A DNA stretch of 64,000 nucleotides from Paludibacteraceae bacterium (GCA_017425065.1 JAFPJV010000024.1:8410-72409); one strand, 5' to 3'. Positions 1 through 64,000 are shown, numbered from the stretch's first letter. A program made the numbers and translations. Notes: generated by a model from the letters alone, not told the origin.

Positions 1-1
1 G

Positions 2-1093
2 GGCTACGAGTACATGGGCAAGATGCCGTTCAAGCATGTCTATTTCACGGGTATCGTGCGCGACAAACTCGGTCGCAAGATGTCCAAATCGCTCGGTAAC
101 TCGCCCGATCCGCTCGACCTCATCGAGCGTTACGGAGCCGACGGCGTGCGCATGGGTATTCTGCTTTCCGCTCCTGCTGGAAACGACATCCTCTACGATG
201 ATGCCCTTTGCGAGCAGGGACGTAACTTCTGCAACAAGATCTGGAACTGCTTCCGCATGATCAAAGGCCTCGAAGTATCCAACGACCAACGACAAACGAC
301 AAACGACTTCGCCATCCGCTGGTTCGAAGCCAAGCTTGGCGAGACAGAAGCCGAGATAGCCGATCTCTTCAGCAAATACCGCCTCTCGGAAGCCCTGATG
401 ACGATCTTCAAACTCTATTGCGACGAGTTCAGCGGCTGGTACTTGGAGATGATCAAGCCCGCTTATCAGCAACCGATCGACCGCCCGACCTACGAAGCCA
501 CGTTGGCGTTCTTCGAGCGCTTGCTTCGCGTGCTCCATCCCTTTATGCCGTTCATTACCGAAGAACTCTGGCAAAACCTCTACGACCGTCAGCCCGGCGA
601 GAGTATAATGATCGCTTCGCTCAATGATGGATTGAGCGCTCCGCTCAATGATGAGATTCTCAATGAGGTTGAGACACTCAAGCAGATCATCACGAACATC
701 CGTGCCGTGCGTGCATCGAAGAACATCCCGCAGAAGGAGCGCCTCACGCTCATCAGTCCGGAACCGCTCAATGCCCTCGTGGACAAACTCGCAAATGTTG
801 AAGTAAAGGTGAACGGCGAAGTAAGTGGTAACGCCTCTAAGTTCATTGTCGGCACGACCGAGTTCGCTATCCCGATGGATCAGTTCATCAACGTAGAGGA
901 AGAACTCAAGAAACTCGAAGCCGACCTCCAGCATCAGCAGGGATTCCTGCGCGGCGTCATGGCAAAACTCTCGAACGAGCGCTTCGTACAGAACGCCAAA
1001 CCGGAGATCGTAGCCCTCGAGCAGAAAAAGAAAGCGGACGCCGAAGCCCGTATTGCCGCTCTCGAAGAAGCCATTCGGGCGCTGAAAGCCTGA
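2..1093 (+). CDS. valS: valyl-tRNA synthetase, C-terminal part (5' end lies outside the window)
   Basis: The frame is open from the window edge. It has the class-I aaRS KMSKS motif (KMSKSLGN), an anticodon-binding region and a terminal coiled coil (EEELKKLEADL...IAALEEAIRALKA) typical of ValRS. Confidence 0.9.
   Translation, partial: GYEYMGKMPFKHVYFTGIVRDKLGRKMSKSLGNSPDPLDLIERYGADGVRMGILLSAPAGNDILYDDALCEQGRNFCNKIWNCFRMIKGLEVSNDQRQTTNDFAIRWFEAKLGETEAEIADLFSKYRLSEALMTIFKLYCDEFSGWYLEMIKPAYQQPIDRPTYEATLAFFERLLRVLHPFMPFITEELWQNLYDRQPGESIMIASLNDGLSAPLNDEILNEVETLKQIITNIRAVRASKNIPQKERLTLISPEPLNALVDKLANVEVKVNGEVSGNASKFIVGTTEFAIPMDQFINVEEELKKLEADLQHQQGFLRGVMAKLSNERFVQNAKPEIVALEQKKKADAEARIAALEEAIRALKA
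281..308 (+). repeat. In-frame tandem heptamer array AACGAC[C/A/A/T] x4 inside valS
   Basis: Direct reading: aacgacc aacgaca aacgaca aacgact. It encodes NDQRQTTND. The same AACGAC core recurs at 59328-59355. Confidence 0.85.
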
Positions 1094-1125
1094 TAGCGCC
1101 GCTTCCGGAAACATACACAAACAAC

Positions 1126-1151
1126 AAATCCCGTCCTCTTGGGCGGGATTT
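1126..1151. terminator. Hairpin between convergent valS and ORF 1163-1510, possibly a bidirectional terminator
   Basis: aaatcccgtcc-tctt-gggcgggattt forms a GC-rich stem with one mismatch. The complementary strand has a T-rich trail. Confidence 0.5.
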
Positions 1152-1162
1152 ATTGTCATATC

Positions 1163-1510
1163 TTAATGGCGATGCAGACGTTTGCCGTGGTGACGATGAT
1201 GTTTTTTGTCGAAGCGGCCGTCGTGAAAACGGAAATCGTCTCTTGGGCCGCGCTCAAAGCGGAAATCGCGAGGTCCGTCAAAACGTCTGAAATCTCCGAC
1301 TCGAACCATGTTGCGGCGTTCCATCTCGCGCATGGCTTCCCATCTGCGCATCTCAGCTGCTTTTGGGCAATTACCATGGAATCGTATCTCTTGACGGAAA
1401 TCACCTCGTTTGCCTCGCCTGAAATCACCCTTGCGACCTTTTGCACTTGCGCTTACCGTAGCGCTTAACAATGCGGCAACTAATAGTGCCATACTAACTA
1501 ATCGTTTCAT
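1163..1510 (-). CDS. Small secreted, highly basic protein with DFR-type repeats and a His-rich tail (hypothetical)
   Basis: Signal peptide MKRLVSMALLVAALLSATVSASA. GDFRR/DFRF motifs repeat several times. The C-terminus is KKHHRHHGKRLHRH. I recognise no family. Confidence 0.5.
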   Translation of the reverse strand: MKRLVSMALLVAALLSATVSASAKGRKGDFRRGKRGDFRQEIRFHGNCPKAAEMRRWEAMREMERRNMVRVGDFRRFDGPRDFRFERGPRDDFRFHDGRFDKKHHRHHGKRLHRH

Positions 1511-1596
1511 AACTGTTTGATTTAATGTGGTTAATAATCGTTCTTAACCGCGACTTATCTCGCAGTTATTTGTTAGTATGCAATTACCGTGCCAAA

Positions 1597-2610
1597 TTAA
1601 ATGTAAATCTCCAACAACTTACATTCCGAGGCTTTATCCGAACCGTTTTCTGGCAGTGGGCGAACGATAATATCGTTGAGGCATGCCGGAAGAAGAATGG
1701 CTTCGCCGATACGTAGTGTATGCGTTTGTTCTGCCGGATCAGTCTCCGGAGCAACGAGTTCGCAAGAGCCATCTACACACATATACGCCACAAACGAATC
1801 CAGTGGCGCATAGTCACGCACTATCTCGCGGTCGAAATGTATCAGGTTGGTCGTGAAATACGGAGTCGTCGCAAGATTCTCCGGACGATTTGTTTCTTCG
1901 CCGGACGTACGTACTTCGCAAGCAGACACACCGAAATCCAACACCTTCAGCGCCTTGTCAAGCATCAAAGGCCGCTTCTGACCGTCGTTACCGACGCGGT
2001 TGTAATCGTATAGCCTGTACGTGATATCCGAGTTCTCCTGTATTTCTGCGATCACGGTGCCACGTTTCAGGGCATGTACTCTACCCGCCTCTATGAGTGC
2101 CACGTCTCCCGAACGAACCGGATAGTGCTTCAAATCGTCTGCTAAAGAGCCTTCGGAGATAGCCGTACGGATGAGCGAGGGATTCATCTCATGTTTCCAG
2201 CCCATGACAATAGATGCATCGGCTTCACTATTGGGCATGACGTACCACATCTCTGTCTTGCCGAGCGATTGTTCCATTTCAGCAGCCTGCTCATCGTTTG
2301 GATGCACCTGGATAGACAGGTCGTCGTCTGCATCGATAAACTTGAGCAGCAAAGGGAAAGTGTCGCCGAAACGCTCATACACCTTGCCGCCCACGAGTTC
2401 ATCGAAATAGACCTCAAGCAAGTCTTGCAAGTCATTGCCTGCCAGATGACCGTTCGCCACCTCGGTAGGATATTTCTCCACGGCCGAGATTACCCAACTC
2501 TCGCCGACATTCTCGTATTCAGCAGGTACTTCGTTGTACCAGCCACGTATTCGCTGGCCTCCCCAAATCTTATGGAAGAGACGCGGACGGAATTTCAAAG
2601 GATAAAGCAT
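1597..2610 (-). CDS. manA: Class I mannose-6-phosphate isomerase
   Basis: The N-terminus MLYPLKFRPRLFHKIWGG and the cupin core with QVHP are typical of the short bacterial type I PMI. Length is 337 aa. Confidence 0.8.
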   Translation of the reverse strand: MLYPLKFRPRLFHKIWGGQRIRGWYNEVPAEYENVGESWVISAVEKYPTEVANGHLAGNDLQDLLEVYFDELVGGKVYERFGDTFPLLLKFIDADDDLSIQVHPNDEQAAEMEQSLGKTEMWYVMPNSEADASIVMGWKHEMNPSLIRTAISEGSLADDLKHYPVRSGDVALIEAGRVHALKRGTVIAEIQENSDITYRLYDYNRVGNDGQKRPLMLDKALKVLDFGVSACEVRTSGEETNRPENLATTPYFTTNLIHFDREIVRDYAPLDSFVAYMCVDGSCELVAPETDPAEQTHTLRIGEAILLPACLNDIIVRPLPENGSDKASECKLLEIYI

Positions 2611-2614
2611 ACGA

Positions 2615-3658
2615 TTATTCTTTTATATTACGTAGATGTTTCTCCCAGCGCCATGCGGATAGAAGAACGTCACGGATGGGAGTATCAGCACGCCACTCCA
2701 GTACGGTGTTCGCCTTATGCGGATCCGCCCAGACCTGCTCGATATCGCCTTCCCGACGACCTACAATAGTATATGGCAGACTTTGCCCTGTGACCTCCTC
2801 GAAAGTACGTACGATCTCTAATACACTCAGGCCGCGACCTGTTCCGAGATTGAAGATCTCCACCTGCTCTTCCGCCTTGCCGCTCAACATGCGTTCAATC
2901 GCTTTGACATGTGCCTTCGCCAAATCCACTACGTAGATATAGTCACGGATACAGGAGCCATCGGGTGTGTTGTAGTCGTCGCCAAAGACACGCAGTTCCT
3001 TGCGCAGCCCGGCAGCCGTCTGGGTAACAAACGGCAACAGGTTGTTCGGAACGCCGTTAGGCAACTCGCCGATAAGTGCCGACGGATGAGCCCCGATCGG
3101 ATTGAAATAGCGCAGGATAGTAGCTTGCAGGCTCGCGCACGCGTGCGCCTGATCCATAATAATATCTTCGTTTATCTGCTTGGTATTGCCATATGGCGAG
3201 AGAGCTTTCTTTCGCGGCGCAGACTCATCTACGGGCAGATGCTCGGCATCGGGTTGCCCATAGACCGTACAGGACGACGAGAAAACCAGATGACGCACGT
3301 CATGCTCCTGCATCAGTTGGAGCAAGGTGATGAGCGAGAGCGTATTGTTGCGATAGTAGCGCAACGGCTGCTCCACCGACTCGCCTACTGCCTTGCTTGC
3401 CGCAAAATGAATCACGCCGCATATGTCCGGAAACGAGCGGAAGACATTGTCCATTGCCACATAGTCGCAACAGTCGGCATTGACAAAATCGGGACGACGG
3501 CTTACGATAGCCTCGATGCCGTCCAGAACAGAGATATTGGAGTTGGAGAGGTTATCCACAATAACCACTTCGTAGCCTTGCTCCATGAGCTCGACTACTG
3601 TATGGGAACCGATATAACCTACTCCGCCTGTGACGAGAATGCGATTCATAGCTTTCAA
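2615..3658 (-). CDS. galE: UDP-glucose 4-epimerase
   Basis: Rossmann motif ILVTGGVGYIGSH, an SSSCTVYG region and the YGNTK catalytic motif. Length is 347 aa. Confidence 0.9.
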   Translation of the reverse strand: MKAMNRILVTGGVGYIGSHTVVELMEQGYEVVIVDNLSNSNISVLDGIEAIVSRRPDFVNADCCDYVAMDNVFRSFPDICGVIHFAASKAVGESVEQPLRYYRNNTLSLITLLQLMQEHDVRHLVFSSSCTVYGQPDAEHLPVDESAPRKKALSPYGNTKQINEDIIMDQAHACASLQATILRYFNPIGAHPSALIGELPNGVPNNLLPFVTQTAAGLRKELRVFGDDYNTPDGSCIRDYIYVVDLAKAHVKAIERMLSGKAEEQVEIFNLGTGRGLSVLEIVRTFEEVTGQSLPYTIVGRREGDIEQVWADPHKANTVLEWRADTPIRDVLLSAWRWEKHLRNIKE

Positions 3659-3660
3659 AT

Positions 3661-4560
3661 TTAGAACAGTTTGGCGGGATAGACGCCTTCGTTAATCATA
3701 TTGTTCAGTTTCATGACTACCTGCGGACGATCCTCCGGATAAGTGACGCCAAACCAACGGGACGGTGTATCCAGCACACGGCACGTAGCACGACCTTCGG
3801 CAATGAGATCGTTCACCAGCGTCGGGATATAGAACTCAGCCTTCAGTTCGTTGGCATTCTTTTCCAGAAAACGGCGGAAAGCCTCTTCGGCATACTCAAA
3901 GTATTCCGGCGTGAATCCCCACATATTCATGGATACGGGCGAGTTGGGCGCAATAACGGTGTCCTTACCGTTTTCGGTGAAAACGATCTTGCGTCCCACC
4001 TCCTCGATATGGGTACGTTCCACCACGCCTGTGAGATAGCCGTCCTTGTCCGTAGAGCAAACACCACGGCTGACAGCACCGTTCTCGCTCAGCGTATTGC
4101 ATACACGGTAGCCTACCATGCAGTATTGTCCACGCGTGTTCTCCGCCGACTTGAGATAGTCTGCCAGCACCTGAAACGACTCCTTGCCATAGAAATCATC
4201 GGCATTGATGACTGCAAAAGGCTCGTGGATAATATCCTTGGCCATCAGCACCGCGTGGTTCGTTCCCCATGGCTTGGTGCGTTGTGGATTCGGTTTATAG
4301 CCTTCCGGCAGGGCGTCTATTGACTGAAAGCACACCTCGCAAGGCACTTTTCCTGCATACTTACTGAGCACGACACGACGGAAGTCATCCTCAAAGTCAT
4401 GGCGGATAACAAAGACGACCTTGCCAAAACCGGCACGCATGGCATCAAAGACGCTGTAGTCCATGATTGTCTCTCCGTTCGGGCCGAGACCGTCAATCTG
4501 TTTCAGTCCGCCGTAACGGCTTCCCATGCCTGCTGCCAATACAAATAATGTTGGTTTCAT
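3661..4560 (-). CDS. Sugar-phosphate nucleotidyltransferase (NTP_transferase family)
   Basis: N-terminal LAAGMGSRYGGLKQ signature. It sits adjacent to galE and manA. Length is 299 aa. Confidence 0.7.
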   Translation of the reverse strand: MKPTLFVLAAGMGSRYGGLKQIDGLGPNGETIMDYSVFDAMRAGFGKVVFVIRHDFEDDFRRVVLSKYAGKVPCEVCFQSIDALPEGYKPNPQRTKPWGTNHAVLMAKDIIHEPFAVINADDFYGKESFQVLADYLKSAENTRGQYCMVGYRVCNTLSENGAVSRGVCSTDKDGYLTGVVERTHIEEVGRKIVFTENGKDTVIAPNSPVSMNMWGFTPEYFEYAEEAFRRFLEKNANELKAEFYIPTLVNDLIAEGRATCRVLDTPSRWFGVTYPEDRPQVVMKLNNMINEGVYPAKLF

Positions 4561-4703
4561 GTATATGATTTTTTATTTTAATTTGCAAATGTCAATTTTC
4601 AAATCTTCGAATCTTCGTAGATTCGCTCGCGTAAAAATCGTGCCCCTCAGGGCTAAGAATAATCGTTCGAACTATGTGAGACAAGAATCTTCAAATTTAT
4701 TCT

Positions 4704-5801
4704 TTATTCATTAACGATAATCGTTCTGCCATCTTTCTTCTTGTGCCGGAACCACAGCCCATACACCTCCGAACAGTTGCCGGCCGTAATGAATGCCGGT
4801 ATCTTGTTGTCGCGTATAAAAGCCATGACAGACGAGAACTCGTCTTGGGTGAGCAAAGCCTGGATTTCGATATGCTTCTCTCCGCTGAAACCACCCTGCA
4901 CGTCATACAGCGAGCAGCCGCGCACAAGTTCATCCACAATATATTTGCGGATTCGTTCCGGATCATTCGAGACGATACATACACGTTTGCGGCGGTTGAG
5001 CGAGGCAGTGAAATAATCCACAGCCAAACCATTGATCCACGTACCGGTCAGACCGATGACAACCATGCGGAAATCGTTGATCAGGAACGCAGAACAGCAT
5101 ATCACAGCACCTGCCACAGACACCGATTTACCAATATCGAAATGCACATACTTATTGATAATCTTAGCCAGGATATCAAGTCCGCCTGTAGAAGCATTGA
5201 TGCGGAACATGAATGCCTGACATGCCGAAAGCAACAACACGAAGCATATGAGGTCAAACCACACGTCGCCTGTCTGCACCCCGGAAGCCATCACCGACGA
5301 ACGCACGGGTTCAAGCACTTCGCCCGCACGGCTCAGCAGATAGTCGTTGCCGAAAGCATCCTTGTAGCCCGCACCGGACTGGAGAGCCGAGAGAATCGAC
5401 TGATAGTTGGCCGAATCGGGCGAGAGCACGTGGTGAGTCAGGTTGGTATAAGGATAGATACGGTCGAGCAACTGGGTGAGCGGTCCGAGAATCATAGCGG
5501 TATAGACCGTCTTGGCACCAAACTCGTTGCCGATAAGGATAAACGCCATGATAAGCAGCACGGCATTGATACCCATGATGATATACGAGAGTGTGTCGGC
5601 ATTGCCTCCCATGGCAGTATTGATCACAATACTCAGACCGGAAATAGAACCGACAACCAAGTGGCTTGGCATCAGAAAGTAATACACTGCTGCCGCACCG
5701 AAAATCATTCCCACGGTCATCATGATTAGTTCGACCCAGAACTTACGCGTCTTAAGCGCATGGCCGAAATCATGAAGCAAAGATTTAAGATATTCCATCA
5801 T
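4704..5801 (-). CDS. YitT-family membrane protein (DUF2179 C-terminal domain)
   Basis: Several TM helices are followed by a soluble C-terminal domain. The architecture and length (365 aa) match YitT-like proteins. Confidence 0.7.
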   Translation of the reverse strand: MMEYLKSLLHDFGHALKTRKFWVELIMMTVGMIFGAAAVYYFLMPSHLVVGSISGLSIVINTAMGGNADTLSYIIMGINAVLLIMAFILIGNEFGAKTVYTAMILGPLTQLLDRIYPYTNLTHHVLSPDSANYQSILSALQSGAGYKDAFGNDYLLSRAGEVLEPVRSSVMASGVQTGDVWFDLICFVLLLSACQAFMFRINASTGGLDILAKIINKYVHFDIGKSVSVAGAVICCSAFLINDFRMVVIGLTGTWINGLAVDYFTASLNRRKRVCIVSNDPERIRKYIVDELVRGCSLYDVQGGFSGEKHIEIQALLTQDEFSSVMAFIRDNKIPAFITAGNCSEVYGLWFRHKKKDGRTIIVNE

Positions 5802-5802
5802 A

Positions 5803-7032
5803 TTATTCGCTGATTAAAAATCGTGCAGTACGGCGCGTTGTTTGGCTTAGCAAGATACGCCGTCCGACGCTCTCTTTGTGTAATATCTCCGGCGTCGTGC
5901 CACGGATAGTAAGCAAGGACAGATGCTCGTTGTAGTTGACGCGGAACTGTTCGCGCAACTCTTCTATCGCAGCATCCACATAGCGCGTGTGATCCACCGA
6001 AACGGATATCGTCACCGCCGAAGACTGGATAAGCGACACCTTGAGTCGGTGACGATGAATGATTTCGAAGAAACTGTTGAGGCTCTGCTCGAGCACAAAA
6101 CTGAAATCCTTCGGCCGAATCGTTATCAGCACTTGATTCTTGCGCCATATATAGACCGGCACGTCGATTGGTCCGGCAGCGTCTGCATATATCTTGCTAC
6201 CTGCCGCCGTAGGATCACCAAACGGCTTGACATAGAGCGGAATATGCTTGTTCTCTATCGGTCGGATCGTCTTCGGATGAATGATTTGTGCACCGGAATA
6301 CGAGAGTTCAACCGCATCGTGATAATTCAATTCCGGAATCAGCACGGTATCTTTCACCAAACGCGGATCGGCATTGAGGATGCCCGGTACGTCTTTCCAT
6401 ATGGTGACAGACTCGGCATCTAAGAAATTACCCACTAATGCCGCTGTATAGTCAGATCCCTCGCGCCCGAGTGTCGTGCGGTATCCTTCTGTCGTTCCTC
6501 CTATAAATCCCTGAACGATACACACCTGATGACCTGCTTGTCTTACCGCCTCACATATACGTTGTTCGGACTCGGCCATACAGACATTCGCATCGCGATA
6601 TGTAGCATCTGTTCGTAGCAGACGCGTCATGTCGAGAAGACAACTGTCAAGACCTGCTTTCCGCAGATAAGCATTGATAATAGCCGTAGAAGTGAGTTCG
6701 CCGAAGCTTACCAACTGGTCGTAAGAGAAGTCATAGTTGGCACGGTCCGCCAAAGCCGGCAATGCGCGATAAGGCAACACGTCTTTAGGAAGCTCCAAGG
6801 CATGAAGTATATCCTCGTGGTAGGCAATAATACCATCCCACTCCTGCTGTGCCAATACGACATCACCTGCCATCAAGGCATCCAGCACGCGCTCCAAGGC
6901 ATTGGTCGTCTTGCCCATGGCAGAGACAACTACAACGAGTTGCTCGTCACCGCATAGCGAGACAATATGAGCCAGGTTGCGTATTCCCTCGGGGTTACGA
7001 ACCGATGCGCCGCCGAATTTATAGACCTTCAT
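5803..7032 (-). CDS. Aspartate kinase
   Basis: MKVYKFGGASV start, VVVVSAMGKTTN motif and a C-terminal ACT-like region. Length is 409 aa. Confidence 0.85.
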   Translation of the reverse strand: MKVYKFGGASVRNPEGIRNLAHIVSLCGDEQLVVVVSAMGKTTNALERVLDALMAGDVVLAQQEWDGIIAYHEDILHALELPKDVLPYRALPALADRANYDFSYDQLVSFGELTSTAIINAYLRKAGLDSCLLDMTRLLRTDATYRDANVCMAESEQRICEAVRQAGHQVCIVQGFIGGTTEGYRTTLGREGSDYTAALVGNFLDAESVTIWKDVPGILNADPRLVKDTVLIPELNYHDAVELSYSGAQIIHPKTIRPIENKHIPLYVKPFGDPTAAGSKIYADAAGPIDVPVYIWRKNQVLITIRPKDFSFVLEQSLNSFFEIIHRHRLKVSLIQSSAVTISVSVDHTRYVDAAIEELREQFRVNYNEHLSLLTIRGTTPEILHKESVGRRILLSQTTRRTARFLISE

Positions 7033-7036
7033 TTTC

Positions 7037-7525
7037 TTAGTCCTCTATTAAGTTCGCCATATGAATGGCTGTAACGGCTCCTTCTACACCTTTGTTGCCC
7101 AGACGTCCGCCACATCGATCGAGTGCCTGCTGGCGGTTGAGAACGGTGAGCACCGAAAAGACAACCGGCACGTCAGCCTGCACGTTGAGTGCTGTAACAC
7201 CTTGTGTCACCGACTGACATACATAGTCAAAATGAGGCGTATCACCCTGAATAACACAGCCGATAACCACGATGGCATCCAGATCGACTTCCTCGTGCAT
7301 CAGCCGTGCCGCCGCAAAGGTCAGTTCTACGGTGCCTGGCACGTGAACCACACGGATATTCTCTTCACGAACACCATGCTTGACAAAGGTTTCCAAGGCA
7401 CCTTGCGCCATGGCATATGTGATCTCCGAATTCCAATCCGCTACAATAATAGCATAGCGCTGACGTCCGAGAACATCAGCGCTAGGCAGTTGAGTGGCGT
7501 CGTATTTCGACAAATCGGTCGTCAT
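7037..7525 (-). CDS. ribH: 6,7-dimethyl-8-ribityllumazine synthase
   Basis: VHVPGTVELTFAA and GCVIQGDTPHFDYV motifs. Length is 162 aa. Confidence 0.9.
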   Translation of the reverse strand: MTTDLSKYDATQLPSADVLGRQRYAIIVADWNSEITYAMAQGALETFVKHGVREENIRVVHVPGTVELTFAAARLMHEEVDLDAIVVIGCVIQGDTPHFDYVCQSVTQGVTALNVQADVPVVFSVLTVLNRQQALDRCGGRLGNKGVEGAVTAIHMANLIED

Positions 7526-8244
7526 TACTCAGCGCACATTGGTAAATACTTATCCGCTTCGGCAGCTTCTTGCGTACCGGGATACTGCTTCTTGAGGGCC
7601 TCTAAAACACGTTTGGCAGAAGCTTTATCCTCCAGTTTGAGATAGACGCGGGCAGCCTTCGACATAGCTAACGGAGCTATCATCTCATTGTCAGCCTCTG
7701 CAGCCTTCTCAAAAGCCTGTGCAGCTTTCTCCAAGTCGCCCAATTCAACATACACATCGCCCAGACGCATGGTAGCAGCCGGCCCAACGGTTACATCCTT
7801 GGCCGAGAATTTCTGCAGGTATTCTGCAGCCTCGTCAAACTGACCCAATTCGGCATAGCATATACCGGCATAGAGAGCTGCCAGCTCTGCTTGTTGGTTG
7901 GAGTAGTTGTCAGCCACCTCCACAAAACCGATGCAATCCGCCTCATCACCCTCAAGGGCTTTGCGGTACATCTCGGCTGCTTTGGCCGTGTCACCCTGCA
8001 GCGCAGCCTGCTCGGCTTGCTGGAAATAAACCTCTGCCTGAGCATTCTCGTTGCTTGCTGCGATAGCATTCGGCTTGATAACCCACTGGTTGATTGCAAT
8101 CACTGCAAATACAACCGCTACAATGACCGATACGACGATGGTCAGCATTTTTTGATTTTCCTCTATCCACTGTTCAGAGCGGCTGAGGGCTTCGTTTACA
8201 GACTCGAGTTGTTCGTCCTGTTTCGTTACTTTTTTCTTTGCCAT
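7525..8244 (-). CDS. Membrane-anchored TPR-repeat protein
   Basis: One N-terminal TM helix followed by Ala-rich TPR-like repeats. Its stop overlaps the ribH start. Confidence 0.65.
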   Translation of the reverse strand: MAKKKVTKQDEQLESVNEALSRSEQWIEENQKMLTIVVSVIVAVVFAVIAINQWVIKPNAIAASNENAQAEVYFQQAEQAALQGDTAKAAEMYRKALEGDEADCIGFVEVADNYSNQQAELAALYAGICYAELGQFDEAAEYLQKFSAKDVTVGPAATMRLGDVYVELGDLEKAAQAFEKAAEADNEMIAPLAMSKAARVYLKLEDKASAKRVLEALKKQYPGTQEAAEADKYLPMCAE

Positions 8245-8293
8245 AAATATAGATTTTTATTATTTACTATAATACTATTCACAAAAAAGCGTG

Positions 8294-8301
8294 CAAAGTT
8301 A
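8294..8301 (-). promoter_or_regulatory. -7 box TAACTTTG (Bacteroidetes sigma-AB type) for the TPR-ribH operon
   Basis: The reverse complement of caaagtta is preceded by an A-tract and a TTGCGTATATC element. The box lies about 50 nt upstream of the 8244 start. Confidence 0.6.
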
Positions 8302-8567
8302 CGACTTTTTTTTGATATACGCAAAAAAAATGGCACAAAAAAAGCGTCGTATAGCATTTTTACGCGAGAAAACTCCTAAAGAAAGGATTTGAGGCCTGTC
8401 TTTTCCTTTGTAATCCGGCCACCTCATTGCCGCTCGCCTTGTTGCCAAGGGTCATCGCCTGCGAGTACCGGCACGCCATTGGTGAGACATTTGCACTCGG
8501 TATTTTGTATTTGTTGAGTTTTCCGGTCTCTATATGCTATACGACACTGGAAAATAGATTATTCATG

Positions 8568-9896
8568 TCAGTTATGCCAGCCTAACGTCAGCACGATACG
8601 ATGGGTATCGGCATTGATATCGATAGGTTGCGCTTTTTCGTGTGCATGAAGTTGGAGCATTTGCCTGCGATATTGGTATGCCAACTGTGCCATAAACATC
8701 CGGCCGCGATACCCTATTCCACCACTGGCATACCACGTAGATTCAGGATGAATTGAATGGGTGTCCTGACGTTCGAACTTAGGATCCATCCGCGCAAGGT
8801 CGTACGAACGCTTGAATGTGGATTCATAGCCGTAACCGGCATTCAGGTAGAGGCCTGGCACAGGCACTATTTCCAGACCGGCACGCAAGGTGTGCAGGTC
8901 GTTGCAATACTTGGCATGCTGATAGTCATATTGCAGGGACAAGGCACCATAGTCACCAACCTGCAACGCCACGCCCAAACTGGTACGAAGCGGCGCACTA
9001 TAGTCCCATTTATCCGACATATAAGCATCACTATAGCGCAACGAGTCGGTCAATGCCGACATTGTGCCGGAAGCATTGCAATTAACGGTACCCAGTGTAG
9101 GCGTGTGCAGAGCAAATCCGAGACGCACCCATCCGCACGGACGATAAATTACACCGAACGAGCCTCCTACTCCGAAACCATTGAGCACAAAGGTATTCTG
9201 ATTCTCTAAATCACACCATTCGCCGGACTGGTTTATAATCGGAAAGAGCTCGTAATAATCCACGTCTGCGGCCATTCGATAGGAATACATGCGCAGACCC
9301 GCCCCGACATACCAACGATGTGATATATTCATCGCCCAATCGAACGCGTATTGGTTAACGTAGCCAGACTCGCGAAGCGACATCACACTACTCGTGTTAT
9401 ACACGTCGTCCGGATAAGGTATCGTCAAATCAATATTGGCCGATGAAAGCAAATTGCCCAAAGAATGGTCAGACGGGGCAAAAACCTTATAATAGCGATT
9501 AAAGGTGCGAAGACGATGGTAGGAGAGCATCAGGTTGTTGGAAATAATACCGCTTTGCTTGTCTTGATTGCCAATCGCAATGACAAGTGACACCTGAGGC
9601 ACCATAAACAAATCGGACTTTCCGGGCAAGGAGTCGGAATTCTGCTGCATTGTTCTGTCTCGCTGATAATCAACGCTAAGTAGCACCTCACTACGACGAT
9701 AGACACCCAGTCCGGCAGGATTGTCATATACAGCCGACGGATCACCGCCGATAGCTGTCATCGCACCGGACATTCCGACGTAACGCGCAGTTCCCATCAC
9801 TTGACGTTCACTCAACCGCTCGTTGTCTTGGGCAAAACAATGAGCACTCAGCGACATGCACAAAGCAGAGAGCAATATGTATCGTACGATTTTCAT
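8568..9896 (-). CDS. Outer-membrane beta-barrel protein, FadL/PorV-like
   Basis: Signal peptide, an N-terminal GMSGAMTAIGGDPSAVYDNPAGLG hatch-like motif, and alternating amphipathic strands rich in Y and G. Length is 442 aa. Confidence 0.6.
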   Translation of the reverse strand: MKIVRYILLSALCMSLSAHCFAQDNERLSERQVMGTARYVGMSGAMTAIGGDPSAVYDNPAGLGVYRRSEVLLSVDYQRDRTMQQNSDSLPGKSDLFMVPQVSLVIAIGNQDKQSGIISNNLMLSYHRLRTFNRYYKVFAPSDHSLGNLLSSANIDLTIPYPDDVYNTSSVMSLRESGYVNQYAFDWAMNISHRWYVGAGLRMYSYRMAADVDYYELFPIINQSGEWCDLENQNTFVLNGFGVGGSFGVIYRPCGWVRLGFALHTPTLGTVNCNASGTMSALTDSLRYSDAYMSDKWDYSAPLRTSLGVALQVGDYGALSLQYDYQHAKYCNDLHTLRAGLEIVPVPGLYLNAGYGYESTFKRSYDLARMDPKFERQDTHSIHPESTWYASGGIGYRGRMFMAQLAYQYRRQMLQLHAHEKAQPIDINADTHRIVLTLGWHN

Positions 9897-10126
9897 TTCT
9901 TTACGCGGATTGTGACCATAGTGTCTTGAACATTAATATATTCTATATCCCTATTCTCCTGCGTAGGTTTTGCAGTTTGCTCAATTGGCACGGATTCGGT
10001 TGTCTCAACTGTTTGTGCAGGTTGATAAGGCCAGTAATAGACATCGTCAATCGGTATCGTATAAGTAGCCGAACATCCCATCAGCAGAGCGGCTACAGCA
10101 ATCAATATGTAGTATTTTTTCTTCAT
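9893..10126 (-). CDS. Small lipoprotein (hypothetical)
   Basis: Lipobox LLMGC. There is a 4-nt overlap with the downstream barrel gene, which suggests coupled expression. Confidence 0.5.
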   Translation of the reverse strand: MKKKYYILIAVAALLMGCSATYTIPIDDVYYWPYQPAQTVETTESVPIEQTAKPTQENRDIEYINVQDTMVTIRVKK

Positions 10127-10158
10127 TGCATTTTATGATATCGAAATCAGCATTCCGT

Positions 10159-11142
10159 TTAACGGAATCCGATAATCTGTCTTACTTCGCGAAGGGTCTT
10201 CTCGGCGGATTCACTGGCGCGTTCGGCGCCATCACGGATCACTTGCTGCATGTATTGTTCATCGGCAGAATATGCCAATATCTTCTCGCGTATCGGAGCA
10301 CAGAAAGCATTGATATCGGCAGCCAGTTGCTTCTTGAGATCGCCGTAACGGATCTGCATGTTGTTGTAGAGGTCGTTATAGTAGTCGTAGGCCTCTTGTC
10401 CGGAAACGAGTTCCAGCAACGTAAAGAGATTTTTTATCGGCTCCGGCTTCACCTGATTAAGCATCGTAGGACCGGCATCCGTCACGGCTCGCATGACTTT
10501 CTTTTTGATCGTAGCCTCATCGTCGCACAGATAGATGCAGTTGCCTTCTGACTTACCCATCTTGCCACTTCCGTCCAGACCGGGTACCTTGACCGCCTCG
10601 GCTGTATAATGGAACGACTCAGGCTCCTTGAAGTACTCCACCTCATAAATACGGTTAAACCGGCGTGCAAACAGACGTGCCATTTCCATATTCTGCTCCT
10701 GATCCTTACCCACAGGCACTTTGTCCGCCTTATGCATCAGGATATCGGCAGCCATGAGCGTCGGGTATGTGAGCAGACCGGCATTGACATTGTCGGGCTG
10801 CTTGCGCACTTTTTCTTTGAAACTCGTCACGCGCTCCAACTCGCCCAAATAGGCATTCATATTGAAATAGAGATAGAGTTCCAAGACCTGTTTCACGTCG
10901 GACTGGATATATATCGGTGCTTTTTTCGGGTCTATGCCGCACGCTAAATATTCGGACAGGATAGTACGCGCCGACTGACGGATATTATCCGGCTTCGGAT
11001 GGGTGGTAAGCGAGTGCCAGTCGGCGATGAAGAACATACAATCGTACTCGTCTTGCATCTTCACAAAACTCTTCACTGCTCCGAAATAATTGCCTAAATG
11101 CAGATTTCCGGTCGGACGTATGCCGCTAATAACACGTTCCAT
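10159..11142 (-). CDS. trpS: Tryptophanyl-tRNA synthetase
   Basis: GIRPTGNLHLGNYFGA (HIGH region) and KMGKSEGN (KMSKS region). Length is 327 aa. Confidence 0.9.
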   Translation of the reverse strand: MERVISGIRPTGNLHLGNYFGAVKSFVKMQDEYDCMFFIADWHSLTTHPKPDNIRQSARTILSEYLACGIDPKKAPIYIQSDVKQVLELYLYFNMNAYLGELERVTSFKEKVRKQPDNVNAGLLTYPTLMAADILMHKADKVPVGKDQEQNMEMARLFARRFNRIYEVEYFKEPESFHYTAEAVKVPGLDGSGKMGKSEGNCIYLCDDEATIKKKVMRAVTDAGPTMLNQVKPEPIKNLFTLLELVSGQEAYDYYNDLYNNMQIRYGDLKKQLAADINAFCAPIREKILAYSADEQYMQQVIRDGAERASESAEKTLREVRQIIGFR

Positions 11143-11210
11143 TGTATATTTTCGATTTATGTTTGGATTAATGACCGTTATTTCACTCTCTAAAGGACTT
11201 CTTTATTCTT

Positions 11211-11669
11211 TTATATATCTATTGGTAATGTCCTGCTGATGCGTTGCTCCAGCGCTGTCAGCGTCTCGGTATTTGCAACGCCACGAATTGACTGAATACG
11301 CGAGTTGAGCAAATACAACAGATGCTTGTCGTCCTTGGCGTACAATTTTATAATCATCGAGTACGTACCCAACGTAAACTGCGACTCAACCACTTCGGGT
11401 ATCTTCTCGAGTTCCTCGCAAACCTCATTGTACATCGAACCATTCTCCAGACTCAAACCGATATATACGCACAGCTGATAGCCCAGTTGTTTCGGGTCGA
11501 TATGATAAGCCGAGCCTATTATCACGCCGTTGTCAAACATCTTCTGCACACGTTGATGAATAGCTGCGCGACTCACGCCGCAAGCGTCTGCCACATCCTT
11601 GAACGGAATACGCGCATTCTGCGTGATAATCTTCAAAATCTTGCGATCCAACTCATCTAATTTTTCCAT
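11211..11669 (-). CDS. Lrp/AsnC-family transcriptional regulator
   Basis: N-terminal HTH (LDELDRKILKIITQNARIPFKDVADACGVSRAAIHQRV) plus a RAM domain. Length is 152 aa. Confidence 0.85.
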   Translation of the reverse strand: MEKLDELDRKILKIITQNARIPFKDVADACGVSRAAIHQRVQKMFDNGVIIGSAYHIDPKQLGYQLCVYIGLSLENGSMYNEVCEELEKIPEVVESQFTLGTYSMIIKLYAKDDKHLLYLLNSRIQSIRGVANTETLTALEQRISRTLPIDI

Positions 11670-11698
11670 GATAGATTTTTTTTGTTACAATTTGGGCG

Positions 11699-11706
11699 CA
11701 AAGTTA
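11699..11706 (-). promoter_or_regulatory. -7 box TAACTTTG for the lrp-like gene
   Basis: Reverse complement of caaagtta, with an upstream A-tract and a CTTGCATATAT element. Confidence 0.55.
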
Positions 11707-11738
11707 CTACTTTTTTTGGATATATGCAAGTTTTTTTG

Positions 11739-11746
11739 TACTTTTG
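11739..11746 (+). promoter_or_regulatory. -7 box TACTTTTG for the O-methyltransferase gene
   Basis: It lies 20 nt upstream of the ATG at 11766. This makes the 11682 start in the ORF track unlikely. Confidence 0.55.
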
Positions 11747-11765
11747 CACGCAATTTTATAGAAAT

Positions 11766-12410
11766 ATGACACTCAACGACTATATTGAGCAGATGTCCTC
11801 CCCCGAAAATGAGGCTTTGCAATTCATTACGCGCGATACCAACATCCACGTGCTCAACCCCCATATGCTTTCCGGACAGATTCAGGGACGCATGCTGAGT
11901 ATGCTGAGCCGGATGATACGTCCACGCCGCATTTTGGAACTTGGCACCTTTACCGGCTACTCCGCTCTCTGTCTGGCAGAAGGACTTACGGACGACGGAA
12001 ACCTGCTGACAATTGAGCATAACGACGAGTTGGAAACCACTATCCGCCGAAACCTGTCGCTCAGTCCGTTGGGCAAGAAAATCGACCTCGTGATAGGGGA
12101 TGCGCGGAAGGAACTGTCGAATGGACAATGGACAATGGACAATGGACAATTCGACTTGGTCTTCATCGACGCCGACAAACGGGAATATTCCGACTATCTG
12201 GATTTGGTCTATCCGTTGGTTCCCGTCGGAGGCTGGATACTCGCGGACAACGTGCTGTGGGATGGACATATCATCGATCCGGCATATGATCGCGACAAGC
12301 AGACGTTAGGTCTCCGTGCCTTCAACGAGAAAGTGCGTCAAGACGACCGGCTGGAAAAAGTAATCCTCCCTCTTCGCGACGGACTGACTATTATTCAGAA
12401 AATCCTCTAA
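11766..12410 (+). CDS. Class I SAM-dependent O-methyltransferase (family 3, caffeoyl-CoA OMT-like)
   Basis: ILELGTFTGYSALCLA SAM-binding motif and FDLVFIDADKREY motif. The start is moved to M29 (11766) because of the promoter position. Confidence 0.8.
   Translation: MTLNDYIEQMSSPENEALQFITRDTNIHVLNPHMLSGQIQGRMLSMLSRMIRPRRILELGTFTGYSALCLAEGLTDDGNLLTIEHNDELETTIRRNLSLSPLGKKIDLVIGDARKELSNGQWTMDNGQFDLVFIDADKREYSDYLDLVYPLVPVGGWILADNVLWDGHIIDPAYDRDKQTLGLRAFNEKVRQDDRLEKVILPLRDGLTIIQKIL
12121..12150 (+). repeat. In-frame heptamer array (ATGGACA/GGACAAT) x4 inside the methyltransferase gene
   Basis: atggaca atggaca atggaca atggaca at encodes NGQWTMDNGQ. A 29-nt stretch is identical to 33580-33608. Confidence 0.9.
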
Positions 12411-12411
12411 C

Positions 12412-13443
12412 TCAACGCAGACGCTTCGCATAATGAAGCTGCTCATCATCGGTATTCTCTAAAATCGCAACGATATCCTCCAGGATTTCTTCGGGATGAA
12501 CGACACCTCGTTCCCAGAAGTTGTTACGTCCTTCACGGAATTGCCCGCGCCAGTTATAGACGCGACCGTTTTTGTATGCCCGGAACCAGGTGTGTTTCTC
12601 GTCCAATTCTTTCAGCTCGTCCAGCGAAGCCGCCTGCGCGCCTATCCAAGCATCTGCCTCGGTAAACTGATGTAGCACCTGTTCGATTGTTAGCGGGATA
12701 CTCTCCTCACGGATATCCGAATAGTAGGGATAAGCCGCCCCGGCATCCTTGAGCAGGTAGCCCATATAGGTATGGCCACTTGGCATATACCATGTACCAC
12801 GGAAATTATTGCCCACCATGACCGAGCATGAATCCTTCTGGTGTTTCTGATGTGCAACAGACGTGGTCTTGTAGCGTTGCTCTATCTCCGCAAAGATTGA
12901 ATCCGCCTCCGGCAGACGGCCTACCAAAGCACCCACAAAACGAATCCACTCGGCACGTGCCAACGGCGTTGACTCACGCCATTCGTTGATATATATGGTA
13001 CGAACACCTAATTTCTCAAGCCGCTCAGCCTCCGGATTGCTTTGGCCGTAAGAGACAACCAAGAAGGCGTCCAAATTCGCCTGCAAAGCTTGTTCGGCAG
13101 AAGGCTTCATCGAGTCACCCAAACCCATAGGCTTACCCGGAAGCGACGTGTAAATCAGTTCCGGATTACATACAGCCACTATACTGTTTAATGCATTCAG
13201 TTCGTTAAGAAAACCTACCTGCGTTACGCTCGAAGTGCCCAGACGCTGCAACGGTTGAGAGATACGATACGTCGTATATGGCTCCATGACCTCCAGAAGC
13301 AAACAACTGTCCTCTTCGGTGATACGAAAACCCGTAGCATACTTGTTGCTCAGCGGCACACTGTTCTCTGTCTGTTTTGTTTGACATCCCCAAACGGCGC
13401 TCATCAAGAGCAGGAATATAACACAACGATAGAAACGGTTCAT
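12412..13443 (-). CDS. ABC-transporter periplasmic substrate-binding lipoprotein (iron/B12-siderophore type)
   Basis: Lipobox AVWGC. The overall class-8 binding-protein pattern fits; length is 343 aa. The family assignment is from memory only. Confidence 0.6.
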   Translation of the reverse strand: MNRFYRCVIFLLLMSAVWGCQTKQTENSVPLSNKYATGFRITEEDSCLLLEVMEPYTTYRISQPLQRLGTSSVTQVGFLNELNALNSIVAVCNPELIYTSLPGKPMGLGDSMKPSAEQALQANLDAFLVVSYGQSNPEAERLEKLGVRTIYINEWRESTPLARAEWIRFVGALVGRLPEADSIFAEIEQRYKTTSVAHQKHQKDSCSVMVGNNFRGTWYMPSGHTYMGYLLKDAGAAYPYYSDIREESIPLTIEQVLHQFTEADAWIGAQAASLDELKELDEKHTWFRAYKNGRVYNWRGQFREGRNNFWERGVVHPEEILEDIVAILENTDDEQLHYAKRLR

Positions 13444-13449
13444 AACGAA

Positions 13450-14700
13450 TCAGTATTTTATTCTTTTCAGCATACCAATCAATGCGCGCTGGCAGGCACG
13501 GTCTGTGACCTGTGAGCGCAGACGTCCCAAATGGAAACATTCGGCCGTCGTACCATTCGGCGTAGCCCATGCTATCCATACTGTGCCAACGGGTTTCTCT
13601 GCGCTGCCCCCGTCCGGACCTGCAATACCGCTGGTAGCAATAGCAAAATCCGTCTTCATTAGTCTGCGAACGCCGTCCGCCATTTCGCAAACAACCGCTT
13701 CGCTTACCGCGCCGTACTGTCGGAGCGAGTCTTCACGGACACCAAGCACCTCATGTTTCACCCGATTATCATATGCTACGACCGAACCCATATAGAAAGC
13801 CGAACTGCCGGCATGTCGGTTCAGCAGCGACGCCAATTTGCCTCCGGTGCACGACTCAGCAGTAGCTATCGTAGCATGATGGGCACGAAGCACTTCGCCG
13901 ACATGCACCTCTATCGGACGGTCGTCGGTAACAATCAGATAGTCATGTACGATGAATTGAAGCCGGTCGAACATGGTGTCTATTTGCTGAGTTGCTTCCT
14001 TCCCATAGGCACTCAGACGCAACCGTATTATGCCATCTTTCGGCAAGTATGCCAAATGAATATCCTGTGGCAAGTTGTTCTCAAAGTTCTCCAACAGAAT
14101 AGCCAAGGATGATTCAGGAATACCGCAGACCTGCAGCGTCCTATGAATAATAGTCTGATTGCTGACAGCTGACAGCTGACGGCTGATATACGGCATGATC
14201 TGCTCGGTCATGGCGATCTCCATTTCATAAGGTACGCCCGGCAGACAGAAGAGATATTTCTCACCGCGCCGGAATACCATCAGCGGTGCACTACCTACTC
14301 TATTCTCCAATATTTCGGCCGCTTCCGGCACTTGCCATTGCGTTGCCGTCATTCGGTTCAACACGTCCGGACGGTCTTTGTACAAATGCTCGATATGCGC
14401 ACGCACGCGCGCATCTTCTATAAGGTGCGTTTCGAAGTAGTCACACAGCACTTGCTTGGTAATATCATCTTTTGTCGGTCCGAGGCCACCGGTAGTTATC
14501 ACGATGTCAGCATGCGAGAACGCATCGTCCAGTGCTTCGATGATTTGCCGGCGGTCATCGTGAATAGAGACGATTCGTTCCAATACGATACCGCACTCGT
14601 TGAGTCGCTCAGCCATAAAAGCCGAGTTGGTGTCCACTACCTGGCCGATTAGCAACTCATCGCCGATAGTGATTATTTCTGCGCACATTGTTTTTTCCAT
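13450..14700 (-). CDS. cinA: CinA: competence/damage-inducible protein, nicotinamide-nucleotide amidase
   Basis: IITIGDELLIGQVVDTNS MoCF-type N-domain and a C-terminal PncC domain (ATAESCTGG). Length is 416 aa. Confidence 0.9.
   Translation of the reverse strand: MEKTMCAEIITIGDELLIGQVVDTNSAFMAERLNECGIVLERIVSIHDDRRQIIEALDDAFSHADIVITTGGLGPTKDDITKQVLCDYFETHLIEDARVRAHIEHLYKDRPDVLNRMTATQWQVPEAAEILENRVGSAPLMVFRRGEKYLFCLPGVPYEMEIAMTEQIMPYISRQLSAVSNQTIIHRTLQVCGIPESSLAILLENFENNLPQDIHLAYLPKDGIIRLRLSAYGKEATQQIDTMFDRLQFIVHDYLIVTDDRPIEVHVGEVLRAHHATIATAESCTGGKLASLLNRHAGSSAFYMGSVVAYDNRVKHEVLGVREDSLRQYGAVSEAVVCEMADGVRRLMKTDFAIATSGIAGPDGGSAEKPVGTVWIAWATPNGTTAECFHLGRLRSQVTDRACQRALIGMLKRIKY
14154..14188. repeat. 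In-frame heptamer array [G/T]CTGA[C/T]N x5 inside cinA
   Basis: tctgatt gctgaca gctgaca gctgacg gctgata. On the minus strand it encodes ...SRQLSAVSNQ... in the interdomain region. Confidence 0.8.
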
Positions 14701-15260
14701 TCTGTTGCAGTCAGTTCGAGTTCTTCATACCACGTCTCGCCAAAACGACGAATAAGCGGTTCTTTTAGAAATTTATACAGGGGCACATGCAGTTTGCTAC
14801 CCAATTGACGGGCACAATGGCAAATGTCCCAACGATGATATTCTACGCCTGTCATATCCCCTATCCGATTCAGACGAATGGGATACAGATGGCAGGAAAT
14901 AGGTTTCTTAAAGTCAATCCGTCCGGCATGAAAAGCCTTCTCTATCAGACAGTAGCACCAGCCTTGATGGTTGGTTCGGGCGAAAATGCAATCCTTGTCG
15001 TTGACGATGGATGTGACGCGTTCGCCGGTGGGATCCAGATACGAAATGCCTTGCTTCTCCACCACAGCTCGTGCTTCGGGCGTCATGTCCGGCAGCAGGA
15101 GTGGCAATATCGACTCCACTTTCTGCACCTCTTCGTCGCTGATAGGTGCACCGGCGTCTCCCTCCACACAACAGCAACCGCGGCAACGCTCCAAGTCGCA
15201 GCAGAATTCTTTCTCCAGCACATCGAGACTAACCAGTGTATTTCCGCCGATTACAAACAT
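14673..15260 (-). CDS. DUF3109-family Cys-rich protein
   Basis: CCDLERCRGCCCVEGD cluster. Length is 195 aa. Confidence 0.65.
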   Translation of the reverse strand: MFVIGGNTLVSLDVLEKEFCCDLERCRGCCCVEGDAGAPISDEEVQKVESILPLLLPDMTPEARAVVEKQGISYLDPTGERVTSIVNDKDCIFARTNHQGWCYCLIEKAFHAGRIDFKKPISCHLYPIRLNRIGDMTGVEYHRWDICHCARQLGSKLHVPLYKFLKEPLIRRFGETWYEELELTATEWKKQCAQK

Positions 15261-15811
15261 ACGCCTTCTACCCAGATTTTCAGACCTATCGCTATCAATA
15301 TAATACCGCCTATCAGTTCTACATTCAGCCGGAAACGCCTGCCTACATACTTACCGATATGATAGCCTCCCAAAGCGAACAACAGGCTGACTACTCCGAT
15401 ACTCCCTACACCTGTCCATAAACATTCGGGCACGGGGATAAATATGACACCTGTAGCCAAGGCATCGATAGAGGTCGCCACAGCAAGCACAAACAAGTGA
15501 GGTATCGACCAGTTAGCCGCAGGCAGGTCATCCTTCGCGTGGAGCGACCCCCATATCATTTTTCCGCCTATAAAAAACAACAAGGCCATGGCAATCCATG
15601 GGGCATAGACACGAAAGAAATCGGCAAACAGCGAGCCGGCAAAATAGCCGATCAGAGGCATTCCTCCCTGAAACAAACCGAAGAGCAACGCCATCAGCAC
15701 CGGTCGTGGATGCACATTGCTCCCGTCGGACGACAGGCCTTGTGCGAAACTCACTGCAAAGCAGTCCATTGCCAGACCGACGGCTATAATAATGATGGTA
15801 AGAAGATTCAT
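15251..15811 (-). CDS. mntP: Manganese efflux pump MntP
   Basis: Six-TM protein starting IIAVGLAMDCFAVS, with the motif repeated internally (ATSIDALATG). Length is 186 aa. Confidence 0.85.
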   Translation of the reverse strand: MNLLTIIIIAVGLAMDCFAVSFAQGLSSDGSNVHPRPVLMALLFGLFQGGMPLIGYFAGSLFADFFRVYAPWIAMALLFFIGGKMIWGSLHAKDDLPAANWSIPHLFVLAVATSIDALATGVIFIPVPECLWTGVGSIGVVSLLFALGGYHIGKYVGRRFRLNVELIGGIILIAIGLKIWVEGVCL

Positions 15812-15863
15812 AAAAGACAGCTTTCTGCTTTCGACTTGTTTACGGCTCCGGAGCCACTCCGGC

Positions 15864-15898
15864 TCTTTACTCTTAGCTCTTAACTCTTATCTCTTAAA
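15864..15898. repeat. Heptamer array TCTTANC x5 spanning the def stop codon
   Basis: tctttac tcttagc tcttaac tcttatc tcttaaa. The def stop codon (15887-15889, minus strand) lies inside the array. Confidence 0.8.
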
Positions 15899-16432
15899 CT
15901 TATATCGTGCCCCTGTCTTGCCCTTGGCGATATTCGTCAGTTTGCCTTTGCAGAACTGGCGGCGGATGGGCGAGATACGGTCGGTGAACACATGTGCTTC
16001 CAAGTGATCATACTCGTGGAGGATGATACGTGCGCAGAAACCGGTATAGGTCTCTTCGTGTTCTTGGAAGTCCTCGTCCAGGTAATTGATAGTCACCGAC
16101 TCGGGACGAACGACATTCTCCGATATACCGGGCAGCGACAGACAACCTTCGCTGTACGTGGATGTCTTGTCCGACAACTCAACTATCTCCGGATTGATAA
16201 AGGTCTTCTTGAAGCCTTTGCACTCGGGATAGTCTTCCTCCAGTTCGCTGCCATCCACGATGAATACGCGCCAGCTCTTGCCCACTTGCGGCGCTGCCAG
16301 CCCGCATCCCTCGGCCTGAGTCAGCGTCTCGTACATATCGGCAATCAGTTGCTTCAGTTCCGGCGTATTCTCCACCTCTTCGGTCTCCTTGCGCAGCACC
16401 GGCTGTCCATATAAATAAATAGGAAGGATCAT
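15887..16432 (-). CDS. def: Peptide deformylase
   Basis: GCGLAAPQ, EGCLSLPG and HEYDHLE metal-binding motifs. Confidence 0.9.
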   Translation of the reverse strand: MILPIYLYGQPVLRKETEEVENTPELKQLIADMYETLTQAEGCGLAAPQVGKSWRVFIVDGSELEEDYPECKGFKKTFINPEIVELSDKTSTYSEGCLSLPGISENVVRPESVTINYLDEDFQEHEETYTGFCARIILHEYDHLEAHVFTDRISPIRRQFCKGKLTNIAKGKTGARYKFKR

Positions 16433-16848
16433 TCAATTTTCAATTTCTCGAGGTATCCCTCGAGTATAATGCATGCCGCAATTTTATCCACTACGGCCTT
16501 GTCTTGTCGGTCTTTGCGCCGCATACCGCCGTCAATCATGGCTTTGTGCGCCAAAACCGACGTGAAACGCTCGTCGTACATCGTCACCGGCATGTCGGGA
16601 AACTGTTTGCGAAACTGCCCGAGAAACGGCCGGATATAGTTCATCGACTCCGATTCCTCGCCGTTCATCTGCGTCGGATGACCTACAACGACCTGATCCA
16701 CAGCCTCGCGCGAGAAATAGTCGCGAAGCCAGTTCATCAGTTCGCGCGTCTCGACAGTAAGCAACGGATTAGCCGTTATGCGGAGCGGATCCGTAACGGC
16801 TAATCCTGTACGTCTGCGACCGAAGTCTATGGCGAGAATACGTCCCAA
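16429..16848 (-). CDS. ruvX: Holliday-junction resolvase-like nuclease RuvX/YqgF
   Basis: ILAIDFGRRRTGLAV start. Length is 139 aa. A 4-nt overlap with def. Confidence 0.9.
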   Translation of the reverse strand: MGRILAIDFGRRRTGLAVTDPLRITANPLLTVETRELMNWLRDYFSREAVDQVVVGHPTQMNGEESESMNYIRPFLGQFRKQFPDMPVTMYDERFTSVLAHKAMIDGGMRRKDRQDKAVVDKIAACIILEGYLEKLKIE

Positions 16849-16854
16849 TGCGGT

Positions 16855-18123
16855 TTATTGCAGCGCTTTGATCTGCTTTTCAATTTTTTCATACTTGGCC
16901 TGCATGCCCGGCTCCTTGCGGAAACGGAAATAGAGGCTCTTCAACTGCGACAGGTTGCCGATATCTTCGGGATTCAGTTCGGCAGCTTTCTCGAAGTACT
17001 CGATCGGAGCGTGATACATCGCATTCTTGGTCTTCTCCGCATCGTCCAATGCTTTGCCGCGCAGGTTGCCGCTGATTCCGTTGTCGAAGATGACAGCCTG
17101 GTTGTATTTGATACGACCGATACCGGCATAGGCATTTGCGCTCTTCGGATCCAGCTCGATAGCCTTCTCGTAGGTAGCCAATGCGTCGGTGTAGCGGCTC
17201 AAGCTCTCCAGCATGCCGGCTTTGGCAACGTAGTACTGCGTCGAATTCGGTTCGCGCACGATAGCCTCGTCCAGATACTCAATGGCTTTCTGCTGCTGAT
17301 TGGAATAGACGTAGAAGTTGATCATGTTCTGGATGAACCACGGCTCTTCCGGAAAGTTCTTCACGCCGCGTTTGAGCGAGGCTTCCATACCTACCGAGTC
17401 ATTCTGCGCTTTGTATGCCTCATAGAGCATCTCCGTCAAGCGTTTTGCCTTATAGACATTCTCTATCTTCAGCATTTTCTCGATCATCTCGATAGCCTCG
17501 GGATACATCTCTGCAGCGAAAGCAAAGTTAACAGCATAGTACATATACTCCTGATATACTGTATCTTTCGGCATCTTCTCCTGCAGTTTCTCCTCCTGCA
17601 TCATGGGCAGATCAGGAATCGAGCAGTGCATGCGGAATGCGTTGTAGGCAGCCTTCATGTCGTTCTTGCCTTGCATCTCGGCGCCGTATTTCACCAGTTC
17701 CTGATTCTGGTAGTACTGCAGCATCTTGGTCTGGATACTCTTGCGGGTCTTCGGATCGGCCATCACATCGCGGCCTTTCTTGTCCTGGACGATAGCCGAA
17801 GCCAATTTGTCGGCTTCAATCCAGTACTCGCAACTCTCATATACAGCGGCACCTACCTCTGCATAGTTGATCTGATGCGTAGGATCTTCGTAAATCATAT
17901 CGGCCTCAGCTTTCAGTTGGCGATAGCCGATCTCACCGGCCAGATACCATGTCATCGGCAGGTCTTTGGTCTCCGGATTGTTGATAGCCTGACGGATAGC
18001 GGCGCGGGCACCGGCATAATCCTTCTTAGAGGTCAGCTTCTTGGCTTCTTTCAGGTTGGCCTGTTGGGCGCAGACAACGGCACTCATGAGCACCAATGCT
18101 GCCATCAATAATGTCTTTTTCAT
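16855..18123 (-). CDS. Secreted TPR-repeat protein
   Basis: Signal peptide followed by multiple TPR-like helical repeats. Length is 422 aa. Confidence 0.65.
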   Translation of the reverse strand: MKKTLLMAALVLMSAVVCAQQANLKEAKKLTSKKDYAGARAAIRQAINNPETKDLPMTWYLAGEIGYRQLKAEADMIYEDPTHQINYAEVGAAVYESCEYWIEADKLASAIVQDKKGRDVMADPKTRKSIQTKMLQYYQNQELVKYGAEMQGKNDMKAAYNAFRMHCSIPDLPMMQEEKLQEKMPKDTVYQEYMYYAVNFAFAAEMYPEAIEMIEKMLKIENVYKAKRLTEMLYEAYKAQNDSVGMEASLKRGVKNFPEEPWFIQNMINFYVYSNQQQKAIEYLDEAIVREPNSTQYYVAKAGMLESLSRYTDALATYEKAIELDPKSANAYAGIGRIKYNQAVIFDNGISGNLRGKALDDAEKTKNAMYHAPIEYFEKAAELNPEDIGNLSQLKSLYFRFRKEPGMQAKYEKIEKQIKALQ

Positions 18124-18125
18124 AA

Positions 18126-20771
18126 TTATTCTTGATTTTCGTTGTTATTATCATTCTCATCATTTTGTACTTGGTCACTTTGTACTTCGTCACCTTGTAC
18201 TTGCTCCTCTTCTTCCACTTTCGGAACCAGGCAGCCGCTCATCAGGATGTCGTTGCGTTTCTGTAGTTCAATCAGTTTCACGCCTTGTGCAGCACGTCCT
18301 GTCACGCGGATGGTCGATACATCCATGCGGATGGCGGTTCCCGACTTGGTCATGAGCATCAGGTCGTCTTCGTCGGTCACGGCTTGGATACCAATCAGTT
18401 TGCCGGTTTTCTCCGTTACCTCGATGGTCTTCACGCCCTTGCCGCCACGATTGGTGATACGATAGATCGGGTTGCCTTCCTCGTCGTCCACCGGCGTACG
18501 CTTGCCGAAGCCCTTCTCCGAGATGACCAGAATGTTCTTGTCGGAATTAGGCTCTACACAAACCATGCCAATCGCGCGATCTTCTCCATCTTCGTCCAAT
18601 TTTATGGCTCGTACACCGCTGGCGCCACGACCCATTGGACGTACCGTGTTCTCCGGGAAACGAACCACTTTGCCGTTGAAGCTGGCAATCAGCATCTGGC
18701 TCTCGCCATCAGTCAGCGTCACGCCGATCAGCTCGTCGCCTTCACGCAAGCCTATAGCTATAATACCGTTCGCGCGCGGGCGGCTGTAGGCCTCCAATGT
18801 CGTCTTCTTCATCAGTCCGTTCTTTGTTGCGAAGATCAGATAGTGGCTGTTCACAAACTCGGCGTCGTTCAGCCCCTTCACGTTGATGAACGTACATACG
18901 CGGTCGCCCTTCTGCAGGTTGATAACGTTCTGAATAGCACGGCCTTTCGACTGACGATTGCCTTCCGGCAGGTCATAAACCTTGATCCAGTACAGACGTC
19001 CCATCTCCGTGAACAGCATCATCGTCGAGTGCATCGAAGCCTGGTGAACATACTCGATGAAGTCGCTGTCGCGCGATGCACTGGCTTTCGTACCGATACC
19101 TCCGCGGCCTTGCTGACGGAATTCGGTCAGCGGCGTGCGTTTGATATAGCCTAAGTGCGAGATGGTAATCACCATGTCGTCGTCGGCGTACATATCTTCC
19201 GGATTGAACTCGGTAGCCATCTTCACGATCTGGGTGCGACGCTCATCGGCAAACTTGTCCCTCACCTCCTGCAACTCGCTCTCGATCAGTTCGTAACGCA
19301 TTACCTCGTTGGCAAGCAACTCGTTCAAGTGGGCAATCAGTTTCTCTATCTCTTCGTACTCGTTCTTCAACTCGTCGATACGCAGACCGGTCAACGCGCT
19401 CAGACGCATATCCACGATGGCTTTCGACTGCAGGTTGTCCAGGTTGAAGCGTTTCTCCAGATTCAGCTGGGCATCGGCAGGCGTACGGCTCGCACGGATG
19501 ATCTTCACTACCTCGTCGATATTATCTACGGCGATGATCAAGCCCTCCAAGATATGGGCGCGCTCTTCCGCCTTGCGCAACTCAAAACGCGTACGGCGTG
19601 TTACCACGTCCATACGATGCTCGATGAAGTTGTAAACCAGGTCTTTCAGCGTCAGCAACATCGGACGGCCTTTTACCAGCGCGATGCTGTTAACGGCAAA
19701 ACTCGACTGCAGCGCCGTGAACTTGTACAGCTTGTTCAGCACTACCTGCGCATTGGCGTCACGCTTCACTTCAATCACGATGCGGATGTCGCGCTTCGAT
19801 TGGTCGGAGATGTCCGATATACCTTCTATCTTCTTGTCCGAAACCAGTTCGGCGATGTTCTTTACCAAGTCAGCTTTCACTACGCCGTACGGCAACTCCG
19901 TGATAATGATTTTCTCTCGTCCGTTGTCCTCGGTCTCGATGTCGGCGTTCGAACGGATAATGACGCGTCCGCGACCGGTCTCGTATGCCTCGCGTACACC
20001 CTGATAGCCGTATATCGTACCGCCCGTCGGGAAGTCAGGCGCCTTGATGTGCTCCATCAGTTGCTCCACGGTGATTTCCTCCACCGAAGGATCGGCTATA
20101 CGTGCTTTGATATTGTCGATATAGGCCTTGCAGCCGTCGATCACTTCGCCCAAGTTGTGGGTCGGCATGTTGGTTGCCATACCTACGGCGATACCGCTTG
20201 CGCCGTTCACCAGCAGGTTCGGGAAACGGCAGGGCAATACGGTCGGCTCTTTCAGCGTATCGTCGAAGTTGAGCTGCATATCCACGGTATCTTTGTCGAT
20301 ATCGCGAAGCATCTCTTCGGCCAACTTGCTCAGACGTGCCTCGGTATAACGCATAGCGGCTGCGCCGTCACCATCCACCGATCCGAAGTTACCTTGTCCG
20401 TCAACCAGGCAATAACGCATCGCCCACGGCTGCGCCATGCGCACGAGCGTACCATATATACTGCTGTCGCCGTGCGGGTGGTACTTACCCATTACCTCAC
20501 CTACGATACGGGCACTCTTCTTGGTCGGCTTGTCCGAGGTGTTTCCTAACTCGTTCATTCCAAACAGCACGCGGCGGTGAACGGGCTTGAAGCCGTCACG
20601 TACATCCGGCAGCGCACGACTGACGATCACGCTCATCGAGTAGTCGATATACGAGGATTTCATCTCCTCGTCTATCTTCACCGGAATAATGCGGTCGCTG
20701 TCAATCGTCTGCTCCAAAAATTCTTTGTTTTCTTCCATTGTTATATTGTTATTTAAATGATTTTTTCTCAA
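18126..20771 (-). CDS. gyrA: DNA gyrase subunit A (alternative start at 20738, MEENKEF)
   Basis: DYSMSVIVSRALPDVRDGFKPVHRR, the AAMRYTE active-site Tyr region, C-terminal beta-pinwheel repeats and an acidic tail. Confidence 0.95.
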   Translation of the reverse strand: MRKNHLNNNITMEENKEFLEQTIDSDRIIPVKIDEEMKSSYIDYSMSVIVSRALPDVRDGFKPVHRRVLFGMNELGNTSDKPTKKSARIVGEVMGKYHPHGDSSIYGTLVRMAQPWAMRYCLVDGQGNFGSVDGDGAAAMRYTEARLSKLAEEMLRDIDKDTVDMQLNFDDTLKEPTVLPCRFPNLLVNGASGIAVGMATNMPTHNLGEVIDGCKAYIDNIKARIADPSVEEITVEQLMEHIKAPDFPTGGTIYGYQGVREAYETGRGRVIIRSNADIETEDNGREKIIITELPYGVVKADLVKNIAELVSDKKIEGISDISDQSKRDIRIVIEVKRDANAQVVLNKLYKFTALQSSFAVNSIALVKGRPMLLTLKDLVYNFIEHRMDVVTRRTRFELRKAEERAHILEGLIIAVDNIDEVVKIIRASRTPADAQLNLEKRFNLDNLQSKAIVDMRLSALTGLRIDELKNEYEEIEKLIAHLNELLANEVMRYELIESELQEVRDKFADERRTQIVKMATEFNPEDMYADDDMVITISHLGYIKRTPLTEFRQQGRGGIGTKASASRDSDFIEYVHQASMHSTMMLFTEMGRLYWIKVYDLPEGNRQSKGRAIQNVINLQKGDRVCTFINVKGLNDAEFVNSHYLIFATKNGLMKKTTLEAYSRPRANGIIAIGLREGDELIGVTLTDGESQMLIASFNGKVVRFPENTVRPMGRGASGVRAIKLDEDGEDRAIGMVCVEPNSDKNILVISEKGFGKRTPVDDEEGNPIYRITNRGGKGVKTIEVTEKTGKLIGIQAVTDEDDLMLMTKSGTAIRMDVSTIRVTGRAAQGVKLIELQKRNDILMSGCLVPKVEEEEQVQGDEVQSDQVQNDENDNNNENQE
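18164..18208. repeat. Three tandem 15-nt units encoding the acidic GyrA tail
   Basis: tttgtacttggtcac tttgtacttcgtcac cttgtacttgctcct on the plus strand. On the minus strand they encode QVQGDEVQSDQVQND. Confidence 0.8.
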
Positions 20772-20836
20772 AAACGGTAGTGTTCTATCGTTCTAGTGAT
20801 CTGGATATCTAGATTTCCAGACCCCGTTTTGCGCTG

Positions 20837-20844
20837 CAAAATTA
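20837..20844 (-). promoter_or_regulatory. -7 box TAATTTTG of the gyrA promoter
   Basis: Reverse complement of caaaatta, about 65 nt upstream of the 20771 start. Confidence 0.6.
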
Positions 20845-20868
20845 CAAAAACTTTCTGACATCTGCAAA

Positions 20869-20932
20869 TTTTTCGGTCATTTTTTTCGTTTTTTCGCATT
20901 TTTGACTGTTTTTCGACACCCCCTCGATTTTT
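20869..20932. promoter_or_regulatory. Six phased T5-7 tracts upstream of the gyrA promoter (predicted curved DNA)
   Basis: T-runs start at 20869, 20880, 20889, 20899, 20909 and 20928. The spacings are 11, 9, 10, 10 and 19 nt. Confidence 0.6.
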
Positions 20933-21142
20933 CTTTCTCATGCGCTTATATCGCAAATAAACCGCCTCTACGCCCTTTTTCCTTAAACCTTACGCGCGCA
21001 TACGCCCGCATTAGGACTACCACGCACCAATGTAAAAAAATAAGCAATTGCACGCAGGTGTGATAGCCTAAACCCAGACCAGAAAAAAAGCCGACTTCCA
21101 TTATTTTTTGCAAATATATTTGCATATCTCAAAAAAAAGTAG

Positions 21143-21150
21143 TAATTTTG
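21143..21150 (+). promoter_or_regulatory. -7 box TAATTTTG
   Basis: Preceded by TTTGCATATCTC and an A8 tract. It lies upstream of the 21176 and 21267 ORFs. Confidence 0.6.
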
Positions 21151-21266
21151 CAGCGAATTTAAAAACTATAGTTGTATGAAACAGGTTCACATGGGCGGAT
21201 ATTCGATTACTATCCCCGAAAATTATGTCCACCGCGTCAAGGTGAGCCGAGTAAAAGGTTCACACG

Positions 21267-21656
21267 ATGTTAGACTTGGACTTACCGAAGGAGAGCAATC
21301 TTCTGCAGTTGCCGATACTTTTGCGCAATATCCCTGCTGGGAAAGCGACCTACACTAAACTGGCATTATGGGATACCGGTGCAGAGATGTCAGGCGTTTG
21401 TGACGACTTGGCTTCGTGGCTTCAATTGGAGCCGCGCGATGAAGGTATGTATATGCAGTCTGCATCAGAAACCATTTCGGTCAAGGTGGCTAACTGCCAG
21501 TTCCAACTGCCATCCGGCGAGATCTTTGAACAAGATGTGTTAATCCTTCCGACAAATGATACGCCGGTTATAATTGGATTAGATATTATTAAACAAGGGC
21601 TCTTCTCTTTGAAACCCGAAACAGACAGTTTACACTTTCATTACGAACTGGTGTAA
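21267..21656 (+). CDS. Retropepsin-like (clan AA) aspartic protease domain protein
   Basis: LALWDTGAEMSG (D-T-G-A catalytic motif) and a downstream VIIGLDIIKQG flap-like motif. Length is 129 aa. Confidence 0.6.
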   Translation: MLDLDLPKESNLLQLPILLRNIPAGKATYTKLALWDTGAEMSGVCDDLASWLQLEPRDEGMYMQSASETISVKVANCQFQLPSGEIFEQDVLILPTNDTPVIIGLDIIKQGLFSLKPETDSLHFHYELV

Positions 21657-21841
21657 ATCTTAATACCTCTCGCTCCGCCGGCAGCGTAATTCCCGGCCGT
21701 CAGATCTAAGACGTTAAATGGGATGACATAGTAAAGGCGTTTATTGAAACGTTGTTTGCAATTTTTGCGGAAAAACTATTTAAATTTCACAAAAATATCG
21801 AAAAATGATATACAACTCTTGCGTATGTCATTTTTTTGTTG

Positions 21842-21849
21842 TACCTTTG
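21842..21849 (+). promoter_or_regulatory. Orphan -7 box TACCTTTG with no ORF close downstream
   Basis: Canonical TAnnTTTG. The next credible start codon is at 22274, about 420 nt away. Confidence 0.45.
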
Positions 21850-21966
21850 CACCGAAAATCTACGTTGGAGGGATGTGTCTCTTCCGCTTGAGAGGCGGCT
21901 TCGTCTCTTATTTCGTTCTCTGCTCCGCGTGACAGCGCGGAGTTATAGAAAAGTAGCGTGATACTT

Positions 21967-22051
21967 TGAAACTTTGGAACTTTGATGAAAATTTATAAAT
22001 TGATGAAATACAGGTAGTTATGATAGAAAGTGTCAAAGTTCCAAAGTTTCA
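21967..22051. repeat. Perfect 19-bp inverted repeat flanking a 47-nt AT-rich spacer
   Basis: tgaaactttggaactttga (21967-21985) is the exact reverse complement of tcaaagttccaaagtttca (22033-22051). Each arm is itself a tandem ACTTTGNA 8-mer array. A T8 run follows. Confidence 0.85.
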
Positions 22052-22235
22052 CATCATTTTTTTTCTTCCATTACGTCGGATCGGATCCGACAACATCCGA
22101 CATCGGCTCACTCTCGGTTCGTTCTCGACTCTTTTTCGACTCATTCTCGAGCCAATCTGCTACCTTTGTCGAGACAATCCTAGACTTTAAAGCCAATGAC
22201 AAGCCGAGGAAGAGCCGACGGCACTTAAAAATAAC

Positions 22236-22267
22236 ATTTTAACAGTTTAACCGTTTAACAATTTAAC
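22236..22267. repeat. Octamer array NNTTTAAC x4 directly upstream of the 22274 ATG
   Basis: attttaac agtttaac cgtttaac aatttaac. Confidence 0.8.
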
Positions 22268-22273
22268 ATTAAT

Positions 22274-22693
22274 ATGGCAAGAGTAACGTTTGTAACAGGA
22301 ATTGATACGGTGCGTGGAGCACTGGACAGCGTAAAAGACGGGCAGGCAAATCGTGCAAGATTGGTCTGCAAGTGGCACTACTGGGGTGAGAAATGGATAG
22401 ACGAGGACGGAAGCAAAGTGCACCTGGTCTATACCTATCGTTTCCACGAAGGCCCGTGGGCAGAAGGTGCGACGCGGAACCGCGAGATGATCAAGGCTGC
22501 GCAGCGCATGGCGCATGACATCGAGCGGGTGTGCTACCATCCGGAGGAGTTCGGCCAGGAGGATATCGCGCAAGCCCGTATCTGGCAGCAGAAGTACGCG
22601 GAATATTTGAAGACGATACCGAAAGGCAGCAAGCAGTACAAGCATTTTTATGGCTGGATGTTCACGGAGATATATAAAGGAGTGAGGAGTTAA
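22274..22693 (+). CDS. Hypothetical protein, 139 aa
   Basis: Non-repetitive composition. No motif recognised. The ORF is bracketed by two tandem 8-mer arrays. Confidence 0.5.
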   Translation: MARVTFVTGIDTVRGALDSVKDGQANRARLVCKWHYWGEKWIDEDGSKVHLVYTYRFHEGPWAEGATRNREMIKAAQRMAHDIERVCYHPEEFGQEDIAQARIWQQKYAEYLKTIPKGSKQYKHFYGWMFTEIYKGVRS

Positions 22694-22729
22694 GGAGTTA
22701 AGGAGTTAAGGAATGAAAGAGTGAAGGAA
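22682..22729. repeat. Octamer array T[T/G]A[A]GGAG x6 spanning the stop codon of ORF 22274-22693
   Basis: gtgaggag ttaaggag ttaaggag ttaaggaa tgaaagag tgaaggaa. Confidence 0.85.
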
Positions 22730-22800
22730 TGTTTAACGTAAAAAAGTGCCTTTTCGGGCACTTTTTTACTATATATCTTGCGTATATCAAAAATTTTAAG

Positions 22801-22808
22801 TACTTTTG
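22801..22808 (+). promoter_or_regulatory. -7 box TACTTTTG for lgt
   Basis: Preceded by CTTGCGTATATC and an A-tract. It lies 37 nt upstream of the ATG at 22845. Confidence 0.6.
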
Positions 22809-22844
22809 CATGAAATTTGGAGTTTTTAGATACTCAAAGATATA

Positions 22845-23711
22845 ATGCTGTCAATACTAAATTTTATTACATGGGATGTGTCCCCGTTTATTTATGAGGG
22901 CGGGCATTTTGCTATAGGATGGTATGGAACGTTGGTGACGATTGCCGTTATTGCAGTGTATTTGTTTCAATGGATTATTTATCGCAGGGAACAACTGCCA
23001 CGCAGTTATGTGGATGTCGCTTTTATAGCGTGTACGCTGTTAGGTACGTTCTTTTGTCATTGTTTTCATTGTTGGTTTTACGAGTGGTATGACGTAGGCG
23101 GAGTATTGCATAATCCTACATTCGAGTATCCGTCTGAATGGTTGCGTATCGGACATGGTATGGCGAGCCACGGTGTTGATTTCGGAATGTGGCTGGGTGC
23201 ATGGATTGTAGCGAGATACCTCTTTCAGTGCAGCACATGGTGGGTGATGGATAGGATGATAGTGAGCCGATTGGTTTTTCATGCTATTTCGCGCTTGTCT
23301 AATATCTTCAATTCGGAGATATATGGCAATCCTACAGACTTGCCCTGGGGCTTTCTTTTTGTGAATAACGGAGATTCCCTGCCCTGTCATCCGACAGCTA
23401 TTTATGAGTCTTTGTTGGCATGGGCGGCCATAGGAATATGGTGGTATCTGTATATACGAAAGGATGCAGGAAAGTGTCTTGGATTGCTGACCGGTATATC
23501 GGCTTTGATGCTGTGGGTTCCGCGGTTCTTTATTGAGTTCTTGAAGCCCGTACAGCGGGAATTTGAAGAAGCATTTGTTCTTAATATGGGGCAGATACTC
23601 AGTATTCCGTATATCATTATTGGAGTTGTGTTGATAGTCTATAGTGTTCGCACAAAAGCTGTAGCGGAAGCTCCGAAACTTTACAAGGATGAAAAGCGTA
23701 AGCGAAAATAG
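22845..23711 (+). CDS. lgt: Prolipoprotein diacylglyceryl transferase
   Basis: A polytopic membrane protein with the Lgt-like N-terminus (GHFAIGWYGTLVTIAV) and the HPTAIYESL motif. Length is 288 aa. Confidence 0.8.
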   Translation: MLSILNFITWDVSPFIYEGGHFAIGWYGTLVTIAVIAVYLFQWIIYRREQLPRSYVDVAFIACTLLGTFFCHCFHCWFYEWYDVGGVLHNPTFEYPSEWLRIGHGMASHGVDFGMWLGAWIVARYLFQCSTWWVMDRMIVSRLVFHAISRLSNIFNSEIYGNPTDLPWGFLFVNNGDSLPCHPTAIYESLLAWAAIGIWWYLYIRKDAGKCLGLLTGISALMLWVPRFFIEFLKPVQREFEEAFVLNMGQILSIPYIIIGVVLIVYSVRTKAVAEAPKLYKDEKRKRK

Positions 23712-25260
23712 AAGAGATTTCATATTGTTGGCAAGCATGGTGTTGGTACTTTCAATACCAACATTTTTGCATTGCTGGTGGTTTCCCCGAGATCTCGCTT
23801 CTTTTCTGCCAATCAACATGACCATCGCCCTGTTGGTTGCCGGCCTGGTTCTTTGGATTCCCTGGCGCTGGTTAAGATGGTTATTGTTTACGCTGCTGTT
23901 TGTTGGAACATTATTCGAATCCGCTCATTTGATGGTCTATGACGGAGATATAGCGTGTGCGGGATATCTTCGTTCGCTTTTTATGACCACTCCTTATGAA
24001 GCAGACGGAGCAGTATGGCGTATTATCTGTCAGAATAAATATGTGGTAATGATTGTAGTGGCATTCTATCTGGCAGTATCTGTATTGCTTTTTTTTGTGC
24101 GCCCTTCGCGCTCATGGCAAAAATGGATAGTGTCTATTTCCGGCATCTTGTTGCTCGTCTTGTATGTGTCACTCCCGTGCCGGATATATCTTCCGTTTAA
24201 TGTCTATGTACAAGCGACCGAGGCGCTTCATCAGCGTAACGAGCGCAATTTGCTTATAAGTCAACAGGATCCATTTGTTTATGGAGCAAAGCGGGATCAT
24301 ATACCTGCGGATAAGGAAGTTTATGTGTTGATTATAGATGAGTCATTGCGAAACGATCATGTTTCATTGGACGGAGCGAACTATCGTATAACAATGCCGC
24401 GAATGGGCTCTTTGTCCTCGTTAACTCGCTATACGAATTACTACGCTAATGGCGTGTTTACTATGTATGCTGTTCCGATGATGGTAACACGTGCCACACC
24501 GGAGACATTCGCACTGAACTACCGGGAATGGGGTGTGCAACAAGCTTTTTCGGAATGCGGATTCAAAACTGTTTGGCTAACTAATGAGGCGCAACTCGTA
24601 AGTGACGGAGTGAGCGATTATGTAGCAAGGGGAGCGGAGATAATTCGTGTTCAGCGCGATATGGATATGCCGGCGGTGGTTGATTCGCTTTGCAACCAAC
24701 ATGACAAATTGTTTGTGATTATGCATTTGTGGGGAAATCATCAGTTTTATATCAATGCCGACGAGAATATCTCGCGCTATTTGCCTGATGTTACAACTTC
24801 CGATGCTGTGCGAGGAGAAGATATGTATAATAATGCCTATGACAATTGTATTCTATATACCGATTCTATGCTTATGGCTTTAACCAATGTGCTCCAGAAG
24901 AAACAGGGTATATCTCAATGGATTTTCACGTCTGACCATGGAGAAGGACCAATCGGTGTGCATGGTGGTGCGCATGGTTACACATATCCGTACAGGAGCG
25001 AGTATCATGTGCCATTGATGATATGGGTGAGCGATGGATACAAGGCTGTTTATCCGGATCATGTGAACAATATGAAAAGGCATAAGGAAGAACCCGTTTG
25101 CGCAGACCACCTTTTCTGGTCTCTTTTGGATATGGCAGATATAGGTATTGACAGCACTTTACAGCAAGAGGGAATGAGTGTTTTCGGCGATACGTTATTG
25201 CCACACAAGCGTACCCTTCTGCTCCCTGATGGAAAAAGTATAATGAGTTTGGAAGATTAA
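23689..25260 (+). CDS. Phosphoethanolamine transferase (EptA-like, sulfatase superfamily)
   Basis: N-terminal TM bundle plus a sulfatase-type domain (IIDESLRNDH, TSDHGE). Overlaps lgt by 23 nt. Confidence 0.7.
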   Translation: MKSVSENRRDFILLASMVLVLSIPTFLHCWWFPRDLASFLPINMTIALLVAGLVLWIPWRWLRWLLFTLLFVGTLFESAHLMVYDGDIACAGYLRSLFMTTPYEADGAVWRIICQNKYVVMIVVAFYLAVSVLLFFVRPSRSWQKWIVSISGILLLVLYVSLPCRIYLPFNVYVQATEALHQRNERNLLISQQDPFVYGAKRDHIPADKEVYVLIIDESLRNDHVSLDGANYRITMPRMGSLSSLTRYTNYYANGVFTMYAVPMMVTRATPETFALNYREWGVQQAFSECGFKTVWLTNEAQLVSDGVSDYVARGAEIIRVQRDMDMPAVVDSLCNQHDKLFVIMHLWGNHQFYINADENISRYLPDVTTSDAVRGEDMYNNAYDNCILYTDSMLMALTNVLQKKQGISQWIFTSDHGEGPIGVHGGAHGYTYPYRSEYHVPLMIWVSDGYKAVYPDHVNNMKRHKEEPVCADHLFWSLLDMADIGIDSTLQQEGMSVFGDTLLPHKRTLLLPDGKSIMSLED

Positions 25261-25421
25261 AAATGCTCCGTTTTCTTCCTTTTAGAAAGGGAGGTGTTTT
25301 TTTTTCTTATAAAATATTCAATATGTCGCATTACGCTTAAAGTGTGCATTTTTTTTGCGTTATTTTTTACGGAAAAAGGTATGATTATTGCTTTTTACTT
25401 GGTGAATTTAGAAAAAAGCAG

Positions 25422-25429
25422 TAATTTTG
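25422..25429 (+). promoter_or_regulatory. -7 box TAATTTTG for the giant surface-protein gene
   Basis: GAAAAAAGCAGTAATTTTGCTGCG matches the consensus architecture seen at 8 or more other loci in the window. Confidence 0.6.
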
Positions 25430-25505
25430 CTGCGATTTTTTGTGTGTATGTGTATTAAAAGCGCATCTACGTACTAAAGGATGGATATTTAAGATACAAA
25501 AAAAT

Positions 25506-28500
25506 ATGAGTAAAAAGATTTTATTCTTGAGTAGTGCAAAACTGACAGCCATGAGTTTTGGTCTGTTGTTGGCTATCTTTTGCACGATTGGTATGTCCTT
25601 TACGCCGGTAGAGGAGGTTGAAGTTATCGAAATCAACGATTCCACTTCGGTATCACCTCAGCGTCAAGTGAGAAAAAGCCACTGGAACGGAGGAGGGTGT
25701 AATGAATCCGATAGTAACAATAATGACTATGCCCGAACGTCTGTTGTTACGATGGGGCACGGAATAGTGTCTATTAAAAATACTACAAAAAACGGTAGCT
25801 TGACATCCATAACCACGAAGACTTCTACAAATGTAGCCGGCAACGAGGCTGTTATCACGTGGAATTGTAATAAAAGTACAAGTGGTCATACTAATAGTTT
25901 TGAATTAACCGCTACTCCGGATGAGGGTTATTACTTCGCAGGATGGAGCACATCGAATACAAGTAACACGGCATCATCAACGGAAAATCCTTGGACCATA
26001 CCTGTGACGATTCCGCATGGCGAGAAAGGGACATCTCAAAATAGCGAATGGGAAAATAGCAACAATCCGTATCCAACGACTTATTATGGTTATTTCGCAC
26101 CAATAACCTATGTAGATGTTACATTTGCTCCTGCACCGGAAGGGTGCTCATATGATATTACGGTTGGTGGTAATACGCAAACAGTAACTACCAGTAATGT
26201 TGTTAAGACGCATATTACAGAAGCAAAACTTTCTAATCCAGTCGCTTCTTCGGGTTATGTTTTTGCTGGTTGGTACCAGATTGATGGCTCGGGCAATGTG
26301 GTGGATATTACATCTGCATCTCCTACTATCAAGTTCTCTGAGAATGTGACTCTTGGAGCACGCTTTATCTCGACAACTTCTCTTCCTAAATTTAAAAATA
26401 TAACCAAGAATGCAGAGTACTATGGTCTTCGTTTGGCAATATTGGCGGCTTCAGCAAATGATGTGATAATCCCGGTGGCAGAAGAGACCGTTGTCGACGG
26501 TTCGGATTTGTTGTCCGCGGATAATGGAATATACACCATCCCTTCCGGTGTTAAACTATTGATACCTTATAGTTCTGCCAACGATTTCCAAACATTGCCG
26601 AAAGTTGTTACATCGACAGGTACTTTGTCAGCGTATAGGAAGTTGATTTTGATGGATGGTGTAAATGTCGTGGTAAGTAGTGGTGCGCAAATATGCATTG
26701 GTGGTCAAGCAATGGCTGCTAGTGGAAGTGCAACTGATGGTGCTACGGGTTATACGACGGGTGCTTGTGGTGTGTTAGATATGAGCCGTGGCGGACATCT
26801 GGAACTGAATAACGGATCCACACTCTACTGTTGGGGATTCGTTAAGGGTCAGGATATGGACCAAGGCAACAATACTATTGGGGTTGGGACGATTACGGTC
26901 AATTCCGGAGCTACCGTTTGGGAGAATTTCTCTGTAGGCGACTGGCGAGGAGGTTCTGCAACCTCCAGTATCGTAAATACTCGATTCTTTCCTTTCCAAA
27001 GTTATTTTATGCAGAACATCGAAGTGCCGACTACCTTTTGGCATGGTTCGTCGGAATGGTGTTATTTTACATTGAACGCAACCGGTGGCCCATACGATAC
27101 CAAATTTGCGGTTATCGGTAGTTCTAATTGTTTGTTCAAACTGACGGATGCTCAGTCAAAGGTGCGGACATGGTATGATCCAACTACTGATTTGATGTGT
27201 TATGAGTTGAGTGGAAGCGCAATATTGGATGAATTAAAGATAAAGATTACAGGTATTCCGTTTATTGGAACTATTGACATTCAATCTTCTCAGTTTGATT
27301 TGCCTATTACGAGCAATATGCATCTGATTTTAGCAGATTGCACTATGAATTTGACAAAACCATTGATAATACAACCGGGGGCGATTATTGAAATCAAGAA
27401 CAATGCTACGGTAACATTAACTAACTCTATCTATCTATATGATAAAGATGATTGGGGGCCTTGGGTTAATGGTAAATACTTTAAATCAAGGGGCAATCTA
27501 ACAACCCATAAAAATCGCGGAAATGGAGCTTCCAATGAATTTCTGGATGATGCTAAATTTATCATAGATGGTTCCTTTACAATCAGTTCAGCGGGTAAAT
27601 TGTTCTCAACAGCAGGAGGCGCTGCTTTGGTTGGTAATGGCGGTGGAACGCTTGCTTATCCGTCCTCTCTTTCAGGTTCTTCTACTTTAACATGGTATAA
27701 GAGCACAACAACAAGTGGTGATGGCGAAACCGGCACTGTAGCTGTAAATAATGCCAATCCTTGCAATGAAGACGAATCATATACCAAGGCTATTGCTTCT
27801 ACAACATTCTATAATGTGCATGGCCGCTGGTTTAAGTCAGGTAATCAAAACGAAAATACCGACCATACCTATAACTTCACTTATATAGCGAGTGGAGCCG
27901 TTAGTGGTACGGGTGGAACAGATGTCTCTCCAAATACCCATAATGCTGTTTATGCTCCGGATAAGACCGGTCTGACAGCCGGTATGAAATGGTGCAACGT
28001 AGCGCAAGATGGGACCTGTAGCAATATCTTTAATGCAACGCAGGCACTCAACGAGACGCCGGCAAGCGATATTCGCTATACCTATCCGTCGAGCAGTTGG
28101 TTGCAGTTGCTCAGGACAGAAACGGAAGGTGTCTATGGTGGTTCGGATAACAGTCTGTATGCAGTAGAAGGATGTGCGGTCAATTCGCTTGGATCGGTAG
28201 ATGAAAACTGCTTGTACACGATTAACGAAGTTAAAAAAGCGCTTGTAGATGGTCATTTCGTGGCTCTTGAGAAGAATACGGAAGACGAGGCATGGCATGA
28301 TGTGGCTAACCCGACTAATTACTATATCAGTTTCGAGGGATGTAACTGGCATCCGGCTACTAAATATGCCGGCGAAGAGAAGGCCTATATAGTAGAAGAA
28401 GGTGACTATATCTGGTATAACAACGACTGGTTGCTGGTGGAGCGTGAAGATCCGTTCTTCTTCGATTACAACGAGCAGAATGTAAAGCGCTACTATGAAT

Positions 28501-31500
28501 ATGAGGATGGCGCATGGGTACTTGCATCTCCGCGTGTCCGCGTAGTGGATGCAATAGAAACGCGTGATTTCTATAAATTGCCTGAGGCTATAACGGTTGC
28601 TTCCGGTAAGAAGAATGCTACTATTACGATTCTCAAAGACATTGCCGGCATCAACACAGAGATGACCTATACGGCAAAGAATACCACTTGTACTCTTGAC
28701 CTCAACGGTCATATAGTTAGCGGTGCATGTGCCAAACTGCTGACCATCAATGCCAGCGGCTCGACATTCACCATTACGGATAATACAATAGAGAAGAACG
28801 GACGTTTGGAGAATATCTATGCGCAAAACGCCGTTACCTATAACGTCACGGTAACTGCCGGTACGCTGAACCTCAATGCCGGTACTATCTATGCACAGAA
28901 TCTGCATCAATATCGCTACAAGAAAGGTGCATCTGATAATGTAGCGAGTATGGGAACTCGTGCAGTGCAGGTTGCGGCAGCACAAAGATTCAATATAACT
29001 GGTGGTCGTGTAGAAGCGAATGGTAAATACGAAGTCTATGGTATTGCTGCTACCGGTTCTGCCGCAAACCAAACGGTTGTAGATATCTCCGGCACTGGAG
29101 AAGTGTATGCAGAAGGTGCATTAAATACGTACGGTATAGCATGTGGCGGTAAACTTAATCTAAAGGCCGGCTTGGTCGAGGCTCATCTTAATTCTTCATG
29201 GGCCAATAGTTACAATACCGAAGGCTCTGACACGGATAAAAAAGCACACGCTACATGTCGTGCAATCACTATGTCTGCAAAAGCAAATGCTACGGCCTCC
29301 AGTTGCTATTATGGCACGTTGACGGTTACCGGTGGTACGATCAAAGCATCAACCGATGCAATATTGGCGCTTAGTTATACCTCAAATGTATATGGTGTAT
29401 ATATGAACATCAACGTGGCGGGTCTTGGTAATAGAAACTTCGCATCTACTTCCGGCACGAATGCACAACAAGCGTCCTCAATCGGTTCTATTAAAAATGC
29501 AGAAATAATCGTGGATAACAAGGCTAACTATGGTTATGGAATAAGTGTGTACGGACATTATAATTCATATAACAATTCGAATAGCGTCTTCAAAGTAGAA
29601 AATACTACGGTGGATGTTAAGGCATATTATTATGCATATGGCATATATGCATGCGGAGATATAGATGGTACAACAGGTGAATGCTACACTGGCGATGTGG
29701 AGTTGACTAATTGTACTGTCACGGCTGAAGCGACCACAGCTGATTATGCTTATGCTACATATGTATATGCAGGACAGAAAACGATTTACAAAGACAAGCA
29801 GGCAAACTATTACGGAGAGTACGCTACGGCAGCAAAAATGACCATCAATAGTGGAACTTATACGGCCAAGACAAAGAAGAGTACAGCATATGCGGTTGCT
29901 ACCAGTACGCGTGCGAAAACGATATACGATCCGGAAACCAGCGTAGAAGCCTCTCGAACATTGGGAGAAGGTAAAGAAGCGTATCCGACGCTTATTATAA
30001 AAGATGGAACATTCACGGCAGAGGCTACAACAACGACTGCACGTGCTGTGTCTTCCGGAGGTAATACAACAATTACCGGTGGAACATTTAAAGCTACTGC
30101 AACCAAATATTACTCATACGGATTATACGCGGTTGCTGGTACATTGACGGCATCAAATATCACGGTGAATGCTACTGCTAAAGGACGAGTAAGTTCTTCT
30201 GATAACAATGCGTACGCATACGGAGTGTTTGCTGATTGTGGAATTATCAGCTCCGGGAACCAAGCATGGACAGGTTATACTTATGCAAGTGACGTAACAT
30301 TAAATAACTGTACGGTCAATGCAACCGCAACAACCTATAACAACGCTCGCGGGCTATGCGTTAATGCAAAAAGCGCTTTGTTAACACAAGCCAATTATGA
30401 AGCACAAAAAACAACGAGTGGTTGGAGTGCTGCAACATGGGCAGCATATCAAGCAGTATTCCCGGGAGATAACACTGGTCGTGCAATCGCAGCCAGAGCA
30501 ACGGTTAATGGGGGTACTTTTACTGCTACAGCAGCCAAAGCTACTGCATATGGTGCACTAAGTACACAGACTGCACTACCTGCCAACAAAGAAGTAACCG
30601 CTTCGCCGGAGATGACGCTCAAAAATGCGACCTTTATTGCTACAACAGGAACAAGTACTACTGCATATGGTGTTCAATGCGGTGGACCGACGCTCATAGA
30701 CGGCTGTACTATTACGGCTACTGCAGGTAACCCAACATTCAAGAGTACGGCTTCCGGAGTTCGTGCTTTAGATAAAACGACCACCATCAAGAACTCGACC
30801 ATTACAGCTACTGCGACAGATGCTGCTTATGGATTGGAGGGATATGTGGAGATCAATGCGACGCACGGTTATTGCTGGCACGGTGAGTTTGATCTCAGCG
30901 AAGCAGGTACTACAGAAGTTACTGCTGAGGCAAAAACAAGTGGTAAGAAGGCATGGAGTGTTTATCTGCAAGCAACCAATAAAAATATTGCAAGTGGTAA
31001 TTTCGCAGGCGATTATGCTACTGCAGCCAATGCTACAATTAATGGCGGTACGTACAAAGCCATAGCAAGCGGCTCTGGCGCAAGTGCCTATTGCCTCTCG
31101 ATTGCAGGAAAAAAGACACAAGGCAGCGTTGTGGCACAACCGGAAGTGGAAGTGCTGGACGGTTTCTTTAATGGTGCTACTGCCGAAGTGGGAACGGCCG
31201 GTGTAGTAGGACATATGCAGCTGAAAGGCGGTTATTTCGTGCACAACACGAATCTTGCCACCTACGCTGTAGCTCCGAAGTCCGTTTGGACATTGCCCAC
31301 TACCCATGAACATTATAACCCGTATTATTACAAGATTGCTGAGCATTACAACATTGTGTTCATGAATGGTACTACGCAGTTGCAACAAAAAGACATGGAA
31401 GTTGGTTCTATTCCGGCATATACAAGCACGCCTACCAAAGATGCAGATGCTCAATATACCTATACCTTCGATGGCTGGTCAACGACAGATGGCGGTGATA

Positions 31501-33707
31501 AACTGGCATCATTGCCTGCGGTTTCTGCTGATGCTACCTATTTTGCACACTATAGTAAAACAGAGAAAAAATACACTGTAAATGTATTAGCTGGAGAACA
31601 CGGCTCGGTTAGTCCGGCATCGGTGAGCGGTATCGGTTGTGTGACGGCATCGGGTAATATTACTGCTACACCTAATACCGGCTACCGGTTTGCCAACTGG
31701 ACATTACCGACCGGTGTAACGGCAGCTGATGGTTATACATCGGAGAGTAATCCGATTCATATCCATGCAACGGCATCAGGCAAGACAATCACTGCTAACT
31801 TTGCCGCCAAGACTTATACGGTTACTTTGGATAACCAATCGGCAACGACTGCCGGTGCGGCAAGTGTAACGGCTACATATAATGAGGCAATGCCGTCTAT
31901 TGCAGCTAATCTGCCCGCAAGAACAGGATATGCGTTCGGCGGTTACTTCACCGAGACCAATGGCGGTGGCACGCAGTACTACAACGCTGATGGTACAAGT
32001 GCCCATATTTGGGATATAGATGCTGTTTCTCCGACTTTGTATGCTAAATGGACCTCTTCGGAAACCGGCTTCTATGTGGATATCGTAGATGTGGATAATT
32101 CAGCAAAGACACTGACGTTGAATACGAATAGCTGGGCATCGTCCGGTTGGGGTGCAACAGGTTATGTTATCAACGGCACTCATTATCTTAAGACGAAGCG
32201 TGAAATAGATCGTACGCTTATCATACCTTATACAGGTGAAGCAGGAGAGAGTTTCACTATTACCATTGAGACTGCAAGCGGTACAACTGTAAGTCTGCAT
32301 AACTACATCATCCCGACGGAGATAAAGAATAATGCTTCTTTGGGAGCACAGCAGGTAGTTTATGTCAAGAATAACGCTACTCTGACCGTAAATGCAAACA
32401 AGACAGTGAAGAACATCTATGTGGCTCCGGGTGCAAAACTGGTAGTGAACAGTGGCGTTACGTTGGAGGCTGATACAGTCTTCCTGCGTACCACGCCTTG
32501 GGAGTCGGCAGAACTGGAACTGAACGGAACCATTACCGGTCAGGTCTGCTACACGCGTATCATCAGCAAGAAAGATCAGTATTACCAGTTCGGTTTGCCT
32601 ATGCCGTGTCCGATAGCGGCAGTCCGTCTGTCTGATGGCAGCACCCCGAAATACGGCGGTGGATGGCTACTTCGTTCGTATAGCGAGCAGCACCGCGCCC
32701 AAAATGGTTCAGGTGCCGATATCGACAACTGGGTAACGCTGACCAATGAGGGTGCAGATGTGACTATACAAGGTGGTGTCGGTTATGAGATGTTCTCCAA
32801 CTCGGGGTACTACCGTGAGTACTACTTCCCTGTAGCCCATACAGACTTGTCCAACTCAGTATCCGTGACGCGTACCGAAGGAGGCAAGGCAGGAGAGAAA
32901 CATGCAGGATGGAACATCGTCGTGTCGCCGTTGATGAGTGCCGCTACCATCGAATCTGTTCCTGAAGGAATGAAGGTAAGCTGGTTGCAAGCAGACGGCT
33001 CGTATTGGCAGCGTTCTGTTACGGAAATCAAGCCGGCTATACCGTTCTCGTACCAGGCTACGGCCAATGGCTCGATATCGTTTGCTCAGTTGATTGCCGC
33101 TCCGGCTCTGCGCCGCGTTGCAGCAACCGAAGAACCGGTACGTATCCAGTGGATGCAGTTGGATATCCTGAATGCAACGGGTCTGTGCGACCAGACCGAA
33201 ATATACAGCCACCCGGCACGCTACGAGCAACGGTACCAGACCGGTATTGATGTAGCAAAGCAGTCGTTCAGCGCTTCGCGCGCGTTGATATATAGTTCGC
33301 ACGTGTATGGGGACATGGCCTTTGCCGGTGTTGCCGACTCGCTCTTGGAGCGCGGCGTAGCCATGACGGTTTATAGCCCGAGTGCGCAGGAGTTGACTAT
33401 CTCGATGCGCGAGAACGACTGGCTCGACCGCATGGCTCAGGTATGGCTCGTGGATCACGAGACGGGTGCACGCACCGACCTGCTGGCTTCGGACTATACC
33501 TTCGACGCTGCGGCAGGTACTACGGCCGGACGGTTCACAATAGAGGGCGTCTTCCGTGCACCGCAAGTAACGACGGATGTGGACAATGGACAATGGACAA
33601 TGGACAATGGACAGGGTACAAAGGCGAAGAAGCTGATCTTGCGCGACAAGATGTATATCCTCGTCGGCGACACATTGTACGACGCTACCGGTAGATTGGT
33701 CAAATAA
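25506..33707 (+). CDS. Giant (2733 aa) secreted surface protein with Listeria-Bacteroides-type repeats flanking a degenerate beta-helix-like repeat region
   Basis: Signal-like N-terminus MSKKILFLSSAKLTAMSFGLLLAIF. Motifs GYYFAGWS, GYVFAGWY, YTFDGWSTTDGG, GYRFANWT and GYAFGGYF occur. About 20 copies of ...T-A-x-A...AYG... units follow. It ends in a short tail, RDKMYILVGDTLYDATGRLVK. The start is moved from 25440 to M23 because of the promoter position. Confidence 0.85.
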   Translation: MSKKILFLSSAKLTAMSFGLLLAIFCTIGMSFTPVEEVEVIEINDSTSVSPQRQVRKSHWNGGGCNESDSNNNDYARTSVVTMGHGIVSIKNTTKNGSLTSITTKTSTNVAGNEAVITWNCNKSTSGHTNSFELTATPDEGYYFAGWSTSNTSNTASSTENPWTIPVTIPHGEKGTSQNSEWENSNNPYPTTYYGYFAPITYVDVTFAPAPEGCSYDITVGGNTQTVTTSNVVKTHITEAKLSNPVASSGYVFAGWYQIDGSGNVVDITSASPTIKFSENVTLGARFISTTSLPKFKNITKNAEYYGLRLAILAASANDVIIPVAEETVVDGSDLLSADNGIYTIPSGVKLLIPYSSANDFQTLPKVVTSTGTLSAYRKLILMDGVNVVVSSGAQICIGGQAMAASGSATDGATGYTTGACGVLDMSRGGHLELNNGSTLYCWGFVKGQDMDQGNNTIGVGTITVNSGATVWENFSVGDWRGGSATSSIVNTRFFPFQSYFMQNIEVPTTFWHGSSEWCYFTLNATGGPYDTKFAVIGSSNCLFKLTDAQSKVRTWYDPTTDLMCYELSGSAILDELKIKITGIPFIGTIDIQSSQFDLPITSNMHLILADCTMNLTKPLIIQPGAIIEIKNNATVTLTNSIYLYDKDDWGPWVNGKYFKSRGNLTTHKNRGNGASNEFLDDAKFIIDGSFTISSAGKLFSTAGGAALVGNGGGTLAYPSSLSGSSTLTWYKSTTTSGDGETGTVAVNNANPCNEDESYTKAIASTTFYNVHGRWFKSGNQNENTDHTYNFTYIASGAVSGTGGTDVSPNTHNAVYAPDKTGLTAGMKWCNVAQDGTCSNIFNATQALNETPASDIRYTYPSSSWLQLLRTETEGVYGGSDNSLYAVEGCAVNSLGSVDENCLYTINEVKKALVDGHFVALEKNTEDEAWHDVANPTNYYISFEGCNWHPATKYAGEEKAYIVEEGDYIWYNNDWLLVEREDPFFFDYNEQNVKRYYEYEDGAWVLASPRVRVVDAIETRDFYKLPEAITVASGKKNATITILKDIAGINTEMTYTAKNTTCTLDLNGHIVSGACAKLLTINASGSTFTITDNTIEKNGRLENIYAQNAVTYNVTVTAGTLNLNAGTIYAQNLHQYRYKKGASDNVASMGTRAVQVAAAQRFNITGGRVEANGKYEVYGIAATGSAANQTVVDISGTGEVYAEGALNTYGIACGGKLNLKAGLVEAHLNSSWANSYNTEGSDTDKKAHATCRAITMSAKANATASSCYYGTLTVTGGTIKASTDAILALSYTSNVYGVYMNINVAGLGNRNFASTSGTNAQQASSIGSIKNAEIIVDNKANYGYGISVYGHYNSYNNSNSVFKVENTTVDVKAYYYAYGIYACGDIDGTTGECYTGDVELTNCTVTAEATTADYAYATYVYAGQKTIYKDKQANYYGEYATAAKMTINSGTYTAKTKKSTAYAVATSTRAKTIYDPETSVEASRTLGEGKEAYPTLIIKDGTFTAEATTTTARAVSSGGNTTITGGTFKATATKYYSYGLYAVAGTLTASNITVNATAKGRVSSSDNNAYAYGVFADCGIISSGNQAWTGYTYASDVTLNNCTVNATATTYNNARGLCVNAKSALLTQANYEAQKTTSGWSAATWAAYQAVFPGDNTGRAIAARATVNGGTFTATAAKATAYGALSTQTALPANKEVTASPEMTLKNATFIATTGTSTTAYGVQCGGPTLIDGCTITATAGNPTFKSTASGVRALDKTTTIKNSTITATATDAAYGLEGYVEINATHGYCWHGEFDLSEAGTTEVTAEAKTSGKKAWSVYLQATNKNIASGNFAGDYATAANATINGGTYKAIASGSGASAYCLSIAGKKTQGSVVAQPEVEVLDGFFNGATAEVGTAGVVGHMQLKGGYFVHNTNLATYAVAPKSVWTLPTTHEHYNPYYYKIAEHYNIVFMNGTTQLQQKDMEVGSIPAYTSTPTKDADAQYTYTFDGWSTTDGGDKLASLPAVSADATYFAHYSKTEKKYTVNVLAGEHGSVSPASVSGIGCVTASGNITATPNTGYRFANWTLPTGVTAADGYTSESNPIHIHATASGKTITANFAAKTYTVTLDNQSATTAGAASVTATYNEAMPSIAANLPARTGYAFGGYFTETNGGGTQYYNADGTSAHIWDIDAVSPTLYAKWTSSETGFYVDIVDVDNSAKTLTLNTNSWASSGWGATGYVINGTHYLKTKREIDRTLIIPYTGEAGESFTITIETASGTTVSLHNYIIPTEIKNNASLGAQQVVYVKNNATLTVNANKTVKNIYVAPGAKLVVNSGVTLEADTVFLRTTPWESAELELNGTITGQVCYTRIISKKDQYYQFGLPMPCPIAAVRLSDGSTPKYGGGWLLRSYSEQHRAQNGSGADIDNWVTLTNEGADVTIQGGVGYEMFSNSGYYREYYFPVAHTDLSNSVSVTRTEGGKAGEKHAGWNIVVSPLMSAATIESVPEGMKVSWLQADGSYWQRSVTEIKPAIPFSYQATANGSISFAQLIAAPALRRVAATEEPVRIQWMQLDILNATGLCDQTEIYSHPARYEQRYQTGIDVAKQSFSASRALIYSSHVYGDMAFAGVADSLLERGVAMTVYSPSAQELTISMRENDWLDRMAQVWLVDHETGARTDLLASDYTFDAAAGTTAGRFTIEGVFRAPQVTTDVDNGQWTMDNGQGTKAKKLILRDKMYILVGDTLYDATGRLVK
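33581..33615 (+). repeat. In-frame heptamer array GGACAAT x4 (+GGACAGG) near the 3' end of the giant gene
   Basis: ggacaat x4 then ggacagg. It encodes DNGQWTMDNGQG, 30 codons before the stop. Confidence 0.9.
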
Positions 33708-33708
33708 C

Positions 33709-33742
33709 TGATAATTGAATACTGAATACTGAAACTGAATAT
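33709..33742. repeat. Heptamer array TGAATAC-like x5 immediately after the giant gene stop
   Basis: tgataat tgaatac tgaatac tgaaac tgaatat. Confidence 0.8.
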
Positions 33743-33792
33743 TAGTCTGTTATACATATACCTGTGAAGGTAGATTATATTAAGGTACAAAA

Positions 33793-34617
33793 ATGAAAAA
33801 GAATTTTGTGGATGATTCCCGTGGCGGGATGATTATCTTTCTTGGTGTGCTGTTAGCTGCGCTCTGGATGCTCATCGCCCACGGAGCATATGAGGAGAGT
33901 AAGCGGGAGAAGTATGACGGCAGTGTGCATCCGGGTGCCGTAAGTAGCGGCACCCGAAACGCAACACCTGCGCCGACAGTGTCGATGCCGACATACCGTA
34001 GTCACACACCCATGGTGAGCGGTGCCGCGGTGCGCAGTTATGCTTATTCCGGTCACGCAACGATGCCGACTGCGGCATCCGGTTCGGGTTTCACGGTACG
34101 TACCACTTCATCGGCTACGCTCCATTCGTACGGTTCCGGTGGAGGCGGCGGAGGAGGCTTCAGTGGCGGAGGTTCGTCTTCCTCACGCGGTGGTATCACG
34201 TATGGCGGAGGAACCGTATCTATGCCTGCTTTGGCAATGGCTACGCCTTCGCGCCGCTCCCGTAGCGAGGCCGGTCTGATGGCAGAAATGGCGTCGTCAA
34301 CTTCCGACCAAGTTGCTGCAGCTGGACCTGCCTTAAGACGGGTTCTTCCTAATGGTAACGGAGAATACAATGGTGAATATTATAATGGCCAATGGTGGAA
34401 CGAAGATGAAGAGGAATGGGTTGATGATCCGTTTGAAGGAGCTGTCAAAAATGAAGGTGGCATTATGTACCGCTATGAAGGTGGGGAATGGGTTCCCATT
34501 GAGAACCAGGCCGACCCGAACGCACCTGTCGGCGATGTGCCTTGGATCATCCTTCTGACGATGGTAGCAGTATATGCCTTTGCTAAAAAACGCACGTCCA
34601 AAACATGCGATAAATAG
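33793..34617 (+). CDS. Membrane protein with N- and C-terminal TM helices and a Gly/Ser-rich disordered centre (hypothetical)
   Basis: TM1 is MIIFLGVLLAALWMLIA and TM2 is VPWIILLTMVAVYAFA. There is a GSGGGGGGGFSGGGSSSS tract and an acidic, aromatic W/Y/E-rich segment. Confidence 0.6.
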   Translation: MKKNFVDDSRGGMIIFLGVLLAALWMLIAHGAYEESKREKYDGSVHPGAVSSGTRNATPAPTVSMPTYRSHTPMVSGAAVRSYAYSGHATMPTAASGSGFTVRTTSSATLHSYGSGGGGGGGFSGGGSSSSRGGITYGGGTVSMPALAMATPSRRSRSEAGLMAEMASSTSDQVAAAGPALRRVLPNGNGEYNGEYYNGQWWNEDEEEWVDDPFEGAVKNEGGIMYRYEGGEWVPIENQADPNAPVGDVPWIILLTMVAVYAFAKKRTSKTCDK

Positions 34618-34700
34618 TATTTTTCACCAGAATAGAGGTTAAAAAACCAAGTTTTTGTGAAAAAATGCTAAAAATAGTTGCATATGTCGAAATAATATTG

Positions 34701-34708
34701 TAATTTTG
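34701..34708 (+). promoter_or_regulatory. -7 box TAATTTTG; overlaps the 15-nt palindrome TTTTGCGGCGCAAAA (34704-34718)
   Basis: Preceded by TTGCATATG. It lies 30 nt upstream of the ATG at 34738. Confidence 0.55.
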
Positions 34709-34737
34709 CGGCGCAAAAATAATGGATTGCGGAATCG

Positions 34738-36654
34738 ATGATGAAACAACTGAACAAAATAGTCTATGTCTGCGCGTTAGCGCTGTCGGTGTTATTCGCC
34801 GTCGGAACGCGTGCGTATGCAGCCGCCCCGGGTGCCACATGTGCTACGGCTATCCCGTTGGGCAAGGATTATGTGGCGCAGATTACCAAAGCCCAAACGA
34901 TTTGGTACTCTGCCTGGACGTTTGACCTGCCTCTGACCGTCTATTTCGCTCCGCAAAACGAGTCGGATCCTGCCCCCGAAGTGGAGATGGACTTTGGTTG
35001 TAAATCTGGTTTCTATACGGATAGTATCCTCTGTAGCCTCTTTTGCGCCAATGCGGCAGGCGGAGTGGTTCTGGATATGCCCCACAAGCCGAATCTGCAA
35101 TCCAAACGGTTGGACGACGGCACGTTTGTTTATTACATCTCGCTTGGCAAGAAATACCGCGACTTGTTGCTCCAGACAGGTATCAGTTACAATCTGGAGG
35201 TGTTTGTCAAGGTAACGTATCACTGTACGGGTAAGATCAGCATAGCGCCGGATGGTATGTTCACCAATTGTATGGACGGTCATAAGTTTATCCATTTGGG
35301 CGATACAGTAAAGGTGAAAACCTTGGATAAAAATCGTCACGTTGTTGTCCCGTACGTGCAGTGGAGAGACGACTCTATCCGCTATGTATGGGACGGTACA
35401 GCTCCTGTACGTATCGCTGTCAGTGCTGCATGTGATTTCGATCCCGATCCAAGTACTATGGATGAGCGTGTTCTTCAGAACAAGGAACTTTCTCGCTTGA
35501 AAGATACGCTTAAAGTGACCAGTGAGAAAATCAGGTACTATATTGATGGCAACCAGGTGCCGAGCGAAGCCGGTATGTTCTTTGCCAAATTCTATACGGA
35601 AGGAACGGGTGTGATGAAGATAGAGCGCGTGCCGCAGGCTCCTCCGCGTGGAGGTGCTACCTTGCTCCGGTACGACAAACTGACTCCCATTCCTGTTACT
35701 ACTCCCGAACAGATGGCGTCGCCGGTCACGGAACCTGCCAAGTTGTTTGCTATTCCTTATACATGGACCACGGCTACCCTGTTTACAACGCCGACCGACC
35801 ATGTCTTCCGTATGTATATCGGTACCGACCCGGACTTCACGGCGGAAACAGCAATCGCAACCTATCAGTTCAACAGAACAGATACATGCCATTGGCTGGG
35901 ACTGAAGGACGAAGAGATGCAGGCGCTATGGACACATACGCGGGAGCAATACCTCTATGTCCGCTTCGAGTGTACGGCCAAGACAACGCTCACGCCTAAA
36001 CTGTGGACATTGCCTTCTTGTATCTCCAAGGCCAATCTCATAACCTATCCGAGCTGTACGTTCCGGGTGGAGAAAGGTTCTTATGGTGCAGTGTACTACT
36101 GCTTCTACTACGATGCTTGGCGTGGTGGAGACATGAAGTTCGAATGGAAAACCAATGCCAGTACGTGTCCGACATTCATAGGTATGAATTGCACATTCCC
36201 GACTTCGGCATCGAATACCTATGTGCTGGATAACAAGGCTATCGCCAAGAATGGTACGTGGGTTGTTTCTGCGCAAGATATAGAGGAATGGGCTGGCGAC
36301 GTGGATGAGAACGGCTATCTATATATCCGTTTCAATCCTACTGCGGCAGGTACGATGACTATCACATCCTCCGCACCCGAAGAAGAGGATCCGGCTCCGA
36401 TTGTCTATCCGTCGGCTACGATCGCCGTGGTGTGCGACGGCAACCCCACGTCCGCCGGACAGCAATACAACGTATTGGTATCCAAGGATCAGGTGCTCTC
36501 GCTCTACAGCGGTGATATCACGGATATTGCGGGTGTGACTCCCATGGATACATGGTCGCAAACCGTCGGCGAATCGCATGCGCTCACCCTAAGCTCGGGG
36601 GTTTATGTCCTCCGAGGCCAGGATGATGAACTGCTGCGAATCGTTGTGGAGTAG
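34738..36654 (+). CDS. Secreted 638-aa protein with a T9SS-CTD-like C-terminus (hypothetical)
   Basis: Signal peptide ...AVGTRAYA. The N-terminal C-x-T-A-I-P-L...WY module resembles those of ORF 42547. The C-terminus is LTLSSGVYVLRGQDDELLRIVVE. Confidence 0.7.
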   Translation: MMKQLNKIVYVCALALSVLFAVGTRAYAAAPGATCATAIPLGKDYVAQITKAQTIWYSAWTFDLPLTVYFAPQNESDPAPEVEMDFGCKSGFYTDSILCSLFCANAAGGVVLDMPHKPNLQSKRLDDGTFVYYISLGKKYRDLLLQTGISYNLEVFVKVTYHCTGKISIAPDGMFTNCMDGHKFIHLGDTVKVKTLDKNRHVVVPYVQWRDDSIRYVWDGTAPVRIAVSAACDFDPDPSTMDERVLQNKELSRLKDTLKVTSEKIRYYIDGNQVPSEAGMFFAKFYTEGTGVMKIERVPQAPPRGGATLLRYDKLTPIPVTTPEQMASPVTEPAKLFAIPYTWTTATLFTTPTDHVFRMYIGTDPDFTAETAIATYQFNRTDTCHWLGLKDEEMQALWTHTREQYLYVRFECTAKTTLTPKLWTLPSCISKANLITYPSCTFRVEKGSYGAVYYCFYYDAWRGGDMKFEWKTNASTCPTFIGMNCTFPTSASNTYVLDNKAIAKNGTWVVSAQDIEEWAGDVDENGYLYIRFNPTAAGTMTITSSAPEEEDPAPIVYPSATIAVVCDGNPTSAGQQYNVLVSKDQVLSLYSGDITDIAGVTPMDTWSQTVGESHALTLSSGVYVLRGQDDELLRIVVE

Positions 36655-36657
36655 GAA

Positions 36658-37353
36658 TCAGCCCTCCTGAATCAATTGATCTACCAGAGCCGGTACACCT
36701 TGTGTGGCCGGCTTTCTTATATGCGTGATGCGTTCGCGCCACGGTCCGAACTCCGGCATGCCGGGATCGACAAACCATATCTTCGTGTCCGGCTTGGTAT
36801 ATTGCAGCAGCGATGCCGCCGGATAGACATTCAGACTGGTGCCGACCACTATCAGTATGTCCGCCCGCGATACGATATCGCATGCCTGGGAGAAATAGGG
36901 TACTCCCTCGCCGAAGAAGACGATATACGGGCGCAACAGACTGCCGTCGGGATGACGGTCGCCGTAGTGTTGCTCCCAACCCTTGAGAGGAACGGTAGCC
37001 ACCTCGTCGATGGAGGAACGGAGTTTGGTGATTTCGCCGTGCAGATGCACTACGTCGCGGCTGCCGGCACGCTCATGCAGGTCGTCGATATTCTGCGTAA
37101 TGACCTGCGTTCCGGGAAAGGCTTTCTCCAGCCGCGCAATCGCTTCGTGCGCCGCATTGGGCTTGGCCGCCAAGGTGTCGCGACGACGTGCGTTATAGAA
37201 CTCAACACACAGTTGCGGATTACGCAACCAGGCCTCGTGGGTGCAGACATCCTCTATGCGGTATTTCTCCCACAGGCCGTCTGCGTCCCTAAATGTGCCG
37301 AGTCCGCTTTCTGCGCTGACGCCGGCACCTGTAAAAACAACAATTCTTTTCAT
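36658..37353 (-). CDS. cobB: NAD-dependent protein deacylase (Sir2/CobB family)
   Basis: FTGAGVSAESGLGTFRD, QNIDDLHERAG and a GTSLNVYPA-type motif. Length is 231 aa. Confidence 0.85.
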   Translation of the reverse strand: MKRIVVFTGAGVSAESGLGTFRDADGLWEKYRIEDVCTHEAWLRNPQLCVEFYNARRRDTLAAKPNAAHEAIARLEKAFPGTQVITQNIDDLHERAGSRDVVHLHGEITKLRSSIDEVATVPLKGWEQHYGDRHPDGSLLRPYIVFFGEGVPYFSQACDIVSRADILIVVGTSLNVYPAASLLQYTKPDTKIWFVDPGMPEFGPWRERITHIRKPATQGVPALVDQLIQEG

Positions 37354-37374
37354 ACGTGCTGCGTTTAAGTGCTA

Positions 37375-37382
37375 CAAAGGTA
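37375..37382 (-). promoter_or_regulatory. -7 box TACCTTTG for cobB
   Basis: Reverse complement of caaaggta, about 22 nt upstream of the 37353 start. Confidence 0.5.
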
Positions 37383-37507
37383 CGAAAAATTCCTTGATTT
37401 GGCAAGTTTTTTGCACGAAAATGCCTCTAAAAGTCGATTTTTTGTTAATTTATGTTCTTTTTTGTAAAAAAAATGCATTTTTGTTTGTGTAATTCAAAAA
37501 AAAGCAG

Positions 37508-37515
37508 TATCTTTG
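37508..37515 (+). promoter_or_regulatory. -7 box TATCTTTG for the 37584-49930 gene string
   Basis: AAAAAAAAGCAGTATCTTTGCGCC. It lies about 70 nt upstream of the GTG at 37584. Confidence 0.55.
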
Positions 37516-37583
37516 CGCCGTTATTGCGTATATGTGCCATAATGAGTACGCCTGAGGGCGTGCATAAGTAATATAAAATAAAC

Positions 37584-39929
37584 GTGGTTAACAATCGGAA
37601 AATACAGTGTTTGGTGCTCGTAATGTGCTTGATGGCGTCCATTCTCTCGAATGCCCAAATACCGCGTGTCACCTTGGGCAGAAATGTCAGCGGGGCAACG
37701 GTGATTGAAGAGCATGTGACAGCCGCTGTTACGGATGGCACGGAGAACTTCTTCCAGCTCGCCGCCGGTAATCTGCCTGCCACGGTTTATTACTGGCCGG
37801 AAGAGGCTTTCGGTCCGATTCCTGTGCTGGTTAACGCAATGGAGGATGATACCCTGCCGGCTGTGATGGTGTCGGAGGGGTGCCGCATGGGATGGCGCTG
37901 GGAATTGAGCGAGGCGGCTGAGGACGAGGAAGTGCGCTATCTGTATTTCTCGGCGCACGAGGAGAATGCAACGGCAGAGATACTCCCGTTCGTTTGTCCG
38001 GCTACGTCGAGCGAGACGACCGAAACGGTTTGCGACTCATTGTTCTGGAATGGGGAATGGCGCAAGGAATCGAATGATTACAAGTTTGTTACGAAGAATG
38101 CAGCCGGTTGCGACAGTACAGCGATACTGCACCTGACAATCAACCACTCGTATCATATCACTTTGCCCGAACTGAAGGTGTGTGATGAATACCTATGGCG
38201 TGACCGGGTGGCGGGTGATACGCTGATTGTGACGTCCGGTACCTATACGCGTTCGTTCAAAACGGTGGCAGGGTGCGACAGCATTGTGACGCAAAAAGTG
38301 ACCATCGGCGAGTCGAGCGAGCCGACAAAAGATGTCGTGACGGCTTACGATACCTATACATGGGGTGGCATCACTTATACCACGTCCATCGAGGGTCCGA
38401 GTATGGAATTTGAGAACCAGTACGGATGTGACTCGATCGTGACGCTGGTGCTGACGATGCGTCATCTGACCCGCGATACGCTCCGCCAGACCATATGCGA
38501 GAAGGATGCACCGTTTGTATGGCGTGGAAACGAGTATTCGGAAACAGGTAAGCATTTCTACAATACCGATACGCTCTTGGGACCGGCACCGGACGGCCAG
38601 ATATTTATTGACACGGTGCATACCCTTGAGTTGACCATCAACCCGGAATATGCGATAGATACGATTGCCAATGAGTGTGCCGCAGTATTTAAGTGGCGCG
38701 GTGAGCCGTATCGTCAGAGCGGTGAGTATATCTATCGTACGGAGACGAAGGCCGGTTGCGATTCGGTGATTATCCTTCATTTGACGCTCGGTCAGCCCAC
38801 TTCGGGCGAAGAATGGCAGGAGGCGTGCGACAGCTACATGTGGCATGGCGAGCCATATACCAAGAGCGGCGATTATCCGTTGACGCTGACCAACGCCGCC
38901 AACTGCGATTCGATCGCAACTTTGCACCTGACGATCCACCACTCGACCTCAGGTGATACGACGGCTGTAGCGTGTGGTGCCTTTGACTGGTATGAGCATC
39001 ACTGTACGAAGGATGGCGAATACGAACATACCTTTGCCCGCGGCAACAGCCATGGCTGCGACTCGGTGGTAACGCTCCATCTGACCATCCGTCAGTCGTC
39101 TTCGGGCGAGGAGTGGCAGGAGGCCTGCGGCAGTTACAAATGGCATGGAGAGATTTTTGACAAGAGTGGTGACTATCCCGTGACGCTGACCAATGTGGAC
39201 AACTGCGATTCGATAGCGACGCTCCACCTGACGATACATCAGGATTACCTGTTCGAGTCCACTGCCCGCTCATGTGCCGAGACATATACATGGCGCGGAA
39301 AAGACCTTTCCCGGAGCGGTACGTACTATGACAGTCTGTTGACCAAGACCACCCAATGCGACTCGGTCTATGTGCTCTATCTCAAGATTGGTGAGGGATG
39401 CGAACCTCCGTGCACGGATGCATTGGTGCAACTGAACGGCTGTATCCTGATCAATCGCGATGAAATCGAAGATTTCGAGGCGATGAATATCCAGTGGTGG
39501 CATGGCGACGAAGCAATCGATGCGAATGTTGACCGTCTGGCTATGACCGATAGGGAGAGTGGCGATTATATGGCGGTACTGACCCGGAAAGGATGTCTGA
39601 CTTGTGATACGATACGCACTTGTGCCGTTTATTATCAGGCCAATGAGTCCGAAGTGTTTGTCAGCGACGAGGGGGCTATTACGGTTTATCCGACCGAGGT
39701 GCCTGCGGCCAATCCGCGTGTACGGGTTAAGACCAATGCGAGCGGAGCCTATTATCTCTACAACAGCACGGGCAAACTGGTCAGCACCGAAGCATTTGAG
39801 GCGCCTACCGGAATGATGGAATTGGAGTTGCCTGTGGCGCGCGGACTGTATGTGCTGATATTTGTACCTGCGAATGAGCAGGAGCAGACGGATAAGAGAA
39901 CCCAGCAAGTCAAACTGATAGTGTACTGA
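37584..39929 (+). CDS. Secreted 781-aa protein with nine ~50-aa Cys-containing GCDS repeats and a T9SS C-terminal sorting domain
   Basis: GTG start with a signal peptide. The motif C-x2-3-W-x-G...SG-Y...GCDS[IV]xTLHLTI repeats. The CTD is VYPTEV...YYLYNSTGKLV...GLYVLIFV...VKLIVY. Confidence 0.8.
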   Translation: MVNNRKIQCLVLVMCLMASILSNAQIPRVTLGRNVSGATVIEEHVTAAVTDGTENFFQLAAGNLPATVYYWPEEAFGPIPVLVNAMEDDTLPAVMVSEGCRMGWRWELSEAAEDEEVRYLYFSAHEENATAEILPFVCPATSSETTETVCDSLFWNGEWRKESNDYKFVTKNAAGCDSTAILHLTINHSYHITLPELKVCDEYLWRDRVAGDTLIVTSGTYTRSFKTVAGCDSIVTQKVTIGESSEPTKDVVTAYDTYTWGGITYTTSIEGPSMEFENQYGCDSIVTLVLTMRHLTRDTLRQTICEKDAPFVWRGNEYSETGKHFYNTDTLLGPAPDGQIFIDTVHTLELTINPEYAIDTIANECAAVFKWRGEPYRQSGEYIYRTETKAGCDSVIILHLTLGQPTSGEEWQEACDSYMWHGEPYTKSGDYPLTLTNAANCDSIATLHLTIHHSTSGDTTAVACGAFDWYEHHCTKDGEYEHTFARGNSHGCDSVVTLHLTIRQSSSGEEWQEACGSYKWHGEIFDKSGDYPVTLTNVDNCDSIATLHLTIHQDYLFESTARSCAETYTWRGKDLSRSGTYYDSLLTKTTQCDSVYVLYLKIGEGCEPPCTDALVQLNGCILINRDEIEDFEAMNIQWWHGDEAIDANVDRLAMTDRESGDYMAVLTRKGCLTCDTIRTCAVYYQANESEVFVSDEGAITVYPTEVPAANPRVRVKTNASGAYYLYNSTGKLVSTEAFEAPTGMMELELPVARGLYVLIFVPANEQEQTDKRTQQVKLIVY

Positions 39930-40798
39930 TGACGCGGACGAAGGAATTGATCATATCGGTTTTGCTGATTTTCTCGGTCGCCGGACACGCAGGAAACTAT
40001 CGTGACAAGGATGAGCACTACGTGACGCTGGATGGCGGAGTAGGATATCATACTTTGCTGACGACGGGAGACTTGATAGACAAGAATTACGGATTGGGGA
40101 TGCGGATAGGTGTAGGCTATCGCTATCAATGGGATGTCCTGTTGCTGCACATCGGTATTGAGGGACAGTATGGATATACCTATTGCAATCTCGGTTCGGT
40201 GAGAGACAGCGCGGCATATGACTTTGGCGGTCTGCAGGGAACACGCATTGGCGAAGTCAATCAGCGCCACGATGTATATAGGATGGCTAACGTAGGACTG
40301 CCGTTGCTTGTGGGAGCCGGCTTCGGACCGATTTACCTGCTTACGGGTGTGAAACCGAGTCTGAACCTATGGGGCAGTGCCAAGTCGGAAGCACATCTCA
40401 GTACATGGGTGGACTATTACGGCCCGGTACCGGGTACGACAGACGACCGTTTCCTGCAGTCGAGCGAAGGGAAATCGGAATCGATGCAATGGAACTGGCA
40501 ACTGTATGCCCATCTGGAGTTGGGAGCGCGTTTTCGCCTGCCACGACCGAGCGGAACAGAAGGTCCGCGAATGGCAGTAGCTTGGGCAGTTTGGGCGGAC
40601 TACGGCATATTTAATGCCTACACGGCAAGCGAGCCGCTGGAAGCTGTTTCGATGGAGGATCCGTACAAGTCGGCAACCATCCGCCCCGCCCTGAAAGGAG
40701 CCACGGACATACAGTCCCATCCGCTGACCGTAGGAGTGAAAATGACGTTGCTCTTCAACGTAGGGAAAGACAAGAGCTGTGTATTATGTGAATATTGA
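39929..40798 (+). CDS. Predicted outer-membrane beta-barrel protein (OMP_b-brl_2-like)
   Basis: Signal peptide and alternating Y/G-rich amphipathic strands ending ...VGVKMTLLFNV. Its ATG overlaps the upstream stop (TGATG). Confidence 0.6.
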   Translation: MTRTKELIISVLLIFSVAGHAGNYRDKDEHYVTLDGGVGYHTLLTTGDLIDKNYGLGMRIGVGYRYQWDVLLLHIGIEGQYGYTYCNLGSVRDSAAYDFGGLQGTRIGEVNQRHDVYRMANVGLPLLVGAGFGPIYLLTGVKPSLNLWGSAKSEAHLSTWVDYYGPVPGTTDDRFLQSSEGKSESMQWNWQLYAHLELGARFRLPRPSGTEGPRMAVAWAVWADYGIFNAYTASEPLEAVSMEDPYKSATIRPALKGATDIQSHPLTVGVKMTLLFNVGKDKSCVLCEY

Positions 40799-40841
40799 GT
40801 ATAACTCATTATATAATAATAAATAAGTGCGATTAACGATA

Positions 40842-42434
40842 ATGCGAAAAAAACTATACATATTAATGCTTCTGGTAGCCGTCTGCTGCTATACGCAGGC
40901 GCAAACTGACGAGCATTGCGAAGGCTGGTTTGAGGGACTGCCCAACCACTATTGTATTTGTCATGCCACGTCTCAGGAGTTCCATTTCCCGCTGGAGATG
41001 GAGATAAACGATACGCTGTGGTTTGTCACGACAATAAATGACTTGAAGCAGGGTCTCTCCGCCTATTGGTTTGCCGATTGCACCGTCACTTTTGAAATCT
41101 ATGCTTTCTGCAGTTCGGAGATCCCGACGATCAAGATGACTGTCGGTTCAAACCAGATGCGCGAGATGGATATAGCGGAAATCAACCGCCGGTTGGAAGA
41201 GATGGGAAATATGTCCGGCGTGTTAGATGTGCTTCGCCCGCGTGCAAAAGTATATCCCAATGGTGGTGGTACGGGACATGTATATTGCTATCCGTATGAC
41301 CAGGGACCTGCCTCCACCTGCGATGACCTGCTGCCGGTTATTCCGCGTATGACTTATGTCTGCGACAAGCCGAGCGAGGTATATGAACTGAAGCCGGAAA
41401 AGATTCCGTCTTCCGGTCAGGGATTTATCCGCTGGAAGCAGCAGAAAAACCTGGAGGGTACGATTCGCCTGACAGAGGGTGCATGCGACGGACCGGAGAT
41501 AGCCCGGGCTACGCTTACCGACTCAACACGCGTGATGTTGATGGATCCCATTAAGATGAAAGCGCTGAAACAGGCAGGTACGAGTGTGTTTGTTCATGTG
41601 GATCATCCTGCTGATTATGTGGGGCGTATCTTCTTCCATAACCGGATCATTTGGAGCGAACAACGTATTGATACAACGCTCTGTCAGGGGAAGCAGTTGC
41701 AACTGGCAGACACGACGCTCAGAGAAACGACTGTCTATCCGAACGATACGCTGTGGACTCGCGGTGACACGCTCTCGCTTACGACTTATCATCTGACGAT
41801 AGAGCCTCCTGAGTTGCAGTATGACACCCTGTTACTGAAGGCCGGGCAGTTGCCGATGACGTATCGAAACCAATATATAGCAAAGGACGCATGGGGAAAC
41901 CATGATTTCACGATTCGTGAGCCGAACAAGTGCGATGAACGTGTCCTGGTCAATGTGATACATGATGTCGTGCGCAAAGAAACAGAAGTGTTCGATACGC
42001 TCTGTCAGGGCAAGACAATCACTTATAGTGGTGTTGAATATGCCGTAGATACCGTCATCCGCGACTCGGCATGGGCGGATGCGGATACATGGGTGGTAAG
42101 CGATATCTCTATCCACTTTACCGAACCGGAATTGGAATATGATACCGTCCAGGTTCCGCCCAGCAAGATGACAGTGACCGGATATTGGTATTCCACACTC
42201 GGAGTGGCGCTGTTCGGATATGGCGATACGCTGATTGTCAAAACGCGTAAGAACCAGTGTACCCGCAAGGTGCAGGTAACAGTAGTTGTAGCAGATGAAC
42301 CGCCGATCACATCCGTCGAGTCCATACCTTATAATGATGCGGGTGCGCGCAAGTACGTGCGCGATGGCATCATCTATATCCGGCGCGAGGGACGTGATTA
42401 CGACCTGACGGGCAGACCCATAGATGGCAAATAA
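40842..42434 (+). CDS. Secreted 530-aa protein with a short RDG-YI...YD-TGR C-terminal tail (hypothetical)
   Basis: Signal peptide MRKKLYILMLLVAVCCYTQA. Contains degenerate TLCQGK...LTI repeats. The tail is KYVRDGIIYIRREGRDYDLTGRPIDGK. ATG 40842 is preferred over GTG 40827. Confidence 0.7.
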   Translation: MRKKLYILMLLVAVCCYTQAQTDEHCEGWFEGLPNHYCICHATSQEFHFPLEMEINDTLWFVTTINDLKQGLSAYWFADCTVTFEIYAFCSSEIPTIKMTVGSNQMREMDIAEINRRLEEMGNMSGVLDVLRPRAKVYPNGGGTGHVYCYPYDQGPASTCDDLLPVIPRMTYVCDKPSEVYELKPEKIPSSGQGFIRWKQQKNLEGTIRLTEGACDGPEIARATLTDSTRVMLMDPIKMKALKQAGTSVFVHVDHPADYVGRIFFHNRIIWSEQRIDTTLCQGKQLQLADTTLRETTVYPNDTLWTRGDTLSLTTYHLTIEPPELQYDTLLLKAGQLPMTYRNQYIAKDAWGNHDFTIREPNKCDERVLVNVIHDVVRKETEVFDTLCQGKTITYSGVEYAVDTVIRDSAWADADTWVVSDISIHFTEPELEYDTVQVPPSKMTVTGYWYSTLGVALFGYGDTLIVKTRKNQCTRKVQVTVVVADEPPITSVESIPYNDAGARKYVRDGIIYIRREGRDYDLTGRPIDGK

Positions 42435-42546
42435 TAACTAAATAACCAAAATATTAACTTAAAAAAGGAAAAAAACAAAAAAACAAAAAATTAAAACTAA
42501 AAAACTTTTATTAATTAACTTTATTTATTAACTTAATTCAAACTCT

Positions 42547-45500
42547 ATGAAGAAATTTCTAACATTGGTTGTCGCGTTGATGATGGTCATCCCTATGATG
42601 GCTATCGGAGACAACGACGGCTCAACCCAATTGGATGCAATTGACTTCAATTGGGATGCTCCGACGAAGCACTCCGGTGGAATGAAATGGTACGTAGTGG
42701 ACCTGTCTCCTCTCTATGAAGAGGAAACACCGGGACTAAGTCTGTTTCTTGCCAACGAGTCTAAGACCAATTCGGTGCATGTGAGTGTGAAAGCGACTGT
42801 TGGAGAAACAACAGAGACGAAGTCCTATGTTTTGGGCCCAACGTCGCAAGAATCATGGTCCAGAAATGCCAGCTCGCTGGTGCGTTTGAAAACCAAGAGG
42901 ATTTTCCTGAGCCTGAATTCGGATGGTCCGGTGGTTTTGAGCGCCAAGGTCTTCGAATTCCAGGATCTGGACGATGCTTGTAAGAAAGCTACCGCATTCA
43001 GTTGGACAGCAGGTCTTAACAAACCTGCCGGTGCTAAGCAATGGTACAGCTTGGACCTGACCGAGGCAAAGGCAACTTCGGACAAGGATGTACGTGTGTC
43101 CATTAAGAACAATGGTTCTCAAAAGGCTACCGTCATCGCTACGCAATCGCTGGACTGCCCCTCGACAAGTGTAAGCAGTCGTACGATTGAAATTGAACCG
43201 GGCGAAACAGTTGCTGATACCATCGGACATGGTATTATCAAGTACGTCAGCTTCAATGACCTCTATTTCAGCCTTGAGAATGATCAGCCGATCACGGTGA
43301 AGGCCGAGTTTGTAAATCAATCTTCGACGGTTGTACTTCCGCCGGATGATCCGAGTGACCCGAATAATCCGTACGAGGATCTTCATGTGCAAGAAACGAA
43401 GGATCTTTCGGCCGGTCAGACCTACTACTTCCGTATTAGCGTTGATGAGATGAACCAGTACAAGAAGTTAGAGCCGGAATTCGTATTCCTCAACAATGGC
43501 GCCACCGTAGCTACCGTATTCAGCAGCATGGCTTTCGAATCCGGTGTTAACAGCGCTATGAACGACAATCTGCTCCTGCAAGGAAACGATGAGTTGATAG
43601 AGGTTATCAACAAAGGTTTCCTGATGGGTATTGACGCTGAGTACGTTTACCTCCGACTCCAACCCGATCAGGATGTACAGCTCACATCACGTTTCAAACA
43701 CGTACGTGAAGGAAAGGCTTGTAAGACAAACATTGACTTCGACTGGGATCACGGTCATCGTCAAGCTGCCAAGACTGTTCAGTGGTATCATCTCAGTATG
43801 GCAGATGCTATCGCTAACAAGGAAGACATTATCGGTCATGTTATCAACGAAGGTAGCAAGAAGGCTAACGTGAAGATTTCCGTAGCATTCGATTGCCCCT
43901 ATACCGATTTGACCGACGTGTCTCGTTCTATTCCTGTTGGCCAGGTAGTTGATCATACGTTCGCTTATTCGACGTTCGCTATGATGACTGAAGACGTCTG
44001 GGTACGTCTCGAAACAGACCAGCAAGTTAAATTCTGGGCAGAGACGAAACCTGCTAAGCAAAATCCGACTCCGGATGAGGCTTGCTTGAACGCTATTGAT
44101 TTCGATTGGCAGGCTGGTATCTCCCAGCTTGCAGGTGAGACCAAGTGGTACAAGGTGGATATGACGCAAGTTCGCAACATTACGGAATTCCCGACCGTTT
44201 ATGTATTCAACCGTGGTAACGGTAAGGCTACAGTTGTCGGTGAACTCTCCGAGGATTGTCCGGATGTTTTTGTAAACGACAAACCGAAAACACTGTCGAT
44301 TGCAAAGGACGGTTTCTATTCCAAGCGTATCTCTCGTGATATGTTCAATCATATCAAGGCTGATGTCGTATATTTGCGCGTAACGACGGATCAGGATATT
44401 GATGTCCAGGTTCGCTTTACCGAGGAGCCTGAAGGTAGCTCTTGCAGTTCCGCGAAGGAATTCAACTGGAACGCAGAGGGCAAGGGACATATAGAGCAGG
44501 CCGCTAATGCCAATCTCTGGTATCTGATTGACCTCTCGAGAGCTATTGATGAGGAAAAAGACGTAAGGGTAACGATCATCAACAAGTCGGGCCAGAAGTG
44601 CAGCGGTACTGCATGGTTGGCATACGATTGTGAGAGCGATGAAATGCCTGAAAATCAACCGTTCCACCTCGATGCAAATGCAAGCAAGTCGCGCGTTATC
44701 GAGAACAGTCTGATTACGGATATGGTAACGGACAAGAAGGTGTATATCCGTCTGATGGGCAACACGACTCTCCGCGTAGAGGCTGAGTTGGTTGATCCGG
44801 CTCCGTTTACGCCGATTCCGTGCCCCGCATCGGTGGTTGAACTCGATTGGAATACACTCTATACCCATCCGGGTGGTGAGGTTTGGTACCATGTCGATGA
44901 TGCTGACCTCGAGATTCTGCGCCAAAACGACCTCGCTCCCGAGGCATACGCCAAGGACCTGAGTGGTGCAAGCAACATGATTACCGTAGAGGAAGCTTTC
45001 GCTTGCCCGATTCTGAAGAAGATGGCGGGTAAAAGCAAGTCACTGGCTGCCGGCGCGGAATATCGTCGTCAGATAGGTCGTTCTACTACCGACCAGTTCA
45101 TTAAGCATAATGAAATTTATCTGCGTGTTACCAGCCAAGGTGCATTCGAGTTCAAGGCTACGCTCAAGAACCCGTACAACGGTAGCGACTGTATGTCGGC
45201 TATCCGCGTAGGTATGGAGAATAACCTGACTCAGGCTGCCAACACGGTTGTTTGGTATCGTGTCAACATCGGCAAACTGAAAGAGGATGATTCGCTGCAT
45301 GGCAAGAGCCTGAAAGTGACTGCCAAGAACAAAGGCGGAAAGGCTAATGTCAAAGTAGCTATCTTCGAAGACTGCGCTGGCGAGGATATCCTCGAGGACC
45401 GCGGTAAACATTCGGTTTCTGCAGGCAAGTCCTACAGCCGTTCGATTCCGGCATACGTAATCTACGGATTGGCTTCGAAAGAACTCTATGTACGCGTTGA

Positions 45501-48500
45501 GACTGACCAGGAGATGACATTGACATCCAGCCTGGAGAACTATGCTACATTGGCAGAGTCGAAGAACTTGAAGGATATTGCTAAATTGGCAACGCCGAAT
45601 ATTGACTATACCGTTAAGGCAAATGAGGAAAACTGGTTTGCTATCTGCTTGCCGATGATCCGCAACAACTACACACTGACAGATAATCTCTATGTAACTG
45701 TCAGCAACCCGAATCCGGTTGATGTTAAGGTAACAGGTACTGCTACATGGCAGGATGTGCTGACCTACAAGATTCCGGAGCGCACTCGTACGATTAAGGC
45801 GAACCGTTCGTATCACAAATCGTTCAGAGAGATTGCAAGAAAGGGTCTTGAGCGTGCAAATATTGACGGATTCTCGATCGACGATTTCGAGACCGAATTT
45901 ATCGACAGCATGCTTCGCGTTTATATCACCGAGGACTCGCTCACCGCGTATGTAATGATCAAACCGGAGAGAGATCTGAAGTGGCGTATTGATGCCGACA
46001 AGGCTAACGGCTCGAAATGTGACGATGCTATCAGCTTTGACTGGGAGCATGGTAATGCACATCCGGCAAACAGCACACTTTGGTATCATGCCGAACTGAG
46101 TCCGGAGCGCATCCCCGAAGACAAAGACCTGCGTATCCATGTTGTAAACTGGTCAGAACGTGTGGCAAATACGACGGGAGATATGTACTTCGACTGCAAC
46201 GAGGCTGCTACTGTAAGCACACCTTACACCCTGAATCCTCTGCAGGATAAATACAAAGATATCGACCGTGACTTGATGGAGCAACTCGGTTGGGCTCCGC
46301 TGCTGATTGAGTACTTCTCTGATGAGGATACCTATATCTGGGCAGAGCTTGTTCCGAACGTTCCGCGTGACACGCTGCGCGATACAGTAGTTGCGTATGT
46401 ATGTTATGGCGAACCGTATCAGGATACTATTATTGCCGAGCACTCGATTCCGTCTGTAGAGCAATTTGTAACTTGGAACGATACCATTACTTTCCAGGAC
46501 GGTGTATTGCTGAAAGACTCGATCACCAAATTTGAGATTCATCCGATTGTTGAGCCGGTATTGCTCACCATTGACGAGATGAAGGCTCAGGGCGCAGCTC
46601 CGCTGCTCGTTCAGGGTATGCAGTTGTATGTTGATCCGTCGAATGCAGCTCTGTTGGCTTACTATCGTAACCTGAGTGCACAGTACGATTCGATTATGAA
46701 TATCGATACTGTTTACTGGGCAAAACCGGTTTACAAGGGCGATGGTACGTTGAATGACAAGAAGGATGAACCGCTGGATCTGCTTACGTTCTATCAGAAG
46801 ACTGACCTGCAGGATACCCTTCTGCTCGTCATCAAGGATACTACGGTCTGCGACAACGCTATTCGCCGTGAGTTCGTATTTGCGCTCGACGCATACAAGA
46901 CTGTTGCATTTACGGATACACTTTGTCCGTCACCGACAGTTCCCGGCAATGAGACAAAGACTGTCCTCGTTGCGGATACTCTTGGCCGTGATCGTTACGT
47001 AGATAGCGTTTATACGCATGTGGCTCTTGTTGAACCGACACTTATTGAAGATGCCGAACTGCAAGACAATGAGAAACCGCAGGTTGTAAGCGGTGTTATT
47101 GATGAGACATCGTCCGCAATCAGCAGCAACGTAATCAAGCAGATGATTGAGGACAAATCCGCTCCTGGAACGATGGATGTAACAGCTCTGACCTGGGAAG
47201 TAGATAATGGTACTGCATGGCAGGCTCTGCCATATACAGTTCCTGCAAATGCTACCACAGTGACGATGCGTTATATCATCACCACCGAGTGCGGTACGCA
47301 GAAGACAAGCAACAACTTCGTTATCAATGTTCCTGCTCCGACTTACAAGAACGATACGATTATGCTCCGTGATACGACAGTCTGCGAAGTATTTGTATGG
47401 GAGACCACCAACCATGGTGACGGTCAAACCTACACCGCTTCCGGAACGTTGTATTTCAAGAGCAATGAGCCGATCGACGCTGATCCGACTTCTACTACCT
47501 ACTTCAAGGTTTATGGTTTGAATCTGACCGTTAACCATAATGTAGAGAACATTATCAACGAACTTCCGGCATGTGGCTCTTATACATGGAATCAGGCAGG
47601 CGTGGATACAGTGATTACGACCAGCAGTCCTGCTGAGGGTTACAAGCACGTATTCCCGAAGGCAGCAGCAAGCGGTTGCGACTCGATTGTAACCTTGCAT
47701 ATTACGATCAACAATCCTGTTGAAGTAGTAGTAAACGAGACTCCGGTATGTGATTCCTACACATGGAAGATGGATACCAAGGATAGTGTGATTACGACCA
47801 GCAGTCCTGCTGAGGGTTACAAGCACGTATTCAAGGGTGCTGCAACGAATGGTTGCGACTCGATTGTAACCTTGCATATTGTTGTTAACAACAGCGTTGC
47901 TGTTACAGCAGCTCCTGTTACCGAGTGTAACTCGTACACATGGAAGTTTGATGCGAACAACGATACGTTGATTACGACCAGCAGCACTGGAGCAGGTTAT
48001 ACCCATAAGTTCCAGACCGTTAACGGTTGCGACTCGGTTGTAACACTTCCTGTTACCATCAAGGTTCCGTATCAGTCTTCGCTGTCTCTGGTATCTTACT
48101 ATGGCGACCGTCTCCTCATGATCAACCGTAACGAGATTAATGCTATCGACGGTTGGAATCTGGATTCGCTCGACGTAGAGGATGGCCAGTACGTAACTTG
48201 GTATGAGATTGACAAGAGCGGCAATGAGACGAAGGTAGGTAACGGTTATACATATAACCTGCCGAACGGAGATCAACTGCCGACAGGCTACACGTATTAC
48301 GCTGTAATTTCGTTGCCTGCTGTATCTGGCGCTTGCGGTGCCGAGGGTACTACTGTCAAATACACGATTCCTGCACACTCAGGCGCTCCGATGCTTGCTC
48401 CGAACTTAGCTCGTCCGGGAGAGCAGATGCGCGTACTGAACCTGAATCCGGATCAGACCACTTACATCCGTGTTTACACGGCTGAAGGTCACCTGATCAG

Positions 48501-48621
48501 CCAGTATGAGGTAAGCAACCAGGCTACCTACTACATGCCGGCACAGAAGGAGAGCGGCTTCTATCTCGTAGAGGTGGAGAGTGCTGATGTTAAGTCAACA
48601 TTACGTTACATTGTAAAGTAA
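42547..48621 (+). CDS. Giant (2024 aa) secreted protein: ten ~115-aa modules, three GCDS repeats and a T9SS C-terminal sorting domain
   Basis: Signal peptide. Modules fit C-x3-[AI]-x-F-x-W...WY-x-[VL]-D...DC...V[YW][LV]R[LV]. The CTD is IRVYTAEGHLIS...GFYLVEV...LRYIVK. Confidence 0.85.
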   Translation: MKKFLTLVVALMMVIPMMAIGDNDGSTQLDAIDFNWDAPTKHSGGMKWYVVDLSPLYEEETPGLSLFLANESKTNSVHVSVKATVGETTETKSYVLGPTSQESWSRNASSLVRLKTKRIFLSLNSDGPVVLSAKVFEFQDLDDACKKATAFSWTAGLNKPAGAKQWYSLDLTEAKATSDKDVRVSIKNNGSQKATVIATQSLDCPSTSVSSRTIEIEPGETVADTIGHGIIKYVSFNDLYFSLENDQPITVKAEFVNQSSTVVLPPDDPSDPNNPYEDLHVQETKDLSAGQTYYFRISVDEMNQYKKLEPEFVFLNNGATVATVFSSMAFESGVNSAMNDNLLLQGNDELIEVINKGFLMGIDAEYVYLRLQPDQDVQLTSRFKHVREGKACKTNIDFDWDHGHRQAAKTVQWYHLSMADAIANKEDIIGHVINEGSKKANVKISVAFDCPYTDLTDVSRSIPVGQVVDHTFAYSTFAMMTEDVWVRLETDQQVKFWAETKPAKQNPTPDEACLNAIDFDWQAGISQLAGETKWYKVDMTQVRNITEFPTVYVFNRGNGKATVVGELSEDCPDVFVNDKPKTLSIAKDGFYSKRISRDMFNHIKADVVYLRVTTDQDIDVQVRFTEEPEGSSCSSAKEFNWNAEGKGHIEQAANANLWYLIDLSRAIDEEKDVRVTIINKSGQKCSGTAWLAYDCESDEMPENQPFHLDANASKSRVIENSLITDMVTDKKVYIRLMGNTTLRVEAELVDPAPFTPIPCPASVVELDWNTLYTHPGGEVWYHVDDADLEILRQNDLAPEAYAKDLSGASNMITVEEAFACPILKKMAGKSKSLAAGAEYRRQIGRSTTDQFIKHNEIYLRVTSQGAFEFKATLKNPYNGSDCMSAIRVGMENNLTQAANTVVWYRVNIGKLKEDDSLHGKSLKVTAKNKGGKANVKVAIFEDCAGEDILEDRGKHSVSAGKSYSRSIPAYVIYGLASKELYVRVETDQEMTLTSSLENYATLAESKNLKDIAKLATPNIDYTVKANEENWFAICLPMIRNNYTLTDNLYVTVSNPNPVDVKVTGTATWQDVLTYKIPERTRTIKANRSYHKSFREIARKGLERANIDGFSIDDFETEFIDSMLRVYITEDSLTAYVMIKPERDLKWRIDADKANGSKCDDAISFDWEHGNAHPANSTLWYHAELSPERIPEDKDLRIHVVNWSERVANTTGDMYFDCNEAATVSTPYTLNPLQDKYKDIDRDLMEQLGWAPLLIEYFSDEDTYIWAELVPNVPRDTLRDTVVAYVCYGEPYQDTIIAEHSIPSVEQFVTWNDTITFQDGVLLKDSITKFEIHPIVEPVLLTIDEMKAQGAAPLLVQGMQLYVDPSNAALLAYYRNLSAQYDSIMNIDTVYWAKPVYKGDGTLNDKKDEPLDLLTFYQKTDLQDTLLLVIKDTTVCDNAIRREFVFALDAYKTVAFTDTLCPSPTVPGNETKTVLVADTLGRDRYVDSVYTHVALVEPTLIEDAELQDNEKPQVVSGVIDETSSAISSNVIKQMIEDKSAPGTMDVTALTWEVDNGTAWQALPYTVPANATTVTMRYIITTECGTQKTSNNFVINVPAPTYKNDTIMLRDTTVCEVFVWETTNHGDGQTYTASGTLYFKSNEPIDADPTSTTYFKVYGLNLTVNHNVENIINELPACGSYTWNQAGVDTVITTSSPAEGYKHVFPKAAASGCDSIVTLHITINNPVEVVVNETPVCDSYTWKMDTKDSVITTSSPAEGYKHVFKGAATNGCDSIVTLHIVVNNSVAVTAAPVTECNSYTWKFDANNDTLITTSSTGAGYTHKFQTVNGCDSVVTLPVTIKVPYQSSLSLVSYYGDRLLMINRNEINAIDGWNLDSLDVEDGQYVTWYEIDKSGNETKVGNGYTYNLPNGDQLPTGYTYYAVISLPAVSGACGAEGTTVKYTIPAHSGAPMLAPNLARPGEQMRVLNLNPDQTTYIRVYTAEGHLISQYEVSNQATYYMPAQKESGFYLVEVESADVKSTLRYIVK

Positions 48622-48634
48622 GGAGGACCATAAG

Positions 48635-49930
48635 ATGAAAAATATTAAATCAATGCTATTCATTGCAATGCTGATGGCTGTTGGAGTTAGCTCCGCATCG
48701 GCCCAGCAGATTGAGTTCTCTGTAGAGAAGGGCGATACAGTGCTTATCGACCCCGAGTGCGAAAGATACCTCACCGGCGAGAGAATGTCGAAGTGGGTAT
48801 ATGGTTACAAGCATGTAGTTTACCAGTTGGGAACCAAGAAATTCCCGACAGGTGTGCTCCTGTACAATGGTGCTAAAATCGGTATTCTCTCTTGGGTTGC
48901 TCCTGAGTGTCTGAATGTTCAGACTCGTATCAAGGAGGACAATCCGCAGACTACGGATAAAGATACCGCTACTGCAGTAACGCCAAAGGATTCTATCCCT
49001 TCTACAGTAGGAACTGATAAACCGGACAAAGATTCCATTGATGCAAAACAGAAGGATGATACCGACAAACCGCAAGAGAAGAAGAAATCCGGATACGACC
49101 GATTCACGATCGGCGTACGCGGTGGTGCTTCTTCGTTGCTCCATTCGTCCATCCAGGGTAACTGGAACTGCGGTTTTGACGCTATTCTCGACCTTCAGTA
49201 TGCTCACTATTGGACAAAAGAAGATCGTCCGATTGACCTTGGTATCATAGCCGGTTTGGGTCTGGGTTATTCCCAGAGTGCCCTTAAGGTGGATTATGAC
49301 AGTACGAAAGTAACCGCAGCTACTACCTCTACTACAGGAGCAGCAAGCAATGTGGACTATACTGTTGTAGCCAAAGATGTGAAAGAGACGGATCGTACAC
49401 TTCAACTCGAGGTGCCGGTAATGTTCTCGTTGATTCATGACAACGGCCTGTTCTTCAACGTAGGTCCGAAGTTCATGATTCCGCTTTACAGCCCGTACAA
49501 ACAGACTGTAAGCAAAGAGGGTTCACATATTTCGGCTTACTTCCCCACGGAAGGTGTTACTACTCAAGATAACATCGTAACCGGTAAGTATGACGGACAA
49601 GAGCCTGTAGCTGACAACGGTATTCAGTTTAATATCAATATTATGCTGACTGCTGAAATCGGTTACGAGTGGATTCTGAAATCCGGCAACTCACTCGGTC
49701 TGGGTGCGTATGCAAACTATTGCGTTTACAACTCGTTCAAGAACCGTACCGACTCGAAGAGCCTCTTCAAGCTGACTGAGGCTTCCGAGGCAAGTATCGC
49801 TCAACTGGATGTGTTGTCTGCTACCAATACGTATGCAAACAAACTCGGATACTTCGATGTAGGTCTCAAGCTTGCTTACCACTTCAACTTTCCCAAGAAA
49901 GCTAAGAAAGCAGCTGCCGTTGAGGAGTAA
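48635..49930 (+). CDS. Tripartite outer-membrane protein: N-domain, K/D/T-rich linker and C-terminal beta-barrel
   Basis: Signal peptide. The linker is DKPDKDSIDAKQKDDTDKPQEKKKSG. The barrel runs from FTIGVRGGASSLL to LKLAYHFNF. AAGGAGG lies 8 nt upstream of the ATG. Confidence 0.65.
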   Translation: MKNIKSMLFIAMLMAVGVSSASAQQIEFSVEKGDTVLIDPECERYLTGERMSKWVYGYKHVVYQLGTKKFPTGVLLYNGAKIGILSWVAPECLNVQTRIKEDNPQTTDKDTATAVTPKDSIPSTVGTDKPDKDSIDAKQKDDTDKPQEKKKSGYDRFTIGVRGGASSLLHSSIQGNWNCGFDAILDLQYAHYWTKEDRPIDLGIIAGLGLGYSQSALKVDYDSTKVTAATTSTTGAASNVDYTVVAKDVKETDRTLQLEVPVMFSLIHDNGLFFNVGPKFMIPLYSPYKQTVSKEGSHISAYFPTEGVTTQDNIVTGKYDGQEPVADNGIQFNINIMLTAEIGYEWILKSGNSLGLGAYANYCVYNSFKNRTDSKSLFKLTEASEASIAQLDVLSATNTYANKLGYFDVGLKLAYHFNFPKKAKKAAAVEE

Positions 49931-50631
49931 TGACAATACTTTGTATTGAAACCAGTACGCTCGTTTGTTCGGCCGCCATCTGTATAGGTGGCGTGCCGAC
50001 AGACGAGCGTATATCGCTTAACCAAGCAAACCACGCCCGCATGCTACCGCAATTTGTGGATGAGCTTCTGGCAAATCTGACTCGGAAAAAACTGCGTGTG
50101 GAGGCTGTTGCCGTCAGCGCAGGGCCGGGCAGCTATACAGGTCTTCGTATCGGCACGAGCCTGGCGAAAGGCCTTTGTTACGGATGGCAGATACCGTTGC
50201 TTCCGATTGATACCTTACAAATACTATGCGCCGGCGCAGCCGCGCGCATGCCTATAAACGACGGGCTGCTGTGCCCGATGATTGATGCGCGTCGTATGGA
50301 GGTATATACCAACCTGTACGATGTCGACTTGCAACCGCAAGGAGAAACCAGTGCTGTAGTTGTTGAGAACGAAGATAGTCTGCTTTCGGCGTCAGGCTCC
50401 CAACACGCGGCGGTTTATTATTTTGGCGATGGTGCCGAGAAGTGTCAGTCCGTTCTGACACAACCTAAGATGCATTATATAGCGGGTGTGATACCCGAAG
50501 CAAAATATATGGGGATGCTGGCGGAGAGAATGCTTGCGAATGGCTATCAGGGTGCTGATGTGGCATACTACGAGCCGTTCTACCTCAAGCAGTTTGTAGC
50601 TGCACCCTCTCACGTCAAAGGACTTAAGTAA
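49930..50631 (+). CDS. tsaB: tRNA threonylcarbamoyladenosine biosynthesis protein TsaB
   Basis: MTILCIETSTLVCSAAI start and a GPGSYTGLRIG motif. Length is 233 aa. Its ATG overlaps the upstream TAA. Confidence 0.85.
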   Translation: MTILCIETSTLVCSAAICIGGVPTDERISLNQANHARMLPQFVDELLANLTRKKLRVEAVAVSAGPGSYTGLRIGTSLAKGLCYGWQIPLLPIDTLQILCAGAAARMPINDGLLCPMIDARRMEVYTNLYDVDLQPQGETSAVVVENEDSLLSASGSQHAAVYYFGDGAEKCQSVLTQPKMHYIAGVIPEAKYMGMLAERMLANGYQGADVAYYEPFYLKQFVAAPSHVKGLK

Positions 50632-50659
50632 AGTGAAAACTGAAAAGTGAAAGGTGAAA
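50632..50659. repeat. Heptamer array NNTGAAA x4 immediately after the tsaB stop
   Basis: agtgaaa actgaaa agtgaaa ggtgaaa. Confidence 0.8.
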
Positions 50660-50691
50660 GAAGGACATATTGCAGTGTATTGAGAGGGTCA

Positions 50692-53202
50692 ATGATTCTT
50701 TCCGTTTTCATTTTCCTGTTATCCATGCTTTCGTGTTCTACGCAGAAGAATACGGCTGCTACGCGTTCGTTCCATCAAACCAAGGTACGTTACAACATCC
50801 TGTACAATGGCAATCTTGCTTACGAAGATGGTCTTCGTGCTATTCAGGCAGCTGCCGAGGATGATTATTCCGGCGTACTTTCGCTTTATCCGATCAGCGA
50901 TCACAAGGCGGCGCAGTCTGCCGCTTCCCAGATGGACAGAACGATCGAGAAATGCAGAAAGTCTATTAAGTTGCATTCTATCAAATCGAAACCCAAACCT
51001 GACCCTAAACGTCGTTCCGACCCGAAGTACCGTGCCTGGCTTAAACAGGAGGAGTTCAATAAAGTGCTTTCCGAAGCATGGATACGTCTTGGCGAAGCGG
51101 AGTTCCATAAGGGCGATTTCCTGGGTTCGGTAGGTACGTTCAACTATGTTACGCGCCATTATGAATACGATGCCGATGTGGTGGCACGCTGCCAATTGAT
51201 GACTGCTCGTGCGTACGCGGAAATGGAGTGGCAGTACGAGGCGGAAGATATGCTTGCCAAGGTGCAGCAGGATGCGCTTAAGCAACGTCATGCGCATCTG
51301 TATGGTGCCACTTCGGCAGATGTGCTGCTTCATGCCAAGCAGTATAAACAGGCGATTCCTTTCCTGAAAATAGCTGTCCCCTACGAGAAACGCAAGGTCT
51401 ATCGTCCGCGTTTCCAATATGTGTTGGCTCAGTTGTATCAGTTGCAAGGCATGCGTCAGGAGGCGATCGAAGCCTATCGCAAGGTGATTCGTCTTGCGCC
51501 GCCCAACGTAATGGATTTTCATGCGCGGCTCAATATGGCGGAACTCAAAGGAAAAGCCGGCTTGAAAGGCTTGCGCTCGATGACGCGCCAGTCGAAGCAC
51601 AAAGACCATCTGGATGTGATATTCGGCACAATGGGTAATATATGGCTTCAGGCAGGCGATACCGCCAAGGCGCTCGAGTTATACCAATTGGCTATTGATA
51701 CGGCCAAGAATGCAACGCTTGACAAGGCGGGAATCCTTGTGCGTGCCGGCGACTTGTATTTCGACCGCAAGCAATATAACGAAGCACAGCCGTGCTATCG
51801 TGAGGCACTCACTATCTTCCCGTCCGAACATGAGCAATACCGTCGTCTCCAATCGCGTTCCGAGGTGCTTGACCAGCTGGTTATCCATGTCAATACCGTT
51901 ACGCTTCAGGATTCGTTGCAGGCGCTCAGCCGCTTGCCCGAGGAGGAACAACTGGCGGCCGTCCAGCGGGTGATTCAGGCGGAAGAAGAGCAACGCCTTC
52001 GCGATTCTGTCCGAATGGCGCAACAGGCTCGTGAAGAAGAACTCGACGAAGGTCCTTTGAGTGTGAATACGGCGAATATGTTAGGCGGTGCAGGAAGTGC
52101 AGGAGCAGCGTGGTATTTCTACAACCCGCAACTTATGCGTCAGGGCAAACAGCAATTCCAGCGCACGTGGGGAAACCGTCCGCTGGAGGATCAGTGGCGT
52201 CGCTTGTCCAAGTCCATCAGTTCTTTTGGTGACGACAGTACGGAGGGTGTTATGGGCGGAGACAGCACGTCTCTCTCGCAGGACAGTACTTCTCAGGGAC
52301 CTTTGGCCGGATTGGATGCCAAGGCGCGAATGTATTATGACCAGATTCCGCACACGGAGGCAGAGCTGCAGGCCTCGGATAGCCTTATTTGTGATGCGTT
52401 GACGCAGATAGAACGTATCTATCGCTACGATTTGCGCGACACGGTGCTGGCCAATCAGACACTTCTCACGTTGGATAATCGTTGCCCGAATCGTCCGCGT
52501 CCGCAGATAGACGATCAATGGCCGGAAATAACTGCGCGGCTGGATTCTCTCTACGAGTCCACGTACGATGCGTTCCGCGCGAGACAATATGCCAGGGTGA
52601 AGACGGATTATCATGCGGCCGAAGAGATAGCGGGCGAAACGGAGCAACCGAAAATCATGCCGCGTTTCATGTTCTTGTCGGCAGTGGCTATCGCTCGCAC
52701 GGAAGGACAGGAACCGTTTGTCCAGCGGCTTCGTGAGATGGTGGAACGCTATCCGTCCCATGAACTGAGTGCAAAAGCCAAAGACATGTTGGCCATGATG
52801 GGGCAGGGACTGGAGTCGCAGAAAGGCGGCAATGAGACAGACTTGGCAGACGCACGCCAGAAAGCAGCTGAAGAAGCAGCCAAGGCGGCTGAAGCAGAAG
52901 CGGCTGCATCGGGAGACGTGTCTGCACTGGAGGGCAAATCGGTGGTTCTGCTCGTGTTGCCCAAGAAGGATGAAAAGTTGTTCAATCAACTTCAGTATGA
53001 AGTGGCATTGTTCAATTTCGAGATATTCCTGCTGCGTGATTTCGAATTGCATCGGCAGACAACGGCCGATGGACAGTGGGCACTTGAAGTCGGACCTTTT
53101 GATGCCAAGACAGAAGCAGAGTGGTGGATAGGATTGATGCAGAAGAATCCGACCCTGGAGACATTCATCCGTGGGAACGGCATTGTGCCGCAGACTAAAT
53201 AA
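50692..53202 (+). CDS. porW: T9SS periplasmic TPR lipoprotein PorW/SprE
   Basis: Lipobox LSMLSC, followed by STQKNTAATRSFHQTKVRYNILYNGNLAYEDG. This matches the SprE/PorW N-terminal signature as I remember it. TPR repeats follow. Length is ~836 aa. Confidence 0.7.
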   Translation: MILSVFIFLLSMLSCSTQKNTAATRSFHQTKVRYNILYNGNLAYEDGLRAIQAAAEDDYSGVLSLYPISDHKAAQSAASQMDRTIEKCRKSIKLHSIKSKPKPDPKRRSDPKYRAWLKQEEFNKVLSEAWIRLGEAEFHKGDFLGSVGTFNYVTRHYEYDADVVARCQLMTARAYAEMEWQYEAEDMLAKVQQDALKQRHAHLYGATSADVLLHAKQYKQAIPFLKIAVPYEKRKVYRPRFQYVLAQLYQLQGMRQEAIEAYRKVIRLAPPNVMDFHARLNMAELKGKAGLKGLRSMTRQSKHKDHLDVIFGTMGNIWLQAGDTAKALELYQLAIDTAKNATLDKAGILVRAGDLYFDRKQYNEAQPCYREALTIFPSEHEQYRRLQSRSEVLDQLVIHVNTVTLQDSLQALSRLPEEEQLAAVQRVIQAEEEQRLRDSVRMAQQAREEELDEGPLSVNTANMLGGAGSAGAAWYFYNPQLMRQGKQQFQRTWGNRPLEDQWRRLSKSISSFGDDSTEGVMGGDSTSLSQDSTSQGPLAGLDAKARMYYDQIPHTEAELQASDSLICDALTQIERIYRYDLRDTVLANQTLLTLDNRCPNRPRPQIDDQWPEITARLDSLYESTYDAFRARQYARVKTDYHAAEEIAGETEQPKIMPRFMFLSAVAIARTEGQEPFVQRLREMVERYPSHELSAKAKDMLAMMGQGLESQKGGNETDLADARQKAAEEAAKAAEAEAAASGDVSALEGKSVVLLVLPKKDEKLFNQLQYEVALFNFEIFLLRDFELHRQTTADGQWALEVGPFDAKTEAEWWIGLMQKNPTLETFIRGNGIVPQTK

Positions 53203-53207
53203 AAAAA

Positions 53208-53234
53208 AGAGAAACCCGAAAGTCTCTCTTTTTC
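53208..53234 (+). terminator. Rho-independent terminator after porW
   Basis: The agagaaac / gtctctct stem pairs at 7 of 8 positions, with a 6-nt loop, followed by TTTTT. Confidence 0.55.
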
Positions 53235-53238
53235 TGTG

Positions 53239-53312
53239 TCGGGATGACAAGATTTGAACTTGCGACCTCCGGTCCCCCAGACCGTTGCGCTACCGGACTG
53301 CGCCACATCCCG
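53239..53312 (-). tRNA. tRNA-Pro (anticodon GGG)
   Basis: Hand-folded 74-nt cloverleaf. Acceptor stem CGGGATG/CATCCCG, D-arm GCGC/GCGC, anticodon loop CTGGGGG, T-arm GCAAG-TTCAAAT-CTTGT, discriminator A. No CCA is encoded. Confidence 0.85.
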
Positions 53313-53335
53313 CCGCTCTTTTTCAAAAGCGACTG

Positions 53336-53343
53336 CAAAATTA
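53336..53343 (-). promoter_or_regulatory. -7 box TAATTTTG for tRNA-Pro
   Basis: The reverse complement reads CTTGCATATGTCAAAAAAAAGCAGTAATTTTGCAG. It lies about 24 nt upstream of the tRNA 5' end. Confidence 0.6.
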
Positions 53344-53381
53344 CTGCTTTTTTTTGACATATGCAAGATTTTTGAATAAAA

Positions 53382-54719
53382 ATGATAAAAAAATTTTATA
53401 TCGAGACATATGGATGCCAAATGAACGTCGCCGACAGCGAGGTTGTCGCCGCTATTATGGGCACAACAGACGCCGTCATTACCGACAGGATTGACGAGGC
53501 GGATGTGGTCATTTTGAATACCTGTTCTATCCGTGACAATGCCGAGCAGAAGGTGCGTCATCGTTTGCAAGAACTCAATACGCACCAGAAACGCAGCCAC
53601 CGGCATCCCATGATCGGCGTCATCGGCTGTATGGCCGAGCGGATGGGCCAGGAACTGATTGACCTGTGCGGAGTGGATTTTGTCGCCGGTCCGGACGCTT
53701 ATCTCGATATACCCAACTTGATAGCTCAGCGCGAGCAGGGCTTCAGGCCGGTCAATGTGGAGTTGAGCACGACGGAAACCTATCGCGATGTGTTGCCTGC
53801 GCGTATTGGCAAATCGATCTCCGGCTTTGTGTCTATCATGCGCGGTTGTAATAATTTCTGCTCCTATTGTGTCGTGCCCTATACGCGTGGACGCGAACGC
53901 AGCCGTGACGTGGATTCTATTCTGCGTGAGGTGCGCGATTTGCAGCAGAAGGGCTATAAGGAACTCACGTTGCTGGGGCAGAACGTCAATTCGTATCACT
54001 ATATCAAGCGCGGGGAGTCAGAAGAGACGGTTATTGATTTCCCCGATCTGTTGGCTATCGTTGCGCAAGCTGTGCCAGATATGCGTATCCGGTTCACGAC
54101 TTCCCATCCCAAGGACATGTCTGACCGAACGCTGGAGACTATTGCACGCTATCCGAATCTGTGCCGTTTTATCCATTTGCCGGTGCAGTCCGGCAGCAAC
54201 GCCATTCTCAAGGCGATGAATCGCAAATATACGCGGGAGTGGTATCTCGACCGTATTGCGGCAATCCGTCGTATCCTGCCCGATGCATCTATCGGAACCG
54301 ATGTGTTCTGCGGCTTCCATGGCGAGACGCTCGATGACCATGCACAGACCTTGAGCCTGATGCGTGAGGTAGGTTTTGATACGGCTTTTATGTTCAAGTA
54401 TTCCGAGCGTCCGGGTACGTTTGCCTCGAAGCATTTGCCCGATAATATCCCGGAGGAGGAGAAAGTGCGCCGTTTGAACGAGATTATCGCTTTGCAGTCC
54501 GAACTCTCATTGGCTTCCAACCGTCGCGAAATCGGACGTACGGTCGAGGTGCTGGTTGAAGGATTCTCCAAGCGCAGCCATGATGACATGTTCGGTCGTA
54601 CCAGCCAGTACAAAACCGTTGTCTTCCCGCGTGCAGGGAGACATATCGGAGAGTTGGTGCGGGTGCGTGTCACGTCCGCATCGGCTGCTACGTTACGGGG
54701 AGAATTGGTGGAGGATTAA
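53382..54719 (+). CDS. miaB: tRNA-i6A37 methylthiotransferase MiaB
   Basis: FYIETYGCQMN start, radical-SAM CNNFCSYCVVP motif and a C-terminal TRAM domain. Length is 445 aa. Confidence 0.9.
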   Translation: MIKKFYIETYGCQMNVADSEVVAAIMGTTDAVITDRIDEADVVILNTCSIRDNAEQKVRHRLQELNTHQKRSHRHPMIGVIGCMAERMGQELIDLCGVDFVAGPDAYLDIPNLIAQREQGFRPVNVELSTTETYRDVLPARIGKSISGFVSIMRGCNNFCSYCVVPYTRGRERSRDVDSILREVRDLQQKGYKELTLLGQNVNSYHYIKRGESEETVIDFPDLLAIVAQAVPDMRIRFTTSHPKDMSDRTLETIARYPNLCRFIHLPVQSGSNAILKAMNRKYTREWYLDRIAAIRRILPDASIGTDVFCGFHGETLDDHAQTLSLMREVGFDTAFMFKYSERPGTFASKHLPDNIPEEEKVRRLNEIIALQSELSLASNRREIGRTVEVLVEGFSKRSHDDMFGRTSQYKTVVFPRAGRHIGELVRVRVTSASAATLRGELVED

Positions 54720-54733
54720 GTCCGGCGAATCAA

Positions 54734-56527
54734 TCAGATCCGGTTTTCTATTTCGCTGTTGCTCAGCAGTGTCAGTACGCGCTTGCCGTCCGGTGTGCGC
54801 GAATAGGTCTTCATGGAAAGCAAGCGGGTGCACAGATCCTGCATCTCGTCTTTTGTCAATACTTTGCCGTAAGGAATGGCGGTATTGCGTGCCATGGACA
54901 ATGCGATCTGTTCCTGCCATTTCTGTGCCGCATCGGCTCCTGTTTCTATCACGGAATGCAGGATGTCGCGTACGACCATCACGGCATCGCTTTGCGGCAG
55001 TTGAGCAGGAACACCCGAGATGCCGTAACTCGTCTTGCTGAACTGGTCGATGGCAAAACCGATGGCTCGCAAATCTTGGAGTATCGTTTCCATGACGGCC
55101 ATCTCGTCGGCTGTCAGTTCCACCACTTCCTGAAACAGCAGTTGCTGGCTGACACCTTTCTGTTCGCGCAGTTGTTGGAGCAGCGCCTCGTATTCTATGC
55201 AGATATGCGCACGGTGCTGGTTGATGATGAGCAGTCCTTCCGTGGTCGGAAGCAGGATATAGCGTTCGGCGTACTGATACGGTGTCCCTATCGGAATGTC
55301 GTGCTCGTATAGCGAAGCCTGCGCCGTGGACGATTCGTCGGATATCGGCCGGTCTGGGTATAGCTGGTTCCAGTTTTTCGGGGCAGTCTGCTTGGCATGA
55401 AATGGATTGTAATTGGGGTCAACCTGTATATGCGGCAGCGACGGTCTCGTTGGTGTTCCTTGGGTGTTTGGGGATGTCCGCACAGGCATCTCTATTGCGC
55501 CCGAACGGTCAAAATCTATGGTCGGAACCAACGAGAACTTGCCGATGGCTTCACGTACGGAGGCTAACAGGATCTGGAATATCGTCTGCTCGTCGGCAAA
55601 CTTTATCTCAGTCTTTGTCGGATGAATGTTTACATCGATGGCCTCCGGCGTGATATCAAAGTAGATAAAGTAGGAGGGGCTGTAGTCGTTTGGGAGCATG
55701 CCTGCATAGGCGTTCAGTATGGCTTTGTGGAAATAGGGATGACGCATAAAACGTCCGTTTACAAAGAAATACTGCTGTGCATTTTTTCCGCACGCTTCGG
55801 GTTTGCTCACAAATCCGCGGATGGACACCAACTCGGTATCGGTGTTTAAATCAATCAGATTGCTGGTAAACTGGCGCGTGTTGCTTTTTCCGAAGATGGA
55901 TTCTATGCGTTGTTTCTCGTTGCCGATCGGCAGGTCAAACAATATCTCGTCGTTATGCACAAACGTGAATTGCACTCTCGGATAAACCAGTACGATGTGG
56001 TAGAATTCAGTCAGTAGGTTGCGCAGTTCCGTCTGGTCTGTTTTGAGAAACTTGCGGCGCACGGGAACGTTGTAGAACAGGTTCTTGACCTTCAGACTGG
56101 TTCCGACCGGGCACGCACATGCCTCCTGTTCGATCAGTTTGGAGCCGTCTATTTCCAGTCGTACGCCCACTTCGTCTTCTTCTCTGCGAGTGGTCATTTC
56201 CACTTGGGCTACGGCGCAGATGCTGGCAAGTGCTTCTCCGCGGAAACCCATTGTCCGGAGCGAGAAGAGGTCTTCCACGCGACTTATCTTGCTTGTCGCA
56301 TGGCGTTCAAAGGCCATGCGTGCGTCGGTTTGGCTCATTCCTTTGCCGTTGTCGATGACTTGCAGCAGCGTGCGGCCGGCATCGCGAACGATGATCTGGA
56401 TGTTTGTCGCACCGGCATCCAGACTGTTCTCCACCAGCTCTTTCAGACACGAAGCAGGACGCTGGATCACTTCTCCGGCGGCTATCTGGTTAGCTACATG
56501 ATCTGGTAGGAGGTGGACAATGTCCAT
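54734..56527 (-). CDS. mutL: DNA mismatch repair protein MutL
   Basis: LPDHVANQIAAGEVIQRPASCLKELVENSLDAG and DNGKGM GHKL ATPase motifs. Length is 597 aa. Confidence 0.9.
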   Translation of the reverse strand: MDIVHLLPDHVANQIAAGEVIQRPASCLKELVENSLDAGATNIQIIVRDAGRTLLQVIDNGKGMSQTDARMAFERHATSKISRVEDLFSLRTMGFRGEALASICAVAQVEMTTRREEDEVGVRLEIDGSKLIEQEACACPVGTSLKVKNLFYNVPVRRKFLKTDQTELRNLLTEFYHIVLVYPRVQFTFVHNDEILFDLPIGNEKQRIESIFGKSNTRQFTSNLIDLNTDTELVSIRGFVSKPEACGKNAQQYFFVNGRFMRHPYFHKAILNAYAGMLPNDYSPSYFIYFDITPEAIDVNIHPTKTEIKFADEQTIFQILLASVREAIGKFSLVPTIDFDRSGAIEMPVRTSPNTQGTPTRPSLPHIQVDPNYNPFHAKQTAPKNWNQLYPDRPISDESSTAQASLYEHDIPIGTPYQYAERYILLPTTEGLLIINQHRAHICIEYEALLQQLREQKGVSQQLLFQEVVELTADEMAVMETILQDLRAIGFAIDQFSKTSYGISGVPAQLPQSDAVMVVRDILHSVIETGADAAQKWQEQIALSMARNTAIPYGKVLTKDEMQDLCTRLLSMKTYSRTPDGKRVLTLLSNSEIENRI

Positions 56528-56536
56528 GGCGAATGA

Positions 56537-56770
56537 TTATAGAAAGACGTAAAAACCTATGACCAGCGCAGCCAGCAGTACGACCCATAGTAGCAGTTTC
56601 GACTGTTGTTTCTTGCGCAGGGTGGTCATGTTCTTCTCATGTTCCTCACGGAACGAGCCCCGGTGGAGGCGCGCACGTCTCTCGTTGCGCGCCTCCTTGT
56701 CGGGGTCAAAGTAGATAGGACGGTAGTCCCATTCCCTCGGTTTGTTTACTTTTGGAAATAAAACCGACAT
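56537..56770 (-). CDS. Small C-terminally anchored membrane protein (hypothetical)
   Basis: 77 aa, with a basic N-region and a single C-terminal TM (LLLWVVLLAALVIGFYVFL). Tightly packed between mutL and the upstream gene. Confidence 0.45.
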   Translation of the reverse strand: MSVLFPKVNKPREWDYRPIYFDPDKEARNERRARLHRGSFREEHEKNMTTLRKKQQSKLLLWVVLLAALVIGFYVFL

Positions 56771-58452
56771 TACTTAATAATACCTTGGAATCTGGAGTCC
56801 TCTTTGTACTTGGCGAACTCAACGTCCACTTGTGCACGGCTCTTGAACGAAGCGTCACCGGCAACGGCAGCTTGCATGTTGTTGTAAACGCCTTCGCGGT
56901 CGTTCGTGCGGGCTGCCAGAATAGCTCTCAGGTAAGAGGTCTTGGCATTCGGCTCCGAAATCTCGTCAAGCGTTGCGCGGGCTGCATCGTAGTCCTTGTC
57001 GATGATCTGCTGCAGCGCAGCGTTGTTCGAACGTGTGGTGCCGTACGATTTCTTGGCGTTGTTGTAGTCGCCCTTCATCGTGTAGAGTGTACCAAGCGCG
57101 CCGTCCAGGTCGCCTTTCGTGCCGGCAGCCTTGCCCAGGTGCTCTTGTGCTTGCGCTACGTCGCCTTTGGCGAGGTCAACAAGACCGTAGTTGTAGTTTA
57201 CGTCCGGATTGCCGGGAGCCAGAGCCAGTGCGTTCTTGTAGTATTGCTCGGCTTCGTCCAGTTGGTTGTTCTTGTAGGCAATCATACCGAGGTTGTTGTA
57301 TGCGCGGTAGTCTTTGTGCAACTCGATGGCTTTCTTGTACAGTGCCACTTTCTCAGCCTCTGTCGGGGCTACCGATGCGGCATAGATCAGCTCGTCAACC
57401 GACAGACTCTCCGGATTTTCCTGAGCGGCTTTCAGCAACTCCTCGTCCGACTTGCCTGTTACTTCGGTCGTTACCACAATGCGGCTGCGGCGCAGCTTGG
57501 GCAGGATGTTGTCGGCCAGATTGGTGTAAACCTGGCTCAGGTTGCGGATCTGGGTCTCGCGCTCGTCCAAATCGCTGTACATCTCCAGTACGCGGATAAT
57601 CAGCTCTTTGTCGTTGATGTCGCTTTGCTCTACTTCGGCGCGGAAACCTTCCCAGTCCTCAGCTGTGCTGCTGCTGATGTAGCGGGTCTGGTTGCCGTTG
57701 ATCTTGCCGCGGATGAATTTCTCGGTGTTCGAACCACGGCTGTTGGCCAGACGCTCGTTCAGGTCCTGACCGCCTTCCGGACTTGCGTAACCAGAAATCT
57801 CAACCTGGCTTACAGTGCGCTTCTCATCTTTGTTGGCAGCCTGCAGAGCTGCTACAAGAGCCTTCATGTCTTCTGCCGACAACTCGGTGTCGCGCAGGTT
57901 CGACTGAGCTACTACGAAATTGATGTCAGCTTCCGTAATGTCCTCCACAACAGTCTGGAACTTGCTTGGGGTCGGAACGGCTTGCTCCTCGGTGTTGGCG
58001 AGCGTAGCGGTGGTGTTGATGCCGTCGGCAATCAGCACGTCGGGAATGTCATACACTTTCTTGCCGCATTTGGCTTCGCAACGCAGATACAGTTTCAGCT
58101 CTTTGCCCTCCATGTCCGGAGTGTATTTGAACTGGCAGGATTGCGAGTACTTGCCGCCTTTCTTGTAAGAAACGGTCTTGCCGTTGGCCTTGGCTTTCTC
58201 GCCTACGTACGTCTCCGAAGTGGAAAGAACCTCTTGGTCGCCGTATTTCAGCACCGGAGTCACTTTCAGCTCTCCCTTGCGGGCGAATTTCTTAGGAGGG
58301 AAGGTTCCCGTGATGTCGGCTTTGATCTCGCCGCCTACTACGGCTACATCTTCCGGAGTGACCTGAATCTCTTGCGGCTTGTCCACAATCTTCGAGCAGG
58401 AGGTCATCATGACAATGGCAGCGAGTGCCATTAAGAATGTAATCTTTTTCAT
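56770..58452 (-). CDS. Lipoprotein with an OmpA-like peptidoglycan-binding motif and C-terminal TPR repeats
   Basis: Lipobox MMTSC. ISGYASPEGGQDLNERLANSRG resembles the OmpA_C core. TPR repeats occupy the last ~200 aa. Confidence 0.55.
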   Translation of the reverse strand: MKKITFLMALAAIVMMTSCSKIVDKPQEIQVTPEDVAVVGGEIKADITGTFPPKKFARKGELKVTPVLKYGDQEVLSTSETYVGEKAKANGKTVSYKKGGKYSQSCQFKYTPDMEGKELKLYLRCEAKCGKKVYDIPDVLIADGINTTATLANTEEQAVPTPSKFQTVVEDITEADINFVVAQSNLRDTELSAEDMKALVAALQAANKDEKRTVSQVEISGYASPEGGQDLNERLANSRGSNTEKFIRGKINGNQTRYISSSTAEDWEGFRAEVEQSDINDKELIIRVLEMYSDLDERETQIRNLSQVYTNLADNILPKLRRSRIVVTTEVTGKSDEELLKAAQENPESLSVDELIYAASVAPTEAEKVALYKKAIELHKDYRAYNNLGMIAYKNNQLDEAEQYYKNALALAPGNPDVNYNYGLVDLAKGDVAQAQEHLGKAAGTKGDLDGALGTLYTMKGDYNNAKKSYGTTRSNNAALQQIIDKDYDAARATLDEISEPNAKTSYLRAILAARTNDREGVYNNMQAAVAGDASFKSRAQVDVEFAKYKEDSRFQGIIK

Positions 58453-58543
58453 GCTTTTTGTTTGTTAATAATTAATTTTGGTTTATATTGTTTTTTGTTG
58501 ATTTGAATCCGGTATATGTCGCAGGTGCACATTTATCAGCGTG

Positions 58544-58551
58544 CAAAATTA
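58544..58551 (-). promoter_or_regulatory. -7 box TAATTTTG for the 56770-58452 operon
   Basis: The reverse complement reads GCTTGCATATATGGAAAAAAAGCAGTAATTTTGCAC. Confidence 0.55.
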
Positions 58552-58645
58552 CTGCTTTTTTTCCATATATGCAAGCCCTTGTGCATTTTTTATAATTTTT
58601 TATAAAAAAACAACGGAATAATTTGTGTATTTGCAAAAAAAGCCG

Positions 58646-58653
58646 TATATTTG
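58646..58653 (+). promoter_or_regulatory. -7 box TATATTTG for pyrE
   Basis: It lies 30 nt upstream of the ATG at 58683. Confidence 0.5.
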
Positions 58654-58682
58654 CACCCTGAATTAGTTTGCCGTAATAGGAT

Positions 58683-59321
58683 ATGAACGATTTGTCTAAC
58701 ATGGTGGTCGAGAAATTGCTTCGCCTGCGCTCCTTCCAGATTCAGGTGAATAACCCCCTTGTGTGGGGCAACGGGTGGAAGGCGCCGGTATATCTCGACG
58801 ACCGGAAAATACTGTCTTACACCAAGGCGCGCAACTTTATCAAGTTGGAGTTGGGGCGTCTGGTGGCGGAGTTGTACCCTGATGCCGATGTGATTGCAGG
58901 TATTGCGACCAATGCCATCGCGCATGGCGTGTTGGTGGCGGAGCAATTGGCGTTGCCTTTTGTCTATGTCCATCCTACGCCCAAGAACCATGGCCTTGAG
59001 AATCAGATCGAGGGCGATTTGCGCCCGAGGCAGAAGGTGGTGATTATTGAGAACCAGGTGAATATCGGTCGTAACTCCTTGCCGGTGATTGATGCTGTGC
59101 GTTCGGCGGGTTGCACCGTGCTGGGCGTGGTGACAATCTTCGACTATCAACTGGAGGCTACCGGCCGTAAGTTCAACGAAGTCGGTGTGCCGCTGGTGTC
59201 CTTGGCACGCTTCGACGAACTGGTGCGCCAGTTGCCGCAGTTCGGCTATGATGAGGATACAATCGCTTGCCTCAATATCTGGCATGCCGATCCCGCCGCT
59301 TGGTCAAAACAGCATAAATAG
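58683..59321 (+). CDS. pyrE: Orotate phosphoribosyltransferase
   Basis: PRPP-binding loop VVIIENQVNIGRNS and a PyrE-like N-terminus (FQIQVNNPLVWGNGWKAPVYLDDR). Length is 212 aa. Confidence 0.85.
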   Translation: MNDLSNMVVEKLLRLRSFQIQVNNPLVWGNGWKAPVYLDDRKILSYTKARNFIKLELGRLVAELYPDADVIAGIATNAIAHGVLVAEQLALPFVYVHPTPKNHGLENQIEGDLRPRQKVVIIENQVNIGRNSLPVIDAVRSAGCTVLGVVTIFDYQLEATGRKFNEVGVPLVSLARFDELVRQLPQFGYDEDTIACLNIWHADPAAWSKQHK

Positions 59322-59327
59322 CCTTTC

Positions 59328-59355
59328 TAACGACTAACGACTAACGACCAATAAC
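59328..59355. repeat. Heptamer array TAACGAC x3 (+CAATAAC) immediately after the pyrE stop
   Basis: taacgac taacgac taacgac caataac. It shares the AACGAC core with the in-frame valS array. Confidence 0.85.
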
Positions 59356-59360
59356 AAATT

Positions 59361-59798
59361 ATGTCCGAATCAAAATATACCAGCCAGGTCCGCACCATCC
59401 CGTCGCCCGTGTCCGAGGTGTATCGTGCCCTGAGCAATCTGCAAAACCTTGAGCGCGTGCGCGGGCACATACCCCAAGATAAGGTGCAGGAGATGGAAAT
59501 CACGCCCGACAGCGTCCGAATGAAAGTCGATGGGTTGGGGCAGAAGATCAGCATTGTCGTCGTGGAACGTATCCCGGACGATACCGTCAAGTTCGGAGCC
59601 GAGGGACTGCCTATGCCGATGAATTTCTGGATTCAACTCAAGCCTGGAGAGAACGATACTACTTTTGTGCGCCTTACGCTCAAGGCCGACATCCCGATGA
59701 TGTTCAAGATGATGCTTGACAAGAAGATCCAGAAGGGCATTGACGACGCGGCGGAGATGCTGACCCAGTTCCCTTATCGCCAATGGAACGAAAACTAA
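59361..59798 (+). CDS. SRPBCC (START/Bet v1-like) superfamily protein
   Basis: 145 aa with a helix-grip-like pattern. This is a weak assignment from memory. Confidence 0.45.
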   Translation: MSESKYTSQVRTIPSPVSEVYRALSNLQNLERVRGHIPQDKVQEMEITPDSVRMKVDGLGQKISIVVVERIPDDTVKFGAEGLPMPMNFWIQLKPGENDTTFVRLTLKADIPMMFKMMLDKKIQKGIDDAAEMLTQFPYRQWNEN

Positions 59799-59807
59799 AT
59801 ACTGAAT

Positions 59808-60485
59808 ATGAAACGCCTTAGAATACATCGTGAGGGTCGAAACCTCATTATCGGAACAGTCCTGTTGCTGTTCATCATCAATGTTGTGATTTATATCCAA
59901 TTCCCGCAACGTTGGATTTTTGCCGTCTCGCTCATTCTGACGGCTGCTTTGTTGGTCTTTGTCACGTATTTCTTCCGCAACCCGGTGCGTGTCTTGGATG
60001 TCGATGATCCCAATTTCATCATCGCGCCGGCTGACGGACGGGTGGTTGTCATCGAGCCGACCGAGGAAAACGAGTATTTCCATGAGAAGAAGCTCCAGGT
60101 GTCTATCTTCATGTCGCCTTTCAACGTGCATGCCAATTGGTTTCCGATTGAGGGCACAATCATCGAGTCGTCGCACCAGAAGGGACGCCACAAGGGAGCA
60201 TGGCTGCCCAAGTCCAGTATCGAGAACGAACGCTCGCTCGTCATCATTGAGACCGAGAACAAGGTGCGTATTGCCGTTCGCCAGATTGCAGGTGCGATGG
60301 CACGCCGTATCGTTACTTATGCCAAGGCGGGCAAGCCTTGCCATCGCAATACCCATCTGGGCTTTATCAAGCTCGGATCGCGCGTGGATATGTATCTGCC
60401 CTTGGATACCGAGATGTTTGTCCAGGTCGGCGAAGCCGTTCGCGGCAACGAAACCATCATCGCCCGCCTCACCGACAAAGAATAG
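59808..60485 (+). CDS. psd: Phosphatidylserine decarboxylase proenzyme
   Basis: N-terminal TM segments, FMSPFNVH, and the self-cleavage motif LGSRVD (G-S). Length is 225 aa. Confidence 0.85.
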   Translation: MKRLRIHREGRNLIIGTVLLLFIINVVIYIQFPQRWIFAVSLILTAALLVFVTYFFRNPVRVLDVDDPNFIIAPADGRVVVIEPTEENEYFHEKKLQVSIFMSPFNVHANWFPIEGTIIESSHQKGRHKGAWLPKSSIENERSLVIIETENKVRIAVRQIAGAMARRIVTYAKAGKPCHRNTHLGFIKLGSRVDMYLPLDTEMFVQVGEAVRGNETIIARLTDKE

Positions 60486-60559
60486 CATCAGAATAGCATT
60501 ATAGCATTAAAACTCCGTTTTAACATTAAAAAATACTTTTTAACAAAAAAATAACTACC

Positions 60560-61438
60560 ATGAATTTTGAAGAATTATTTGCGCAGTATCCCTGCCCGTT
60601 TACCGATGAGCAAGTCAAGGCTCAAGTCGCTGACATTCAGGCGAAGCATTTCGCTGAGAACAACAACGTTGAGGTCTGGAAACAATGTCTCCACCAGATT
60701 GATCTGACAACCCTTAGTGCCGACGACACGATTGCCAAGGTCGAAGGAATGGCTACGGCTGTCAACGTCTTCGAGCAGCATTTCCCCGGACTGCCCAACG
60801 TGGCGGCCATCTGTGTCTATCCGGCTATGGCGGAGTATGTGCGCCGTACGCTCAAGGATCCCAATTTCCGTATCGCTTGTGTCAGTGGCGTCTTCCCGAG
60901 CTCCCAGAGCTTTATCGAGGTCAAGGTGGCGGAGACCGCTCTTGCGCTCAAGGCGGGCGCAACCGAGATAGATATCGTGCTTTCCGTAGGTAAGTTCCTC
61001 GAGGGACGTTACCAGGAATGTTTCGATGAAATCGTGGAATTGAAGGCGGTTTGCGGTACGCACCATCTCAAAGTGATTCTCGAAACAGGCATGCTCAAGT
61101 CGGCTGAGAATATCTGGAAAGCATCTATCCTCGCGATGGCTGCCGGTTGCGATTTTATCAAGACTTCTACCGGCAAGATTGCGGTCAATGCAACGCCGGA
61201 GGCAACCTTCGTTATGTGTCATGCTATCAAGGCTTGGCGTGAGAAAACGGGTGTCAAGATGGGCTACAAACCGGCAGGAGGCGTATCCACTACCGATGAA
61301 GCCGTACAGCATTTTACGCTCGTCAAACAAATCCTCGGCGAAGAGTGGCTCGACAACGAGTGGTTCCGTTTCGGCGCCAGCCGTCTGGCAAACAACCTGC
61401 TTACCTCTATCGTCGGCAAAGAAACCAAGTATTTCTAA
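60560..61438 (+). CDS. deoC: Deoxyribose-phosphate aldolase
   Basis: GATEIDIV and the Schiff-base lysine context DFIKTSTGK. Length is 292 aa (long-form DeoC). Confidence 0.8.
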   Translation: MNFEELFAQYPCPFTDEQVKAQVADIQAKHFAENNNVEVWKQCLHQIDLTTLSADDTIAKVEGMATAVNVFEQHFPGLPNVAAICVYPAMAEYVRRTLKDPNFRIACVSGVFPSSQSFIEVKVAETALALKAGATEIDIVLSVGKFLEGRYQECFDEIVELKAVCGTHHLKVILETGMLKSAENIWKASILAMAAGCDFIKTSTGKIAVNATPEATFVMCHAIKAWREKTGVKMGYKPAGGVSTTDEAVQHFTLVKQILGEEWLDNEWFRFGASRLANNLLTSIVGKETKYF

Positions 61439-61459
61439 CATATAATAAATAGTAAGACA

Positions 61460-62617
61460 ATGAAAAAACTTTCATTTTTCCTCGCAGCATTGGTAGGACT
61501 TGTGCTGCTGACCGCCTGTGATGGCGACAACGGAACGTACATGACAAGTAAGGACAAACGCTGGCCGGCTGGCGAAGACGGCTCTAACCTATGGGGCTTC
61601 ATCGACGAGAACGGCAAGATGGTCATTTCGGCAAACTACTCCGAAACCTACAACTTTTCATGCGGTTGGGCACGTGTAAAAGAGGACGGCGAAAAGCAAT
61701 TCATCGACAAGGACGGCAAGAGCGTTATTCCCGATCCGTTCCCTGAAAGTTATTTCAACTTCAACCGTATCCGCTTCGAAGAAGACGGCAAGGTTGGTAT
61801 GTACGACGAGAACTGGAAGGTCGTTATTCCGGCAGACTATAAGTCACTTGGCGTTTGCACCGAAGACGGCTTGATTTCGTTTAGCGAAGACGGCAAAGAA
61901 TACGGCTACTTGGACAAAGACGGCAAAGTGGTTATTCAGGAGCAATTCTACAATGCAGAAAATTTTGCAGGCGGCATAGCTGTCGTAGCCGAAGAAAAGG
62001 ACGGGAACTTTCGATACGGTGTTATCGACAAGAAAGGCAATTTCCTGATAGACTATCAGAAGAAATGGTTGTCTAACATGGGCGAAGGACGTGTGTGTTT
62101 CTATAATGACAACACCAGCAAATTCGGCATGATGGATAAGAACGGCAATGAGCTGGTAAGTGCCAAATACGATGATATTCAACCTTTCACTTGCGGCTTG
62201 GCTCTGGTAGAAAAGAACGGCAAATGGGGCTATATCAATCCCAAGGGCGAAGAAGTCATCGCATGCCGTTACCCTATAGCTTATGAATTCTATGACGACG
62301 TAGCAGACGTGTATGATGAACACAATCGTTGTAGTATCATTAACAAGAAAGGCGAGACCTTGTTCAAACTGAAAGAAAAAGATTTCTTGATTTTCAGCTT
62401 CATCAATGGTCTCGGCTTGGTTCATAACGAACTGACAAACCAGTATCGCTACATCAACAAGAAGAACGAGATCATTTACAAGTGGGAAGGACCCGTATCC
62501 GAAGAAATGCCGGAGAAGCGCCTGAGCCCGGAGGAGCGCAGAATGCAATTCATGCTAAGCACCGAGTACGGTCCGCTTTTCCGTGACATGATGAGAAACA
62601 AAGAAATGCAGAAATAA
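61460..62617 (+). CDS. WG-repeat (KWG) lipoprotein
   Basis: Lipobox LLTAC. At least five repeats of [WYF]G[FYVM][IL]D..G..[VL]I (WGFIDENGKMVI, YGYLDKDGKVVI, YGVIDKKGNFLI, FGMMDKNGNELV, WGYINPKGEEVI). Confidence 0.8.
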   Translation: MKKLSFFLAALVGLVLLTACDGDNGTYMTSKDKRWPAGEDGSNLWGFIDENGKMVISANYSETYNFSCGWARVKEDGEKQFIDKDGKSVIPDPFPESYFNFNRIRFEEDGKVGMYDENWKVVIPADYKSLGVCTEDGLISFSEDGKEYGYLDKDGKVVIQEQFYNAENFAGGIAVVAEEKDGNFRYGVIDKKGNFLIDYQKKWLSNMGEGRVCFYNDNTSKFGMMDKNGNELVSAKYDDIQPFTCGLALVEKNGKWGYINPKGEEVIACRYPIAYEFYDDVADVYDEHNRCSIINKKGETLFKLKEKDFLIFSFINGLGLVHNELTNQYRYINKKNEIIYKWEGPVSEEMPEKRLSPEERRMQFMLSTEYGPLFRDMMRNKEMQK

Positions 62618-62643
62618 ATATCTGATAATTAACGATTTAAACT

Positions 62644-62675
62644 ATGAGCGACTCAATTTCCTTTGAGCCGCTCAT
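62644..62675. terminator. 13-bp stem hairpin downstream of the WG-repeat gene (no U-run)
   Basis: atgagcgactcaa-tttcct-ttgagccgctcat pairs at 12 of 13 positions. On the minus strand the mismatch becomes a G-U pair. Confidence 0.4.
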
Positions 62676-63038
62676 ATTGTATCTGCATCGAATCAATCCT
62701 TCGTCCATTTCGAATCACCCGCAATGTCATCACGGGATCATCTTCCAATCACGACCCAACGAAGAGCCGGTCACGTTACGCCGGAGAATCCCGAGAACGA
62801 CTCCCCCTACATTTAACGATTTGGGATTTTTCGCCTTTTTTTCAAAAAAAAGTAAGGTTTTAAATACTCCCTTTCTATCTCTTTCTCTTTTGCTTCTTTT
62901 CTCTTTCTCGTTCTTTTTGCAAATTGTCGCTTTTTCAGTTTTCCCAACAGACTCTTGAGACACTGTTCTGTCACGCTACGGTGACGTTCGGGATGCGAAC
63001 GAGATGCAAACGGTTTTGACTTGGCAAATAAATCGCAA

Positions 63039-63115
63039 TTTTCCATTTTCCATTGTCAATTGTCCATTTTCCATTGTCAATTGTCCATTTTCCATTGTCA
63101 TTTTTCAATTTTTAT
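63039..63115. repeat. Eleven exact-register heptamers TT[T/G]TC[C/A]A abutting a promoter -33 element
   Basis: ttttcca ttttcca ttgtcaa ttgtcca ttttcca ttgtcaa ttgtcca ttttcca ttgtcat ttttcaa tttttat. ttgtcca is the reverse complement of tggacaa, the GGACAAT family. Confidence 0.9.
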
Positions 63116-63138
63116 TTGCACATTCCAAATATTTGTTG

Positions 63139-63146
63139 TAATTTTG
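63139..63146 (+). promoter_or_regulatory. -7 box TAATTTTG (-33 TTTG at 63115-63118)
   Basis: 20-nt spacer between the boxes. It lies 33 nt upstream of the ATG at 63180. Confidence 0.6.
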
Positions 63147-63179
63147 CAGTCGAAATTCAAGAGTAATTCCTACTATTTT

Positions 63180-63365
63180 ATGACTTGGGAAATAGCAATA
63201 GTACTGATCATCGGATTGATTGTTTTTGGAGCGTTTGTATTCTTCATTAAGTCGCGCTTCGATCAGGGCGTCGGTAGCAAAACAGGCTGGTGGGGATGGA
63301 TCATAGCCATCATCATCGCCATACTGATTGCCGTCATCCGAACTTGGTGGAAGCAGGGGTGGTAG
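63180..63365 (+). CDS. Small two-TM membrane protein (61 aa, hypothetical)
   Basis: MTWEIAIVLIIGLIVFGAFVFFI ... WWGWIIAIIIAILIAVI. The start is taken at the first ATG after the promoter, not 63021. Confidence 0.5.
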   Translation: MTWEIAIVLIIGLIVFGAFVFFIKSRFDQGVGSKTGWWGWIIAIIIAILIAVIRTWWKQGW

Positions 63366-63509
63366 GAATGATGATTCATATGCAGTAATTTCGGGGATAC
63401 CGACACTATATGCAGTACTTCGAGGGCACCGACACGGCTTTGCCGTCCCACCTCGAAATTACGTTCGCAGTATCCTGCAACCGCCAAGCTTTTAGCAAAT
63501 AAATCGCAA

Positions 63510-63544
63510 TTTTCCATTTTCCATTGTCAATTTTCAATTTTTAT
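63510..63544. repeat. Five-unit version of the same heptamer array in front of a paralogous promoter
   Basis: ttttcca ttttcca ttgtcaa ttttcaa tttttat. It is preceded by the same 15-nt flank gcaaataaatcgcaa as at 63024-63038. Confidence 0.9.
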
Positions 63545-63567
63545 TTGCATATTTGATTATTTTGTAG

Positions 63568-63575
63568 TAATTTTG
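63568..63575 (+). promoter_or_regulatory. -7 box TAATTTTG for the TonB-like gene
   Basis: It lies 27 nt upstream of the ATG at 63603. Confidence 0.6.
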
Positions 63576-63602
63576 CAGCCGATTTTGTTAAAATGGATAA
63601 TT

Positions 63603-64000
63603 ATGCGGAAAAAATTAGTCTATATTTTAAGGAAACAAACAGCCTATATTATCATGTCGGGATGTATGTATTTTATGCCGGGCACCATGCAGGCGCAAGC
63701 GGCCGAAACGGCAACGAAGGATATAGCGGATGAGGTGCTGATTGACCCGCCTGTCGTTCAGCAAGACACGACGGTCTATATCAACGTGGAAGAGATGCCG
63801 AGTTTTCCCGGAGGCGATGCCGCCCTGTTCCGGTTCATCACAGACAACGTAAAGTACCCCTCCATCTGCCTGAACAACCATATCCAGGGCAATGTGGTAT
63901 GCCGCTTCATCGTGGAGACGGACGGATCGATAACGGATGTGGAAGTGGTGCGCTCAAGCGGCGACGAACAGCTGGACAAAGAAGCCGTCCGGCTGATGCG
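63603..64000 (+). CDS. Energy transducer TonB-family protein (3' end lies outside the window)
   Basis: Own translation: MRKKLVYILRK...VEEMPSFPGGDAALFRFITDNVKYPSICLNNHIQGNVVCRFIVETDGSITDVEVVRSSGDEQLDKEAVRLM. This is the TonB C-terminal domain signature. The ORF is absent from the track because no stop codon falls within the window. Confidence 0.75.
   Translation, partial: MRKKLVYILRKQTAYIIMSGCMYFMPGTMQAQAAETATKDIADEVLIDPPVVQQDTTVYINVEEMPSFPGGDAALFRFITDNVKYPSICLNNHIQGNVVCRFIVETDGSITDVEVVRSSGDEQLDKEAVRLM

Follow-up and report, generated by a model that had tools for sequence, protein, structure and literature searches.

A candidate T9SS-dependent surface assembly with cargo-linked beta-barrels, encoded by a co-conserved gene cluster of uncultured rumen and gut Bacteroidales

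What do the proteins of eight neighbouring genes, several of them large and repetitive, build together, and by which route would they reach the cell surface? The genes (A to H) lie in a stretch of 64,000 nucleotides, the whole of which was analysed and is called the window here. It comes from an uncultured MAG deposited as 'Paludibacteraceae bacterium' (NCBI proteins MBQ2540293.1-MBQ2540301.1), and not from a member of the Prevotellaceae, across which the original prediction had proposed to compare gene order. All eight predicted plus-strand ORFs are present, and the start codons of A and F are consistent with the NCBI protein lengths. The ORFs are not strictly consecutive, however, as a minus-strand Sir2 gene splits C from D. 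The features of the locus are as follows.

25422 to 25429, plus strand: putative -7 promoter box TAATTTTG upstream of A, an exact TAnnTTTG match
25506 to 33707, plus strand: A, a giant secreted protein of 2733 aa with PF09479 and PF18998 matches
33627 to 33704, plus strand: short C-terminal tail of A, KKLILRDKMYILVGDTLYDATGRLVK, with a pattern shared with the F tail
33793 to 34617, plus strand: B, a protein of 274 aa read from the translation, whose orthologues sit between A and C
34701 to 34708, plus strand: putative -7 promoter box TAATTTTG upstream of C, a TAnnTTTG match
34738 to 36654, plus strand: C, a secreted protein of 638 aa with syntenic orthologues of 40-60% identity
36658 to 37353, minus strand: Sir2-family deacylase gene (PF02146, E 2.3e-41), not part of the system
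37508 to 37515, plus strand: putative -7 promoter box TATCTTTG upstream of D, a TAnnTTTG match
37584 to 39929, plus strand: D, a secreted protein of 781 aa with nine Cys modules and a type-A-like C-terminal sorting domain (CTD)
39929 to 40798, plus strand: E, a small outer-membrane (OM) beta-barrel of 289 aa (PF13505, 21.3 bits, sub-threshold), its start overlapping the D stop
40842 to 42434, plus strand: F, a secreted all-beta protein of 530 aa (AlphaFold pLDDT 85.8)
42348 to 42431, plus strand: short C-terminal tail of F, …KYVRDGIIYIRREGRDYDLTGRPIDGK, tail HMM 40-43 bits
42547 to 48621, plus strand: G, a T9SS type A cargo of 2024 aa (jackhmmer repeats; TIGR04183)
48635 to 49930, plus strand: H, an OM protein of 431 aa (barrel model; Foldseek)
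49930 to 50631, plus strand: tsaB, a housekeeping neighbour (TIGR03725, 143 bits), its start overlapping the H stop
50647 to 53202, plus strand: porW/sprE, a T9SS lipoprotein neighbour (NF052312, 569 bits against a cutoff of 250)

The gene junctions are as tight as had been predicted, with a TGATG overlap at 39927-39931, a 13-nt spacer between G and H and a TAATG overlap at 49928-49932. Bacteroidetes-type -7 boxes (TAnnTTTG) were likewise found on the plus strand exactly where the three promoters had been placed, at 25422, 34701 and 37508, and these are the sole intergenic plus-strand matches in the locus; the Sir2 gene has a -7 box of its own at 37375 on the minus strand. Judging by the tight junctions downstream, the box at 37508 is the likely start of a D-E-F-G-H(-tsaB) transcript. 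The naming of the gene after tsaB as PorW/SprE agrees with its NF052312 match, and its distance from H was measured as 717 nt instead of 760 nt.

Conservation of gene order across relatives, which had been proposed as a check on the locus, was borne out. Numerous metagenome contigs and species-level genomes share the order A-B-C-D-(E)-F-G-H, and the longer order sulfatase-A-B-C-D-(E)-F-G-H-tsaB-porW is repeated in dozens of genomes from rumen and gut. Among 86 loci anchored on H, (B)-C-D-F-G-H is unbroken in most, a G relative is present in 83 and tsaB adjoins in 62. About 25 metagenome loci have an A orthologue upstream of B-C. The Sir2 gene between C and D was found in none of the related loci. 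The proximity of porW had also been pointed out; porW does adjoin here, but this synteny is limited to one sub-lineage, as F-G-H is kept in more distant relatives where tsaB and porW do not adjoin and no tsaB follows H. In total, the gene-order comparison supports the eight genes as a functionally linked, co-conserved unit.

Evidence for a secretion route comes from the ends of these proteins. Hydrophobic N-termini resembling Sec leaders can be read from the translations. G contains ten tandem modules of about 120 aa delineated by jackhmmer (aa 21-1277, nt 42607-46377). Cys modules come next (aa 1610-1845, nt 47374-48081), and the protein ends in a CTD (aa 1946-2024, nt 48382-48618). The type A model TIGR04183, or Por_Secre_tail, scores this CTD at 25.2 bits in the full protein and 29.5 bits in the last 120 aa, against a cutoff of 23, and matched 26 of 27 G orthologues. 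CTD-like tails had been proposed for C, D and G; that of G stands, while those of C (14.6 bits) and D (aa 712-781, nt 39717-39926; 16.1 bits) fall under the cutoff and are type-A-like at best, weakly so in C. PGAP names a near-identical 765-aa variant of D 'T9SS type A sorting domain-containing'. The type B model TIGR04131 matched none of the eight proteins (E <= 0.1) and no C-terminus of the F and C families (E <= 1). The CTD of G is a bona fide T9SS type A domain, and no translocon is encoded here. The earlier suggestion of a self-contained locus is therefore not supported, and the locus would rely on the general T9SS. The presence of porW/sprE in turn indicates that the organism possesses such a system; its remaining T9SS genes lie outside the window.

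The cargo proteins are modular and appear non-enzymatic. A Cys module of about 55 aa was detected with a jackhmmer profile in nine copies in D (aa 141-605, nt 38004-39398), three to four in G and at least one in F (aa 277-329), and D matches G by blastp at E 6.6e-18. The predicted sharing of modules is therefore real for D, F and G, but weak for C and G: the C N-terminus (aa 29-89) aligns with the G module at hhalign P 3.4e-4 and a probability of 38% over 59 columns, and searching with an HMM of that module gave matches to G orthologues only. F begins with two jelly-roll sandwiches, followed by four small beta modules (nt 41649-42296), and a linker then leads into the short tail. The AlphaFold model of F matched the SID1 ectodomain, HA70 D3 and CUB-type sandwiches in Foldseek and no enzyme fold, and none of the 244 F homologues is annotated. 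The earlier failure to recognise catalytic motifs is matched by the absence of any catalytic Pfam or NCBIfam family in the eight proteins.

Upstream, A carries Listeria-Bacteroides repeats of the families Flg_new (PF09479; aa 221-285, nt 26166-26360, 44.9 bits) and Flg_new_2 (PF18998; aa 2023-2102, nt 31572-31811, 41.5 bits), both above threshold, and PGAP names it 'InlB B-repeat-containing protein'. B starts with a TM helix, continues with a Gly/Ser-rich region and an acidic Trp-rich segment, and has a C-terminus of the form 'P-x-G-D-x-P-W + TM helix + basic', the last being conserved among orthologues. C has no barrel of its own despite its CTD-like end.

The placement of a barrel gene directly behind a cargo gene, E after D and H after G, turned out to be a stronger pattern than originally claimed. 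Profile comparison of E with barrel-only relatives of H (hhalign probability 98.3%, E 2.4e-14) places E and H as paralogues in a single uncharacterised family of about 290 aa, whose barrels probably have 8-10 strands. The G/H gap is at most 29 nt in all related loci except one, and typically 14-17 nt. Among distant barrel relatives, all eight that were sampled sit 0-19 nt behind a cargo gene, and the upstream cargo has the same pre-CTD module together with a type A CTD (seven) or the short tail (one). As predicted, neither E nor H shows a PorP/SprF signature: Pfam/NCBIfam searches gave no PF11751 match (E <= 0.1-1) for the two proteins, for their orthologues or for ten distant relatives with the barrel. 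No sequence match was found to PorG, to NCBIfam models or, with an E/H profile, to any PDB chain. Scores for OMP_b-brl-type families remain below the gathering thresholds (28.7 bits for PF13505, 27 bits for PF13568), at 21.3 bits for E, 25.6 for an extra barrel of locus L085, and 26.8 and 26.3 for P0349.

The two barrels differ in their accessory parts. The periplasmic C-tail of E ends in the twin-cysteine motif SCVLCEY (nt 40766-40795), and those of its orthologues in ...KTCVCLDY or ...KTCVCLNY. Each of the four examined copies of E (window, L069, L084, L107) has the motif; E is confined to these loci, in all of which D bears a CTD. The motif recurs in 7 of 51 barrel-only relatives. H begins with a small beta domain (nt 48731-48925), joined by a disordered linker to a C-terminal barrel of 8-10 strands (nt 49094-49894), in a model of low overall confidence (pLDDT 54.6) with long barrel strands at 80-90. 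Its best Foldseek matches are OpcA, NspA, OmpX, OmpW and OmpA-TM. With more than 1000 homologues, relatives encoded by 136 species-level genomes and a mean column identity of 71%, H is far more conserved than its neighbours. Its C-tail has no cysteine, and twin cysteines are found in the tail of none of 76 forms with the N-terminal domain. A CxxC motif of that domain is absent in 21 of 79 relatives, the window protein having a single Cys.

A second kind of C-terminus, the short tail proposed as a class in A and F, is conserved in orthologues of both. All A orthologues end in a variant, 'ARKvlInqKmyI.inG.lYDAtGK.V'; an HMM built from F gave no score for the A of the window, whose membership in the class rests on the shared pattern. 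In related loci this HMM matched 59 of 63 F, 32 of 37 D, 7 of 22 C-labelled and 1 of 71 G proteins, and none of 451 other ORFs. AlphaFold models the F tail as three short strands following a disordered linker. The tail matches no known T9SS signal model; it aligns with the G CTD at an hhalign P of 0.13, and TIGR04183 matches neither A nor F of the window and 1 of 29 F-family C-termini, that of L058, which has a real CTD. The short tail takes the position of the CTD among orthologues in four families: L058 shows the exchange for F, L085 for C and L076 for G, and for D the window differs from most other loci. The G orthologue of L076 ends in the tail and no protein of that locus has a type A CTD, and in L171 a tail-bearing G-like protein is followed by a barrel.

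From this evidence, we consider it somewhat probable that the locus, which is conserved in an uncultured Bacteroidales lineage of rumen and gut, encodes a T9SS-dependent, non-enzymatic surface assembly resembling an adhesin or a fibril, whose barrels are dedicated carriers or anchors. Sec would export all proteins of the locus to the periplasm. The giant G, with its ten tandem beta-sandwich modules, would then cross the OM through the general T9SS by means of its type A CTD, and in this strain D, and probably C, would take the same route. The barrels would serve as dedicated carriers or anchors of the cargo encoded upstream, H for G and E for D, in analogy to PorP/SprF for type B cargo or PorQ for PorZ. 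Type A cargo ordinarily takes the PorV route and is A-LPS-anchored, so a dedicated barrel for G would be without direct precedent, which counts against this reading. The 25-residue beta-hairpin tail of A and F appears functionally interchangeable with the CTD. It would therefore most likely be an alternative, compact signal for sorting or anchoring, recognised either by the machinery that reads the CTD or by the H barrel. Finally, the twin-cysteine tail of E probably forms a disulfide tether to the PorK ring, as the twin cysteines of SprF and PorG form a disulfide to GldK/PorK (Liu et al. 2025, PMC12635249).

The short tail could also be a docking peptide. The T9SS-anchored G would then be a cellulosome-like scaffold whose ten modules each take up one such tail (from A, D, F or C) through beta-strand addition, which the similarity of those modules, the confinement of the tail to this locus type among the ORFs sampled around these loci and its modelled form as a separate beta-hairpin on a flexible linker would all suit. 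We consider this unlikely, as the tail ends the G orthologue itself in L076, precedes a barrel in L171, and shares its position with the CTD in four families, suggesting an equivalent function. Tail-bearing proteins would moreover still need a route across the OM, and no cohesin or dockerin Pfam match was found in the eight proteins. Distinctly unlikely, in our view, is that E and H are generic OmpA/OmpX-type OM proteins, the H N-domain binding peptidoglycan or envelope, with a gene position that reflects operon history and with large proteins that are independent, fast-evolving T9SS antigens. The sub-threshold PF13505 and PF13568 scores, the Foldseek matches to OmpX, OmpW and OmpA, the high conservation of H and the overlap of its stop with the tsaB start would fit. 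Modules and tails are common to the cargo proteins, however, E is gained and lost together with the CTD of D, and the order of barrel after cargo is kept through deep divergence and in varied surroundings in all eight relatives sampled.

Very unlikely is a gliding apparatus resembling SprB-SprF, in which D-E, and perhaps G-H, would be adhesin-carrier pairs coupled by disulfides to a PorK/GldK track and moving along the surface. A barrel gene does lie directly 3' of a giant repetitive cargo gene, like sprF after sprB (PMC12618676), and the C-x-C or C-x-x-C tail of E and some barrel-only relatives is of the kind that couples SprF to GldK. This motif does not imply motility, however, because a tail cysteine is likewise present in PorG of P. 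gingivalis, which does not glide. H has no tail cysteines, no PorP/SprF or type B CTD match was obtained, and no gliding-specific genes were seen in the window.

The preferred reading, a T9SS-dependent assembly with dedicated barrels, has its closest parallel in the pairs of T9SS type B cargo and PorP/SprF-like shuttle or anchor, SprB-SprF and PG1035-PorP (PMC9143113, PMC12618676, PMC12635249). As in those pairs, a barrel gene directly follows a large repetitive cargo gene and the cargo has a C-terminal sorting domain, and E shares the periplasmic twin-cysteine C-tail of SprF (PMC12635249). The cargo CTD here is of type A (TIGR04183) and not type B (TIGR04131), E and H form a separate family, and H differs from SprF in its N-terminal periplasmic domain and cysteine-free tail. 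PorG, too, is a small OM barrel whose short periplasmic C-tail contains cysteine, as do the tails of E and of the seven similar relatives; the P. gingivalis protein has a single tail Cys, so that spacing varies. Unlike E and H, PorG (8 strands) is a core T9SS component that is not encoded behind a cargo gene. A precedent for barrel-held CTD proteins is given by PorZ-PorQ and PorU-PorV, in which type-A-like CTD proteins are kept on the surface by a partner barrel and are not cleaved and A-LPS-linked. PorQ is a PorP-family barrel and PorV a FadL-like barrel of 14 strands; unlike E and H, both belong to the core machinery and are not cargo-specific partners of giant adhesins. The cohesin-dockerin scaffoldins of rumen Firmicutes also combine a giant tandem beta-sandwich protein with several short-tailed proteins in a rumen organism, but they share no sequence or family similarity with the locus, where the tail-bearing proteins are non-enzymatic and the tail can replace the CTD of the would-be scaffold. 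OMP_b-brl and OMP_b-brl_2 proteins resemble E and H in size, strand pattern and weak HMM scores (18-27 bits, all below thresholds), from which the E/H family is set apart by its long extracellular loops and its fixed, cargo-linked gene position.

The best-supported reading of the locus is a type IX secretion system (T9SS)-dependent, non-catalytic surface assembly. In it, giant cargo proteins with repeats (G and, in the window strain, also D) would be paired with dedicated small outer-membrane barrels, H and E, which may be carriers or anchors for their cargo, and A, C and F would be accessory all-beta proteins bearing alternative C-terminal signals; we infer the secretion route, the carrier role, the disulfide tethering and adhesion. 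The original prediction of an uncharacterised surface apparatus with cargo-barrel pairs is partly supported: the locus is conserved and coherent, but it is not self-contained, as the system depends on the T9SS. The observation behind the prediction is largely right, and the points corrected are the Sir2 interruption, the weak C/G link and the taxon. All eight plus-strand open reading frames listed earlier are present at the coordinates given, as follows.

25506-33707, plus strand, A
33793-34617, plus strand, B
34738-36654, plus strand, C
36658-37353, minus strand, Sir2/CobB-family deacylase gene between C and D (PF02146, E 2e-41)
37375-37382, minus strand, -7 box of the Sir2 gene
37584-39929, plus strand, D, cargo gene directly 5' of E
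39929-40798, plus strand, E, small outer-membrane barrel
40842-42434, plus strand, F
42547-48621, plus strand, G, cargo gene directly 5' of H
48635-49930, plus strand, H, small outer-membrane barrel

Because the Sir2 gene occupies the C-D gap, the reading frames are not consecutive as had been described. A Sir2 gene at this position is seen in the window only and in no related locus; in L163 (L-numbers denote related loci from other genomes or metagenomes), a sir2 gene lies instead about 3 kb upstream of C. The tight junctions reported earlier (TGATG at 39927-39931, a 13-nt spacer between G and H, and TAATG at 49928-49932) were all recovered, and the three claimed promoters correspond to copies of the Bacteroidetes -7 motif (TAnnTTTG) whose positions, 25422, 34701 and 37508, agree exactly; no other intergenic plus-strand match lies within the locus. 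This was the only informative promoter motif of those scanned, as a sigma-70 promoter and terminator scan returned counts no different from those in shuffled sequence. The F/G spacer (42435-42546) is a 112-nt A-rich tract (…AAAAAAGGAAAAAAACAAAAAAACAAAAAATTAAAAC…) without a TAnnTTTG box and could contain an internal regulatory element.

These conserved "hypothetical" genes, about 24 kb in all, are deposited as MBQ2540293.1-MBQ2540301.1 (tags II551_01440-01480) in an NCBI metagenome-assembled genome labelled "Paludibacteraceae bacterium", which corrects the earlier placement in Prevotellaceae. NCBI names A an "InlB B-repeat-containing protein" and a near-identical variant of D a "T9SS type A sorting domain-containing protein", with the others left hypothetical. 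The upstream neighbours are lgt and a sulfatase-family gene; tsaB (TIGR03725), porW/sprE (NF052312, 569 bits vs a cutoff of 250) and miaB follow downstream. The interval 22000-30000, which spans lgt and the sulfatase-family gene together with the 5' half of A, has a G+C content of 0.42-0.45; the window is otherwise mostly at about 0.51. Within about 20000-24000, the sign of the GC skew flips at about 22 kb, at the cumulative skew minimum, coinciding with the point at which minus-strand genes (gyrA at 18126-20771, cinA and aspartate kinase) give way to plus-strand genes; the flip could reflect a replication origin or merely the changed gene orientation.

Conservation extends well beyond the window. 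More than 1000 close homologues of H were found, and its relatives are encoded in 136 species-level genomes, all of them from uncultured Bacteroidales of the rumen or gut that carry the label Paludibacteraceae or Bacteroidales. When the window proteins were searched by tblastn against 86 H-anchored loci, G was recovered in 83, D in 69, F in 64, tsaB in 62 and porW in 61, with C relatives in 42 of the 86, a count limited by the 10-kb flank. Genes that are present in these loci follow the order (B)-C-D-F-G-H-tsaB-porW-miaB, and A and B are syntenic too in C-anchored metagenome loci, the order sulfatase-A-B-C-D-(E)-F-G-H-tsaB being found, for example, in L092, L093, L125, L129, L131 and L107. The A-H neighbourhood, whose conservation had been put forward as a check, recurs in the C-anchored loci and, for its (B)-C-D-F-G-H part, in the H-anchored loci, and G and H lie no more than 29 nt apart in all related loci but one (typically 14-17 nt). 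In distant relatives (H 35-43% identity), F-G-H is kept and tsaB/porW are not downstream, so the adjacency of porW reflects gene order within a single sub-lineage and is not required for function. C and D are apparently fused as one open reading frame (845-1004 aa) with a short tail at its end in L033, L037, L055 and L064-L066. A minimal system was observed at L173:6949-15631 (GCA_024399965.1), where a 1010-aa cargo with a type A C-terminal sorting domain (CTD) accompanies a 291-aa barrel, and a gapdh gene and then two tail-bearing genes lie 1-3 kb downstream of the pair.

The model of H is poor overall (pLDDT 54.6), with long strands at 80-90. The beta domain at its N-terminus is small and is followed by a disordered Ala/Glu/Lys/Pro linker and then by 8-10 transmembrane strands, whose loops are long; the best Foldseek matches of the model are OpcA, NspA, OmpX, OmpW and the OmpA transmembrane domain. 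A full HMM scan of 1.84 billion representative proteins yielded 468 clusters, in many of which the protein consists of the barrel alone and is about 290 aa long. E failed to match a full-length profile of H, N-domain included, and its homology to H shows only by way of the barrel-only proteins, to which it is clearly related (hhalign probability 98.3%, E 2.4e-14, 268 columns); this makes E and H paralogues within a single family. A word-indexed homologue search with E gave, apart from E, a single relative at 28%. The Pfam match of E to OMP_b-brl and those of the family to PF13505 and PF13568 are all sub-threshold. The absence of a PorP/SprF signature from E and H was borne out, since the family does not match PorP/SprF; it does not match any PDB sequence either. 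All eight distant barrel relatives sampled sit 0-19 nt downstream of a cargo gene, and these cargo genes all end in the same "YYAxxDV...C..." module, behind which comes a type A CTD (7/8) or the short tail (1/8). A Slam-like translocator identity for H was rejected, as the SlipAM match was insignificant (12.7 bits, E 0.089) and the barrel is seemingly too small. Locus L085 (Ca. Colicola equi) carries a second, barrel-only H paralogue at 1123-2004 (PF13568 25.6 bits, just under the cutoff), directly upstream of a C orthologue that ends in the short tail and not a CTD.

Pfam and NCBIfam HMM searches of all eight proteins gave few matches, with none for B, F or H, and none in any of the eight to PorP/SprF, the type B CTD model (TIGR04131) or catalytic families. 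The earlier statement that no catalytic motif is recognisable agrees with this and with the confident AlphaFold model of F (38 homologues, pLDDT 85.8), in which neither the model nor its Foldseek matches indicate an enzyme fold. The F model is wholly beta: two jelly-roll sandwiches at the N-terminus are followed by four small modules and then by a disordered linker, and a tail of three strands closes the chain. Its Foldseek matches are solely to sandwiches of the lectin or CUB type (SID1 ectodomain, botulinum HA70 D3, PCPE-1 and neuropilin CUB domains). A contains Flg_new and Flg_new_2 repeats (Pfam), and profile analysis resolved ten tandem modules of about 120 aa in G (aa 21-1277). PDB sequence searches with H, E, G, A and the E/H-family profile gave nothing significant. 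B has two transmembrane helices, one of them N-terminal, and a Gly/Ser-rich middle; B and all of its orthologues end in "P-(L/V/I)-G-D-x-P-W" followed by a transmembrane helix and basic residues (about 34530-34614), a tripartite end similar to exosortase-type sorting or anchor signals.

Module sharing among D, F and G, as originally described, was recovered as a Cys module of about 55 aa: D has nine copies, G has three or four and F has one or more. D vs G was the sole pair found by all-against-all blastp; the links to F and between C and G required profiles, and the claimed C/G sharing remained weak (hhalign P 3.4e-4, probability 38%). Of the T9SS-CTD-like tails proposed for C, D and G, that of G holds, matching the type A CTD model (TIGR04183, cutoff 23) at 25.2 bits over its full length and at 29.5 bits when only the final 120 aa are scored; 26 of 27 G orthologues match it too, and D (16.1 bits) and C (14.6 bits) fall below the cutoff.

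The short tail of about 25 residues predicted for A and F has the motif K-x-[IL]-x-[ND]-G-x-[LIV]-x-I-x(4-6)-Y-[ND]-x-[LF]-G-[QRK]-x-[IV]. When an HMM of the F tails was applied to the related loci, it confirmed the tail in 59 of 63 F orthologues, and every A orthologue has a clear variant of the motif at its end. The same HMM matched D orthologues (32/37), Flg_new reading frames (2/2), one of 71 G orthologues and 7 of 22 C-labelled reading frames (six long C-D fusions and L085), with none among the 451 other reading frames of the loci. In orthologues of four families, the short tail and a type-A-like CTD alternate at one position:

F family: an F orthologue with a TIGR04183 CTD in L058 (Paludibacter sp.)
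D family: CTD in the window, short tail elsewhere
C family: short tail in L085 (Ca. Colicola)
G family: short tail in L076

This interchangeability, as read from sequence, argues that the short tail would be a functional equivalent of the CTD, i.e. a sorting or anchoring signal. The tail may also dock onto the ten modules of G, although the same alternation with the CTD speaks against a role as a docking peptide alone. Known T9SS signal models do not match the short tail, and its interpretation as a truncated type A CTD, prompted by the CTD motif "iYd..G..v", was discarded after hhalign against the CTD of G gave no support. In the F orthologues of L077 and L079 the tail is apparently permuted or extended (…RYNLLGQKVSESYRGVVIENGRLVWRE), with the "YN.LGQ" element preceding the "ENG.L" element, the reverse of the usual order.

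Liu et al. 2025 (PMC12635249) showed that a Cys-X-Cys motif in the periplasmic C-tail links two barrels to GldK/PorK by disulfide bonds: PorG, which has 8 strands, and SprF, which is PorP-like and carries SprB. The number and spacing of the cysteines depend on the species. E ends in ...SCVLCEY in the window and in ...KTCVCLDY or ...KTCVCLNY in its orthologues, and 7 of 51 barrel-only relatives end in C-x-C (e.g. ...CHCLYD, ...CHCIKM and ...CRCLKQ). The tail of H is without cysteine; its N-terminal periplasmic domain carries W-x-C-x-x-C in 57 of 79 relatives. As this motif is absent in 21 of the 79 and one Cys is left in the window, it was not treated as essential for H, and a universal PorK-tethering role for it was ruled out. 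E is found solely where D keeps the long CTD (the window, L069, L084 and L107), and in loci without E, D ends in the short tail. A tentative and, in our judgement, somewhat doubtful proposal is that the 25-residue tail and the H/E barrels form a third T9SS signal-and-carrier class, in which the tail would be a mini sorting or anchoring signal substituting for the CTD and the barrels would be cargo-specific shuttles or anchors reading the conserved pre-CTD module plus the CTD or tail, some of them disulfide-coupled to the PorK ring via twin cysteines.

Literature on RF16 or rumen T9SS, and on type A cargo with dedicated barrels, yielded no description of such a system; within the literature searched, the barrel family, its linkage to type A CTD cargo and the CTD-replacing mini-tail appear undescribed. 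The hosts belong to a group of Bacteroidales that is abundant in the rumen and hindgut and essentially lacks cultured or characterised members. If the reading proposed for the locus is correct, the T9SS principle of "cargo plus dedicated shuttle" would not be confined to type B CTDs with PorP/SprF but would also cover type A cargo with a new family of barrels. The reading would further give independent comparative support for the twin-cysteine tethering published in 2025 and define a very short, directly testable C-terminal signal. A major surface structure in rumen ecology would be indicated as well, probably one involved in attachment to feed particles or host surfaces.

Among known systems, the PorZ-PorQ arrangement is similar to the cargo-barrel pairing here. 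The pairing also works like that of type B cargo with PorP/SprF (PMC9143113, PMC12618676). The locus nevertheless falls outside these families, as it has a type A CTD and barrels that belong to another family.
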